This document shows positions 1-64,000 of a DNA stretch of 64,000 bases, in pieces. The stretch comes from Malacoraja senta (Eukaryota): contig CM075990.1 of the NCBI GenBank assembly GCA_038087875.1, positions 12,836,001 to 12,900,000 of the forward strand. Direction: 5' to 3'. A program made the translations under genes and the position numbers. Numbering within the stretch: position 1 is the stretch's first letter; each line of letters opens with the position of its first letter. The notes under the pieces were generated by a model. The model did no database searches. It was not told the DNA's origin and saw nothing but the letters and a program-made list of their open reading frames with translations.

Positions 1-1114
1 AGATGGCAAGCTGGGGTACTCATGCATCACTTAAATGAGACCCACACCACCCTGGCCACGCACTCATATATATAAGAAAGTCAAGAGTGTTTTATTGTCA
101 TATGTCCCAGATAGAACAATGAAATTCTTACTTGCAGCAGCACAACAGAATATGGTAAACATAGTACACTGTGAACAATATCATAAACGAGAGAAAAAGG
201 AAAAGTTCAGTCTGTGTATAGATACACATACTCACAAATACACATATATATATATAGATCATATATATATATATATATACAGTGCGTTATGTTTTAAATT
301 TCTGTTGTGCTGCTCAAATAAGAATTCTATCGTTCTATCTGGGGACACATGACAATAAAACACTCTTGACTCTTGAAAACACCACTCAGGATAAAGGCCA
401 GGGGTGATGCTGCTCCAAGACCACATTGCTATCCAGGACAGGGAATTCTGACCATTTCTGGCACTGGACAAGATAGTGAACTTTGGGTTGAAATGAGGCA
501 GGAAAATCACTATCAAATGCCTGATGTGCTTGGCCCATGAAGCCTTATATTACTGGGCTGTTCAATACATTTGGTTATCAATCTTTTCACTACCAAACGA
601 TATCAGCCATGATCACATTGAATGGCGGTGCTGGCTTGAAGGGCCGAAGGGCCTACTCCTGCACCTATTGTCTATTGTCCCAAAGTAAAGAATATTTTCT
701 CAAGTCTATACACTGTGACGATGTAGGAAACCGTATCTGGTTTGCATAAACGAAGCTTCCACAAAAGTTATGAGGTGATTTTTCAGTGACTTTGTGTTGA
801 GGAAATGATATTGGCCCTGGACATGGGTAGAACTACTGTATTGTTTTTCCAAATAATACTTTGGGATCGTTTGTGTCTAACTGTGAGGGTTAGTGGGACC
901 ATAGTTTACATCTTAATTGAAAGATAGTTGCAGCACTCCCTCTTCACTGGAAGTCTAAGCCTAGATTCCCCGAATGCTTCAATTCATGCCTCTTCAGCTC
1001 AGAAGTCAAAGTAATAACCTTTTTGTTATACTTAACCAACTAAAATAAAGCTGTATTAACTGTAATTTGTTCTTTAGGCGGGAACAGGTTATATTAAGTA
1101 ACTGAAAACTGTAA

Positions 1115-1297
1115 AGGTCCTGTCCCACTTGGGTGTCATTTGCGCGTCACGCAGATGGCGCACGAAGATTTTGTACATTCCAAACTCCTGGGGCGCCGCA
1201 CGTGACCGCACGTCATTGGCTACGTCACCACGCACCATGCGCGCGTCACGACGCGTAAATTATGTCGCGTAAATGACGCCCAAGTGGGGCAGGCCCT
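1115..1297. mobile_element. PIF/Harbinger-type MITE (183 bp)
   Basis: TIRs AGGTCCTGTCCCACTTGGG / CCCAAGTGGGGCAGGCCCT with TAA on both flanks. Confidence 0.8.
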
Positions 1298-2499
1298 TAA
1301 CTGTCCAGGTTCAGGAACAGCTTCTTTCCTACTGCCATTAATTAAAAAGATGAATTGTCAATACACTGCTGCAAGTGCAGCCAAGAAATAAATAAATCAT
1401 AAGAGCTTCCCAGTTCGATGAGTTTGAGGGGAGGCAGGTTGGGCAGGGTTTGGGTGGGAGTGTATCTGTTAAAACTGTCCACTGCTGCTGATGTTAAAAT
1501 GAGTGTGACCAATTACGCCCCAGGTCATTCCCTCCTGTCCCCTCCCCCATCGGACAGCAGATACAAAAACTTGAAAGTACCAGATTCAGGGACGACTTCT
1601 TTCCCATTGTGCCGCTCTAGATACAAGAAAGATGTGGAGGTTGAGAGAGGGTGCTGAAGAGGTTTATCAGAATGTTGCCTGGATTAGAGGCTATTGGCTA
1701 TAAGGAGAGGCTGGACAGAATTGGATTGTAGCGTCGGAGGTTGAGGGAAGTATCTAAAATTACAAGAGGCTTAGGGTAGACATCAGAACCTTTTCCCCAA
1801 AATGGAAATGTCAAAGCCTAGAAGGAAGGCATCTAGGTGAGAGTGGCAAAGCCAAGGAGATGTGCAGGACAAGTTTTTTTTACAGGGTCCCTGAAAATCA
1901 CTACCAAGGGTGATGGAGTCAGATATAATGGTGACATTTAAGAGGCGTTTGGACAGGCACATCATGTTCAGCATGGATATTGTAGGCCAAAGGGCCTTTT
2001 ACTATGCTGTACTGTTTTATGTTTTATTTGCGATCGGACTATTTAATGGACCTCTCTTAAGCTAGAAATGTAGTCCTGATCTTCCAACCTACACCGTTAT
2101 GGTCCTTGCACTTTATTTTAATCTGCACTTCCTCTGCAGCTATTACGCTGTATTCTGCACTCTGATTAGTTTTCTCAATGCACATCATGCATTTGATACT
2201 AACTTTCCCGGCCTTATTTCAATCCAAAGTTCACATTCTCGTCCAGTGCGTGGCTTAATTACATACATGCAAGGTATGATTTGACAGAATAGAATGCAGA
2301 ACAAAGTTTTTCACTGTATCTTGGTACGTGTGACAATAATAAACCAATGCCAATAAAACTTGCCTTCCAACTCCCTGAGCTTTTCTCCTGTGCCTCACAG
2401 TGTCATCAAAACTCATTGATTAGACTACACTCTCAAGATGTTCATTATTCTGTATTTTGGACACAATCTACACTTGGATTTGGACACTGAGTAGGCCCA

Positions 2500-3240
2500 G
2501 ATACAAGATACAAGATACATTTATTTGTCACATGTGCCAGTTGGCACAGTGAAATGTGTGGTCACCATACAGCCATACAATAAAAATAAAGAACACAACA
2601 CACGACAGAGTTCAACATAAAACATCCCCACACAGCAGAATCAAAGTTTCCCACTGTGAGGGAAGGCACCAAAGTCAGTCCTCTTCCCTCTAATGTTTCC
2701 CAATGTTCACCCGTGGTCGGGGCCTCCCCGAGCCCACCGCAGTCGCCGCTACGGGCGGCCCGATTTTCAGGCCCGCTCGCCGGGGTGATGTAAGTCCGAC
2801 GTCGGGGCTGGGGTCCTCAGCAGCCTGGACATCAGAGTCGGCCACCTCCTACCGGAGTCCGCGGCTCCCAAAGTCCGCAGGCCATGCTGGGCGGAGATTC
2901 AACGCTGGCGGCCCTCGGTAAAGGGCCCCAGGACTCCGCGATGTTGTTCAGCACTGGCCGCGCTGGAAGCTCTCCCAAACCGCAGCTCCACGATGTTGGA
3001 GCAGCGGCCCAACGCTCCGGAGCTCCAAACAGCGATCCAGGTCGGCATCGCCCGCTCCGCGGTGAATTCAGCGCTGCGCCGCCGCTGTTGCAGCTCTGGT
3101 CCTGTTCCCGGTCCCCGGCAGGAAAGGCCGCTCCGATCCAGGTGGTAGGCCGCGAGGAGGGGGGCGAGGACGCGACTTGGAGAAATAGTCGCGTCCCCGC
3201 CAGGAAGCGACTGGGAAACAGTTTCCCCTTACCCTACCCC
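2500..3240 (-). repeat. GC/CpG-rich interspersed element with microsatellite tail
   Basis: Begins (GATACAA)n-ATTTATTTGTC on the plus strand, then about 550 bp very CpG-rich; architecture shared with the 18541 and 50657 copies. Confidence 0.6.
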
Positions 3241-3269
3241 AGAGCAACTCTAGACACAAGAGCTCGTAC

Positions 3270-3396
3270 CTTCATTGAGGGAGAAACAACTGTTGCACTT
3301 CCAGTGCCTCTGATCAGTGAAGGTGACGAATGGGTTGATGTAGGTCTGACATGATGGACATCGAGGAGGTGCATCAGGAATCAGCAATGGGGGCTT
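3270..3396 (-). CDS. SEC24A/B-like COPII coat subunit, zinc-finger exon (last exon found in the window; gene continues off the left edge)
   Basis: ttttccag acceptor and G|gtacg donor; 127 bp; translates KPPLLIPDAPPRCPSCQTYINPFVTFTDQRHWKCNSCFSLNE, the Sec23/24 zinc finger in its SEC24A/B form (RCxSCxTYINPFVxFxDQRxWKCNxC), not the SEC24C/D form. Confidence 0.92.
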
Positions 3397-4694
3397 CTGG
3401 AAAACCAGCAAAGAAGAATGACGGCACAATGTTGTTTCAGCATTTCTCATGAAAATAATTGTGGAATTCTACAGATTCACCACCCTCTGACTTTAAGAAA
3501 TTCCTCCTCATCTCCTTTCCGAGTTATCGTAGGCTTGAGGGACCTAATGGCCTCCTCCTACGCCTATTAGAAAATTGACATCGCAGGTGAGGGACGGAGA
3601 GGCTGCTGGATATTGGGATATGATGTGTCAACACCTGAAACTGCACATCATTGTTGAGGCCTCACCAATAAACAAGGGGGCGCAGCTCTGAGATGGATGA
3701 TCTCACAACCATCCAAGATTAACCAGACCATTGGTTCATTGTCAGCTCCCTGGTGGAAAGTTGGATGGAAATGAACCCATGAAGTAAAACTGAGAAAGAC
3801 CTTCCAATCTCCAGTAAAGACACACATCAGCACATGAGTCCCTTGGCTTTTGCAAAGTGCATTTATACAGTGGAATAATCCAACAGTCACATCAACAGTG
3901 CATTGCATGTACAGTGATATCACTGCCTCTGTAACATGTGCAAGGGTTATTGCATACGTGATTCAATAACGTTGATGGGCTTTCTGCATGTAAGAATATT
4001 CTTTAAAGCAGCACTAAATGAATGACTAACACTGGTTTTCTGTGAGGCCACAAGGAAACACCAGGCAGAGAATCGAGGACAAGGAGACATGGTCTCAGGA
4101 CAAAGAGATGCCTATTTACGACTGAAATGAGAAGGAATGGTTTTTCTGATGGTTGTGAACCTTTGTAATTCCCTACCATAGAGAGCTGAGGAGTCATTAA
4201 GTATTGAAGATACTCCGGTATTGAAGATATTCCGGTGGACTCCGGTTATCAAGAGTTATGGGAATCAGACATTATGCCAATGGGTACGATCCACTCATGG
4301 AATCGTCAATCCCCGTTGGTGATAACTGGCATTCTGATAACATTCTGTTTCTTGGTTCATCAGAAAATGTTCAATACTATGTGAAAGAATGTGTTGTCTG
4401 GTAATTATAAAGCATCACATTTGATTCAAAATTGGGAGGGTGAACTTATAAAGATGGTTGAGATTCCATCAGGGACAAGTTATTTCTTAAGCTGAAGTTA
4501 CAGGAAGATTCTTGAACAGCTTAGAAAAGTGTACTTTTGCTGTGCAAGACTGATCTAACTGAAAGATACTGTGGAAGCAAAAAGAAATGCAAAACACTTG
4601 TAGCAGTAGCAACTGTTGTACTGCAAGATAGCAAGCTCTGACACATGAAGCAGCTTGTGGCTGCTGTGAAAAATCACTGCTTGTGCCTTATTAA

Positions 4695-4990
4695 AGCCCC
4701 TGTCCCACGATGCGAGTTTACCCAAGAGCTCTCCCGAGTTTAAAAAAATCAAACTCATGGTACTTCATCACGAGTATTTTTTTACTCTTTGGAAATTTTT
4801 CACACTGTTGAAAAAACTTCACGAGTTTCCGCGTTTCCCGAGTACCTGCCATTTGCATTACGAGCCGCTACGAGATATCCACGAGCTCCGACGTACCCGC
4901 TACGTACATTCTACATACTTACCACGAGTTAGATTTTTTTTTTAAACTCGGGAGAGCTCTTGGGTAAACTCGCATCGTGGGACAGGGCCT
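4695..4990. mobile_element. PIF/Harbinger-type MITE with long (about 75 bp) TIRs
   Basis: AGCCCCTGTCCCACGATGCGAGTTTACCCAAGAGCTCTCCCGAGTTTAAAAAAA and its reverse complement at the other end; TAA on both flanks. Confidence 0.85.
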
Positions 4991-5244
4991 TAAATCTTGC
5001 GCTAACTGCACTGGCAGTGTATCTGAGCTGCAGTGCCACGAACAATTCTGGTCAGTTCACCCCCCACCCCCCCCCCCCCCCCTCAGGTCTGTTCCTCCAT
5101 TTTGTTAGGTTGCAGAAGATGTGCACCTCAAGCCCAATTCTCTTCCCGAACAAAAACCTATCTCAGACTTGCCTGGGTCACATAAAATGATTTAAAAAAT
5201 ACATGTAATCCAAGGGAATCTTCATCTCACCCAATTCTACTTAC

Positions 5245-5347
5245 CCTGGAATCCTTGAACGGTTGGCAAATAAGCCCCAGAGGAAGTTTCACCTGTTTCA
5301 GCAGGGCCTGACTCTGTGGGATGTTCACCAGCGTACACTGAATGGCA
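5245..5347 (-). CDS. SEC24A/B-like exon preceding the zinc finger
   Basis: ctctctag acceptor and AGG|gtaagt donor; 103 bp, phase 2 to 0; (D)AIQCTLVNIPQSQALLKQVKLPLGLICQPFKDSR resembles SEC24A LFRCTLTSIPQTQALLNKAKLPLGLLLHPFKDL; joins both neighbouring exons in frame. Confidence 0.92.
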
Positions 5348-5681
5348 CTAGAGAGACAAGAACAAACACAACATGATTATAGCAGCAGTTCTTTTTACCC
5401 CCCCCCCCCCCCCCAGGTTCAATGTGGACAGAGAGCAGTTACATTCTGCAGATAACAAAAGCAACTTTCATTTACAGAGCTCATTTAATTTAGCAGCAGA
5501 ATCTCAATGCATGTATTAAATAAAAAACTGACCCATACAATCAGAGATAACCAAATGCTGGGCAGAGAGGTGGATTTTGAGGAGCATCTTAAAGAAGACG
5601 AGGCAAAGAGGTGAGAGGATTAAAGGAGGAAATTCCATGCATAAGACATTGGCAGCCAGTGATCCAGTGATGCAACAATTA

Positions 5682-5990
5682 GGGCAGCACGGTGGCGCAG
5701 CGGTAGAGTCACTGCCCTGCAGCACCAGAGACCCAGATTCAATCCTGGTTCGATCCTGGCTACGGGTACTAGTCTGTATAATTTGTTCGTTCTCCCCCGT
5801 GACCTGCGTGGGTTTTCTCCAGGATCTCCGGTTTCCTCCCACACTCCAAAGATGTACAGATTTGTAGGTTAATTGGCTTGGTATAATTGTAAATTGTCCC
5901 TAGTGTGTGTGTGTGGGATAGTGTAAGTATGTGGGGCGGACTCGGTGGGCCGAAGTGCCTGTTTCTGCGCTGTATCTCTAAACTAAACTA
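5682..5990 (+). mobile_element. tRNA-derived V-SINE (HE1-like)
   Basis: A box GGTGGCGCAGCGGT, B box GGTTCGATCC, V-domain CTCCGGTTTCCTCCCACACTCCAAAGA, (CTAAA)n tail. Confidence 0.85.
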
Positions 5991-6818
5991 CAATTATAAG
6001 CATAGATAACTCTATGTCATCCAGCTTGTTTTACCATTTGCACTGCAACCATTTACCAGTTAGCTAGAAGACGTGGATGCCAAATGTAGTCCCACAGTCA
6101 AAAGCTGTAAGTCTCAATGGCCATAAAATAGGTAACAATTGAGGGGGCCTTCCCCGCTATTTTCCGTTTGCTTAGCATGACTAGGTGAGGGAAACAAAAC
6201 TGGAAACCATATTCTGAGAGCAGTAAAGGAAGCCCACGCTCTTCATGCAAAGGGACAGCAAACTGAGGTACCATCAGTCCTTTCAAAATACAGGTAGGTG
6301 TAGAGGCAGGTGGAGGTATGCAAGGGGTTCTGTTATAGAAAACCGCGTTATATAAACAAATATCTTAATGGGGGAAAGTAGGTTAGAGGCTAGAGGGTTT
6401 CAGACTCACGATTACAGAGTTATTTTTCCCGTGGGATTTTCAAAACTTTTCAATAGCAATAAACTTACCACGGGTGTCAGGGGTTATGGGGAGAAGGCAG
6501 GTGAATGGGGTTAGGAGGGAGAGATAGATCAGCCATGATTGAATGGCGGAGTAGGCTTGATGGGCCGAATTCTGCTCCTATCACTTATGAACTTATGAAC
6601 TGTATGTAGACATAAAAAAGACACTAAGTATTTGTGTCCCCCAAAGTCATTAAGTATTTTTTTAAAGAGAAAGGGGGCTAATGCAGTATCAAAACCTCAA
6701 GAAAAGAACTTTCCACTGTAAAGTGAATGTGTTATCTTGAGTGTGAAAGTTGGTTCAAAAATGCGACTCTATCTTTCCACAGACATTTCTGCCTGTGCAA
6801 ATGGTATGCGTTTCTTAC

Positions 6819-6991
6819 TCAGAGCTGCAGTTCAGCTTCTGCAAGCTAGGGGTCAGGTTTGGCTCAGGCGCTGAGGCTGGTTCTGCTCGTGGGACATCCT
6901 GGTGCTCCAGCAGGTTGATTGGACGCACCTCGGCTTGCGGCCGATTCACGTTAGCCGTTGTCCCCATCAGCTGCTCCATGGGGTGCGTATC
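6819..6991 (-). CDS. SEC24A/B-like exon at the end of the N-terminal region
   Basis: cagcag acceptor and GA|gtaag donor; DTHPMEQLMGTTANVNRPQAEVRPINLLEHQDVPRAEPASAPEPNLTPSLQKLNCSS resembles SEC24A/B LRxVNLxQE...PVPNL...QKLNC; phase 2 end matches the next exon. Confidence 0.85.
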
Positions 6992-8198
6992 CTGCTGGGA
7001 TTAACAAAGTCATTTTATAGAACGCAATAAGATGAAACATGTAGGAAGGAACTGCAGATGCTGGTTTACACCGAAGACACAAAATGCTGGAGTGAACTCA
7101 GCGGGACAGGCAGCATCTCTGGAGAAAAGGACTAGGTGATGTTTCGGGGCAAGACCCTTCTTTAGACTGAGAGTCAGGGGAGAGGGAAACTAGAGGTGTG
7201 GAAAGGCTCAGAACAAGTCAGAACTGGCACCGATGACCAAGGAAAGGTGGAGCCCACAATGGTCCATGGAGTGGTCTAACACCTCTTGACTGTGGAGGGG
7301 ATATATGGATGCAAACAGTGGAACAGGCAAGATGACTAGGGTGGGGGAGGGATGGTAAGAGAGAGGGAGTGCAGAGATTACTTGAAATTAGAGAAACATC
7401 TGGGAAGTAAACTGTCTACAATAAGAAGAAATATGGGAATCATTTGCTTTTAATCATTAACATAGAAACATAGAAAATAGTTGCAGGAGGAGGCCATTTG
7501 GCCCTTCGAGCCAGCACCACCATTCATTGTGATCATGGCTGATCGTCCCCAATCAATAACCCGTGCCTGCCTTCTCCCCATATCCCTTGACTCCACTAGC
7601 CCCTAGAGCTCAATCTAACTCTCTCTTAAATCCATCCAGTGATTTGGCCTCCACTGCCCTCTGTGGCAGGGAATTCCACAAATTCACAACTCTCTGGGTG
7701 AAAAAGTTTTTTCTCACCTCAGTCTTAAATGGCCTCCCCTTTATTCTATGAATAAATTGTTTTGATTAGGTATTGTCAGGATTTGGGTGGAATTAGGCAA
7801 GACCCATTCTTATTTGCCCATTGTCAAGTGCAGTTACCTCCTGGAACAGAAAGGAAAGCTTTGTATTTCCAAGGAGTTTCATGCACATTTTAGAACAATT
7901 TGAAGCACTCTGCAGTCAGTGAAGTACCTTTGAAATCGCATATATAAGTAGAAAATGCAGCAGACATTTTGATAACAACTTCTCACAAACAGCAATGCTT
8001 AAATAACCTAATATATTATTTTAGTTAGAAATGTTGATTGAGGGACGGATATTGGTCACAGCATCGGGGGAGTCCCCCTTGTTAGAACTAGTGCCATGAG
8101 ATCTTTTACATTCGTTGAGAGCCCCAGTTAACATCTCATGTGAAAGTGCACAAAGTCCCCCGTTGCCCTCATCTTCTCTTCAGCAGTGCTGAACTACT

Positions 8199-8536
8199 GG
8201 GGCGGCACGATGGCGCAGCGGTAGAGTTGCTACCTTACAGTGCTTACAGCACCAGAGACCTGGGTTCGATCCTGACTACGGGTGCTGTCTGTATGGAGTT
8301 TGTACGTTCTCTCCGTGATCTGCGCGGGTTTTCTCCGAGATCTTTGGTTTCCTCCCACACTCCAAAGACGTGCAGGTTTGTAGGCGAATTGGTTTGGTAT
8401 GAATGTAAAATTGTAAAATTGTCCATAGTGTGTTGGATACTGTTAAAGTGAGGGGATCGCTGGCCGGCACAGACTCTGTGGGCCGAAGGGCCTGTTTCTG
8501 CGTTGTATTTCTAAACTAAGCTAAACTAAACTAAAC
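8199..8536 (+). mobile_element. tRNA-derived V-SINE (HE1-like)
   Basis: Same A/B boxes, V-domain and (CTAAA)n tail. Confidence 0.85.
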
Positions 8537-9522
8537 TACTATATCTCATTAGTGACCCTCAGACTATCCTTGATCGGACTTTGCTGGCTTTATCTTGTAC
8601 CAAACTCTGTACAAGTTTTTGGAGAGTATGAACGGGAGAGAGGTCTGACCATGAAGCTCTCCCAACGTGTCACATTCAATCTCAACTAAGGCAGCAGTTA
8701 GGGCCCTATAATTATTCATAAATAGCTTGGAGAAGATAAGAAAAACAACCGTTCAGAGTTGACTACCACAAAAAAATGAGCTAAGTTGAGACTGCCTCTG
8801 TGATCGTCACACTGATTGGATGGAGAGGGAAGTGGAGGGGCTCATCTACAAAGAATATTATTTGACCCCTCTGGCACATCAGTGGTGTTAGGTGGGAGGA
8901 AAGGAAGATGGAAATAGAGATATGTTTCTTTGATGTTCGGCATCACGCCCACACCCTCCATCATCAATGCACAATGCTGAACTGTGCACTGGCAGGTTCA
9001 ATGCAGATGAATTAATGAAAGGCCATCAGCCGGAAATGTCACTAGATGGTGTCAGACCGACTGAGCATTTCTTGTTTTCTATTATTATTATTTCAGATTT
9101 CCCCCACCCACTGTTTTATTTGCAGCACTGGAATGGTGGCGCAGCAGGTAACACTGCTGCTCACAGCTCCAGGCACCAGGTTTGAGCCCGACCTCAGGTG
9201 CTATCTGTGTGGAGTTTGCATGTTCTCCCATGGCCACTGGATGCTCAGTTCCCTTCCACATCCTAAAGAAAGGCTGGTAGGTTATTTGACTCCAGTAAGT
9301 GATGCCTTTAATGTGGCTGTGCCCAAACAATCAAAGGGGAGTAAAGAGGGGGGGGGACTGATGTTATTGTTCTATTGAGCCAGCAAAGACTAGATGGGCT
9401 AAATGGCCACCTCCTCCATTACAGTAAGAAGTTTATTTTGTTTGTGTACCACCCACAGAGTGAACTTCAGCAACTCATCAAGGTCTCTTCTCCAGTATCT
9501 CTTCTCAGTGCAACCCTCTCTA

Positions 9523-9808
9523 CTTTAGAGATACAGCGTGGAAATAGGCCCTTTAGCCCACCGGGTCCACGTCGACCAGCAATCACCCCGTACACTAGGA
9601 CTATCCTACACACTAGGAACAATTTACAATTTTACCAAATCCAATTAACCTACAAATCTTTGAAGTGTGGGAGGAAACCGGAGCACCCGGAGAAAACCCA
9701 CTTAGTCACAGGGAGAACGCACATACTCCGTACTGACAGCACCCGTAGTCAGGATCAATCCAGGGTATCTGGCGTTGTAAGGCAGCAACTCTACTGCTGT
9801 GCCACCCT
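9523..9808 (-). mobile_element. V-SINE (HE1-like)
   Basis: Reverse-complement copy of the same SINE. Confidence 0.8.
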
Positions 9809-9853
9809 GTACTTCTCTGGGGCAGATCTGAGGGATATTTGGACATGATGTAC

Positions 9854-9960
9854 CTGAGTTGCTGATGTGCCCAAACCCGTTGTCCAGAGTGACTTGTTAT
9901 GCACACTTTGTCCTGGGTGGGTGTGTGACTGGAATCCAATGGCCCCATTAGAATGCTGAG
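9854..9960 (-). CDS. probable upstream exon of the SEC24A/B-like gene (low-complexity N-terminus)
   Basis: Strong gtgttttcctttcag acceptor and CAG|gtacat donor; 107 bp open in phase 1 to 0 (xQHSNGAIGFQSHTHPGQSVHNKSLWTTGLGTSATQ), compatible with exon 6819-6991; no homology support. Confidence 0.55.
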
Positions 9961-10613
9961 CTGAAAGGAAAACACAAACAGGTTCAGCCCTCTCCCTGTG
10001 TGACATGGAACGTGTGCCATGAACAATTAGTCAGCCCAGTCTAAGCCACACGCACACGCACACGCACGTTACCCTGAATCAAGAACAAGGTGAGAATTTG
10101 CAGCAAATTCCAAAACATTATCAACTTTGGTGAAATATGCAAAAAGCAATTGATTGATTTTACAACGCTTGTGTTGTTTAATTAAATGCCAGTGAACATG
10201 GCCATGATTCAGACTTAGCATCTGTACGAGAATAAAATAAAGCAGAAACAGGTAGATGGATAGGCAAGGTTTAAAGGAAAGGTAGACACAAAATGCAGGA
10301 GTAACTCAGCGGGACAGGCAGCATCTCTGGAGAGAAGGAATGGGTGATGTTTCGGGTCGAGACCCTTCTTCAGACTGAAGATCAGTCTTTAAACCAGCAT
10401 CTTTGACAAACCAGCATCTGCAGTTCTTTCCTACACAAGGTTTAGAGGGATATGGGCCAAACGCAGGGAGGTAAGACTAGTATAGATGGGCCATCATGAT
10501 CAGAATGGATTAGTTGGAACGAAGGGCCTGTTTCCATAGTGAATGATATCAATGACACTAAAAAACAAGAACTGAGGCTCAGAAAAGTTGGAGCCAGGGG
10601 AAGTCAGGCAGTG

Positions 10614-10899
10614 AGACGGTGTCGCAACGGTAGAGTTGCTGTCTCACAGCGCCAGAGACCCAGGTTCGATCCTGACCATGGGTGCTGTCCGTATGGAGTT
10701 TGTACGTTCTCCCCGTGACCATGAGGGTTTTCTCTGGATACTCCCACATCCCAAAGACGTGCAGGTTTGTTGGTTAATTGGCTTTGGTAAAATTGTAATT
10801 TGTCCCTAATGTGTGGGCAGAACTAGTTTATGGGTGATCACTGGTCGGCACGCACCCGGGGAGGCGAAGGGCCTGTTTCCACGCTGTATCTCTAAACTA
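10614..10899 (+). mobile_element. V-SINE (HE1-like)
   Basis: Same head, body and tail. Confidence 0.8.
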
Positions 10900-12923
10900 A
10901 AAAGTTGGAGAGCAGAGAGCTGCCAGAGTGGGAGTAAGGAAGTGTCCAGGAGCAACCAGCTTGTCTGGAGGAAGGAGGTTATCTGGGAATAAGCTGACTG
11001 CCTGGAAATAGGTAGCCCTTCCCGGAGCAAGCAAAGAGCGGCCTGACTGAAAACTGAGACTGGGAAAGACTGACCATAGAGAGCCTGGCATTATGGTGAG
11101 AGCTGGAAGTCTGGGACTGACTGGGCAATTTAACAGGAATTAGCTGGTGTCTATAAAATCCTAGGTGCGTAGCAAAGCTCTCTGCAAGCCAAAGAATTAT
11201 TCTTTAAGTCTACTTTATTTCCAATGTGCAAAAAAAAAGTGATTGACGAACCACATTTGAGATGATTGCACAAAAAAACATGAGTAAAAGTCTGGGATTC
11301 TGAACAATCTATGGAGAAGTTAAAGGGAGACCTGATAGAAGTTTATAAAATTATGCGAAACATAGATCAGGTGGACAGTCAGAACGTTTTACCCAAGGTG
11401 GAAATTTCAAACAGTAGAGAACAGAGTTTTAAGGTGAGAGGGGCCAAGTTTAAAGGAGGTGTATGGGGCAAGTTATGTTTAATGTCAGGTGCCTGAAACA
11501 CACAGCCAAGGGTGGTGGTGGAAGCAGAAATGATGGTGGTGTTTAAGAGGACTTTAGATTAGCACATAGATATGCAGGGAATGGAGGGATATGTATCACA
11601 TGCAAGCAGAGGAGATTTGTTTAACTTAGCGTCATTATCGGCACAGACATTGTGAGCTGGAGGGCCTGGTGCTGTGCTGTGCTGTGCTCCATGTTCATTG
11701 TAACCTGCATCTCAATGGATGTGGCCACAATTTAACATGTCCTCCAAAAGGCGACACAGCACCCACTGCCCCACCAAGCACCCACCCCGCACCCTCTTCT
11801 CCCATCTCAGCACTGCTTTGAAGCACAAACCAAGGAGCCACGTTTTTAAAGTCATGTCTTTAGAATGGCTTTTTAACTCACTCCCATCCAACTAACTGAT
11901 CCACTGCTGGTGAATTATTTTGAAAGATGTCACTGCAGTTTTGCAAACAACCAAGTGAACTAATTAGATCTTGCAAACACGAAGGGAACAACTCATTTAT
12001 TTTGGTGGTTTTGGTTGTGGGACAGATGTAGCCCTGTTAAGGGGTCTCTTCTGCAAACAGCACAATTGGATCATTTTATGACCATCTGAACAGATTGGGA
12101 GAGGCTTATCTTCAAAAATGCAAGCCTCCCTGAACAACATACTCCGGGTTCCGTCACAGAACCGAGCCCAAGTTTGGTTCAGTTGATAACATACTTGCTA
12201 CTGAGTCAGAAACTAAAGTCCAAACAGCCAAATCAAACTTAACAAAGACCAACTTGTGTGGGGTGGAGCATGAGATAGAGATAGAGACGGAGAGAAATTA
12301 ATGGACGCTCATAGATATGTAAAAGTCAATTGACTTGTGCAATTGACTCATGCAAGATATCTTGATGCTTCCGATATCTATCAAAAACAAGTGATAATAT
12401 TATAAGTAGACAAAAGTGCTGGAGAAACTCAGCGGGTGCAGCAGCATCTATGGAGATAAGGAAATAGGCAACGTTTTGGGCCGAAACCCTTCTTCAGACT
12501 AATATTAACAATATTAAAACCTATTCTAACATAAGAGAGGACAAAGAGATGGAGCAAAAAAGTTAAACTGATTCAAATGCAGTATGCATCATTCTGCAGT
12601 AGATAGATCAAATGCTTCCAATCGCCTCCTGCCCACTCGCCAGTTGGTTTGTGCTATTTGATCATAGCTCTGATTTCATAGGCAAATGGCAAATGAAACA
12701 GACACTCCATCCTCAGACCAAACCATACAGATGGCTGAATTTTAATTTGCAGAGCAGAGCATCAATCATTCATATCAACAGCAGATTGTATCACTTTTCT
12801 CACTGCAATAATCTGCTCATTTGCCTCCTGTTGGCATAGCTACAAAAATAGTTCCATATGCAGCAACCAGCACAGATGAGTCTAGAGGCAGATGGGCCGT
12901 TGCCTGTACAAACCCTGAGTATA

Positions 12924-13214
12924 GTTTAGTTTAGAGATACAGCGCGGAAACGGGCCCTTCGGCCCACCGAGTCCACACCGGTAAGCCAACACACACTAGG
13001 GGCAATTTTTACACATACACCGCCAATTAACCTACAAACCTGTACGTCCTTGGAGTGTGGGAGGAAACCGAAGATCTCGGAGAAAACCCACTGGGTCACG
13101 GGGAGAAGGTACAAACTCCGTGCAGACAGCACCCGTAGTCGGGATCGAACCCGGGTCTCTGGCGCTGCAAGCGCTGTAAGGCAGCAACTCTACCGCTGCA
13201 CCACAGTGCCGCCC
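12924..13214 (-). mobile_element. V-SINE (HE1-like)
   Basis: Full-length reverse-complement copy. Confidence 0.85.
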
Positions 13215-13509
13215 TAAATCCATCTGAAGATGATCTGTCTGACTGACTGTGGCCCAGACTGTGGTTTCAACAAGGAGATTGCTCAAAAATAAATAACTTC
13301 TAGACAATTAAATAACCATATGTAGCATAGTTACTGAAGTAAAGGTTACAAATGCAGCAGCTATTTTGCACATAACATGCTTCTAATCACCTTGATCACC
13401 TACTTTTTTTTAGGCTGCATATAGTGACGTTATTCAGTCAGGAAAACAAGAAAACAGGCTGTTATAATTCACTGAATGCACTTCATTTGCTTCGGGATGC
13501 ATCGCAGCT

Positions 13510-14010
13510 TGGTTTTGGAACTGCTCCATCCAAGACCGCAAGAAATTGCAGCAAACTGTGGACGCTGCCCAGACCATCACACTAACCAACCTCCCTTCCA
13601 TTGACTCCATTTACACCTCACGCTGCATCGGCAAGGCCAGCAGCATAATCAAGGACGAGTTGCACCTTGGCCACTCCCTCTACTCCCCTCTCCCATTGGG
13701 CAAAAGGTACAGAAGTGTGAAATCCAGATTCGGGGACAGTTCCTTCCCAGCTGTTATCAGGCAACTGAACCAACCTACCGCAACCAGAGAGCAGTGCTGA
13801 ACTACTATCTACCTCATTGGTGACCCTCGACTATGGTTGATCAGACTTTGCTGGCTATACCCTGCACTAAATGTTATTCCCTTATTATGTATCTGTACAC
13901 TGTGAATTCATCGATTGTAATCATGTATAGACTTTCCGCTGACTATTCAGCACGCAACAAAAGCTTTTCACTGTACCTCGGTACACGTAACAATAAACTA
14001 AACTAAATTA
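13510..14010 (+). mobile_element. Rex1/Babar-like LINE 3' fragment
   Basis: LQQTVDAAQTITLTNLPSIDSIYTSRCIGKASSIIKDELHLGHSLYSPLPLGKRYRS...SSFPAVIRQLN; related pieces at about 38985-39150 and 42110-42540 (-). Confidence 0.7.
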
Positions 14011-14444
14011 ATTTACTGCAATGATCCTCTTAATTTACTGGCTGTATGTGCTGCTTTTCAGATGAGATGGTGCCTTCTCTACTTTCCCGAGTGAACAAAA
14101 GATCCCAGAGCACTATTTCTAAGAAAGGTAGTGGAGTTCTCCCCAGGTGGCCTGCCCAATACTTGTCCCTCAATCCACATCAGTAAAGCAGATTATTTGG
14201 GTATTATCAGATTGCTGTGTTTGGGAGGTTCCTTTATCTAAATGGTTGCAATATTTTCTATACTTACTGATGCCCACACTTCAAAAGTACTTCCAAAGTT
14301 TGTCTGTTTCCAAAAGGGCCTGTTTCCTTTAATATCGTTACTTTTCCTGCATTTCTTTCATTCATTTGTTCTGTATCTCTCTACATCACCGTCTATACCT
14401 TTTGTTTCCCTTTCCCCTGACTCTCAGTCTGAAGAAGGGTCACG

Positions 14445-14958
14445 GGGTGGCGGGCCTGTCATATGAGGAAAGATTGGAAAGAGTGGGCTTGTATTCACTG
14501 GAATTTAGGAGGATGAAAGGTTATCTTATAGAGACGTATAAAATTATAAAAGGACTGGACAAGCTAGCAGGACATTTTTTCCCAATGATGGGGGAGTCCA
14601 GAACCAGGGGCCACAGTCTAAAAATAAAGGGGAGGCCATTTAAAACTGAGATGAGAAAAAACAAATTTCACCCAGAGATATGTGAATTTGTGGAATTCAC
14701 TGCCACAGAAGGCAGTAGAGGCCAGTTCACTGGATGAATTTAAAAGAGTTAGATAGAGCTCTAGGGGCTAGCGGAATCAAGGGATATGGGGAGAAGTGTT
14801 TAAGAAGGAACTGCAGATGCTGGAAAATCAAAGGTAGACAAAAGTGCTGGAGAAACTGGATACAGATTGTGGATGATCAGCCATGATCACAATGAATGGC
14901 GGTGCAGGCTCGAAGGGCCAAATGGCCTGCTCCCGCACCTAGTTTCTGTGTTTCTATG
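14445..14958 (+). mobile_element. CR1-clade LINE 3' fragment (contains a short Penelope-repeat insert)
   Basis: GLSYEERLERVGLYSLEFRRMKGYLIETYKIIKGLDK...SRTRGHSLKIKGRPFKTEMRK is the CR1 ORF2 C-terminus; related fragments near 1640-2010, 7460-7750 (-), 11310-11700, 19280-19610, 45040-45570, 55190-55330 (-) and 60650-61040 (-). Confidence 0.85.
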
Positions 14959-17900
14959 TCCCGAAACATCACCCATTCCTTTTCTCCTGAGATGCTGTCT
15001 GACCCGCTGAGTTACTACAACTTAATGTGTCTATCCAAAGTTCTATATTACTTTATGGCATTTAGATGATGTGAAAGTTGCTGCTTAAATTGAAATATTT
15101 GTCATTGTTCTGATCAAACTCACTCACTCAATCCAATCTCATTCTAACCTCTCAAAACTCATTAAACTAACTGAAAATCTGTGTCCTGCGATCACTTAGA
15201 CACACTGGATGAGAGGAAAAAAGATCAGTTATTTGGTAATTCATAGCTGTAGTATAAATTTAGAGAATGTTAAAGGATGTTACAGTGTATTTGACAACAT
15301 AATAAGAGGTAACCCAAGCAGTACTAAGCACATCTGCAATACAGCAACACAAAAACGCTAATATAGCATTTTTCTCAAACAAGCATCATTAACAGTGAGG
15401 GATGAGAATAATATTAAGACAAATGGGAATAATATTAAGACAATTGAGAAAGATCATGGTTAAAATAGCAAGTTTACAGATGCAGATTGAATTAGGAAAA
15501 AAAATAGGTTTTGAGGCTGAGAAAGGAAATTACAGAAATCAAAGCCACAGTTGTTAAAGCAGCAGCCAGTAAATGTGAGGGAAGTAAAAGTCAAGAGAGT
15601 TTAAGAGGCCAAAGTTGGTGGAGCACAAAGAACTTGAAGATGCAGGAGACTACAGATTGCTATCACCACTGGATTGAACACTTAGACCAGCAGGTGTTCT
15701 GGCAAGTACAAATCTGGTCAGATTAACTATCTGGCAAGTACAAATCTAATCAGGTACAGGTGAGACAGGTGAGGTCCACATTATGGCTTCAGCCTCCACA
15801 GGATTGTTGTTGTTCGTGTTTCTGTTCTCTGCAAGAAACAATATTTTATCTGAACCAACTTACCTATTCAAAGGACACTTTTATTCTTGACCTGACCAGT
15901 TCACCTAGTTCAGCGTGTAATTTGTTGTAATCTCTTCTTCCATAAATCTCTTCAAATGGATTGTGTGCCAATCTGTCACCATAGCAACATTCATTAGAGC
16001 CAACCAATAAACAAACTGCTCCACGTTTAACTGTTCCCTCGTCATCATATCTCCAGCTCTACGGTTCCTAGCTAACAGATTTCTATTCCGATGTGCAGGA
16101 AGAAAACTGTTTTTACAGAGTTAGAGAAGACAGACACAAAATGCTGGAGTAACTCAGCAGGACAGGCAGCATCTCTGGAGGAAAGGAATAGGTGAGGTTT
16201 CAGGTTGGGACTTAGCAGGATGACGGTGAAACTTGTATGATGACCAGGGTGGGGGAGGGATGGAGAGAGAGGGAATGCAAGGGTTACTTAAAAAGAATAT
16301 TAATTTCTCTAATTTAAGTAACCCTTGCTTTCCCTCTCTCTCTCCGTCCCTCACCCACCCTAGTTATCCTACTAGTTTTATTGTTGTCCCTGCTTAGTTT
16401 CACTGCTTATATCTCCATGTTATAACCTTTCTATTCCTATTCTTTACCCAAACTGTGCACCATTCCCATGACTACAATTCTATTTCAATTTGCCACTCGG
16501 TGGCATGAAAATACCCTGCAATATCAAAACTCACCCAAGAACAAGCAGCCAAGAACCCACCCAGGAACAAGCAAATGATGCCATTCTAATTGGTGAAAAT
16601 ACCGATGAGCTTCATGTGAGCAAATTTGGCATTAAATATAAAGGTGAAATAAAGTTTTGATAGACGCATGGAAAGTTAAACAACAAGGTTATTTGGATTG
16701 GCTAAAAGGAAGCAAGACAGTCTGAAGAAGGGTCTCAACCCGAAAAGTCACCCATTCCTTCTCTTCAGAGATGCTGCCTGTCCCGCTGAGTTACTCCAGC
16801 ATTTTGTGTCTATCTTCAAGATAAAGCAAAGCTTGCTTCAAAATCTTGTGTTTAAGAAGTAACTGCAGATGCTGGAAAGTCGAAGGTAGACAAAAATGCT
16901 GGAGAAACTCAGCGGGTGAGGCAGCATCTACGGAGCGAAGGAAATAGGCAACGTTCGGGTCAAAACCTTTCTTCAGACCTTCTGTATATCCAATAATGAA
17001 TTTGAGAAGAACTTCTTCATCCAGAAGGATTAGATAGCATAGCTCTCTATCACAAATTATAATTGAGTTAAATAGCATTCATCTCTTAAAAGAGAGGTAA
17101 CTATGTGGAGTGCAGTGGTGCTGCTGGTAGGGTGCTGCCTTATAGCGCCAGAGACCCAGGTCCAATTCTAACCTCAGGTGGCTGCATGTGCGAAGTTTGC
17201 ATGTTCTCTCTGTGACCTTGTGGATTTCCTTTGGGTGTCTGTAAGCATTTGACAGCACTGGGCCTGAACTCACTGGAGTTTAGTAGACACAAAAATGCTG
17301 GAGTAACTCAGTGGGACAGGCAGCATCTCGGGGTGACGTTTCGGGTCAAGATCTTCTTCCAACAGAGTCTTGTAATATTGGAACAACAGTAGACAATTTG
17401 CACTCAGTGAGCTCACATGAACAGCAGATGATGATGACCACAAAGTCTTCTGTACTGGCTGAGGAATCATATTAGCCAGCACACCAGGAGAACGCACCTG
17501 CACCTCTTTGAACAAGTCGCATGGAATATTTTGTTGCCCGTCCTGAGTAGACTGGTTTGATTTAACATTTCAGCCTACTGCACCGAGGGTCAGTCCAAAT
17601 TATGTATTCAATTCCCAAGGGAGGTGGTTGAGGGCGAGGTCATACATCTGGTTTTGTCCAACTTTGGGGGGAAAAGGGAGAGACGCAAGAAATCTGAGCA
17701 ATTTCAGAAGAGTGCCCAGATTCAGAGCTCACCCACCCTCACCCTCATCCTCAAAACAAGTCAGAACAGTGAAGGAGAGGAGAGAATTATTCAATCAGAT
17801 TCGGAGGAGCAGTTTTTGTCTGAGCTGACTAAGGAGGCCGGCAGAGGTTACAAAACTAGAAAAATGGAGCTGTGTAAGTATTTGTAAATGTGAAGTATTT

Positions 17901-18540
17901 TGAAACCATTATCACTCTAATCTGGCCAGCTGCCATGAAATAGCTTCTGCTCTATTACACCTGGTTTAATGTCTTTTTTGAAAGATGCACCTCTGACCAA
18001 GCAATGATTCCTCAGTGGAGACACAAAAGTTGGCAGATACTGGAATTCTGAGCAGAACACAAAGTGTGGAAGGAACTCAGCAGGTCAGGCAGCAACAGTG
18101 AAGTGGATGGCAAGGAGATTTTTCGGGTTGGGACCCTTCTTCAGACTCGACCCGAAATGTCACCTGTCTATTCCCTCCACAGATGCTGCATGACTTGCCG
18201 AGTCTTTCCACGCTTTGTGTTTTTCCGAGCAATCTCTCAGTTGCGTAGTGGAGTTTCAGTCTACAATATTGTGCTCAAGCTAAACTGTCCACATAAATGC
18301 AACTTAAAATGTGAACTTACTACACTAACCAAACCTGACTTGTGGGTTCAGAACCCAAAACATGGTCCCAACCCAAAACATTGCTTATCCGTGTTCTCCA
18401 GAGATGTTGCCTCACCCACTGAGTTACTCTGGCACTTTGTGTCTTTCTTGACTTGTGGGTGTTCCCATTTATAATTAGATCCCCTCTGGTACTTCAGAGA
18501 CCAGCTTGATCTTAATTGAACGTCAACTCACGGCATTATT

Positions 18541-19250
18541 GATACAATACAATGATACAATTTATTTGTTGTCATTTGAACCCAAGTTCAAACGAAATTT
18601 TGGTTTCTGCGGTCATACAAACAAGTAAAAAGAACCAAGACACAACACAATTTACACAATCATCCATCACAGTAAATCTCCTCCTCGATGTGATGGAAGG
18701 CAAAGTCTTATCTCTCCCCTGCACTCCCCATTCTCCTCCCGATGTCAAAGTCAAAGCCCCCGGCGGGCGATGGTAAATAAGTCCCGCGGCCATTAAAGCC
18801 GCGCCGGGCGATGCAATGCCACGCTCCGGGTCTTGTTGTTGGAGCCCTCGGTAGCGCTAGCAAGTCCCGCGGCCATTTAAAGCCGCGCCGGGCGATGTAA
18901 GACCCCGCTCCAGGTCATCTTCAACCCCGCAACTCGGGCGGGAGAAGTTGCCGTTGCGGGAGCCCTGAAAAGCGGTCTCCCGCCAGGGACCCGTGAACTC
19001 CCGATGTCACCGACCACCGGGCCGGCGGCTGGAGCCTCCAAATCTCCGGGGTCGGGCCGCAGCAGCGCGCCACCACAGCTCCTCCCGTTCCGAACTCGGC
19101 CAGCTCCGCGATGGTGAGTAAGTCCGCCGGCTCCGCGACTGGAGCCCCAGGTCGTTCCGTTGGAGGCCGCTCCACGGTGCTAGGCCCCAACGACAACGGA
19201 GACCCGACTGAGAAAGGTCGGGTCTCCCGTGCAGGGAAAAGATTTTAAAA
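18541..19250 (-). repeat. GC/CpG-rich interspersed element (same family as 50657-51270)
   Basis: Extended similarity to 50657-51270, including GTCAAAGTCAAAGCCCCCGGCGGGC and the internal duplication GTCCCGCGGCCATTAAAGCCGCGCCGGGCGATG. Confidence 0.75.
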
Positions 19251-20833
19251 GAGCTGGCCGAGTTCGGAACGGGAGGAGCTATAAAATTATGAGAGGCATT
19301 GGTAGTATAGACTGTCAGCCTTTATCCCAGGATGGAAAAATCAAATAGTAGAAGGCATACCTTTAAGGTGTGAGGCATTTAAAGTTTAAAGGAGCTGTGC
19401 GGGGTAAGTCTTTTCACACAGAGGGTGGTGAGTGCCTGGAACATGCTGCCTGGCATGCTGGTAGAGGCAGATACGACAGTAGCATTTAAGAGACGTTAGG
19501 ATAGGCATATGGATATACAGGAAATGGAGAGATATGGATAATGTGCAGGCAGATAGGATTTGGCCTGGACATTGTCTTCGGCATAAACATTGTTGTGATG
19601 TACTGTTCTATATAATGCAAGATATATAGGTACATAATTAATGGTTTCCGGAGCACCATTCACTCCTGAAAGGCTTAGATATCTTCATTCACATCATAAA
19701 CAGGTGTAGGATATTCCCTTCCCCTATCGACACCATAAGAAAATATGAGATGTATCTTTCAGGGTTACATTAAAGACAAACGATTCCTTCTCGCCTCCTG
19801 CAGGAATTAAGAGAGGACAGGAAAGACCTCTGTCCCACCCTTGGCAATACGGCAAAGACAGATTAGAACTTCACTTTCCCCCCATTGTGTGAAGGACAGA
19901 GATTTGAAACCGAGTTCCCATTCATCCTCCTCACACACCTTCCATTGACTTTCACTAACAAATATTGTATCTGTTTAGCATAGGCTGTCACAACCAAAGA
20001 CCATGCGTTCAACCAGAACAACGACTTCCATTTCTACACCACTTTTCCAGATTTTTGAGGAAGTTTCAGCATGCTCCACAGCCAATGCCGTCTCATTCAC
20101 TGCTGTAAGGTCGGAAACTCAACGACTAATTTGCCACACAGCAAGCGTCCAACAAACAGCAAAGTGACAATAAGCGGACAATAGGTCCTTTTTATTGACA
20201 TTGATTGCGGTGTATTGGCAATAACTAAAACCTAAAAAGACAGCAGAATACATGGGAGAGAAAGACTGTTAAAGAGACAAAACACAATGTGTTAGAGTAA
20301 CCCAGCAGGCCAGTCAGCATCTGTGGACGGAAAGGACAGACAATGTCTCAGGTCGGGACCCTTCTCCGGATGGTCTGTGACAATCAGTGAGATGATAATA
20401 CTGAAGCTATATGGCTTGGGTTAAATCAAAAGAACTGTGCTCATGAATGTTACATCAAACAATGGTGACACAATCTGCAACTGATGACTTTATTGATTCC
20501 AATCAGATCTGAGCAGAAGTTATCACATCTGTTGGAACAGGTTGTCTGACAGGTATATAAAAGCTGAAGTAAACGTAGTGGTGTTGCAGTAAGTACATTT
20601 TGTACATAAACTTTGTTTTTTTATACTATCATGGTCTACTTTATATAGAATGGCTGATAATTATTGCATATTTATTGTCGTCGTTCCGTCTAATGTTCCC
20701 GTAAAGCTGCAGCAAGTAAGAGTTTCATTGTTCTGGCTCCTATCTGATACATGTGACAAATAAATGATCTTACTCTTGTATGTTGTAACCAGATCGGAAT
20801 ATCTCAGGAATCATGGAAAGAGCAGCCACTTAC

Positions 20834-20894
20834 CTGGGGGCAATGGGTGAATTTTCCTCTTCAGTTGTTTACTGGACTTGGGAAAGACAGGCAT
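20834..20894 (-). CDS. candidate start-codon exon of the SEC24A/B-like gene (exon 20834-20947)
   Basis: cttacag acceptor before 20947; AACATG after an in-frame stop; MPVFPKSSKQLKRKIHPLPP, then a consensus CAG|gtaagt phase-1 donor compatible with exon 9854-9960; no homology support. Confidence 0.4.
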
Positions 20895-21407
20895 GTTAAT
20901 CCTCACCTTTCTTCAACATCCATTGTCTTTGTTCGAGAGTTTCCTACCTGTAAGATTTAGCAAAGGTGACTGACGCTGCTGGTATATGATGTTAGTAACC
21001 CTGCCCATCGTCCGCTGCACATTATGCATTATGCGCTCATTGGCAGTGTGGAATCTCCGTCAGTCTCCAGGAAGGCTGCATGGCAGTCCTACCCCTTGTT
21101 GCCACCAAGGTTTTACGTTACACTCGAGGGAAATGCTGATTAACTCATTCTCAGACCTAGCCTGGGGTGTTGAAACCGTACCATTTTGTTGTACAATAAA
21201 TCTCCGTTGCTGCAGAGCAATAAAACTATGAATTCCATTCCCAATATTTTGTTGTACCCACAAGAAATCAGCAAGATGTTTGAAATAGTTTGATCTTGAG
21301 ATAAACTCTGCATTGTGATTTAAGTGCCTCTGATCCATCAAGCATTAAAATACTTATCCCCTGCATCAAAAATACAACTGTGTATTACATAGGTTACATT
21401 TATTTAC

Positions 21408-21560
21408 CTTGCTAGTGGGGCTCATGTTGTCGACCTCCCCGTGCTGCGCCCTGTCAACTGACATCAGTCAGGCGAGCGACAACAAACAGAGACAGCAGCA
21501 TCGCCGCAGCTTGGTGCCAACCCGGAGCATGCGCCCTTTTTAGGGCGGGCACCTACGGAT
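21408..21560 (-). promoter_or_regulatory. candidate first exon and promoter of the SEC24A/B-like gene
   Basis: Non-repeat CpG-enriched patch; AAG|gtaaat donor at 21408; NRF1-like GAGCATGCGC at 21525-21534; GC box GGGCGGG at 21543-21549. Confidence 0.35.
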
Positions 21561-24487
21561 GTCGAACCGGATTGCATCACACTCCTGCAAACTTCTGCTG
21601 CCTCAAACGCAAGAAGAACCTTGCTAGTCTTATTTGTTTTAAACCTATCATCATTTTCTAGTAAACAGCTAACAATGGCCAGTTTCCTTTATTACTTTTT
21701 TGCATATTTTTCATTCATTAGGTCTATATCTCTCGTTTCCCTTTCCCCGACCCCCAGTCTGAAGAAGGGTCTCGACCCGAAACATCACCCATTCCTTCTC
21801 TCCAGAGATGCTGCCTGGCCTCGTGGAGTTACTCCAGCATTTTGTGTCTATCTTCAGTTTAAATCAGCATCTGCAGTTCCTTCCTACACTTCACTTGCTT
21901 CTTATTATAATCAAACCCCCACACTCCCCACATACTGCAAGGTGATGTTTTCAATTGACCAAAACCGTGGGCAGAAAATAGAATAGTTATTGAATTTTCT
22001 TTTGTCAAGCATATTAAGTTAGAACTTTCAGGACTGAAACTAAAAGATAGCTGACATTTGGAAATTAAAAAACTGGATGAAATAAATTGGGCCAAATTTC
22101 CTTTAAAAAATTATCAATGAAATTAGTATTTTCCTCAAATGCCCCTACTACAAAACAACTATTGGCTTTTCTTGACCATTGGATGTGAATTAATTTCTGA
22201 CCTGTACAAGTTTGTATTAACTCCAATGCTACAGAAAAATTCAGGCTGATCTTTTCCTTAGGGATTGGATGAATTCAGACCAAAACGCATCTCATCAATA
22301 ATTTGGCATTTTGCACAAATAAGGGTTTGCTCCAGAAAAAAGGAAAACAAACTGCTGGACTGTTCAACCGCCTAAATAAATATTTCCCTAACTGGCTGCA
22401 GAATTCCCTATCGTGGTGTAACAAAAGTAATAAAGGAACGGTTGTCTAACTGTTAATCAACAATATTTAATTTTACCATTGACATGTCCTTTTGAAATCC
22501 TTAAATTGCCACAATAATCATGTCCATTGACCATATAAAAAAAGATCTTTTTGGCTTACGAATCACGTGATCTTTCAACTACAGGCAATTCAACTATCCT
22601 TGCTATCTAATTTCAAACTATCTTATAAACTGCTGCAAGGTACACCACACACTTGACTATTCCTGCAGATGGGGTTCTGCGCTGGCGTTGCGATGGCGAT
22701 TGTAGAGGCAGGCAGTAAGTTACCAGCAAGCTTCTGTATGTACAGTAATGGCTCATTGAACCAGCCAATGCTGCATTTTGCTGCTGGTCCAGGAACAACA
22801 GACAGCCAACCATGTCATCTCTGGGTGCCCGCTCTACCACCCACCAAATGGAGCTCAGGGCCTGGCAGACATTGACGCGGAGACAACAACCTGGCTGCTC
22901 AACACCCAGCTTGAGATCTAACTATTCCTTTGGCTTATGTTTCATTCGCAAGAAAAAGAAGAAGTGCTGGTCTTAAAAGACTGTGTTGGAGCCATGCGCC
23001 ATTGTGACTGAAAAATGCCAGCCAGTCATTATCCGCAGAAGTCACTGATCATTGGTAGCTTTGGTCAATAGAAAGACTTTGCATCACAATGCCAAAGTGC
23101 CTTCAGTCAGCCACTTTAACTGATTTTCTTGAACTAGACAATTTTCAGTCCAAATGTCATTTTATTTTAGCCATGGTGTTAAGGCATAGGAATTGCCCAT
23201 TGTTTAAGACTGTTGGCCAATCTATTTCTTCAAACCGGAAAATGCACGATACATCTTTAATGGAGTTTGTGACTGATCGGTGAGCCAAAGGATCTGTTTC
23301 CATACTTTAAACTAAAGTAAACTAATCGTATAATGATTATCTGCAGCAGATCCATTATTGAGGCAACCAACGTTCCCAGAGATTAACAGAGTTTGGGAAT
23401 AGTCATTACAAAATGATTTTGTTATTTACCCGGGTATGTTGCATTGATCAAATTACGTCTCTTAATTTCAGTTGCTTCATTTTTCACATTTTATTAAAAG
23501 TAATCTCTTTAAGTCTAGCCTTTAATCAAATCTGTTTACGTCATCTATGTATAAACACTGCTGTAATTTCTACATTGTGAAACCATAATGTGTAAAAATG
23601 GCCTTTATTAAAATCTGACAATGTGCACTTTAACCACATGTGGGTTTTTTCTATTACAAATCTCAAATTCTGGAGTAGAGGCAAATAAATAAATAATGGG
23701 TCTTTGTCCCAAACATTATGGAGGGCACCGTAGCTCTTGGGGCTAACAGAATCAAGGGATATGGGGAGAAAGCAGGAACGGGGTGCTGATTTTGGATGAT
23801 CAGCCATAATCATATTGAATGGCGGTGTGGCTCGAAGGGCCGAATGACCTACTCCTGCACCTATTTTCTGATTCTATGGGTTACAGAGTTTATGGTGGGA
23901 GCTGATGTTAACAGCCTCTCTTCTCGACATCCAGCTGGTGAAATTTGAAGATCATTCAATAAATGTGTGTGAGACGAGCAGGTCTCAAGATTTGGAGGGA
24001 ATGGGAAGGTCAGGTGAAGGGATTCTAATTTAACTCTTACGAGTTATCAAGGCACAAATGTGTTTTGGGGTGAATATTATCAAAGGGAAGATTGGAAAAC
24101 AGAAGCGGTCCAAGGACAGACACTTTGGAGACACAGAAGTAAAGGTGAATCATGACCTTCCACATCTACAGGGAATTCCCAAGTAACATCATAACACCAA
24201 TGGTTCATGGTGGCAGCTCACCTCTCTCCTCCAGGACAATTAGTGATGGGACATTAACTGCAGGGCTTACCAGTGACAACCACATCCCATCAATGAAAAA
24301 GTAATTGAAGGCTTTCTAGCTGGATGGATGCGAGTGATATCAAGCCAATGCTATACCACTTAGCTGAATAGTGATTGAGAACCTTTAGAAGGTACTGCAA
24401 GTTGAGAATATCAGGACAGATCATCTGTCATAGTCACAACAGCTGTTTTTGTCTTTCTGCATGTTTCCTTTCTTCTCCCAACTTCAT

Positions 24488-24687
24488 NNNNNNNNNNNNN
24501 NNNNNNNNNNNNNNNNNNNNNNNNNNNNNNNNNNNNNNNNNNNNNNNNNNNNNNNNNNNNNNNNNNNNNNNNNNNNNNNNNNNNNNNNNNNNNNNNNNNN
24601 NNNNNNNNNNNNNNNNNNNNNNNNNNNNNNNNNNNNNNNNNNNNNNNNNNNNNNNNNNNNNNNNNNNNNNNNNNNNNNNNNNNNNNN
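24488..24687. other. assembly gap (200 N)
   Basis: Run of exactly 200 N; the round number suggests a placeholder size. Confidence 0.99.
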
Positions 24688-25358
24688 CTGTTGTCACCTG
24701 ATCCGTCTTAAATCTATCTCCAAATAGGCTTTAGTCCTAAACCTCACTCCTCGCTCCAGCTCTGCCTTGACTACTATAAACTCTCCACTTGCTCCCAGTT
24801 CTGAAGAAGGATCGTTGACCCGAATACTTTAACTGGTTTCTCTTTCCACAGATGTTGCTTGACTGGCTGAGTTCTTCCAGAATTTCTGCTTTTGTTTATC
24901 ACAACTAATCCTGTAGACCTTTATAACTGATTTATCTTATAACTTGTCTTGCCACTTACATCAGTTTATACACATATATCTCCAGATCGCTCCTTTCTAA
25001 CGCGCTTAGCATTATTTCTTTTTGTATAATTGTTCATCGCTGACCTATTTGTTCCTCCTTACTGATATCCTCCTCGCAGTATATTACCCTTCCAAGGTTT
25101 GTGAAGTCTGCACATTTTGAAGTGGTGCCCCGTTCCAACCGTTAATACGGATTGAAGAAAGCAATGTTCCTCGTACTGAAGCCTAGGAAAAGCCACACTG
25201 CACTTCCCGCCATTCACCACCACTGTGTTTTCTGACACTTCCGATCACTGCTGCAGCCGCATCAGCTTCGGACTTCAGGATGACCCAATTATGTAGCAGC
25301 TTGAAAGTATCAAATGCCCTCTGATATGTTGTATTTAAATATTGCCCCTTGTTTGCAG

Positions 25359-25462
25359 CCCGAAGAGTGTGGAAGAACTACCTCCCTGCAATCAATGGGA
25401 TTGTTTTCCTGGTCGACTGTGCAGACCACTCACGGCTTGCTGAATCTAAAGTGGAACTTGAT
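25359..25462 (+). CDS. SAR1A: SAR1A small COPII GTPase, internal exon
   Basis: tttgcag / gtaagt; 104 bp; (A)[39 protein letters not shown] and SKVEL are SAR1A-type residues. Confidence 0.95.
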
Positions 25463-26398
25463 GTAAGTCCAACAATGTTGAACATTTTCAGGGTAAAGGC
25501 AGATCCTTCAACAGAGTGCCTCTAGATGTTGATTTTTGTGCAAGTCAGTTCGTTCCCTCCCTTCTAACAAATGACTTGAAATGTACTATTCGGGGAATGT
25601 GGCACCTTGCATCTGAAGAAGGGTCTCAACCCGAAACATCACCTATTCCTTTTCACCAGAGATGCTGCCTGACCAGCTGAATTACTCCCGCTTTTTGTGT
25701 GTATCTTCAGCACCTTATGTTTCTCGGTCTCTTTTCAATTAGCTGGGAGACGTCATGGGGTGTACTGCACCTGACAACAATCCGAGACAATACTAAAAAC
25801 AGGGCTATTTATTGCACTCCGCCACCTGGTGTGTACAGATTGGAGCTGAAAAATGTGTACGAGGGAAAGTCTTCTGCTCCTGTAATGACATTATGGGGAA
25901 ATGAGAAGTAGGGACAAGCAAACTCATGGCTGGTCCTAAGGGGGGGAACCATAATTTACCTGTGGTAAAAGTGATGAAGAGACAGATAATATCTTGTAAT
26001 GGAGGAGTGGTTGTGATCGGCTTGCCTTCAGGTTTGTAACTTGGCATAATAGGGCAGCTTGCTCATGGCAGCAACACTCGGGCTGTCTTGGAGCTTTGAT
26101 GCTCCACTGGCAAACTGAGTACAATACCTATTATTACCTCAACATGCATTCAATCACTTATTTAAATGTTACACAGTAGAATATCTAATTGTTTTAATCC
26201 GGTATGTTTGAAGGGAATGCAGGAACAACGGAGTAAGAGACATATAGGGGAGTTGCGATCTAAGGTCCAATGACTGGGCAGGGACATCAGCTGGTCACCC
26301 ACATGGATTACCCGTTTTAATGTATCTACAGCCAGCAATTTTACGGATTTTTTTTTGTTTCTAATGATTATGTTTCTCACGTTCATTATCTTTCTTAG

Positions 26399-26530
26399 GC
26401 ATTAATGACAGATGAAACAATAACTAATGTTCCCGTTCTCATCCTGGGTAATAAAATCGACCGACCGGAGGCCATAAGTGAGGACAAACTACGGGAGATT
26501 TTCGGGCTATATGGACAAACGACAGGAAAG
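26399..26530 (+). CDS. SAR1A: SAR1A internal exon with G4 NKID motif
   Basis: tttcttag / gtaatg; 132 bp; [44 protein letters not shown]. Confidence 0.96.
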
Positions 26531-28335
26531 GTAATGGAAAGGCTCAAGTTTCTAAGTCATTGTATCGTTCGAGTGCACATATAAAGAATGGCTTTTTGAG
26601 GCAAAGCAACTCTGGTTGAAGAAAACTCGGGAGTTTTATTATTGTCACAAGTATCAAGGTACAGTGAAGAGCGTGGTTTTGCATGCTTTCCAAATAGATC
26701 GGATAATACTGGACATAAATATAATCAGTTCAAACAAGTAGAATAGATGGAGCTAAGGGGCAGATATAGAGTGCAGTATATAGTTCTCAGCATCGTAGCT
26801 AATAAGTTCCATAGACAAAGTCCAATGTCCACACTGGGGTAGAGGTGATTCGGACAGTATCCTAGCTCATGCAAGGACTATTCAGAAACCTCATAACCAA
26901 GGGGAAAGAAACAGTTTGTGAGTCTGGTGGTGCGTGTTTTCACGCAGCTGTACCTTTTGCCGGACAGGAGCAAGGAGAAGAAGAAATGACCAGAGTGTTT
27001 CAAGTTATTGATCTAATAACTCAGCACCCTGGCCACGTTTTGGTGCAGCACTAGCAAATTTACCAGACTATCAGATGCTACTCCACACACTGGGCCCCGA
27101 TCGTGGCCACAGATTTACTTGCATTCCTGACCCCCCCCAACTCCAAACAAGCACCTGGTCCACATGCTTCACAATATGTAGCCAACCTCACAAGTATGTG
27201 TATAGGAAGGAACTGCAGATGCTGGTTTATACTGAAAATATACACAGAATTCTGGAGTAAGTTAGCGGGTCGGGCAGCATCTTTAGAGAAAAGAGAAAAT
27301 GCCCGAGGAAGGATTCTGATCCGAAATGTCACCTCTTCCTTTTCTCTAGAGATGCTGCCTGACCCACTGAGTTACTCCAGCATGTTGTGTCTATGTCACG
27401 AGTATGTGGATCCATGGATAACTATTTCTTATTGCATTAATGACTGAGGCTGATATCTATTCATCGGGATTTCTGAATAATTGGGTATTGAATTATTGGA
27501 GTTTTACCGGTAATATTTAAACTGGTGCTGGTTGCAGGATAACTTTTTGGTTAGTTCCCTATTTTCTAATAGGTAGCAGGTAGACAATGTAATGCCTCAT
27601 CTCTGAATGTACACACAGTACTATCCTGGATATCTATTTTTAAAAGAAATTAACTTTGCTTGAGCATATGGCATTGATCAGCCCGTCTAATATTTTCCAC
27701 AACTCAAATTACACACGTTGGAGCAAGTGGAACAGATTTTAATAGAAACAAATTACAGCGTGTTTATCTTGCAATATCCAGAATAGTCAGAAACTATCGG
27801 AAAATCTAGATATGTTTTTATACGGTAAAGTCACAAAAGAGCTGTAAGCATTAGTGAACGTGTTGTAGCTATTTGAATGAACGTAGTTTATAAAGAGAAT
27901 AATATTAACGAGCGAGTGCCCTTTCAGTGAAACTTAGACCTGGTGTCATATAACTGTTGCTATGTTCGAGTTTACTAGTTTCATTCACTTGTTCAGACCG
28001 AGAACCTACAAACATGGAAAGAAAATCATTTGACACAATTATAAAATAGCTTTAAAAACTCTTAAGCCTGGTTAAGGGGGGGGGGGGGGGGGAATTTCCA
28101 GCTGGACTTTTCGTACAAAGTAGAATCACACATAATGGGTTGGAGGAGTGAGCCTTTGGAGCAACAGGAAAGTAGAAGCACATCGGTTTGATGCGAGAAC
28201 CCCCTTGTTAGATTCCTTCCCCATCCAAATCATTGGCAGAACAGTTGGTGGGGGTGCACGGGAAGACCCGCTGGTCAAGGATGACGGATCAATGGGCCCT
28301 GCATTATCATTGCCCAGCCCTGAACATTATTGCAT

Positions 28336-28655
28336 TTAGTTTAGTTTAGAGATACAGCACAGAAACAGGCCCTTTGGACCACCAGGTCCGCGCCGACCAG
28401 CGATCCCCGCACATTCACACTATCCTACAACCACTAAGAACAATTTTTTTTAAACATTTACCAAGCCAATTAACCTACAAACCTGTACGTCTTTGGAGTG
28501 TGGGAGGAAACCGAAGATCTCGGAGAAAACTCACGTAGGTCATGGGGAGAACGGACAAACTCCCTACAGACAGCACCCGTAGTCGGGATCGAACCCAGGT
28601 TTCCGGCGCTGCATTCGCTGTAAGGCAGCAACTCTACCACTGCGCCACCGTGACC
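28336..28655 (-). mobile_element. V-SINE (HE1-like)
   Basis: Full-length reverse-complement copy in a SAR1A intron. Confidence 0.85.
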
Positions 28656-31600
28656 ACCTTTATCTAAAAACATCTCCAAGCTGTCTCCAAGAAGACCAGC
28701 TGAGGACCGATTCGCACCAGAACATAACTCCAGCCTGGGTAGTAACTATTCTGTGTAAAAGACCCTGGGCTATGAGTGTCATCAACATATTCTAACATGC
28801 AGTGGGATGCCAACAATCACAGATTTTGGTTGCCTGACACCAACACCTCTGTATGGGGACTGGACGCTGATCAAGGGAAAATAGACACAAAAAGCTGGAA
28901 TAACTCCGTTGGGAAGGCAGCATCTTGGAGAAAGGGAATAGGTGAAGTTTGTGATATCTTTGTGACCCGAAACGGTGAATAGGTGATGTCTTCAGACCCG
29001 AAACGTCACCTATTCCTTTCTAGAGACGCTGCCTGACTCGCTGAGTTACTCCAGCATTTTGCGTCTATCTTCGGTTTAAACTAACATCTGCAGTTCCTTC
29101 CTACACACACTGATCAAGAGAACCCTGACTTTGATGTTGTTGTTGCCACTTCCTCTGGCATGTAGACATGGAAACCCATTATATGTCTGAGACCAAACAA
29201 CTGTGTAGCTAGGAGCTAAGCAATTATAACCTTTTGTGTTTGTGGGCTAGGGAGAGCTATAAAAGGAGTATATTTCATGCTTCGTGTGTATCGTTCACTT
29301 TGCAATTTATGGAAAATACGTGGGACCTTCAAACAGTCTGACTGCAAACTAAGCAGTGAGCAAAGGCAGAACAGCAGTCAAACCAAAACTGGGTTGGTGC
29401 TGCTACTAATTAAACATTGATGATTTGCAAAGTAAGTCAGCGGGTCAGATAGCATCTCCGGAGGAAAGGAATAGGTGACATTTCGAGTCGAGACCCTTCT
29501 TCAGACTAAGAGTCGGGAAAGGGACCGAGAGATATGTACAGTGATTTAGAGAGATATAGAACAAATGGATGAAAGATATGCACAAAAGTAACACTTTGCA
29601 GGATGCTAGTTGATGACTATTAAATTGGAAGATTAAATCTAGTTCAACTGGTAACACTATTCAGGTTAATTATCTCTGTAGATAGGCTGTAGGTAGATCA
29701 AAAATAATTCTTGTTTCTAGTTTTCATTCGGTGTTAAAATGATGTTTTAAAACCATGCAGTTCAACACATTGTATGATGATATTAAGTGGGTGGCTTTTG
29801 TTTTAGCTGTGGTTCAATGGGTAACACTCTTGCCCACAAATTGGGGATTTTGTGCTCGTCCAACTTCAGGGAGTTGAACACAAAATCTTAGGTTGACTCT
29901 CCCAATCAGTGTTCCTTAGGCACTATTCAAAAGGAAAGTTCTCTCCATTTTCCATTCAAACTTTGTTCTGTACTAAGCACTACAAAATTGATGCGGTGTG
30001 GTCAAAACTCAACTGCAACACCTCTGCTGTGTTTCAAACAGAGAGCCAGCCATTTGTAGAGTGTACCGGTAAATCACAGGGCACCAATGCTAAGATAATG
30101 AGTATTCGGCCCATTATCAAAGCACATCACCATCTGCCCATGTGTTATGAAAGCACATCACTGCCCTTTCAAAGCTAAAGTTCAGACGTAATTATTTTAT
30201 AATTATCACTTGACATATTGATATGGACATAGTATTGTCACCTGATTAATGATGCAGATCTTGTGAGTTCACTTGTGCTGCCAGATTGCAGCCCTTGTCC
30301 TTCTCTCTCATTGCAACCCCCTCCCACCTAAAGGTTGGTTCTATCTGCTCTTCCCTCACGCAGCAAGGCCGTGTTGCTATCAATCTGGCAAATTTAGAAG
30401 TTTTGTTATGGATATGGGCCTCGGAAATGTAAATGATAAAATTGCACATTATTAAAATATTGTGCTGCAATATTGTCTGCAAACCTTGTTTTGCACGAAC
30501 ACTGACCTTGACTTTGACTAGCCATATGCGGCAGCAAAGAAGATCAACAAGTAATTTTTAGATGTTCTGCCTATAGAAAGCATGGGCAGTATCCGGCAGG
30601 CAGCCTTGATCTCTGATGACGTTTGCACGAGGTTCACTCCTGTAACTTGACATTCTCGCACATGATTGAAACTCTGCCTCCCCACTCCAGCTGGCCACCT
30701 GTCAGCTCGAGGTAATTCATCGGCAGTGGCTGGTACATGGTTTGTGTTAAAAGCCAAAATAGAATATCATCCTTGTTGTCACTGTACTCCTTGTGTACAA
30801 ACGTTGAGGTCAGACAGCATCTCTGGAGAAATGGAATTGGTGACGTTTCGGGTCGAGACCCTTCTTCACCTGAAACATCACCCATTCTTTTTCTCCGGAG
30901 ATGCTGTCTGACCCGCTGAGTTACTCCAGCTTTTTGTGTCTACGGTTTAAACCAGCATCTGCAGTTCCTTCCTACAGAATTCATTGAGATGTTGGTTGTC
31001 TTTCTGCTGACTGGTTTGCACGCAACAAAAACGTTTCACTGTACCTCGGTACACGTGACAGTAAACTAAACTGAACTCTGTTTTTGGAGTCTTCTGTAAG
31101 GTTAATATCCAATAGGCAGTACAGCTCTCCAATTTAGCTTAGCTTAGAGATAAAGCATGGAAACAGGCCCTTCGCTCCAGTGATCCCCACACACTGACTC
31201 TATCCTACACACACTAGGGACAATTGCCAATTATACCAAGCCAATTAGCCTACAATTCTGTTTACTATTCCCAGTCATCTTTGTATTTCTGTTACAAACA
31301 CATTTGAAGGCCATTTCCAATTTAATTGTTCATACAAGTGATTATTTAAGCTGTCTGACCAAATCAGTCTTATCATTGGATTTAATTGTAAATAACATTA
31401 TTGTTTAGAGATAGCACATTCTTATAATTCACATCCCATCTTTGTATTTCACAAAAAGATCCGTAATTTTTTACACAAGCCAAGAATGCAGTTATAGCCA
31501 TTTTTAGATGCATCATTTGAAAGCTGTGTTTTCAGCTGCAAAATGTGTATGTTTTTAAATTCACTCTGCATGAATCTCTGCTCTATTTCTTTCATCTATC

Positions 31601-32316
31601 TTACACTGCTTAAAATCTACTTCTGCTCAGGCTTAAGGGCTGTTAAATCCAATTTGACTGATAATGCTCCATTGAAAAGCATTATGATAAGACCACATGC
31701 AACTTGCCATGCAATTACAGACTGTGACTGAATGTATGCTCGTCAGAACGCACTCACTGGTTGTCTGGTGATTCCCTACCACTCCGTGAGTCTCAAACAC
31801 ATGAGTTTGGAGATGCAAGAAAATTAAGATGTCGGAACCTTGTGCAAAACAAAATGCCGGAGAAACTCAGTGGGTCAGGCAGCATCAGTGGACAGGCAAC
31901 ATTTTGGTGCTGGACCCTTCTTCAGACTCTGTAAGACTGAATTGGGGTCCAGACCCAAAACACTTTCATAAAGTCATACAGTGTGGAAACAATCTTTCAG
32001 CCCCGCTTGCCCATGCCGATCATAGTCTGTTCATGCCCTCCAGAGATGCTGCCTGACTTGCTGAATTCCTCCAACGCTGTGTGTTTTGCCACGACTTTGA
32101 ATCCTGCTTGCACTGAAAGGAGCAGGACTGGAGAAACATGTTTCTACCCACCCAATGCAGTGGCTGCAGTTAGTGAACCTTCTGCAGTAGACTGAAGGAA
32201 TTAAGGAGGCCCGCCAGAAAGTTGGCAGAGCCCAAGGCACCTTGAAGATGGAGCAGTGAGGAAAGATTTATATTCTGTTTAACGTATGCAGTGGTAAGCT
32301 TGAATCTGAGCACTAA

Positions 32317-32782
32317 AGGGCCTGTCCCACTCGGGTGACCTAATCCGCGAGTTCTGGCGAGTTTGCCCTCGACTCATACTCGCAGCATGGTCGACACGAG
32401 GTCGTAGGAGGTCTTCGTAACTCTCCTTCATGCTCAAGAGTGGTCTCCGCGTACTCGAGGCCTCAGCTAGGTCGCGGCGTTTTTTTCAATATGTTAAAAA
32501 ATGCCCGTGAGTAAAAAAAGGTCGCCATGGAAAAAATCACTACTTTTTTTACTCGTAGGTAATCGTGAGTAGTCGTAGATAGTCTTCATCTTAGTTGAAG
32601 GGAGGTCGAAGGAGATCGAAGGAGGTCGTCTTCACTCTCCACTATTCGGTGTCCAATTTTCCCGAAGTTAGTCGTAGCTAGTCGAAGCTGGTCTTCAACA
32701 TAGTCGAAGGAGGTCTTCAACATGTCATTTTTTCAAACTCTTCTAAACTCGCCAATTAGGTCACCCAAGTGGGACAGCCCCT
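32317..32782. mobile_element. PIF/Harbinger-type MITE (466 bp) in the last SAR1A intron
   Basis: TIRs AGGGCCTGTCCCACTCGGGTGACCTAAT / ATTAGGTCACCCAAGTGGGACAGCCCCT; TAA flanks; internal GTCGWAG repeats. Confidence 0.85.
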
Positions 32783-33254
32783 TAATCCTCATGAGAGAAG
32801 AAAGCAATGGAAATAAGTTGAGCAACGGTATTGGGCATATCTTAACAGGAATTCTAGTTAGACATCAACATCCTTTACACCCCATGTATCCATTTATGGA
32901 CATCTGACGTAAATTGCGCACAAATTTGGAGAGGGACCTACAATACACTCAAGCTTCATTTAGACTGATTTATGATGTGTTCAGAAGAAAAGATGACAAA
33001 GTGAATGTTAATGTTTGTGTGGAATAGGTTTGACTTGCTGTAAGTGATTGCGTATAGCTTAGAATTTGAGTGTGGGGCATGGGGGAAATGTGAAAATGGA
33101 AGTTGCTCCTCTGGGATGCTGTGGTGACTTAATTTTGGGGTTGGAACACTGGAAAATATTTGGGATTTCTTGTTAAGTAATTGTTATGTGAAAATAATAT
33201 GACCTGTTGCTGCATACATCAGGGGTATGAATGTTCCTTGCCGATCTGTTCCAG

Positions 33255-33371
33255 GGGGCTGTGCCATTGAAAGAACTCAACACTCGACCACTAGAGGTGT
33301 TTATGTGCAGCGTGCTGAAACGTCAGGGATATGGAGAAGGATTCCGCTGGCTTTCGCAATACATCGACTGA
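33255..33371 (+). CDS. SAR1A: SAR1A last coding exon
   Basis: ttccag acceptor; [38 protein letters not shown]; the WLSQYID ending is SAR1A-type. Confidence 0.96.
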
Positions 33372-35705
33372 ACCCGAGAGTAAATTATGCCACTTTGGAC
33401 TGAACTAGTTTGCAGCTGTCCACATGATCTTCATTTCCTCTCCTCTGCTTCCTTTCCAAAACAAAAAAACAGGTCACACAGCTGTTGACAAGATCGCAAT
33501 GCCTAGCAGGGGAGGTTTCAGATCCAGGTTTGTAAAGTATAAACCTGAGGTAGGCGTTTGTACCTGGTTTAACATTACAACTGTTTGCCCCAAGTGTGGC
33601 CTGTTTACAACCCCCCCTCCCCCCCCTCAATAATAGTCAACTGATAATTCACACTTGAGTTTGGCTATACAATGGTCTTAGAGATATATGTGAGGATTTT
33701 TTTTTTGTGCGTGTTCCTTTCTTGTGATGCTCTGTGCTCCCGAAGATATCCAGGTATATCTGCCCCTCTGGGGCCACGTCATTGAAGAAAGCATGGGTCG
33801 AATGGATGGCAGTGAACTGACCACTCTACAAAGCATTTTAACCAAATCAAGTGATAAGCTGAATAGTGTTCACAAGTCAACTATTCAAATATGTTCCCTG
33901 TCTGCGCTGATTATGGTAGGAGCCATTTTTCCTGAAGCTCGGAATGGTTTGAGGCCAAAATTAAAATATGGCCAATGTAAACGTAACCATTCAGGACTTG
34001 AAGCTCCCATGAAATGAGGCTGTGGGAACTATTTTGTTAAAATTCTCTCTGCTGCCAGTTTATTCTAGGTGGGATGTGCTTTACATATATGACATTAACA
34101 TTTGAAGATATGCCAGTGGTGTTTGGACTGGTTAAATCACAATCAATTCATAAATGTGATTCAGTTTGGTTAATTATCTTACTGTCGACTCTGTGTGGCT
34201 GTAGTTGTCGTGTTGGTGTATCGTGCATCGCGGTGGATTGTAGCCAGGGTTTGAGTATGAACTGGGGATGTTTCATCAATAAACAGCCCCAGTTTAGTTT
34301 TAGGTATATATAAAACTGCATATCAGAAAACATCATATTTTAAAATTTAGATATTTAACTTTGTAATGGAATGATGACACAGTGAGTTGTATTTTGCCAA
34401 TTGGGTGTAAAGGTATCTTGGGAATTGGAAAATGAGCAAAGTGTGTCTCAGGTGGATAGAGTGTGATGCAGTCTGTTTAGACTTGATTAGTGAGTCATTC
34501 TGAATAACACAAGCTGGGTGGCATGGTTTACAAGATGAGTTTGTTGCAGAAATTATCTTCTAAGGGGCTGGCGAACTGGAGGAATTGCACACTATCTTGC
34601 ACACTATTAATGTAAAGCTTTTATATAAAAAATGTGAACACATTCATACACCTGGTGCTTTTAACTGTGGAGTCAAAATGGAAGTACACAGGCTACGTGA
34701 TGCTGGGAACTGTTTTACAAATACGTTCAAATAGCTTGTGTCAACAAAACCGAACAGTGGGTGCGCATGGAACAGGGAATTTTAAATCTCTGTTCATTGA
34801 ACTAGGTAATACTTACAAAATGAATAAGGCTGCATTATCAATGATGTGGACTGTTATCAAACAGCCATTCCACCAGGAAATTGAAGGGAATGAAAAGTGG
34901 TTGGTCAACACCATGTTATATATTTTCTTGCTTCTAAACTTTTGCCTCTTGCACAGAATGGTGGTGTTCTTTCGCGGTTGATGAAAGGATGGAGACATTC
35001 TGTCGTGGCATTCTCCTTCTGCCAAAAATGAGAAAAACAAATCGCACCTTCTCCCTGTCGAGAAATAAATGTCTGTCTCGGAAACGCCAAGCCGGCTGTT
35101 TTCCTCTGTTGAGGCTTATTTTGCCAAACCAGACAAAGACTCATTACTTCCAGTAGACACCATTTAATGAGAATGTTATGTTTGTACTTTATTGTCTCTT
35201 TAGGCTCTTCCATTTAAAAAACCCACATCATTTGCTCTAAATGAGTGAATGGATAAAGAAAATGTCTTGCTTGTCCCAGGAGCAAGGTCATGTTTCCACA
35301 ACAGAGGCATCAGCAGATATCCATTTGAAGGGCATTTATTTATCACTGTGGCAGTCTGAGTGGACTTTCCCTTTTCCTAAGCATGACTGCAGAACTAGAT
35401 ATATTCTTTCCCCCTTCCCCAAAGGCTTTTGGGCTTTTAACACAACAGGTTAGTACTGTACCTGCAGTATTACTCAGTTATTACAGTTCTACATGTTTGG
35501 GGTTATTGATCTCTACTGAGAGGGTATAGGTGACTGCTTTAACATTTCACCAATCTGATGCCTTCCCCAACTTTATTCTTGCAAAAAACTAGTTCTCGCC
35601 CTCAATTTGTTCATTCTTTATGTGGTAGAAAGATAACTTGCAACATGTATAAATGTATTATAAATCATTGCTTTATTTGAATAAATGTACTTGTATATCT
35701 TTGTG
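33372..35705 (+). other. SAR1A: probable long SAR1A 3' UTR ending near AATAAA at 35680-35685
   Basis: About 2.3 kb with no recognisable interspersed repeats in a repeat-dense window, followed by AATAAA and a GT/T-rich downstream tract. Confidence 0.5.
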
Positions 35706-38700
35706 TCTTGAACTTTTGTTGAACTATGCATTCGGCATGGGTTGATGAGCATCTAGCATCTGCTGCAACTAAAACATGTGCTGGATTCTTCCACCAGTTT
35801 GTGTCTGTGTGGCACCCTACCCCATGGCTGAGCTTCATTGCTTGCATTAAGTTAATAACGACACCACAGTGACTTGATGTACAGCAGCCACAATCCCAAT
35901 GAGATGTATGCCCAGTTAAGTTTATTTTCATTGCACATTGAGAAATGAATATAGGTTAGCTGACTAACTCGAACCTTCTTCACAAAATGCCAAGAACCTT
36001 TGAAACAAACACCAGCATTAATGCCACTATCAAAAGACAGCCGAGCACTGGGGTTCACTGAACTCTACAGTTTCCAGAGCACTGCAAATTATGAATCTCC
36101 CCAGCTGCACTTGAAAGTTTAAAGTATCGTTCCTCTTCAGTAATCTGTTTGCCTTTCAGCCTAGAATACTTTCAGATTATTGCATTACTCCCAAAATAGT
36201 TTTCCCTGATGGAAGGTCAATTTCTACAGGACCTTGAGTATAATGCAATAGCAAATATGACTATATTTCAGGGTTTTGAATTCAATGTACATTCTTGTAT
36301 TTAAGCTCATTCTCTAGCTTGTGGATTGATTCTTGACATCAGCGTCTGAAAATTGCTCATTACTGGATAGAAACCAATTGCAACTATTTCTGGGTCAAAT
36401 TTGCCACTTAAAAATTTCATCTCGACACTTTCAATCACTCTTGATTGAGTCCTGGGAAATGAAGGCGCATTGTTCCAAGTTCATCGCTCATCCATCGGTT
36501 GGTCACATTGAGCGATATACTTTTGGTTTGATGGTAAAAGCACAAATTAACTTTTAGTTCTTAAGGTAGAAAGGAGAGAAAGAGGATTAATAGACTGGTT
36601 GACCTAAAGGATGTATACCTAGGCTGAGAAGCTTCTATGGGAAAGATACATCAGCCGTGATTGAATTGTGGAGTAGACTGGATAGGCCAAATGGCCTAAT
36701 TCTGCCCCTATAACTTATGTACTTATAATCTTTGAAGGGAAACATTATTTGAATTTGAGAAACATAAGCGATCTTGTGGAAATGTACGCAATTGTTCGAG
36801 GAATTCACCAGGTGTTTCCACAAGCTGCAGAATCCACCACATCGTCTCAGGATAAATCTCCTATTATTTTAGACTGGGTTGGTAAGAAATGCCTTGACTT
36901 AAAAGAATTGTGAATCATTGGAATTATCTACACTTTAAGGCTCGTCGTTGTTCTGGGTTGAGGTCTTCAGTTTTGAGCTAAGGGCTGCAGGAAAATCAAT
37001 GTATATAATCAGCCTTAATCTACTTATTGAGCAGCAGAGCAGGCTTGAGGGACGGTAGGACCTGCTATATTTGTGCTAATGTTTGATGAAGAGCTGGGCC
37101 CACACACATTGAAAATGAGTGGGTTTCAGGCTTTCCATTGGAAACTGAACTGTATTGCAGTGTGCTGACAACCACTAATGATCGGTGTGCTTTAAAGTAT
37201 CCTTCTGCCTCTGATAACAGCATCGTGTTTGTGGCATCCAGCTGTGAGTTCACGGTCTACTCCAGAAATCAGTATCGCGCCTAGTTTGATAAATTTAGCT
37301 TTTAGTTGAAGGATCATTGCTGAGTGTTTTGATCAAAGACTTCAGCTAAGAATATAACTCAACCCCAGGCACTATTCAGACATTTAAGTTAGGAGCAACG
37401 GTGGGCGATTTGTCTCCCTAAGCCCGTTCTGCTATTCAATAAGATTACAGCTAATCTGATTGTAAACACAAACTCCATATTCCTGCCTACCTCCAATAAT
37501 CTCTATTCTTCTTATCAAGAATCTGTCTATGTCTGCCTTAAAACATATCCAAAGGCTCTGGGTCTGGGTTAACGAAGAGAGCTCCAAATTCTCATAATCC
37601 TCTGAAATAAATTGTTTTGCTTCATTCTCTGTCTTAAATGGGAAAAGCCTTATTTTTAAACAATGGCTTCTTCTTCTCTAGTTACCTACAGCAGGAAACA
37701 CCCTCTTCACATGCAGCCTGTCAGGATCCACAGGATCTTATCTTTATTAAGTCACCTCTCACTCTTCTAAACTCAAGAGGATGGCAAGTTAAATTGCTGT
37801 GTCCTTGTAATCATTCATTTATCAACCAAGATAAGTGCCCTTCGGGTGACTTATTCCTGTGTGTGAGATCTTGTTCTCAAATTCATTCTTGATCAAATTC
37901 ATTGCAGCCTTACCGTGCATTGCTGAGGAAGTGCAGAGGACACTCTGTGGAGGGCAGTGCAGCGCTGCTACCTCACTGTTCCAGTGATCCAGGTTCAATC
38001 CTGACCCATGCTGCTGTCTGCATGGAGTTTGCATGTCCTCCTTTTGCCTGGGTCGAACTCGCCCCGGAAGCTCCCGTTTCCACCCAAGTCCCAAAGACAT
38101 GCAGGTTAGTATGTTAATTATGTGCTTTGAATTGCCCAGAATGTGTAGGTGAGCAATAGATGGAAATGTGGCAGTGTAAGTTTAGAGATACAGCATAGAA
38201 ACAGGCCCTTCGGCCTACTGAGGCCAAGTCGACCATCCATCACCCATTCACACTAATTCAATGTTATCCCACTTTCTCACTTCCAACACACTAGGGGCAA
38301 TTTATAGAGGTCAATTAGCCTATAAACCCGCATGTCTACTGCACCAGAGATCCAGTTTTAATCCTGACTGTGGATGTGGTCAGTATGGAGCATGTTCTCC
38401 CTGTGACCGTGTGGGCTTTCTCCTGATGCTCCAGTTTCCTCCCACATCCTAAAGGTGTGTGAATTTGTATGTTAATTGGCATCTGTAAATTGCCCCTAGT
38501 ATGTAGGATGTGAAACTAGGATAACAGAACTAGTGTACAGGTGATGTGTTTAAGAAGGAACTGGAGATGCTGGAAAAATCAAAGGTAGACAAAAATGCTA
38601 GAGAAACTCAGCGGGTGAGGCAGCATCAATGGAACGAAGGAATAGGTGACGTTTTGGGTCGAGACCCAAAGGATTTGAGTTTTGTCTTGATTGTATTTAT

Positions 38701-39413
38701 GTGTAGTATTATCTGATTTGTTTGGATCGCATGCATGCAAAATGAAGCTTTTCACTGTTCCTCAGTGCACGTGAAAATAATAAATCTAAACCTTTTTAGT
38801 TTAGTTTAGTTTGGTTGGTTTGGAAAAGCAGCGTTGGATCGAAATCCCTGTTTCCATGCTGTATGACTCTATGTCTAACATTACTGTCGCTGCATTATTA
38901 CGTAGATACGAAATGACAAAGTGGTAGAAATGAACTAGGACGGGCTTCTGATAAGAGTTGGACTAAGTATGATTAGGGCATGTCAAAAAGGCAGCCAGCA
39001 TCATCAGAGACCCACACCATCCTGGCCACACACTCATTTCACCCCTGCCATCGGGAAGAAAGTACCGGAGCCTAAAAACTGTAAGATCCAGATTCAGGAA
39101 CAGCTTCTTCCCCGTAGCCATTAGGCTATTAGGCACTGCAACCTCCAAATAAACTCTGAACTACATATACTATTATTGTTATCATTGCACTATTATTGTT
39201 TGTTTTTTATGTGTACGTATGTGTGCGTGGGTGTGTATATATACATATAATAATAATAATAATAGATTTTATTTATAGGCGCCTTTCAAACCTCAAGGAC
39301 ACCTTACAGATTTTACAGTAAAAACATGTAAGCGGAATAAAATAAATAATAAAGACATCACACGTACACAAATTAAAAACAGAATTCTATCCGAACACAA
39401 AAATAAAAAACAC

Positions 39414-39909
39414 AGTATGTATACACACCCACGCACACACATATATATATATATATACATATGTATTTATACACACCCATGCACACATACACACCCACAT
39501 ATGTATGTATACACACCCACGCACACATACACACATATGTATGTATACACACCCATACACACACATATATATATATATATACATATGTATGTATACACAC
39601 CCATACACACATATATATATATATACATGTGTATGTATACACACCCACGCACACATATATATATATATATACATATGTATGTATACACACCCACGCACAC
39701 ATACACACCCACATATGTATGTATACACACCCACGCACACATACACACATATGTATGTATACACACCCATACACACACATATATATATATATATATATAC
39801 ATATGTATGTATACACACCCATACACACATATATATATATATATACATATGTATGTATACACACCCACGCACACATACACACACATATATATATATACAT
39901 ATGTATGTT

Positions 39910-39940
<31 letters not shown>

Positions 39941-39952
39941 TCATATATATAT
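39414..39952. repeat. compound AT/AC minisatellite upstream of TYSND1
   Basis: About 12 variable units of CATATGTATGTATACACACCCA(C/T)(G/A)CACACAT followed by (AT)n or ACAC. Confidence 0.9.
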
Positions 39953-40471
39953 AGGAAGGAACTGCAGATGCTGGTTTAAATCGATGAGGCACAAAATGCT
40001 GGAGTAACTCAGCGGGACAGGCAGCATCTGTGGAGAGAAGGAATGGGTGACGCTTCGGGTGTATATGTGAGTATGGGTGTATATATACACACTTAACCGT
40101 TTCACGTTTATTACATCGTTTACAGTGTACTACGTTTACATATTCTGTTACGGTGCTGCAAGTAAGAATGTCCTTGTTCTATCTGGAGCATACAACACTC
40201 CTGACTTGACACGTAGCTTGAACGTGCATCTTTCCTGAGCTCGTTCCCGTGCAACCCAGCAAGAAAACTGGAATGATTCCCCAAGATAACGAAGGCTGCG
40301 TTTCATTCAGCACGACCTGCAGATGGTGACATGTGATGTGAAGTGCATCGCTTCCGGGTTAGTGATGAAGTTTTGCAATGGTCCTGGGCCAGCTGTGGGA
40401 TCGCCCTGTGCTCCACTGCAGACCCCCACCACCACCACCCCACCACCACCACCCCGCCGCCGCTCTGTGCC

Positions 40472-41598
40472 ATGATCTCCCCGGAGCGCTGCAGTTGCAT
40501 CGTCTCCGCTTCCTTGGTGAAGGAGTCTCCACGGGACGGAGCGTGGGGCTGCAGCGGCTTGCTCCTCCACCCCGGGCGCCGCTTGGTCCTTTGCCACGGC
40601 CAGACTTTCTTCCCCTTCCTCCGGCGGCCGAAGCGAAACCTCGGCCGCCGGCCCTTCCTGCTGCCTGGAGCTTTCCACGGCGACCTCCAGATCCAGGTGC
40701 AGTTCCCTGGGACCAGCTGCTCAACCCAGCCCGAACTCGCCATGTCCTTGGCTTCCAACGACACAGGAGCACTCAATTCCCAATCGGAACCCCCTAATCT
40801 GGATTACAGACGTAGACTGTCCTCATTGACTCCTGGCCAAGCCAAGGCCATGAGTTCCAGCCCGGCTGAGCTGCTAATGGTCTTCTCATGCCAAGAATTT
40901 GGAGATATCTTCAGAACCTTGTTTAGCAAATCAGACAAGTGGTACTTCTACAGTGAAGACAAGGACGAGGAGGTCCATGGGGAGCCTCTGGATCTGGTCT
41001 GGTTCGCCCTGTTGTGGTGCCCTGGTTGGGTGGACGGAGGCAGCGTCTGTGGGGAGGAAGCCTTGAGGTATGTGAGGAGCGAGTGTTTGAGGAAGGGCCA
41101 GCCCCTCTTCAGTTGCGCATCGCCCTTTGCCTCGTTCTGCTCCGAGATCTTCATGAACACGCTCAGTCAGGGGATAGTGAGCAACCTGGCAGGAGAGCGG
41201 AACGCCCTGATTTTAACTGATGCCCGCTGCTTGCCGGGCACTGAAGGAGGTGGCGTGTACATCCGATCCCAAGAGCTGTACTACCTGGCGGGATTGATTG
41301 TGGCGCCTCTTTGCTGGAAGGCCAACGACTGGGTCGGCCTGACCTTGGTGTGTTCCATCACCTGCATCTTGGAGACCATGAGGAGGATTCTGAACGGATT
41401 TGAGATATTTGGTCCCCCGACCCTGACCGTCCCAGGGAGTCATGGGTTAACACGGCTGCTTGGCACGGCAGCCCTACTGGAGTCCAACAGGGTTTGGGGA
41501 TCAGGAGTGATTGTCACCCCGAGACTCATCATCACATGTAGACACGTCTTAGACCGGGCGCCATCTGTCAGAGTGAAAATACAGTCGGACTCAAACAG
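40472..41598 (+). CDS. TYSND1: TYSND1 peroxisomal leader peptide-processing protease, exon 1
   Basis: First in-frame ATG (gccATGa) at 40472; motifs WGCSGLLL..LVLCHG, ASPFASFCSEIFMNTLSQGIVSN, LTDARCLPGTEGGGV, WGSGV..TCRHV (catalytic His); AG|gtaag donor. Confidence 0.95.
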
Positions 41599-41730
41599 GT
41601 AAGAGTCATCCATGATACCAGAGGTCCTCTGAGTCTGAGGTACAAAATGTCGAAATTCTCAGCAGGTCAGTTGGCATCCATGGAGAAGAAAATGTATCTG
41701 TCATATGAACCGGAACAATGAAATTCTGAA

Positions 41731-41941
41731 TGTTTAAGAAGGAACTGCAGATGCTGGAAAATCGAAGGTACACAAAAATGCTGGAGAAACTCAGCGGGTG
41801 AGGCAGCATCTATGGAGCGAAGGAAATAGGCAACGTTTCGGTTCAGACTGAAGAAGGGTTTCGACCCGAAACGTTGCCAATTTCCTTCGCTCCATAGATG
41901 CTGCCTCACCCGCTGAGTTTCTCCAGCATTTTTGTCTACCT
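41731..41941. repeat. fold-back pair of Penelope terminal repeats in TYSND1 intron 1
   Basis: About 75-bp near-perfect inverted arms (about 41766-41840 and 41866-41941); hammerhead-like core at 41848-41875. Confidence 0.8.
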
Positions 41942-42559
41942 ACAATGACATTCTCGTTTGCTGCAACATTATAAGCAACTATGATGCAACAATAAAATAC
42001 AATAAATTATTAGTCATTCTAAGTAAACTAGACCACAATAACACAAAACTAAAGTATGCAAAGCAACCACAGCAGTGCAATTTCCTCCGTAGTTCAGTGC
42101 TGACGTGGGTTGTGGTTAGGGTTTGTTTGCAGGGGGGTTCAATAACCTGGTGGCTGATGAGCAGAGGCTGTTCTTGAACTGCGATGTAATGGTTCTCAGT
42201 CTCCTGTACTTTCTTCCCGATGGTGAGATGAAAGAGTGGCCGGGTTGATGCGGGGTTTCGATGATATTAGCTGCTTGCTTGACGCAGCACTTCCTGTAGA
42301 TCCCTTCGAAGGTGGGGAGGTTACTACCCATAATGGACGGGCAGTGTCCACCAGCGCTCTTCGATCTTGCGCTTTCGACTTTCTGAACCAGGCTGTATGC
42401 TCTCGACTGTGCACTTGTAGCAGTCCAATCAGAATATTCAGTGACATGCCAAATCTCCTCGAACCTTTGAGGGAGATGAGGCATTGGTGAGCTTTCTTTG
42501 CTTTAGCATCATTGTGCTGGGCCCAGGGCAGACCATCAGAACAAAGAGTGACAAAAAGA

Positions 42560-42880
42560 GTGAGAAACTCAGCGGGTGAGGCAGCATCTATGGAGCGAAG
42601 GAATAGGTGACGTTTCGGGTCGAGACCCTTCTTCAGATTGATGTCGGGGGTGGGTGGGAGGGGGGGGGCGGGAAAAATAAAGGAAGAGGCTGAGACAGTA
42701 GGCTGTAGGGGAGCTGGGAAGGGGAGGGGAAGGAGGGAGATAGCAAGGACCATCTTTGGCAAGGACTACCTGAAATTGGAGAAGTCAATGTTCATACTGC
42801 TGGGATGTAAACTACCCAAGCAAAATACGAGGTGCTGCTCCACCAATTTGCGGTGGGACTCACTCTGGCCATGGAGGAGG
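42560..42880 (-). mobile_element. Penelope-like element 3' fragment
   Basis: Same GIY-YIG C-terminal coding segment (gaggtgctgctc...gccatggaggaggcc) and terminal repeat as 53608-54089. Confidence 0.8.
42609..42636 (-). ncRNA. minimal hammerhead ribozyme-like core, GUC variant
   Basis: CUGAAGA-A-GGGU-CUCG-ACCC-GAAAC-GUC, same sense as the adjacent GIY-YIG remnant. Confidence 0.65.
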
Positions 42881-45800
42881 CCAGCATCTGCAGTTCTTTC
42901 TTAATCAGAACAAAGAGTTACTGTTTCGGCTCATAAAGTCACTCTCCATTATAGTACAGCCTGATCTTCTACTGAAGTTCTGAGGGGAATCTGTATTGTC
43001 AGAAATGTCTGTTCTTTGGGTTAGACATTAATTCAGATCCCTGTCATGTTATCTGTGGATTCAGGTCAATGTCAACAATCTCCTGGTGCCCTGGTCTACA
43101 TTGTATCCTCATTCATATGAGGAACAGATTATCTCTTGTCCATTGCTGATTGTTGAATTGTTTTCCTATTCAATAGTGATAATAGTTTAAACTAATTAAT
43201 GGTAGACAAAGCAATAAGGAACTTTCCTAGGATCACAATAGGTGTTGTAAATAGGCCATGTATATACATGCACATATAACACCTTTAATATGGCAAACCA
43301 TCCCAAGTCTTCTCATGGAAATATTTTCAAATGTAATTTTCTATCAGCAGTATTGCAAAAAGTAACCCAATAATATGTCTTTCTCTCCATCCCTCCCCCA
43401 CCCAAGTCGTACCAGCTTCAAAGTCGTCTTGTTGGGCCTCATTGTCTGTAACTCGTTCTCACCTAGGCCACAGCTAACAATGGCCTGTTTCCTTTATCAT
43501 CATTACTTTTTTGCATATCTTTCATTCATTTGTTCTATATCTCTCTACATCACTGTCTATATCTCTCGTTTCCCTTTCCCCTGACTCTCAGTCTTAAGCA
43601 GGGTGTCGACCCGAAATGTCGCCTATTCCTTTTCTCCAGAGATAATGTCTGACCCGCTGAGTTACTCCAACCTTTTGAGTCTATCTTCGGTTTAAACCAG
43701 CATCTGCAGTTCCTTCCTGCACGATATGTTTTTGGTGTTGATTAAAAGGGTACAAATAAGGAATACTTAAACAACTGCAGATTCTGCTTTACAAGGGTTT
43801 AAAGGGGAGCTCGATATACACTTGTAGGCACAAGGATGTCCACTTGAATTGAAAAGTATGGTGTGGAAAGTAATTCCGATGAAGAAAGGCTTGTGTGAAG
43901 GAGAAATACCTTCATAGACCTTTAGGCCTGAAAGGCCAGTTTCCTTGTTGAATTTCATGTGTAAATGTATGTAAAATTCTACTGTGTGAGGACGTAATAG
44001 AGCAGGTACCCAAACGCTTGGCCAGAGTGGTTGATTTTAAGGAGGTTCTTTAAGGCAGGAAAAATGGAAGGCAGCCGGATAGACTGAAGGAGGGAATTCC
44101 AGAGCTTTGACAGCTGAAGTCACGTCAGGTAATGGTGGAGTGGCAGAGGCAAGGAATGGAAAAATACAGAACATATGGGAAAGCTTAAGGTTAGTGGAGG
44201 AGGAGGTGCTGGAATAGAGAGTGGCAAGGCATCAGAGACAAACCGTAAATAGGTTCAGCCATGATCCCCTTGAAATGAGGAAAAGGCTTAAGTTCCTGTG
44301 TCGCCGAATCTTGCTCCTTGTTAAATTTTATCGTGCTCCAATGGATGTGAAAATCAAAATTAATGAAGTGGCAGATTTGAAAATGTCAAACAGTAGAACA
44401 CATGAAAAGCTCTTTTGTCCCACAATGTGTCTAACATGATGCCAAATTAAACTAATCTCTTCTGTCTGCATGTGATCCATATCCCTCCATTACCTGTCTG
44501 AAGAAGGGTCTCGACCCAAAACGTCACCCATTCCTTCTCTGCAGAGATGCTGCCTGTCCCACTGAATTACTCCAGCATTTTGTGTCTACCTTTGATTTAA
44601 ACCAGCATCTGCAGTTCTTTCCTACACATTTTGTCCCTCCATTACCTGTACGTTAATGTGCCCATTGAAAAATCTCTTAAAGGCCACTATTGTGTCGGCT
44701 TCCACCACCACCTCTGGTAGCTATCTCCCTTCTCAAACAAAGGGGAACATTGGCTACTCTCTGGGACCTTGCCTGTGGCTAGAGACGTTACAAAGATCTT
44801 CGTCGAGCCCAACAATCTCCTCTCTCAATAATTTGGGATAGATCCCTTCAGGCCCTGGGCTGAAAGTGGCCACAGGATGGATGAAAGGGGTGCTGTGGAT
44901 TAGGAGGGGAGAAAGGTTTTGGTTGAGCTCAATATTTTAGAGCTTTTGGAGATGTTTGGCTATCATTTCACTAATGTAAGCAAGCGAAGCACATTTTCTG
45001 CGTCGTACCTCTCCATCATGAATGGCAGGACCCTGGGGAGTGTTGTAGAACAGGAGGGGTGCAATTGCCAAGTTCCCTGAAAGTGGTGATGCAGGTTGAC
45101 AAGATGGTGAAGAAAGTGTACGGTGTACTTGCCTTCGTTTGCCAGGGGCATTGAGGACAAGAGTTGGGACATCATTGCTACAACTTAGTGAGACCACAAT
45201 TGGAATATTTTGTGCAGTGCCGGCCATTGTACTACATGGAAGGATGTGATTAAATTAAGAATGGGCGCTGAATAGCTTCACAAGGATATTGCCAGGAATG
45301 GAGGGCTTAAGTTATAAGGAGAGAATGGATTAGCTGGGACTATTTTCCCTGGAGTGGAGGAGGCTTGAAGGCTTAGAAACCAAAGTTCCTAACGGAAAAA
45401 TAAAGTTCATTGAATTGAATTGAAGGGGTCTTCGTTTGAAGGTTTATCCATCATGAGGGGCAGAGATAAAGTGGATGGTGAATGTCTTCTTCCTAAGGTA
45501 AGGGTGTCTAAAACTAGCGAGCATCGGTTTAGGGAGCGAGAGGAAAGAGAACCAGAGGCAATTTTTTCACACAGAGCTGATGAGTATATCAGGCAACTGA
45601 ATCATCCTACCACAACTAGAGAGCAGTCCTGAACTACCATCTACCTCACTGGTGACCCTTGGATTATCTTTGATCGGACTTTACTGGGTCTAACTTGCAC
45701 CAAATGTCATTCTCTTGTCATATACACTGTAAACGGCTCGATTGTAATCATGTATTGTCCTTCCACTGACTGGTTAGCATGCAACAACAGCTTTTCGCTG

Positions 45801-46055
45801 TACCTCGGTACACGTGACAATGAACTAAACTGAGTATAGGGAATAAGCTGCTAGAGGAAGTGGTAAAGCCAGGCCTAATCACAATGTTTAATAGAGATTT
45901 GGACTAGTCCATAGAGAGGAAAGCTTTTGAGGGATACAGGCCAAATGCAGGCAATGGGACCAGCTCAGATGGAAATCATGGTCAACATGGACTGTACAAG
46001 TAATTGGTACAGGTTGAAAATAGCTGATTAACCTTTCCCTTGTGCTTAACCATAG

Positions 46056-46186
46056 CTGCCTTGCATTAAAGGGAAGAGTGGTGTTTGCCACGAAGGAAAA
46101 TTCACCCTATGATGTGGCAGTGGTGGAACTGGAAGAAGATCTCTCATCCGTTGAAATACCGACCATTGCTTCTGATTTTAAGACAG
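46056..46186 (+). CDS. TYSND1: TYSND1 exon 2
   Basis: catag / gtaaga; 131 bp, phase 2 to 1; CLALKGRVVFATKENSPYDVAVVELEEDL (catalytic Asp). Confidence 0.95.
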
Positions 46187-48558
46187 GTAAGAATGGAGGA
46201 AGGATTAACTTAAGGAAAGCAACAACGTATAAAATTCAGAGCAAAAATCACATCTGGACCAAATCGTCTCACTGTGAATATGATGGGATAGGGACTATTT
46301 TAGAATAACTCAGCGGAAGCAATTCTGGATAGAAGGAATGGAGAAGTTTGTTAACGTTTACATTTATTAACAGAACAGACAGAGCACTTTTTAAACAAAG
46401 CAAGGGTGACGTTTCGGGTTGAGACCCTTCTTCAGACTGAGAAACTCTCCGAAATGTCACCCATTCCTTCAATCCAGAGATGCTGCCTGTCCCGCTGAGC
46501 TACTCCAGCATCTTGTGTCTATCTTCAGTGTAAACCAGCATCTGCAGTTCCTTCCTACACTTTATTTTAGAAATTCACTCACCCTTCAACAGCATTTTGT
46601 GTAGAATTGTTGCAGCATAGGAGGAGGCCATTTAGCCCATCCAGTCTGTGCTGTAATAGCTTGTGGTAGCACAATCCCATCAGTCACATTCCCATGGTCA
46701 TTCCCCATCTGCTGGCAAGTTATTTACCACCCAACCAGCCCCCTTTTACAAGCCCTGATTAATTATATTTCTACCACTGTTACAGACAGTGATTAACAGA
46801 TCCTAACATTAACAAAATATTCTTAATGTGGCAAACTCAATTTACAAAAGATTTGGATTTTTTTAATTTACCTTCCTGCAGAAATAGCTGCAATTCTTTT
46901 GAGCCATGCTTTCATTACAAATTTTCTTTTAAAAATCTCCCATTCTTCCCTTTTAGGTTATGGACAGTGGAGTGGGATTTAAGGGTAGGACGGTCGAGGA
47001 TGCGACTCTAGGGATCTCTTGTCTAACCGGCACGCTGGTCAAAACTGCTACATGTTGACTGAATTACTCTTAACTCTCTCCCGGTTGTGAATAATATCGC
47101 CTTCCACAACACTCGCACACTTTGCCAGGGGCTGTGAAGCAACCACCACCCCCCTCCCCCCCCCCCCTGTGTATAACTGCACTGATGGGGGGAGATAAAC
47201 TAACAGAGAACAAAGACACGTGCAAGGGTTGATAAAACTTTATCTCCCACTCGCAGTGTGAGGAGCCGTTTACACAGGAGGTCGTTTATCCTTTGTTAAA
47301 AGTTTCCATTTATTAACAGAACAGACAGAGCACTTTTTAAACAAAGCAAGGGACTGATGCTTGGGGGAAAAAAAGTTTCTGTGGTTCTGGCAGTGCTTAT
47401 GCTCGACTTGACAATTTGTATTTTTCAGAGAAGGGGGACGACGTTCTTTTTGGAGAAAATAAAAGCTTTTGAAAAGTTTGCACAGGTTATATCGACCAGA
47501 CATGGTCATTGCAACATATGAGTAAAAAAAAATCATTTAGAATAGAGAATATTACTGCAATGTCAGCGCAAAAGCTGAGCCTCGATGTCTGCTGGTCGGA
47601 TTAAGGTATCAACAATCAGGAATCATTGTCAAAAACAGCAGTTGTTGAGATAGACACAAAAGTCTGGAGTAACTCAGCGGGGACAGGCAGCATCTCTGGA
47701 GAGAAGGAATGGGTGACGTTTCGAGTCGAGACCCTTCTTCAGACAGAGCAGTCACTCATTCTCTCCAGAGATGCTGCCTGGCCCGATGCTGAGTTAATCC
47801 AGCTTTTTGTGTCTATTTTTGGTTTAAAGCAGCTGCTGCAGTTCCTTCCTACACAGCAGTTGTTGAGAATCCAAATTAATAGTGTAGAAGCATAAAATCT
47901 GATTTGAATTTAAGTCCCAGGAGCAAAAATAGTTCCAGGACCAGAATTAGGCCCTTCGGCCCTTCGAGTACGCCACCATTCAATCATGGCTGATCTATCT
48001 TTCCCTCTCAACCCCATTCTCATGTCTTCACCCCACAACCCCTGATGGCCTTTTATAGTTCCAGTCGTAGAACACAGTGTAGACAAAAGTGCTGGAGAAA
48101 CTCAGCGGGTGCAGCAGCATCTATGGAGCGAAGGAAATAGGCAACGTTTCGGGCCGAAACCCTTCTTCAGACTGATGTAGGGTAGGGGGGGGGGGGGTGG
48201 AGGGGCAGGGAGAAGAAAGGAGAAAGGAAGAGGAGGAGCCAGAGGGCTGAGGGAGAGCTGAGAAGGGGAGGAGATAGCAAGGGCTACCGGAAATTGGAGA
48301 AGTCAATGTTCATGCCGCTAAGGTGCAAACTATGCGAACATAGTGTAACATTGCCATTATATTCTTTATTGTGTAGAAAAATGAGAGAGCTCATAGAAGT
48401 AGACAACATTCTTAAAAGGGCCCACAAGCTACAGACAGGGAACATTCTCTCCTTGGCTGGGAAGTCATGGACTAGGGGGCATGACTTTGGAATAAGGGAT
48501 AGGTTGTTTAGGACTGAGAGAGGGAGAATGTTTGGCACGCAGACGGTGGTCAATCTCG

Positions 48559-49480
48559 TTTTAGTTTAGTTTAGAGATACAGCATGGAAACAGGCCCTTC
48601 AGCCCACTGAGTCCATGCCGCCCAGCAATCCCTGCACATTTACACTGTCCTACACACTAGGGACAATTTACAAAAACGGAACCCAATAATGAATTGATTA
48701 TATTTGGGGTAATGGAAGATGGGAACAAACTGAACCCATCTCAAAAAATATTTTTTAATTATGGTTTAATAAGAGCAAAAACATTAATATTGAAATTTTG
48801 GAAAAATACACCAATACCAACGCTCAAAATGTGGATTGCAAGTATGTTGGATACCGCACATCTTGAGGAAATGCGATTCCTCCTAATAGATAAATTTGAC
48901 CAATTCACAACGAGTTGGTCTCCATTTGTCGTCTTTTTGGAAACATATGGTGCAACACAATTGTAAAAGCTAACTCGTGACTGGGTGAGGAATGGTCAAG
49001 TTTATAAATAAGATCTCCTTACTTCTCTTTTCTTTTTATTCCCTTTTCTTCTTTTACTCTTTTTCTTCTATTTTCTATTTCTTAACTTTCTTCTTTCACT
49101 CTCTATTTTTCTTTTTCACACACTATATATCTCACATTTTTCTATTCTTCATTATCTAATTTCTTTTTCTTTTTCTTCTTTATTACAAAATTTAAAAAAA
49201 TAAGAAGCTGTACATAAAATGTATTATGAAAATATGATTGTATACAATTGTACTTACTTCTAATAAAAATAAATTTAAAAAAAAATAAAAAAATATACGA
49301 AGCCAATTAACCTACAAACATATACGTTTTGTGGGAGGAAACCGGAGCACCTGGTAAAAAAGCCATGCAGGTCATGGGGAAAAGGTACAAACTCCGTATG
49401 GACAGCACCTGTAGTCAGGATCGAACCCGTGTCTCTGGCGCTGTAAGGCGGCAACTCTACCGCTGCGCCACCATGCCGCC
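48559..49480 (-). mobile_element. V-SINE split by an L1-like insertion
   Basis: SINE tail at about 48559-48671 and SINE head at about 49294-49480 are collinear with intact copies. Confidence 0.8.
48672..49293 (+). mobile_element. 5'-truncated L1-clade LINE (ORF2 C-terminus, 3' UTR, poly-A)
   Basis: ORF ending 48966 (LIIFG...YGLIRAKTLILKFWKNTPIPTLKMW...LEEMRF...FTTSWSPF) resembles fish L1 ORF2 C-termini; pyrimidine-rich UTR, AATAAA and A-rich tail. Confidence 0.7.
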
Positions 49481-49537
49481 CTCTCCGTTATTTTGTTCGA
49501 TAATACTTTAAGTGAAACTGCGTCCTGTTGTCCACAG

Positions 49538-49723
49538 GAGAGGACGTCTACGTCATAGGCTACGGGGTTTTTGGCCGTGCGTGCGGGCCCTCGGTGACGG
49601 CCGGGATCTTGTCTGCTGTGATCACGATGGAGGAGAGGCCGGTCATGCTACAGACCACCTGTGCTGTTCATGCTGGGGCCAGCGGTGGACCTGTCTTCAG
49701 CACCAGCAGTGGAGAGTTGCTGG
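49538..49723 (+). CDS. TYSND1: TYSND1 exon 3
   Basis: ccacag / gtaggt; 186 bp; EDVYVIGYGVFGRACGPSVTAGILS...MLQTTCAVHAGASGGPVF (catalytic Ser). Confidence 0.95.
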
Positions 49724-50656
49724 GTAGGTGGCCTGTCTTTGTAGCTTATGGAGGACATCTTCGCTAAGACCTGTGGGTAGAGTGGGGAGTTGGCTGGACA
49801 TTGGAGATCTGGTTGGTAGTTCTCCAAAGATAGACACAAAGTGCTGGAGGCGTGCGTCAGCCAGCATCTCTAGAGAAAATGGCGTGGTGATGTTTTGGGA
49901 TGGGACCCTTCTTCAGACTGATTATGAGCCGGGGAGGAAAAACAGGACTAATCGGAGCCAGCAATAAATCACCTGAGGCAGGGAGGTTCCCGGATTATTG
50001 GTCATCTGGTGCCAGCCTTGATTTGTCCCATTTTTTCTTTGTTTGGAGTTCCAGTTCCCCTTCCTACAATCAGTCTGAATAAGGGTCCCAACACGAAACG
50101 TCACCTATCTATTTCCTCCACCGTTACTCCAGCTCTTTGTGTTTATCTTTGATATAAACCAACGTCTGCGATTCCTTTTTATTACATTGGTAGTTCTCCA
50201 TGCTGTCTTGGTCACTATGCCTCCTCAGTCAGTCAATGGTGATTGCTGTCAGTGGGAGCTTTCTGTGTACAGCTAATCGAGCTGCTACCTCAGAACTCCA
50301 GCAACCTCCACTGCTTCTCTATGTGGAGTTTGCATGCTCTAGTCCTTGGATTTTCTTTCCTAGTGACGGTTTGGTAGGTTAATCAGCCACTCTTAGTTGC
50401 CCTTCATGAGTGGGGGACTGTTAGAGCCTGGAGAGCCAGAGGGAGAAGAGAATAGGATTAGTGTAGATGATTAGCCTGATGGTCAGCACGAACTCGGCGG
50501 GCCAAAGGGCCTTTTCGCCACATGTACCACATTACAGGAAGTGTTTCTTTGCCTGCGAAGCCATCCTCAACATCCACACAAAGGGTGGTGGGTGTATGGA
50601 ACAAGCTGCCAGAGGAGGTAGTTGAGGCTGCGACTATCCCAACAATTAAGAAACAG

Positions 50657-51270
50657 ATACAATACAATACAATACAATTTATTTGTCATTTGGACCCCGT
50701 TGAGATCCAAACGAAATATCGTTTCTGCAGCCATACATTACAAAACGAAGAAGACCCGAGACACAACACAATTTACACATACATCCATCCACAGCGCTGT
50801 GATGGAAGGCAAAAAAAACGTATCTCTCCACTGCACTCCCCCCCCCCCCCCCAATGTCAGAGTCAAAGTCAAAGCCCCCGGCGGGCAATGGTGATTGTCC
50901 CGCGGCCATTAAAGCCACGCCGGGCGATGCAAGGTCGCGCACCGGGTCTTGGTGTTAGAGCCCCGGCGTGCGCTCGCAAAGTCCCGTGGCCATTCCAAGC
51001 CGCGCGGGGCGGTGATGTAAGCCCCGCTCCAGGTGCTCTTCAACCCTGCAACTCGGGCGGGAGAAGTCGCCGCTGCGGAAGCCCCGAAAAGCGGTCTCCC
51101 ACCAGGGACCCGCGGGCTTCCGGTGTTGCCGTCCGCCAGACCCGCGGTTGTAGCCTCCGAATCTCCGGGGGTCGGGTCGCAGCAGCGCTCCACCACAGCT
51201 CCACCCGCTCCGGACTCGGCCAGCCCCGTGACGGTGAGAACTCCGCAGCTCCGCAACTGGAGCTGCGGAC
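50657..51270 (-). repeat. GC/CpG-rich interspersed element in TYSND1 intron 3
   Basis: (ATACA)n tail, ATTTATTTGTC and a body similar to 18541-19250. Confidence 0.75.
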
Positions 51271-51675
51271 TACTCACTGGAGATAGAAACATGGATAAAG
51301 CAGGTTTGGAGGGATATGGACCAAATGCTGGCAGGTGGGAATAGTGTAGCTGGGCCAAGTTGGCCGAAGGGCCCCGTTTTCACACTGTAACACTATGACT
51401 ATCCTGAATCACGTCATTGTTTTATAGAATACTTGGTATCAGGCTGCCCTCGCGATCCCCAGAATTGGCATACAATCATTTGCCTCGCCTCCACAATGGG
51501 AGATTCTGTTAGGAGATTTAGTGATCCTCCATAACCAATGCATCAATGTCAAACTTGTCAAGTGCTGGAGTAACAGTAGACCAGGCAGCATCTGTGGAGG
51601 TCTTGGATAGATGACATTTCAGGTTGGGATCCTTCTAGATTTCTCTAAGTTTGTCAATGGTGCTTTCCCCTGCAG

Positions 51676-51892
51676 GGATGTTTCCAGCAACGCTCGCAAT
51701 AACAACGGAGGAGCCACCTACCCACACCTGAACTTCAGCCTTCCCATCACCGTCCTGTGGCCTGTTTTGTCCGCCTACAACCAAACGAGGGACGTTGCGG
51801 TCTTCGAGGGGCTGAACAGAGGCAGCAAACACCTGCGCGCACTCTGGAGACTCCAAGGCAGCACCTCAGTCCCACAGAGGAGCAAACTGTAG
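51676..51892 (+). CDS. TYSND1: TYSND1 exon 4 ending in PTS1 signal SKL (one base short for frame continuity)
   Basis: tttcccctgcag acceptor; VSSNARNNNGGATYPHLNFSLPITVL...LWRLQGSTSVPQRSKL*. Confidence 0.9.
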
Positions 51893-53607
51893 CTCTGGTT
51901 GTCGAAGATAGACACAAAATGCTGGAGTAAGTCAGCGGGACAGGCAGCATCTCTGGAAAGAAGGAATGGGTGACGTTTCAGGTCGAGACCCTTCTTCAGA
52001 TTCCTTCTCTCCAGAGATGCTGTCTGCCCCGCTGTGTTACTCCAGCATTTTGTGTCTATCTTCGATTTAAACCAGCATCTGCAATTCTTTCCTACACACT
52101 CTGGCTGTCGAGTTTGCTCCCTCATCTCTGGCAGTGCCAGAAATGGAGGGGAGACCAATCCAGGAGAGTTGAAATGGCAGGAGTTTGGTTTTGACTCCAT
52201 TTGCTGTTATCTGGAATATTCTGCAGTCAGTGTTTACAGATGATCTTAAATCTAAGAAACAGAGGAATAATTGGGAAGCAGTGATATCATGGTGCTTGGT
52301 TCATGATAGGGAACAGATTAACATTTGGTCTACAATGTCACTTGAATCTTTGAAATTGGTTGTTGCTTGGATTCTGATTAATTATGTGACCACTTCACTT
52401 ACTAGCGAACACCACTGTTCTGGTTCAGTCAGCAGACAATCCAGATCTCAACCCCTCCGGTCCCTACACCCCTAAGTACGATGCTAAATGAGTGACGCAC
52501 TCTTGGAGGTGCTGACCTTGGAACCAAATCTTAAACTGAGGTCTGCCTACTTATTTTGCCGGTTCAAGCAGAAATCATAGACGGCTGAGATACTTTTTTA
52601 TAAACATAGTACAGGGAATTTTCCAGCTGTTCTGCTAGAACATTACAAGTAGGCTGGAGTAGGCCTTTTACCCCCTTCTAGCATGTTCTGCTATTCCTCA
52701 AGATCTTCTACCTCAATTCCAATTTCCTCCCATTTCTCTTGATCACCTTCCTCTCAAGAAATCTATTGACCTCTGTTTTGAGTGAATCTTCGATGGAGGG
52801 TTGCAAAGTTTCGCTGTGATCTGGCTGAAGACGTTTCTGCTCATCTCAGTCCTAAATAGCCACTCGTATTCCCAATACTGACCCCTGAATGTAGGCTCCT
52901 CGGGCAAAGGAAGCATCCTTCTTGCCGCTAGCTTGTCGAGCCCTATGAGAATTCGAGTTACAGAATTGCCCAATTATCATTGTCAGTTTAATTTTAACTC
53001 TGTTGCACTATTACTGTCCGAGATCCCAGACGTATTGCTCCAACCTAAGCTGACAAAACTGGGAACTTATCACATTGAAACTGGGTCATTTTGCTATTTA
53101 CAGTTGTATTTCAAAAGTTATTATTCGTTGGTATCTTGAAGAGGTATGAACATTTCTGAGGTGAAGGAGCTAAATTTTCTGCACTTTGAACTGAATGAAG
53201 AAACAGTCCACCCTCTGAATTTAATGATTTAATTCAAATTTCCCAACATCCAAGAAAAAAATGTATTGTTAATTTTTCACTTTTCTGTACTCTGCTCAGT
53301 TCAAACTAGGAAATAACATTAGAATATGGATAGCATGTAACAACAAAACTAATTTCACTGTACCTCAGCACACATGACAATAAACTAAACTATCAGGAAG
53401 AGATGTAATACCTCCAACACCATCCTGGGTATTTTGGTCATGTTATAATTTATATAACATGTTATAATTGAATGTTATAATAATGCAAATTGGAGGAACA
53501 GCACCTCATGTTTTGTTTCCCCCCCACCCAAGTCGTATTAGCTTCAAAGTCGTCTCGTTGAGTCTCATTGTCCGTGACTCGTTTTCACCTAGCCCACAAT
53601 TAACAAT

Positions 53608-54089
53608 GTTCAAGAAGGAACTGCAGATGCTGGAAAATCGAAGGTAGACAAGAGTGCTGGAGAAACTCAGCGGGTGCGGCAGCATCTATGGAGCAAAGGA
53701 AATAGGCAACGTTTCGGGCCAAAACCCTTCTTCAGACTGATGATGGGGGGGGGGGGGGGGGCGGGAAGAAGAAAGGAAGAGGAGGAGCCAGAGGGCTGAG
53801 GGAGAGCTGGGAAGGGGAGGAGACAGTGAGGGCTACCTGAAATTGGAGAAGTCAATGTTCATACCGCTGTGGTACAAACTGCCCAAGCGGAATACGAGGT
53901 GCTGCTCCTCCAATTTCCGGTGGTCCACACTCTGGCCATGGAGGAGGCCCAGGACAGAAAGGTCGGATTCGGAATGGGAGGGGGAGTTGAAGTGTTGAGC
54001 CACCGGGAGATCAGGTTGGTTATTGCGGACCGAGCGGAGGTGTTCGGTGAAGCGATCGCCAAGCCTACGCTTGGTCTCACCGATGTAGA
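53608..54089 (-). mobile_element. Penelope-like retroelement 3' end: GIY-YIG endonuclease C-terminus plus terminal repeat
   Basis: 54087 to 53833 reads YIGETKRRLGDRFTEHLRSVRNNQPDLPVAQHFNSPSHSESDLSVLGLLHGQSVDHRKLEEQHLVFRLGSLYHSGMNIDFSNFR*, followed by the repeat that occurs in many copies across the window. Confidence 0.9.
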
Positions 54090-57000
54090 TGGCCTGTTTC
54101 CTTTATCATTGTTACTTTTTTGCATATCTTTCATTCATTTGTTCTATATCTCCCTATATCACCGTCTATATCTCTCGTTTCCCTTTCCCCGACTCTCAGT
54201 CCGAAGATGGGTTACTCCAGCATTTTGTGTCCATCTTCGGTTTAAACCAGCATCTGCAGTTCCTTCCTACACAGTGGGCAGTAGTCCATTTATCCCTCTC
54301 AAGCCTGTTCTGCTGAGAACCTCTGCTCTGTCATGTTGCTGGTTCTAGCCCATGTCTGTAGGTAACTTAGCACAGCTGCTTATACCCACTACTGAACCAT
54401 TGAGGAAGGTCATGTTCGTTCCTCATGTGAGCTTCAGAACACATTGAGAACAGCTGTTTCCTTCACAGAAGGACTGATACACACTAAATTCCGTTACAGA
54501 CCACAATGTCATAAGACACCGTCTAACCAGTTAGGCCAACTGTAGGCACAACTGCAACCACTCTTCAACCATTGATCTGCTTACACCCCCCTCTTAGATA
54601 GGCGATCATATGGGCGACAACACAACACAGCATTATTTTAATTTTCTAACTCAGAGATTCAGTTGTCGCCAACTGAGGCAGAGCTGACACATCATGACGC
54701 ATAACTTGACTTTGCGTTGAACAAAGAATTATCAAAACAAATGATATGAAGCTGAATCACATGGTGTGGGTAGGTTATTCAAAGTATGGTGGGATCATCA
54801 CCAAATGTGAAGGTATCGCCACCTTAAATGTTGCAACAACTGGCTAGATCACTGTATTGGGAGTCATGAATGATTCCCTGCCCTCCACCAGGACTACAAT
54901 CACAAAGTCCTGTGACTGCCTCTCTGTGTAGCAAAGGTGCACACTTCATTGCACAGTAGATGCGAGATCGCCTCTTTGTAAGAGTTATCAATCTCTTAGA
55001 GGGTTTGAACACAAGGCAATCACTTTGTTGACCCATGGCCAGGCAGGTACAGATTTATAAGCAAGCTTCATTAATCTTGTCTGAAGAAGGTCCCAACCCT
55101 TCTGCCCGACCCGCTGAGTTACTCCAGCACGTTGTGTCTTTTTTGTAAACCAACATCTGCAATTCCTTGCGTCTACATTGTTCCATTAATGAGTACAGGC
55201 CCAGTGTCGACAAAGGCTCATCAGAGGTTAACCTACTAATTCCTGGGATCATTCTTGTCGACCTCCACTGGACCCTCTCCAGAGCCAGCACATCCTTCCT
55301 CAGATACGGGGCCAAAATTGCTCACAATATTATTATTCAAAGAGTAATAATAACAAAAACGAAGGGCTATTCAAAGAGGTAGGTTTGAAGATGAAAAACC
55401 AAGGGAAAAATTCACGCCTGGGGTCCAGGCAACCAAAGGGACAAATTATAAAGGGGATTAGATTAAATCAGCAAGCAGTTTATTTTTGTCTTTGAGTTTA
55501 AGCATTTTATATTTTACATCTGATCCTTTGGAAAAATCCTTCACACCAGAGGGCAAAAGAACAAGACCATGCCAACGCACATTTGTGGCACTGATCCTCT
55601 CAGCACAGCTTTAACTCAGCATGAGATTAGTATTGAGGGCTAGAGTGGGGTGAAGGAGTGGGGGTAATTAAATCAGAGTCTCAGCCTTGCAGAGAGGCCC
55701 AATGAATTTTTGAACTGTTAATATTCTCAACTACCTATTCAAGGCAGAAAATGGCTCGATTGTAATCATGTATAGACTTTCCACTGATTGGTTAGCAAGC
55801 AACAAAAGTTTTTCACTGTCTCGGTACACGTGACAATAAACTAACTGAAGCAACCAGGAGATCCAGTGGATCTTGGAGATACAGGGAGGGGGGGGAGGGG
55901 CGTGATTGGTATGGGTAGAGCTCGTGACAAAGGCTAGAGATGAAAAGGTGCCGAGTGTCAGATGAGGAAAGGAATTAAATATGCAGAGGAATTATGGGTG
56001 GAAGGGGACAGAGGATTTTAGGGGACTCAAGGATGGAAAGTATGCATGTGGGGGATACTAGTGGAGGGGGGGGGGGGGCAAGTCTTAGGGGTGTAGATGG
56101 AAACAGTCACAGGGAGTACAGACTCCAGATAACACTGGGTCAGGATTGAATCCAGGTGCTGGAGCTATGAAACAGCTGCTCCACTAACCACTGCTCCCAC
56201 CGAAAGGTCAGAACAGAAAGAATTCTCCCCATTGCCTTTTGAAATAACAGATGGTAATTTATGACCGAGAGGACAAATCTACACCGTAGAACGTTTGTCA
56301 CAAGATGGAATCCTTGAAAACCTAACATTTGATGCCAGTTAAGAGTGTTGGGTCAAAATAAAGTTTCAATCAATATACCTCCAATTCAGGAGGACTGTTT
56401 AGAACAGATTAGAATTGAAGTATATTCTTCAACCATGCTGATGCTTTAACCAAAATTAAACTAGCAGCTCAATCTGCACCTTCACACTGCAGCGCAGTAA
56501 CAATTTAGCAAATTAACTTCATCCTCATTGATTTGGATGCAAAGGAATGGGGTAAAGTATTGTTCACAGGTTGTACAAGCAGAATTAGGCCATTTGGCCC
56601 ATCAAGTCTACTCTGCCATTCATTCATGGCTGATCTATCTCTCCCTCTCAACCCCATTCGACAGTCTATTGCCCATAACTCTTTACACCCGTACTAATCA
56701 AGAATCTTATCAATCTCTGCCTTTGAAATATCCATTGACGGTCTGCACAGCCTTCTGTGCCAAAGAATTCCACAATTGTGTGAAAAAACTCTGGCAACCA
56801 GAAAGTGTTGATTTTGGAGATTTTACAACATAATTGTCAGTCAAGTGAGAACTGGTTTTGCCAGTCAGTACTTGGGATCATAAACCCGATTGCTTTAAAA
56901 TTCCACTCAAATTCAAAGGGAGGTCATATAAAGACATTTGTAATGTCTTACACATTTCAAAGGGGAGTTGTTTAGGCGCTAAACCAAACTGCTAGCAAGT

Positions 57001-57239
57001 TCTGGAATCTGCCTTTTAACTGCAGGCACTAGGACCATGTAGCACATTGTAATAATAGCAATTGGAACAGCGCCCAACCTGATGCAATTGTTAATCCGAA
57101 CCAAATGTTCAGCCTGCCAATATGTTACACTGAAGCAGCAAGCAATAAAAGGGACAGCAAGTTCACTCCAAATATTTGGTGTCAGTACCGAGCCAGGACA
57201 CTGTAAATGATCAGACTAAACATGATTGAGTTTTGTTCT

Positions 57240-57245
57240 TTTATT
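57240..57245 (-). terminator. DDIT4: probable DDIT4 polyadenylation signal AATAAA
   Basis: tttatt on the plus strand about 400 nt downstream of the DDIT4 stop, after an AU-rich UTR. Confidence 0.55.
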
Positions 57246-57648
57246 TAAGTTGTACAAACTATAGAATAGCACCAATGTATCAAAAGAATGTGTTGAATGC
57301 AAATCAATACCAGTCCAAAGGAAAAATTAGGCTGCCCTGCAGACCTATTGGCCCCACCGAGGGGTATTTACACGATTACACAAGTTAGCACCACGTTTGT
57401 AAACGGAGTATTTAAAAAAAAAACCTGCAGGAGATTTCAAAATGGGCCCCATGCAGTACAGGTCCAGCTTCACACTTGGTTAACGTTGCACGCGTCTGGG
57501 AATGGGAAAGGCAACCATATGCAGAGTCCCCCACCCTGGTGTGCAGGTTTAAAATCGCTCTGTGAATTAATTGTTCCCAATGTCAGATCGGAGCCCCGGG
57601 TGGAAACCTCTCCCCCCTCCCTCTCTCCCTCCAGCAGTGTCCATCGCC

Positions 57649-58130
57649 TCAACATTCCTCGACGAACACCACGTTGGAACTGTAGAGTTTTCTCTTGATG
57701 ATTCGGAACCTGGGGCTGAGCCGGAGAGCCTGGCTGTACCCCGGGGTGAAGGAAGGGCCCGAAGTCAAGAGGTCCTGGACCTTGGACCAGAACCCCCCTT
57801 CCAGTCTCAGCACCAGGGCGAGCTCGAAGGTGGGCGCCAAGCTGCCGTCCACCACGATGCGGTCCACGTCCTGGCAGACGTCGCCGTCCTCCACGCTGAG
57901 GTGCAGCACGGCTCCCCGCAGGCCGCAGGGCTCGCTGGCCGCCAGCCGCAGCAGCTCGTCCGCCACCTGGGCGCTCAGCTCCTCCGGGATCAGCAGCTTG
58001 AAGCAGCGCAGCGCCGCGCGTTTGGCCTCACTCAGGCTCTGCTCGATCAGCTGCATCACGTCGGCGCACAGCAACTCCTCGAACGGGTCGTCGGTAACCG
58101 AGTCCCGGTCCGACTCCAAACTCCCGTAAT
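57649..58130 (-). CDS. DDIT4: DDIT4/REDD1 last coding exon (RTP801_C domain)
   Basis: gttgcag acceptor; contains LLRLAASEPCGLRGA, PTFELALVLRL and FRIIKRKLYSS..EEC*; the EEC ending is DDIT4-type rather than DDIT4L. Confidence 0.93.
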
Positions 58131-59521
58131 CTGCAACATTTAAGAGTGGCAACAGAAGGGTTAAAACCCAGTCGGTTCTGAGCGGAGAGACCAGATTACA
58201 ACTAAGTAAGTAAGTTTATTGGCCAAGTATTCACATACAAGGAATTTGCCTTGGTGCTCCACCCAACATGACTATTTTCCATGTTTCTATAGGCACGGGT
58301 TATTGATACGGGACGATCAGCCATGATCACATTGAATGGCTCAAAGGGCCTCCTGCACCTATTTTCTATGTTTCTACATACAGTGACAGTGATGAATGAC
58401 TCAGAAAACACTAAACATTAATAATAATAAAACATTAATGATAAAAACACCACTGATCCAGCATGTGAACCAACAAAATACCAGATCAAAGGGAGGCTAC
58501 AGATTTTTGTCTGTTACAATACAATTTATTTGTCTTTTTGGACAAATTTGTCATTTGGACCCCTTGAGTCGCCTTCCAGAGGGACTAGCATGGAGGACAA
58601 ACAAGGAACTTGCAGATGCGGGGATTTTTCCAGCAAAAACACACACAAAGTGCCGGAGGAACTCGGCGGGTCGCAGGCAGCATCCAGAGGGAATGTTTAA
58701 GAAGGAACTGCAGATGCTGGAAAATCGAAGGTAGACAAAAGTGCTGGAGAAACCCAGCGGGTGCAGCAGCATCTATGGAGCGAAGGAAATAGGCAACGTT
58801 TCGGCCCGAAACGTTGCCTATTTCCTTCGCCCCATAGATGCTGCTGCACCATGCACGGGAAATGGACAGGCGACGTTTCAGTTTAAAGGTCCCGAGCTTA
58901 TTTATTCTCCCCTCAGATGCTGTCTGACCCGCTGAGTTACTCAGTCACTTTGCATTTTAAAACTACCACCGAATTGGGCTGCTAACAAATAAACATTTCT
59001 ACAGGCAACTGAATTATTCAAACCAGGGTTAAACAAATTTAAAGTACGTAGGACAGACCGGAGCGGAACAGTCCATTCGGCCCATCGAACCCACCCCCCC
59101 CACCAAAGTCTCCAGTTCCCCCTCTATTGACTAAACTACCCCTCTTCACGCCCCAGTGTTAATTAACACCCGCGAGGAAAAGCAATGTTACATTAAGAGT
59201 GTAGGAAGAAACTACTGGAAGATGCTGGTTTAAAAAGAAGGTAGACAAAAGTGCTGGAGAAACTCAGCGGGTTCTATGGAGCGAAGGAAATAGGCAACGT
59301 TTCGGGCCCGAAACCCTTCTTCAGATTGAAGACTTTAAAAAGAAGATACACTAAATGCTGGTGTAACTCAGCGGGTCGGGCAGCATCTTTGGAGAAAAGG
59401 AATAGGTGACGTTTTTCACACTGTTGTGAGTCAGGGGGGGAGAGGGAACCGAGAGATTGGCGTTGTGTTGGTCGGCACACACACAAGACAATTACACCGG
59501 GGTCCTGCAAATGACACTCAC

Positions 59522-59711
59522 CGCTGTCAGTGTCCAGGTCGGGCTCGGCGTTGAGTTCGTGCTGGCACGGCGGCTGCTGCTGGTGGTGGTGGTGCTGCTG
59601 AGCCGGAGAGCCGCCGGTCAGATCGGCGAATCTCTGCAGCAGCAGCTTCCCCCAGGAGGTGGGGAGCAGAAGCGTCGGCGCCGGGGGGGCTGCAGCACGT
59701 CCGTGACACAT
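59522..59711 (-). CDS. DDIT4: DDIT4/REDD1 first coding exon
   Basis: ATG at 59711; MCHGRAAAPPAPTLLLPTSWGKLLQRFADLT...PDLDTDS; G|gtgagt phase-1 donor joins exon 57649-58130 in frame (672 nt, 223 aa). Confidence 0.85.
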
Positions 59712-59819
59712 CTCTAAGTGCGGGTGGTGGTGGTGGTGGTGCCGGTGAGGCTGGAGTGAGCAGAGTCACCACAACACGACTGTGCCAGGCGGAGTGGCGA
59801 GCAGCTGTGGCCGCGACAT

Positions 59820-59945
59820 GCCTCTTATATTGGATACAAGATTGGATACACCCGCGGCCCCGCCCACAGCTCCTTATAAGGAGCGGCGCTCCATGTAGCA
59901 ATGTAACCAGCTCACCCCGGCCAATCCATGCGCCCTGCACGTTCC
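59820..59945 (-). promoter_or_regulatory. DDIT4: DDIT4 proximal promoter
   Basis: TATAAGAG near 59822-59829; CCAAT boxes (attgg at 59829 and 59841); GC box ccccgccc near 59858-59865; perfect CArG CCTTATAAGG at 59872-59881; ACGTG HRE core at 59938-59942. Confidence 0.7.
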
Positions 59946-60048
59946 CCACGACCCAAACCCTTGTGGGCAAAGCCTCGCCTCTCTCAGACACCTTGTACCC
60001 ACCCCAGCCCAAAGATGCTGTATAGCGGAGCTTTGCCCCAGCCCTAGT

Positions 60049-60076
60049 CTGAAGAAGGGTTTCGGCCCGAAACGTT
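60049..60076 (+). ncRNA. minimal hammerhead ribozyme-like core in a Penelope terminal repeat (representative copy)
   Basis: CUGAAGA-A-GGGU-UUCG-GCCC-GAAAC-GUU: conserved CUGANGA and GAAA boxes around a 4-bp stem II. Confidence 0.65.
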
Positions 60077-61744
60077 GCCTATTTCCCTCGCTCCATAGAT
60101 GCTGCTGCACCCGCTGAGTTTCTCCAGCACTTTTGTCTACCTTCGATTTTCCAGCATCTGCATTTCCTTCTTAAACCCCCTCAGTCATGACTGACTATGG
60201 GTGATGCATCCTAGTTTGCAGGTGATGTGTGGTCGGATGCAAGCCTGGGCGATGTCATATGGAGGACAAGCTGTTGCCCATGCAGCACGTCCCCCCCCCC
60301 TCTCCACGTTGCTGATCGATCCAAAGGAACAGCAGGGCCGTTACAGTTTGGCACCCGGGTCGCAGGAGCTGCCAGAGCGAGGTTGTAGACACCACCCGCA
60401 CTTAGGGGCTCCGACTCCGGATTTTCTTGAGGTTCACTCCAGGAGCCATTTCCATGACTGGATATGGCCACAAGGCAGTGGAGGTTTTAAATCAGAGTTT
60501 TCCCACTCCTGGATGGACTGCCTTCCCAGGCTGAGGAGTCCCATCTGCCTGAGACTCGTGGGGGCGGGAGTGTATACCTTCCCGTGCAGGTCTATAGTAC
60601 CTGCCCACTGCCCAGGCATCTGTCCTAGTCAGACAAGGAAAGATAGCAACATAGGAAATAGGTGCAGGAGTAGGCCATTCGGCCCTTTGAGCCTGCACCA
60701 CCATTCAATGTGATCATGGCCGATCATCCAAAATCAAGAGAGAGTTAGAGTTAGCTCTTAGGGCTAAAGGAATCAAGGGATTCTGGGGAAAATTTCTGGG
60801 CATTTTTCCCCAGAATCCCTTGATTCCTTTAGCCCTAAGAGCTAACTCTAACTCTCTTTTGAAAACATCCAGTAAATTGGCCTCCACTGCCTTCTGTGGC
60901 AGAGAATTCCACAGATTCACAACTCTCTGGGTGTAAATGTTTTTCCCCATCTCAGTCCTAAATGGTCCACCCCTTATTCGTAAACTGTGTCCCCTTGGTT
61001 CTGGACTCCCCCAACATCAGGAACATTTTTCCTGCATATCAACCCTTATGTTACTCATTCCCTCTCTCCAGAGATGCTGCCTGTCCCGCTGAGTTACTCC
61101 AGCATTTTGTATCTATCTTCAGGCAAGGACAGAACAGGCACAAATATGTAGGAAGGGACTGCAGATGCTGGTTTACACCGAGGACAGACACAAAATGCTG
61201 GAGTAACTCAGTGGGACAGGCAACATAGGATCTTTGCTTCAGATTGAGATTCAGGGGAGAAGGAGACTGGATTATGGAAGGGCAAGGTGTGAAAAGGACT
61301 GATCAAAACACTATGTTCAAGGAATTTTTGTTTCTATCTCGTTTATTTTAAGGTAGACACAAAATGCTGGTGTAACTCAGCGGGACAGGCAACATCGCAG
61401 GAGAGGAGAAATGGGTGATGTTTCAGGTCGAGACCGCCAGGGGAGAGAGAGACTACCAGACTATCAGCATCAAGGTGTGAAAACGACAGATCAAAGCAGA
61501 CAATGGAAATGTAGAATGGTTCATTGTTAGCTGAGGGGGGAGGGTGACAACGAGGCTTACAATCAGAAAAAATAATCAGGAGGGCAGTGAAACTGGTCGG
61601 AGAACTAGGTGGGGGAGGGACACAGAGAGAGGGAAAGCAAGGGTTACTTGAAGTTAGAGGAATCACTATTCATATCCCGCTGGGTTATAAGCTGACCAAG
61701 GACAGGCCAAGCAGTGCTCAGCACCACACTGTGGTCAGGATCTT

Positions 61745-62038
61745 TTAGTTTAGTTTTGTTTAGAGACAATGTGTGGAAACAGGCCCTTCGTCCCACCGAG
61801 TTAACATTCACACTATCCTACACACACACACACACTTAGGGACAATTTACAATTATACCGAAGACAATTAGCCTCCAAACCTGTGCGTCTGGAGTCTGGG
61901 AGGAAACCGGATATCCCAGTAATAACCCACATGGGTCAGAACGTACAAACTCCATACAGACAGAACCCGTAGTCAGGATCGAACCCGTGTCTCTGACGCT
62001 GTGAGGCAGCAACTCTACCGCCGTGCCACCCTGCCGCC
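61745..62038 (-). mobile_element. V-SINE (HE1-like)
   Basis: Reverse-complement copy. Confidence 0.8.
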
Positions 62039-64000
62039 CTCAGCTTTGTTCAGCTTTAAGCCCTGCTTTCTTCACCGGTCCCGCATTAAGTCTTTGCAGG
62101 TTTTTTTTTCTAGTATGGTTTTTTTTTGTTTAAACCTTTTGTTTCAAATTTGCAGATCTGCAGTGTGTGGTTTTGTTTGTGTGCAGTTTGTTCTGGGCTG
62201 GTAGCCAACAGCAGTTTGTGCAAAGGAGAGAGAGCGAGAGTGAGAGAGAAACAGCAAGAGCTGGGACATCAAGTCCTTGGCATTTGGCCAGCAAACGAAA
62301 GGCTGTGCTCGGCACATCGTTAATCAACTCCGTTCAGTACAGTATGCTTTCCCTTGCGGCTTTGCAGAAACCTTCATAACATAATCCGCAATGCAATGTC
62401 AAAGTAATGTGAGGCAGATGTGGATTGGACAGGGGTGGGGGGGGGGGGGGAGTCTTATAGAACAGTACAGAAGATGTACAGTACACAAAGTGCTGGAGTC
62501 ACTCAGCGGGTCAGGCAGTATCTCTGGTGAATTACTATCTTTGATATCAAACCAGTATCTGCAGTTCCTTTCTACACATAGAACAGTACACAGGACGGAT
62601 CCATGGGCCCACAATGTTTGTTCCCAACATATTGCTAAATTAAACTGATCTCATCCGCCTGCACATGATCCATATCCCTCGCCTCACTGTACTCCCATTT
62701 ATCCAAAAGCCTCTTAAATGTCACTATCGTCTAAGTATCTTGATAAATAAGTTTTAAGTTTATACCGCAGAAAGCCCACAGAGCAACCAGCCCCCACAAA
62801 TTGACCCAACTGGGCGTGTACTATATTTGCATTTCAAAGGCAGTTGGCAATATTTTTTAATAATGAAGCATGAGAAACGTTACATTTACAGGGGCATTAT
62901 CAGATCGATCAAAAGCATCTACGAGTATTTACTCTGTTTTAAGTACAGTGATTGTTGATGATCAAGCCAGCAAGATCCCACAGGTAGGAATAATATAAAC
63001 CGTTTGTAATTAGTTGTCAAATGTTGGGGGAACCTGCGATTATCTCATCAACAACACGCATTTACATTCAGACATGAGCCTCAAGAGTATGCAAAGGTGT
63101 CATCAGTGTTGTGGAGATGCAAAAACACAGTTGAACATTTTATTTAAATTGCTGGAGAAACTCAGCGGGTGCAGCAGCATCTATGGAGCGAAGGAAATAG
63201 GCAACGTTTCGGGCCGAAACCCTTCTTCAGACTGATGTAAGGGTGGGGGGGGGGGAAGAAGAAAGGAAGAGGTGGAGCCAGTGGGCTGAGGGAGAGCTGA
63301 GAAAAGACGGAGAAAGTAAGGACTACCTGAAATTAGAGAAGTCAATGTTCATATTGCTGGGGGAACATTTGGTGGGTTGCAAAACAAAAAATAAAGGCCC
63401 CAGTTTTAAGAAGTCAGCTGTGAAACAGTCCTTGAAAGTGGATTCGAATTTCACTCCATTAACCTGACTACAAACACGTCTGAAGAAAGGTTCTGACCCA
63501 GTAGGTCACTCATCCTTTTTCCCCAGAGATGCTGCCTGACCCGCTGAGTTACTCCAGCATTTTGTGTCCATGGTATAAAGCAACATTTGCAGTTCCTTAC
63601 CACACAAATATGGGGACTAGCATTTGTGTACAGTATTGAGGAAGTGTTCAGCTGTTGGCGGAACTGTGCATGAGGTGTTCAAACTGAAACCACACGTCTA
63701 CCTTCTTGTAGATAATACACGGGCATTGTAGCAACAAGGAACTGCAGTTGGCAGTTGATGCACAAAAGGACACAAAATGCTGGAGAAACTCAGCAGGTCA
63801 GACAGCATCTGTGGAGAACATGGATAGGTGACGTTCCGAGTTGAGAGCCTTCTTCCGGCCATGAGCATTTTTTTAGATGAAGAAAGGCCACCAGCACTGA
63901 AGACAGACACAAAATACTGGAGTAACTCAGCGGGTCAGGCAGCATCCCTGGAGAAAAGGGATAGGTGACGTTTCATAAGATCATAAGTGATAGGAGCAGA

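Follow-up and report, generated by a model that had tools for sequence, protein, structure and literature searches.

The 64,000-nucleotide stretch of Malacoraja senta DNA analysed here (the window) contains the first coding exons of a SEC24-like gene that is real, intact, ancient and apparently undescribed, and that points away from a neighbouring SAR1 gene read as SAR1A. The best explanation as a whole, to which we give a probability of about 0.78, is that this gene is an ohnolog from the vertebrate genome duplications that has been kept and serves the COPII coat as a specialised cargo adaptor. Its identity as a third SEC24A/B-type paralog is very likely and is the firmer part of this reading; the role as a specialised cargo adaptor is a prediction from sequence that we regard as probable. 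An earlier note on this DNA had proposed such a SEC24 copy beside SAR1A, and its interpretation is supported overall, as nesting within SEC24A or SEC24B, decay of the gene and a misjoined assembly were each checked and none was borne out.

Structure and neighbourhood of the SEC24-like gene

The exons of the gene were mapped by tblastn with the Leucoraja and Amblyraja orthologs (the 'Sec24B-like' proteins of little skate and thorny skate), and the spliced model comprises 20 coding exons that encode 826 amino acids with a single terminal stop. The coding exons lie on the minus strand and extend from an ATG at position 20894 of the window to C14:12807633 (contig CM075990.1). The three exons of 173, 103 and 127 bp named in the earlier note (6991-6819, 5347-5245 and 3396-3270) were confirmed, since their ends are AG/GT, their phases fit together and none contains a stop; two more coding exons in the window, at 20894-20834 and 9960-9854, had been overlooked. 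Exon 1 carries the ATG and exon 2 a short N-terminus of low confidence, as judged by the pLDDT of the ortholog, followed by exon 3, in which the folded core begins, exon 4, which matches its SEC24B counterpart in size and phase, and exon 5, which encodes the zinc finger according to Pfam and PDB matches. The remaining exons, 6-20, were located to the left of the window and all 15 are open. Upstream of the ATG, the region 21408-21600 reaches 13 CpG per 200 bp with a GC content of 0.57, the highest of 39 intervals across 20601-24600, and together with a minus-strand splice donor at about this position it marks a putative promoter and non-coding first exon for the gene. The protein is identical to little skate XP_055517725 at 797 of 826 positions (96.5%), and the proteins of the window are closest to skate proteins. 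Of the 12 sequences in the skate cluster, four derive from Logan contigs 2.3-3.2 kb in length, with uninterrupted coding stretches of 520-826 residues, which indicates that they are spliced. The pseudogene reading, which the earlier note had named as a possible refutation, was rejected on account of the 20 open coding exons and these spliced-length contigs from close relatives.

To the right of the SEC24-like gene, the plus strand carries SAR1A coding exon 4 (25359-25462), identified by sequence comparison, and coding exon 5 (26399-26530) and the final coding exon with its stop (33255-33371), both identified by Pfam and sequence comparison. An assembly gap of 200 N at 24488-24687 likely covers the promoter of SAR1A together with its first three coding exons; these exons were not found in the 264 kb searched, and none was recognised among 46 Arf-family matches, so they probably sit in the gap. 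The statement that the SAR1 gene has SAR1A-type residues was upheld for exons 4 and 6 (61.9 versus 58.4 and 67.3 versus 66.9 bits for SAR1A versus SAR1B) and not for exon 5, which scored higher with SAR1B (74.0 versus 71.9 bits). Its assignment to SAR1A is suggested instead by the neighbours, read as TYSND1 and DDIT4 from their trypsin and RTP801 domains. TYSND1 (40472-51892, plus strand) follows SAR1 as had been claimed, and is supported by its open reading frame, a Trypsin_2 match and the little skate gene order; DDIT4 (57649-59711, minus strand) is supported by an RTP801_C match of 1e-38 and the same order, the ends of both genes being read from the sequence. A search of the assembly for PPA1 gave one match, on C1.

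To the left of the SEC24-like gene lie an hnRNP A/B/D-type gene, BLOC1S2, an SLC25 mitochondrial carrier and a multi-exon CDH23-like cadherin, the best single-stretch PDB match of which is cadherin-23. In the little skate gene table (PMC9605692, supplement 2) entries G0016100-107 read ddit4, tysnd1, sar1a, LOC116966579, LOC116966580, bloc1s2, LOC116966472 and cdh23, where LOC116966579 is equated with the SEC24-like gene by position only. This matching order supports the linkage across the gap at 24488-24687, and a misjoin there was rejected on this basis. As the little skate assembly was scaffolded and annotated on thorny skate, the two species provide one outside witness to the gene order and not two.

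Relationship to SEC24A and SEC24B

The SEC24-like protein belongs to the SEC24 family and, judged by the comparisons below, to the SEC24A/B lineage (Sec24I), being an ortholog of neither SEC24A nor SEC24B. The best PDB matches of its exons are human SEC24B and SEC24A, and phmmer scores of the protein were 826 bits for human SEC24B and 792 for SEC24A, compared with 325 for SEC24C and 281 for SEC24D (Sec24II), with which it shares the fold family. In common with human SEC24A and SEC24B, which are placed in the Sec24I clade in PMC4419792, it has the five-domain core, the four zinc cysteines and the core B-site residues. All five Pfam SEC23/24 domains scored over the cut-off and in order in the little skate ortholog (zinc finger, trunk, beta-sandwich, helical, gelsolin). 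The zinc-finger exon contains all four cysteines as had been reported, and these are conserved in all 11 rows of the SEC24-like lineage, hereafter L. The low identity claimed for this exon, about 22 of 42 residues to SEC24A, was reproduced at 22/42 with lizard SEC24A and 21/42 with SEC24B of the same genome. A fold model of the little skate ortholog from a 119-row alignment had a pLDDT of 88, with human SEC24B as the top match at 1.9 Å and human SEC24A and SEC24B within 1.9-2.3 Å, values that could lean on the 118 homologs used; residues 1-73 are unstructured, with pLDDT <50.

The core of SEC24B was rebuilt from the same genome at C1:280.3 Mb and groups with the B clade in the tree. Comparing its internal core exons with those of the SEC24-like gene, the start phase is equal in 16 of 16 and the length in 13 of 16, and the core intron phases of the two genes agree. 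The proteins have, in contrast, diverged strongly, with 47.9% identity between the SEC24-like protein and SEC24B compared with 72.9% between SEC24B and lizard SEC24A. An assignment to Sec24III, an ancient group with the same fold that is described as lost from opisthokonts (PMC4419792), does not apply, because the SEC24-like protein nests within vertebrate Sec24I with the invertebrate outgroups outside.

Phylogenetic relationships were calculated with IQ-TREE (LG+C20+F+G4) from 35 chosen rows and 781 columns of the C-terminal 790 residues, leaving out most near-identical SEC24B matches, isoforms and all SEC24C/D; the SEC24A rows number five, none of them chondrichthyan and two of them partial. 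As expected of the candidate third copy, L forms a clade of its own that is nested in neither SEC24A nor SEC24B (support L 100/100, A 100/100, B 100/99, A+B 98/98, all vertebrate rows 100/99), and 12 residues are common to all 11 L rows and present in none of the 24 others. Orthology to SEC24A was rejected, with no monophyly with SEC24A and with neighbours other than SAR1B and CAMLG, and so was orthology to SEC24B, with no monophyly, a true SEC24B elsewhere in the genome and p 0.036 in the AU test for L joined to B.

It is very improbable that the gene goes back to the SEC24A or SEC24B of an early jawed vertebrate by local or segmental duplication or translocation, or that it is a diverged shark SEC24A ortholog. 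Such an origin would fit the lack of a SEC24A match in this assembly and the modest rejection of all L with A or all L with B (p 0.036 each, at a cost of 11 log-likelihood units), but shark L forced with SEC24A was rejected at p=1.3e-5 with a cost of 177 log-likelihood units. The divergent SAR1-SEC24 layout is moreover found on two paralogous blocks, the SEC24A-SAR1B pair and the pair described here. In the little skate, sec24a adjoins sar1b, as entries G0006748-50 are sar1b, sec24a and camlg (PMC9605692, supplement 2), and a supplement of PMC10115646 places Sec24a on Leri_11C and Sar1a on Leri_34C. In our assembly, searches made without a positive control gave no match for CAMLG or C5orf24, and there was likewise none for SEC24A or SAR1B, which we tentatively read as a missing block of the assembly. 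The expectation that both canonical genes lie elsewhere in this assembly accordingly held for SEC24B and not for SEC24A beside SAR1B, the pair being seen in little skate and SEC24A in coelacanth. SKP1 is located at C1:252.6 Mb, and in the 200 kb around it neither SEC24 similarity nor, among 66 open reading frames, any further recognisable host gene was seen.

Distribution among vertebrates

Among the best 120 of 496 matches of a profile search, 17 rows from 13 chondrichthyan species (rays, sharks and chimaera) reached 1194-1804 bits, after which the scores drop to 959 bits for a canonical SEC24B. The thorny skate (Amblyraja) is a fourteenth chondrichthyan species with an ortholog. A search of 50% clusters (best 150 of 6262) added one coelacanth and one bichir protein, and coelacanth and bichir sequences were the only non-chondrichthyan proteins among the matches listed that score higher on the L profile than on the A/B profile; the L profile included the coelacanth sequence, whereas the bichirs stood outside it with a score ratio of 1.17. 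The coelacanth carries SEC24A (H3ALJ2), SEC24B and the third protein, XP_014340472/H3B6C9. As a separate observation, the coelacanth SEC24A model contains indels that distort shared-residue counts in which gaps are ignored. The coelacanth and two bichirs (XP_028651776 and XP_039593759) are probably L members, although their placement could partly reflect long-branch attraction, the L branches being long (stem 0.51, bichir 1.26) and the bichir composition atypical. The presence of A, B and L together in the coelacanth indicates that the split predates jawed vertebrates, unless the long branches mislead.

A third search seeded with the coelacanth and bichir proteins revealed no further lineage (best 120 of 1732 matches; 7998 best candidates scored), and no tetrapod or teleost ortholog was among the matches listed in the three protein searches. 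These results suggest that L is absent from tetrapods, teleosts, gar, sturgeon and lungfish. The loss of this copy that had been proposed for mammals apparently reaches wider.

Cargo-binding sites and N-terminal region

The residues that line the cargo sites of SEC24A are R750, R752, Y437 and Y496 for the B-site and R541 and K813 for the C-site, as given in PMC9351455. This numbering was carried over to the SEC24-like proteins via the PDB alignment and lizard SEC24A. In the SEC24-like protein of this skate all four B-site residues are kept, while R541 and K813 of the C-site, which binds SEC22, are both replaced by Gln. Across the eight chondrichthyan L rows, the B-site is likewise retained (Y437 8/8, Y496 7/8, R750 7/8, R752 8/8), whereas R435 and K813 are kept in none and R541 in four. 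The C-site signal is not clean, because R541 is kept in half of the rows and in sharks, and because SEC24B of this skate itself has K813N. F576 and P578, which we take to be the contacts with SEC23, are kept in all eight rows. Among 160 columns that are invariant in non-L rows, 24 differ in all eight chondrichthyan L rows, including R435, R769, D772 and A806, which presumably rim the B-site, and many of the 24 carry one fixed residue in these rows. The region that precedes the core spans 74-94 residues in nine L proteins compared with 350-544 in seven canonical and cyclostome proteins, so that L is missing the long proline-rich N-terminal region that is usual in Sec24I without strictly defining it. 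The differences from human SEC24A and SEC24B are a clade of its own, an identity of 47-48%, an N-terminus of about 80 residues, fixed changes at R435, R769, D772 and K813, and a location on the SAR1A/TYSND1/CDH23 block.

From the residues kept and changed and the short N-terminus, we infer a coat subunit with a shifted B-site and a weak C-site. The protein would partner SEC23, be recruited by SAR1-GTP, capture cargo through its retained but reshaped B-site with a shifted preference, make few N-terminal contacts and carry a more restricted range of clients out of the endoplasmic reticulum than SEC24A/B do. The shortened N-terminus, the replacement of R435, R769, D772 and K813, and the change of R752 in all three coelacanth and bichir rows could also fit a non-selective or inhibitory subunit that pairs with SEC23 and, without sorting cargo, dilutes the coat or modulates it. 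We consider this improbable, as the chondrichthyan proteins keep nearly the whole B-site.

We consider it unlikely, though less so than the previous alternative, that the gene has the proposed origin but is now a SEC24 reserve, redundant for the most part and in slow decay, that lacks a distinct cargo range. It evolves about three times faster than SEC24B, with a skate-orectolobiform path of 0.45 compared with 0.16 and identities of 71% and 87%, and it has apparently been lost repeatedly in bony vertebrates. If LOC116966579 is the SEC24-like gene, as its position suggests, its transcripts occur in the spinal tissue of little skate at a low count, with a baseMean of 81 in the table of PMC9605692 compared with 1861 for sec24a (sar1a 104, sec24c 504, sec24d 230). 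Against slow decay, the reading frame is open across 14 chondrichthyan species, with 66% identity between skate and chimaera, and the 24 replaced columns, several near the B-site, are the same ones in every chondrichthyan row, a pattern that resembles a shift with later conservation. The specialised-adaptor reading must still share some weight with partial redundancy and slow decay because of R541 in sharks, the K813 change in SEC24B, the loss of R752 in the bony-fish copies and the threefold rate.

Origin and wider significance

The gene likely originated when the genome was duplicated early in vertebrate history, and it has likely disappeared from land vertebrates and from most bony fish. 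The regions 4q25, 5q35 and 10q22 are described as a genome-duplication paralogon in PMC4678570. With respect to a 1R/2R ohnolog, the SEC24-like gene has the paralogon position and a pre-gnathostome age; the branch placing the cyclostomes is supported at only 74/66, and the timing was therefore taken from synteny and not from the tree. The ((A,B),L) shape of the tree fits the 4q and 5q blocks being closer to each other than to the 10q block, a grouping that we assume here. We infer that an ancestral divergent SAR1-SEC24 pair was doubled in these duplications, after which SAR1B-SEC24A would have stayed on the 5q31-type block, SEC24B on the 4q25-type block and, in cartilaginous fish and probably also in the coelacanth and bichirs, SAR1A with the SEC24-like gene on the 10q22-type block. 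Following duplication, the SEC24-like gene would have taken up its faster rate, and its long proline-rich N-terminus would have been mostly lost. The back-to-back SAR1-SEC24 layout is, on this origin, likely older than the split between SAR1A and SAR1B.

The L lineage has been retained for over 400 million years. Survival of an ohnolog in sharks, coelacanth and bichirs is a familiar pattern, which limits the surprise. Pdx2, reported from cartilaginous fish and coelacanth (PMC2944030), is likewise an ohnolog kept in slowly evolving vertebrates and lost in parallel; in contrast to that developmental regulator, the SEC24-like gene encodes a core membrane-traffic subunit and appears to be kept in bichirs. 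The L proteins provide a natural experiment in which a folded SEC24 core has almost no disordered N-terminus and an altered C-site, making the role of both parts directly testable by complementation of SEC24A/B-null cells. Reviews of COPII list four SEC24 paralogs in mammals (PMC11557686). Our literature search, which covered open papers and part of the supplements, did not turn up any account of a third SEC24A/B gene, and the database labels are Sec24A-like and Sec24B-like, with RefSeq giving only 'Sec24A/B-like'.

A further SEC24 lineage changes the ancestral vertebrate count of these genes. The earlier note had counted the SEC24-like gene as a fifth COPII cargo adaptor; an extra adaptor gene is indeed present, and five may be too low, as a second extra gene, SEC24C-like, was found on C15 with 15 exon matches spanning the core, suggesting that the lineage may hold six SEC24 genes. 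Tentatively, ancestral jawed vertebrates might have had six SEC24 adaptors rather than four, with a third gene of each type (A/B and C/D), the A/B one being paired with SAR1A. This A/B-type gene would be a compact, tail-less adaptor with a rewired cargo surface and a secretory task that was kept by sharks, coelacanth and bichirs and lost in parallel by tetrapods and teleosts. SEC24C itself lies on the same contig as the SEC24-like gene, about 3.3 Mb away.

The assembly of Malacoraja senta (G000) carries a diverged SEC24C-like gene at G000:C15:10088600-10106200 (stretches L042-L044), with 15 exon matches over the core. This is a separate locus, beyond SEC24C (G000:C14:9.54-9.56 Mb) and SEC24D (G000:C1:263.7 Mb), and is a candidate third ohnolog of the C/D lineage. 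Searches of the whole assembly returned zero matches for SAR1B, SEC24A, CAMLG, and C5orf24, which are consecutive neighbours in other vertebrates, and this block may be absent from the assembly. SKP1 is positioned in a repeat-rich stretch at G000:C1:252640000-252680000 (L063-L066), where it adjoins LTR-retroelement remnants matching zinc knuckle, RNase H, and integrase; none of TCF7, VDAC1, and PPP2CA was recognised as its neighbour within 100 kb on C1.

Immediately downstream of the SEC24-like gene on C14 lies an hnRNP A/B/D-family gene (G000:C14:12775000-12799000, L009-L012), which may be HNRNPAB or else one more ohnolog that mammals no longer have; the family has two other loci, at G000:C1:345.4 Mb. 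The gene sits inside a 37-kb block present in two copies that are 99.8-99.9% identical and flank a 200-N gap (G000:C14:12728552-12803260), an arrangement that is likely a false assembly duplication. Between BLOC1S2 and CDH23, a mitochondrial carrier exon is found on the minus strand (L019:3660-3863), which resembles the calcium-binding SCaMC carriers, and the little skate counterpart of this carrier is an unnamed LOC.

Within the SEC24-like gene, the last part of exon 12 is partially duplicated inside intron 11 (G000:C14:12825108-12825167, L007), with 80% identity across 20 residues. Tandem NAGNAG acceptors are present at exon 3 (window 6992-6994) and exon 17 (G000:C14:12815620), in agreement with one-residue isoform differences in the RefSeq skate proteins.
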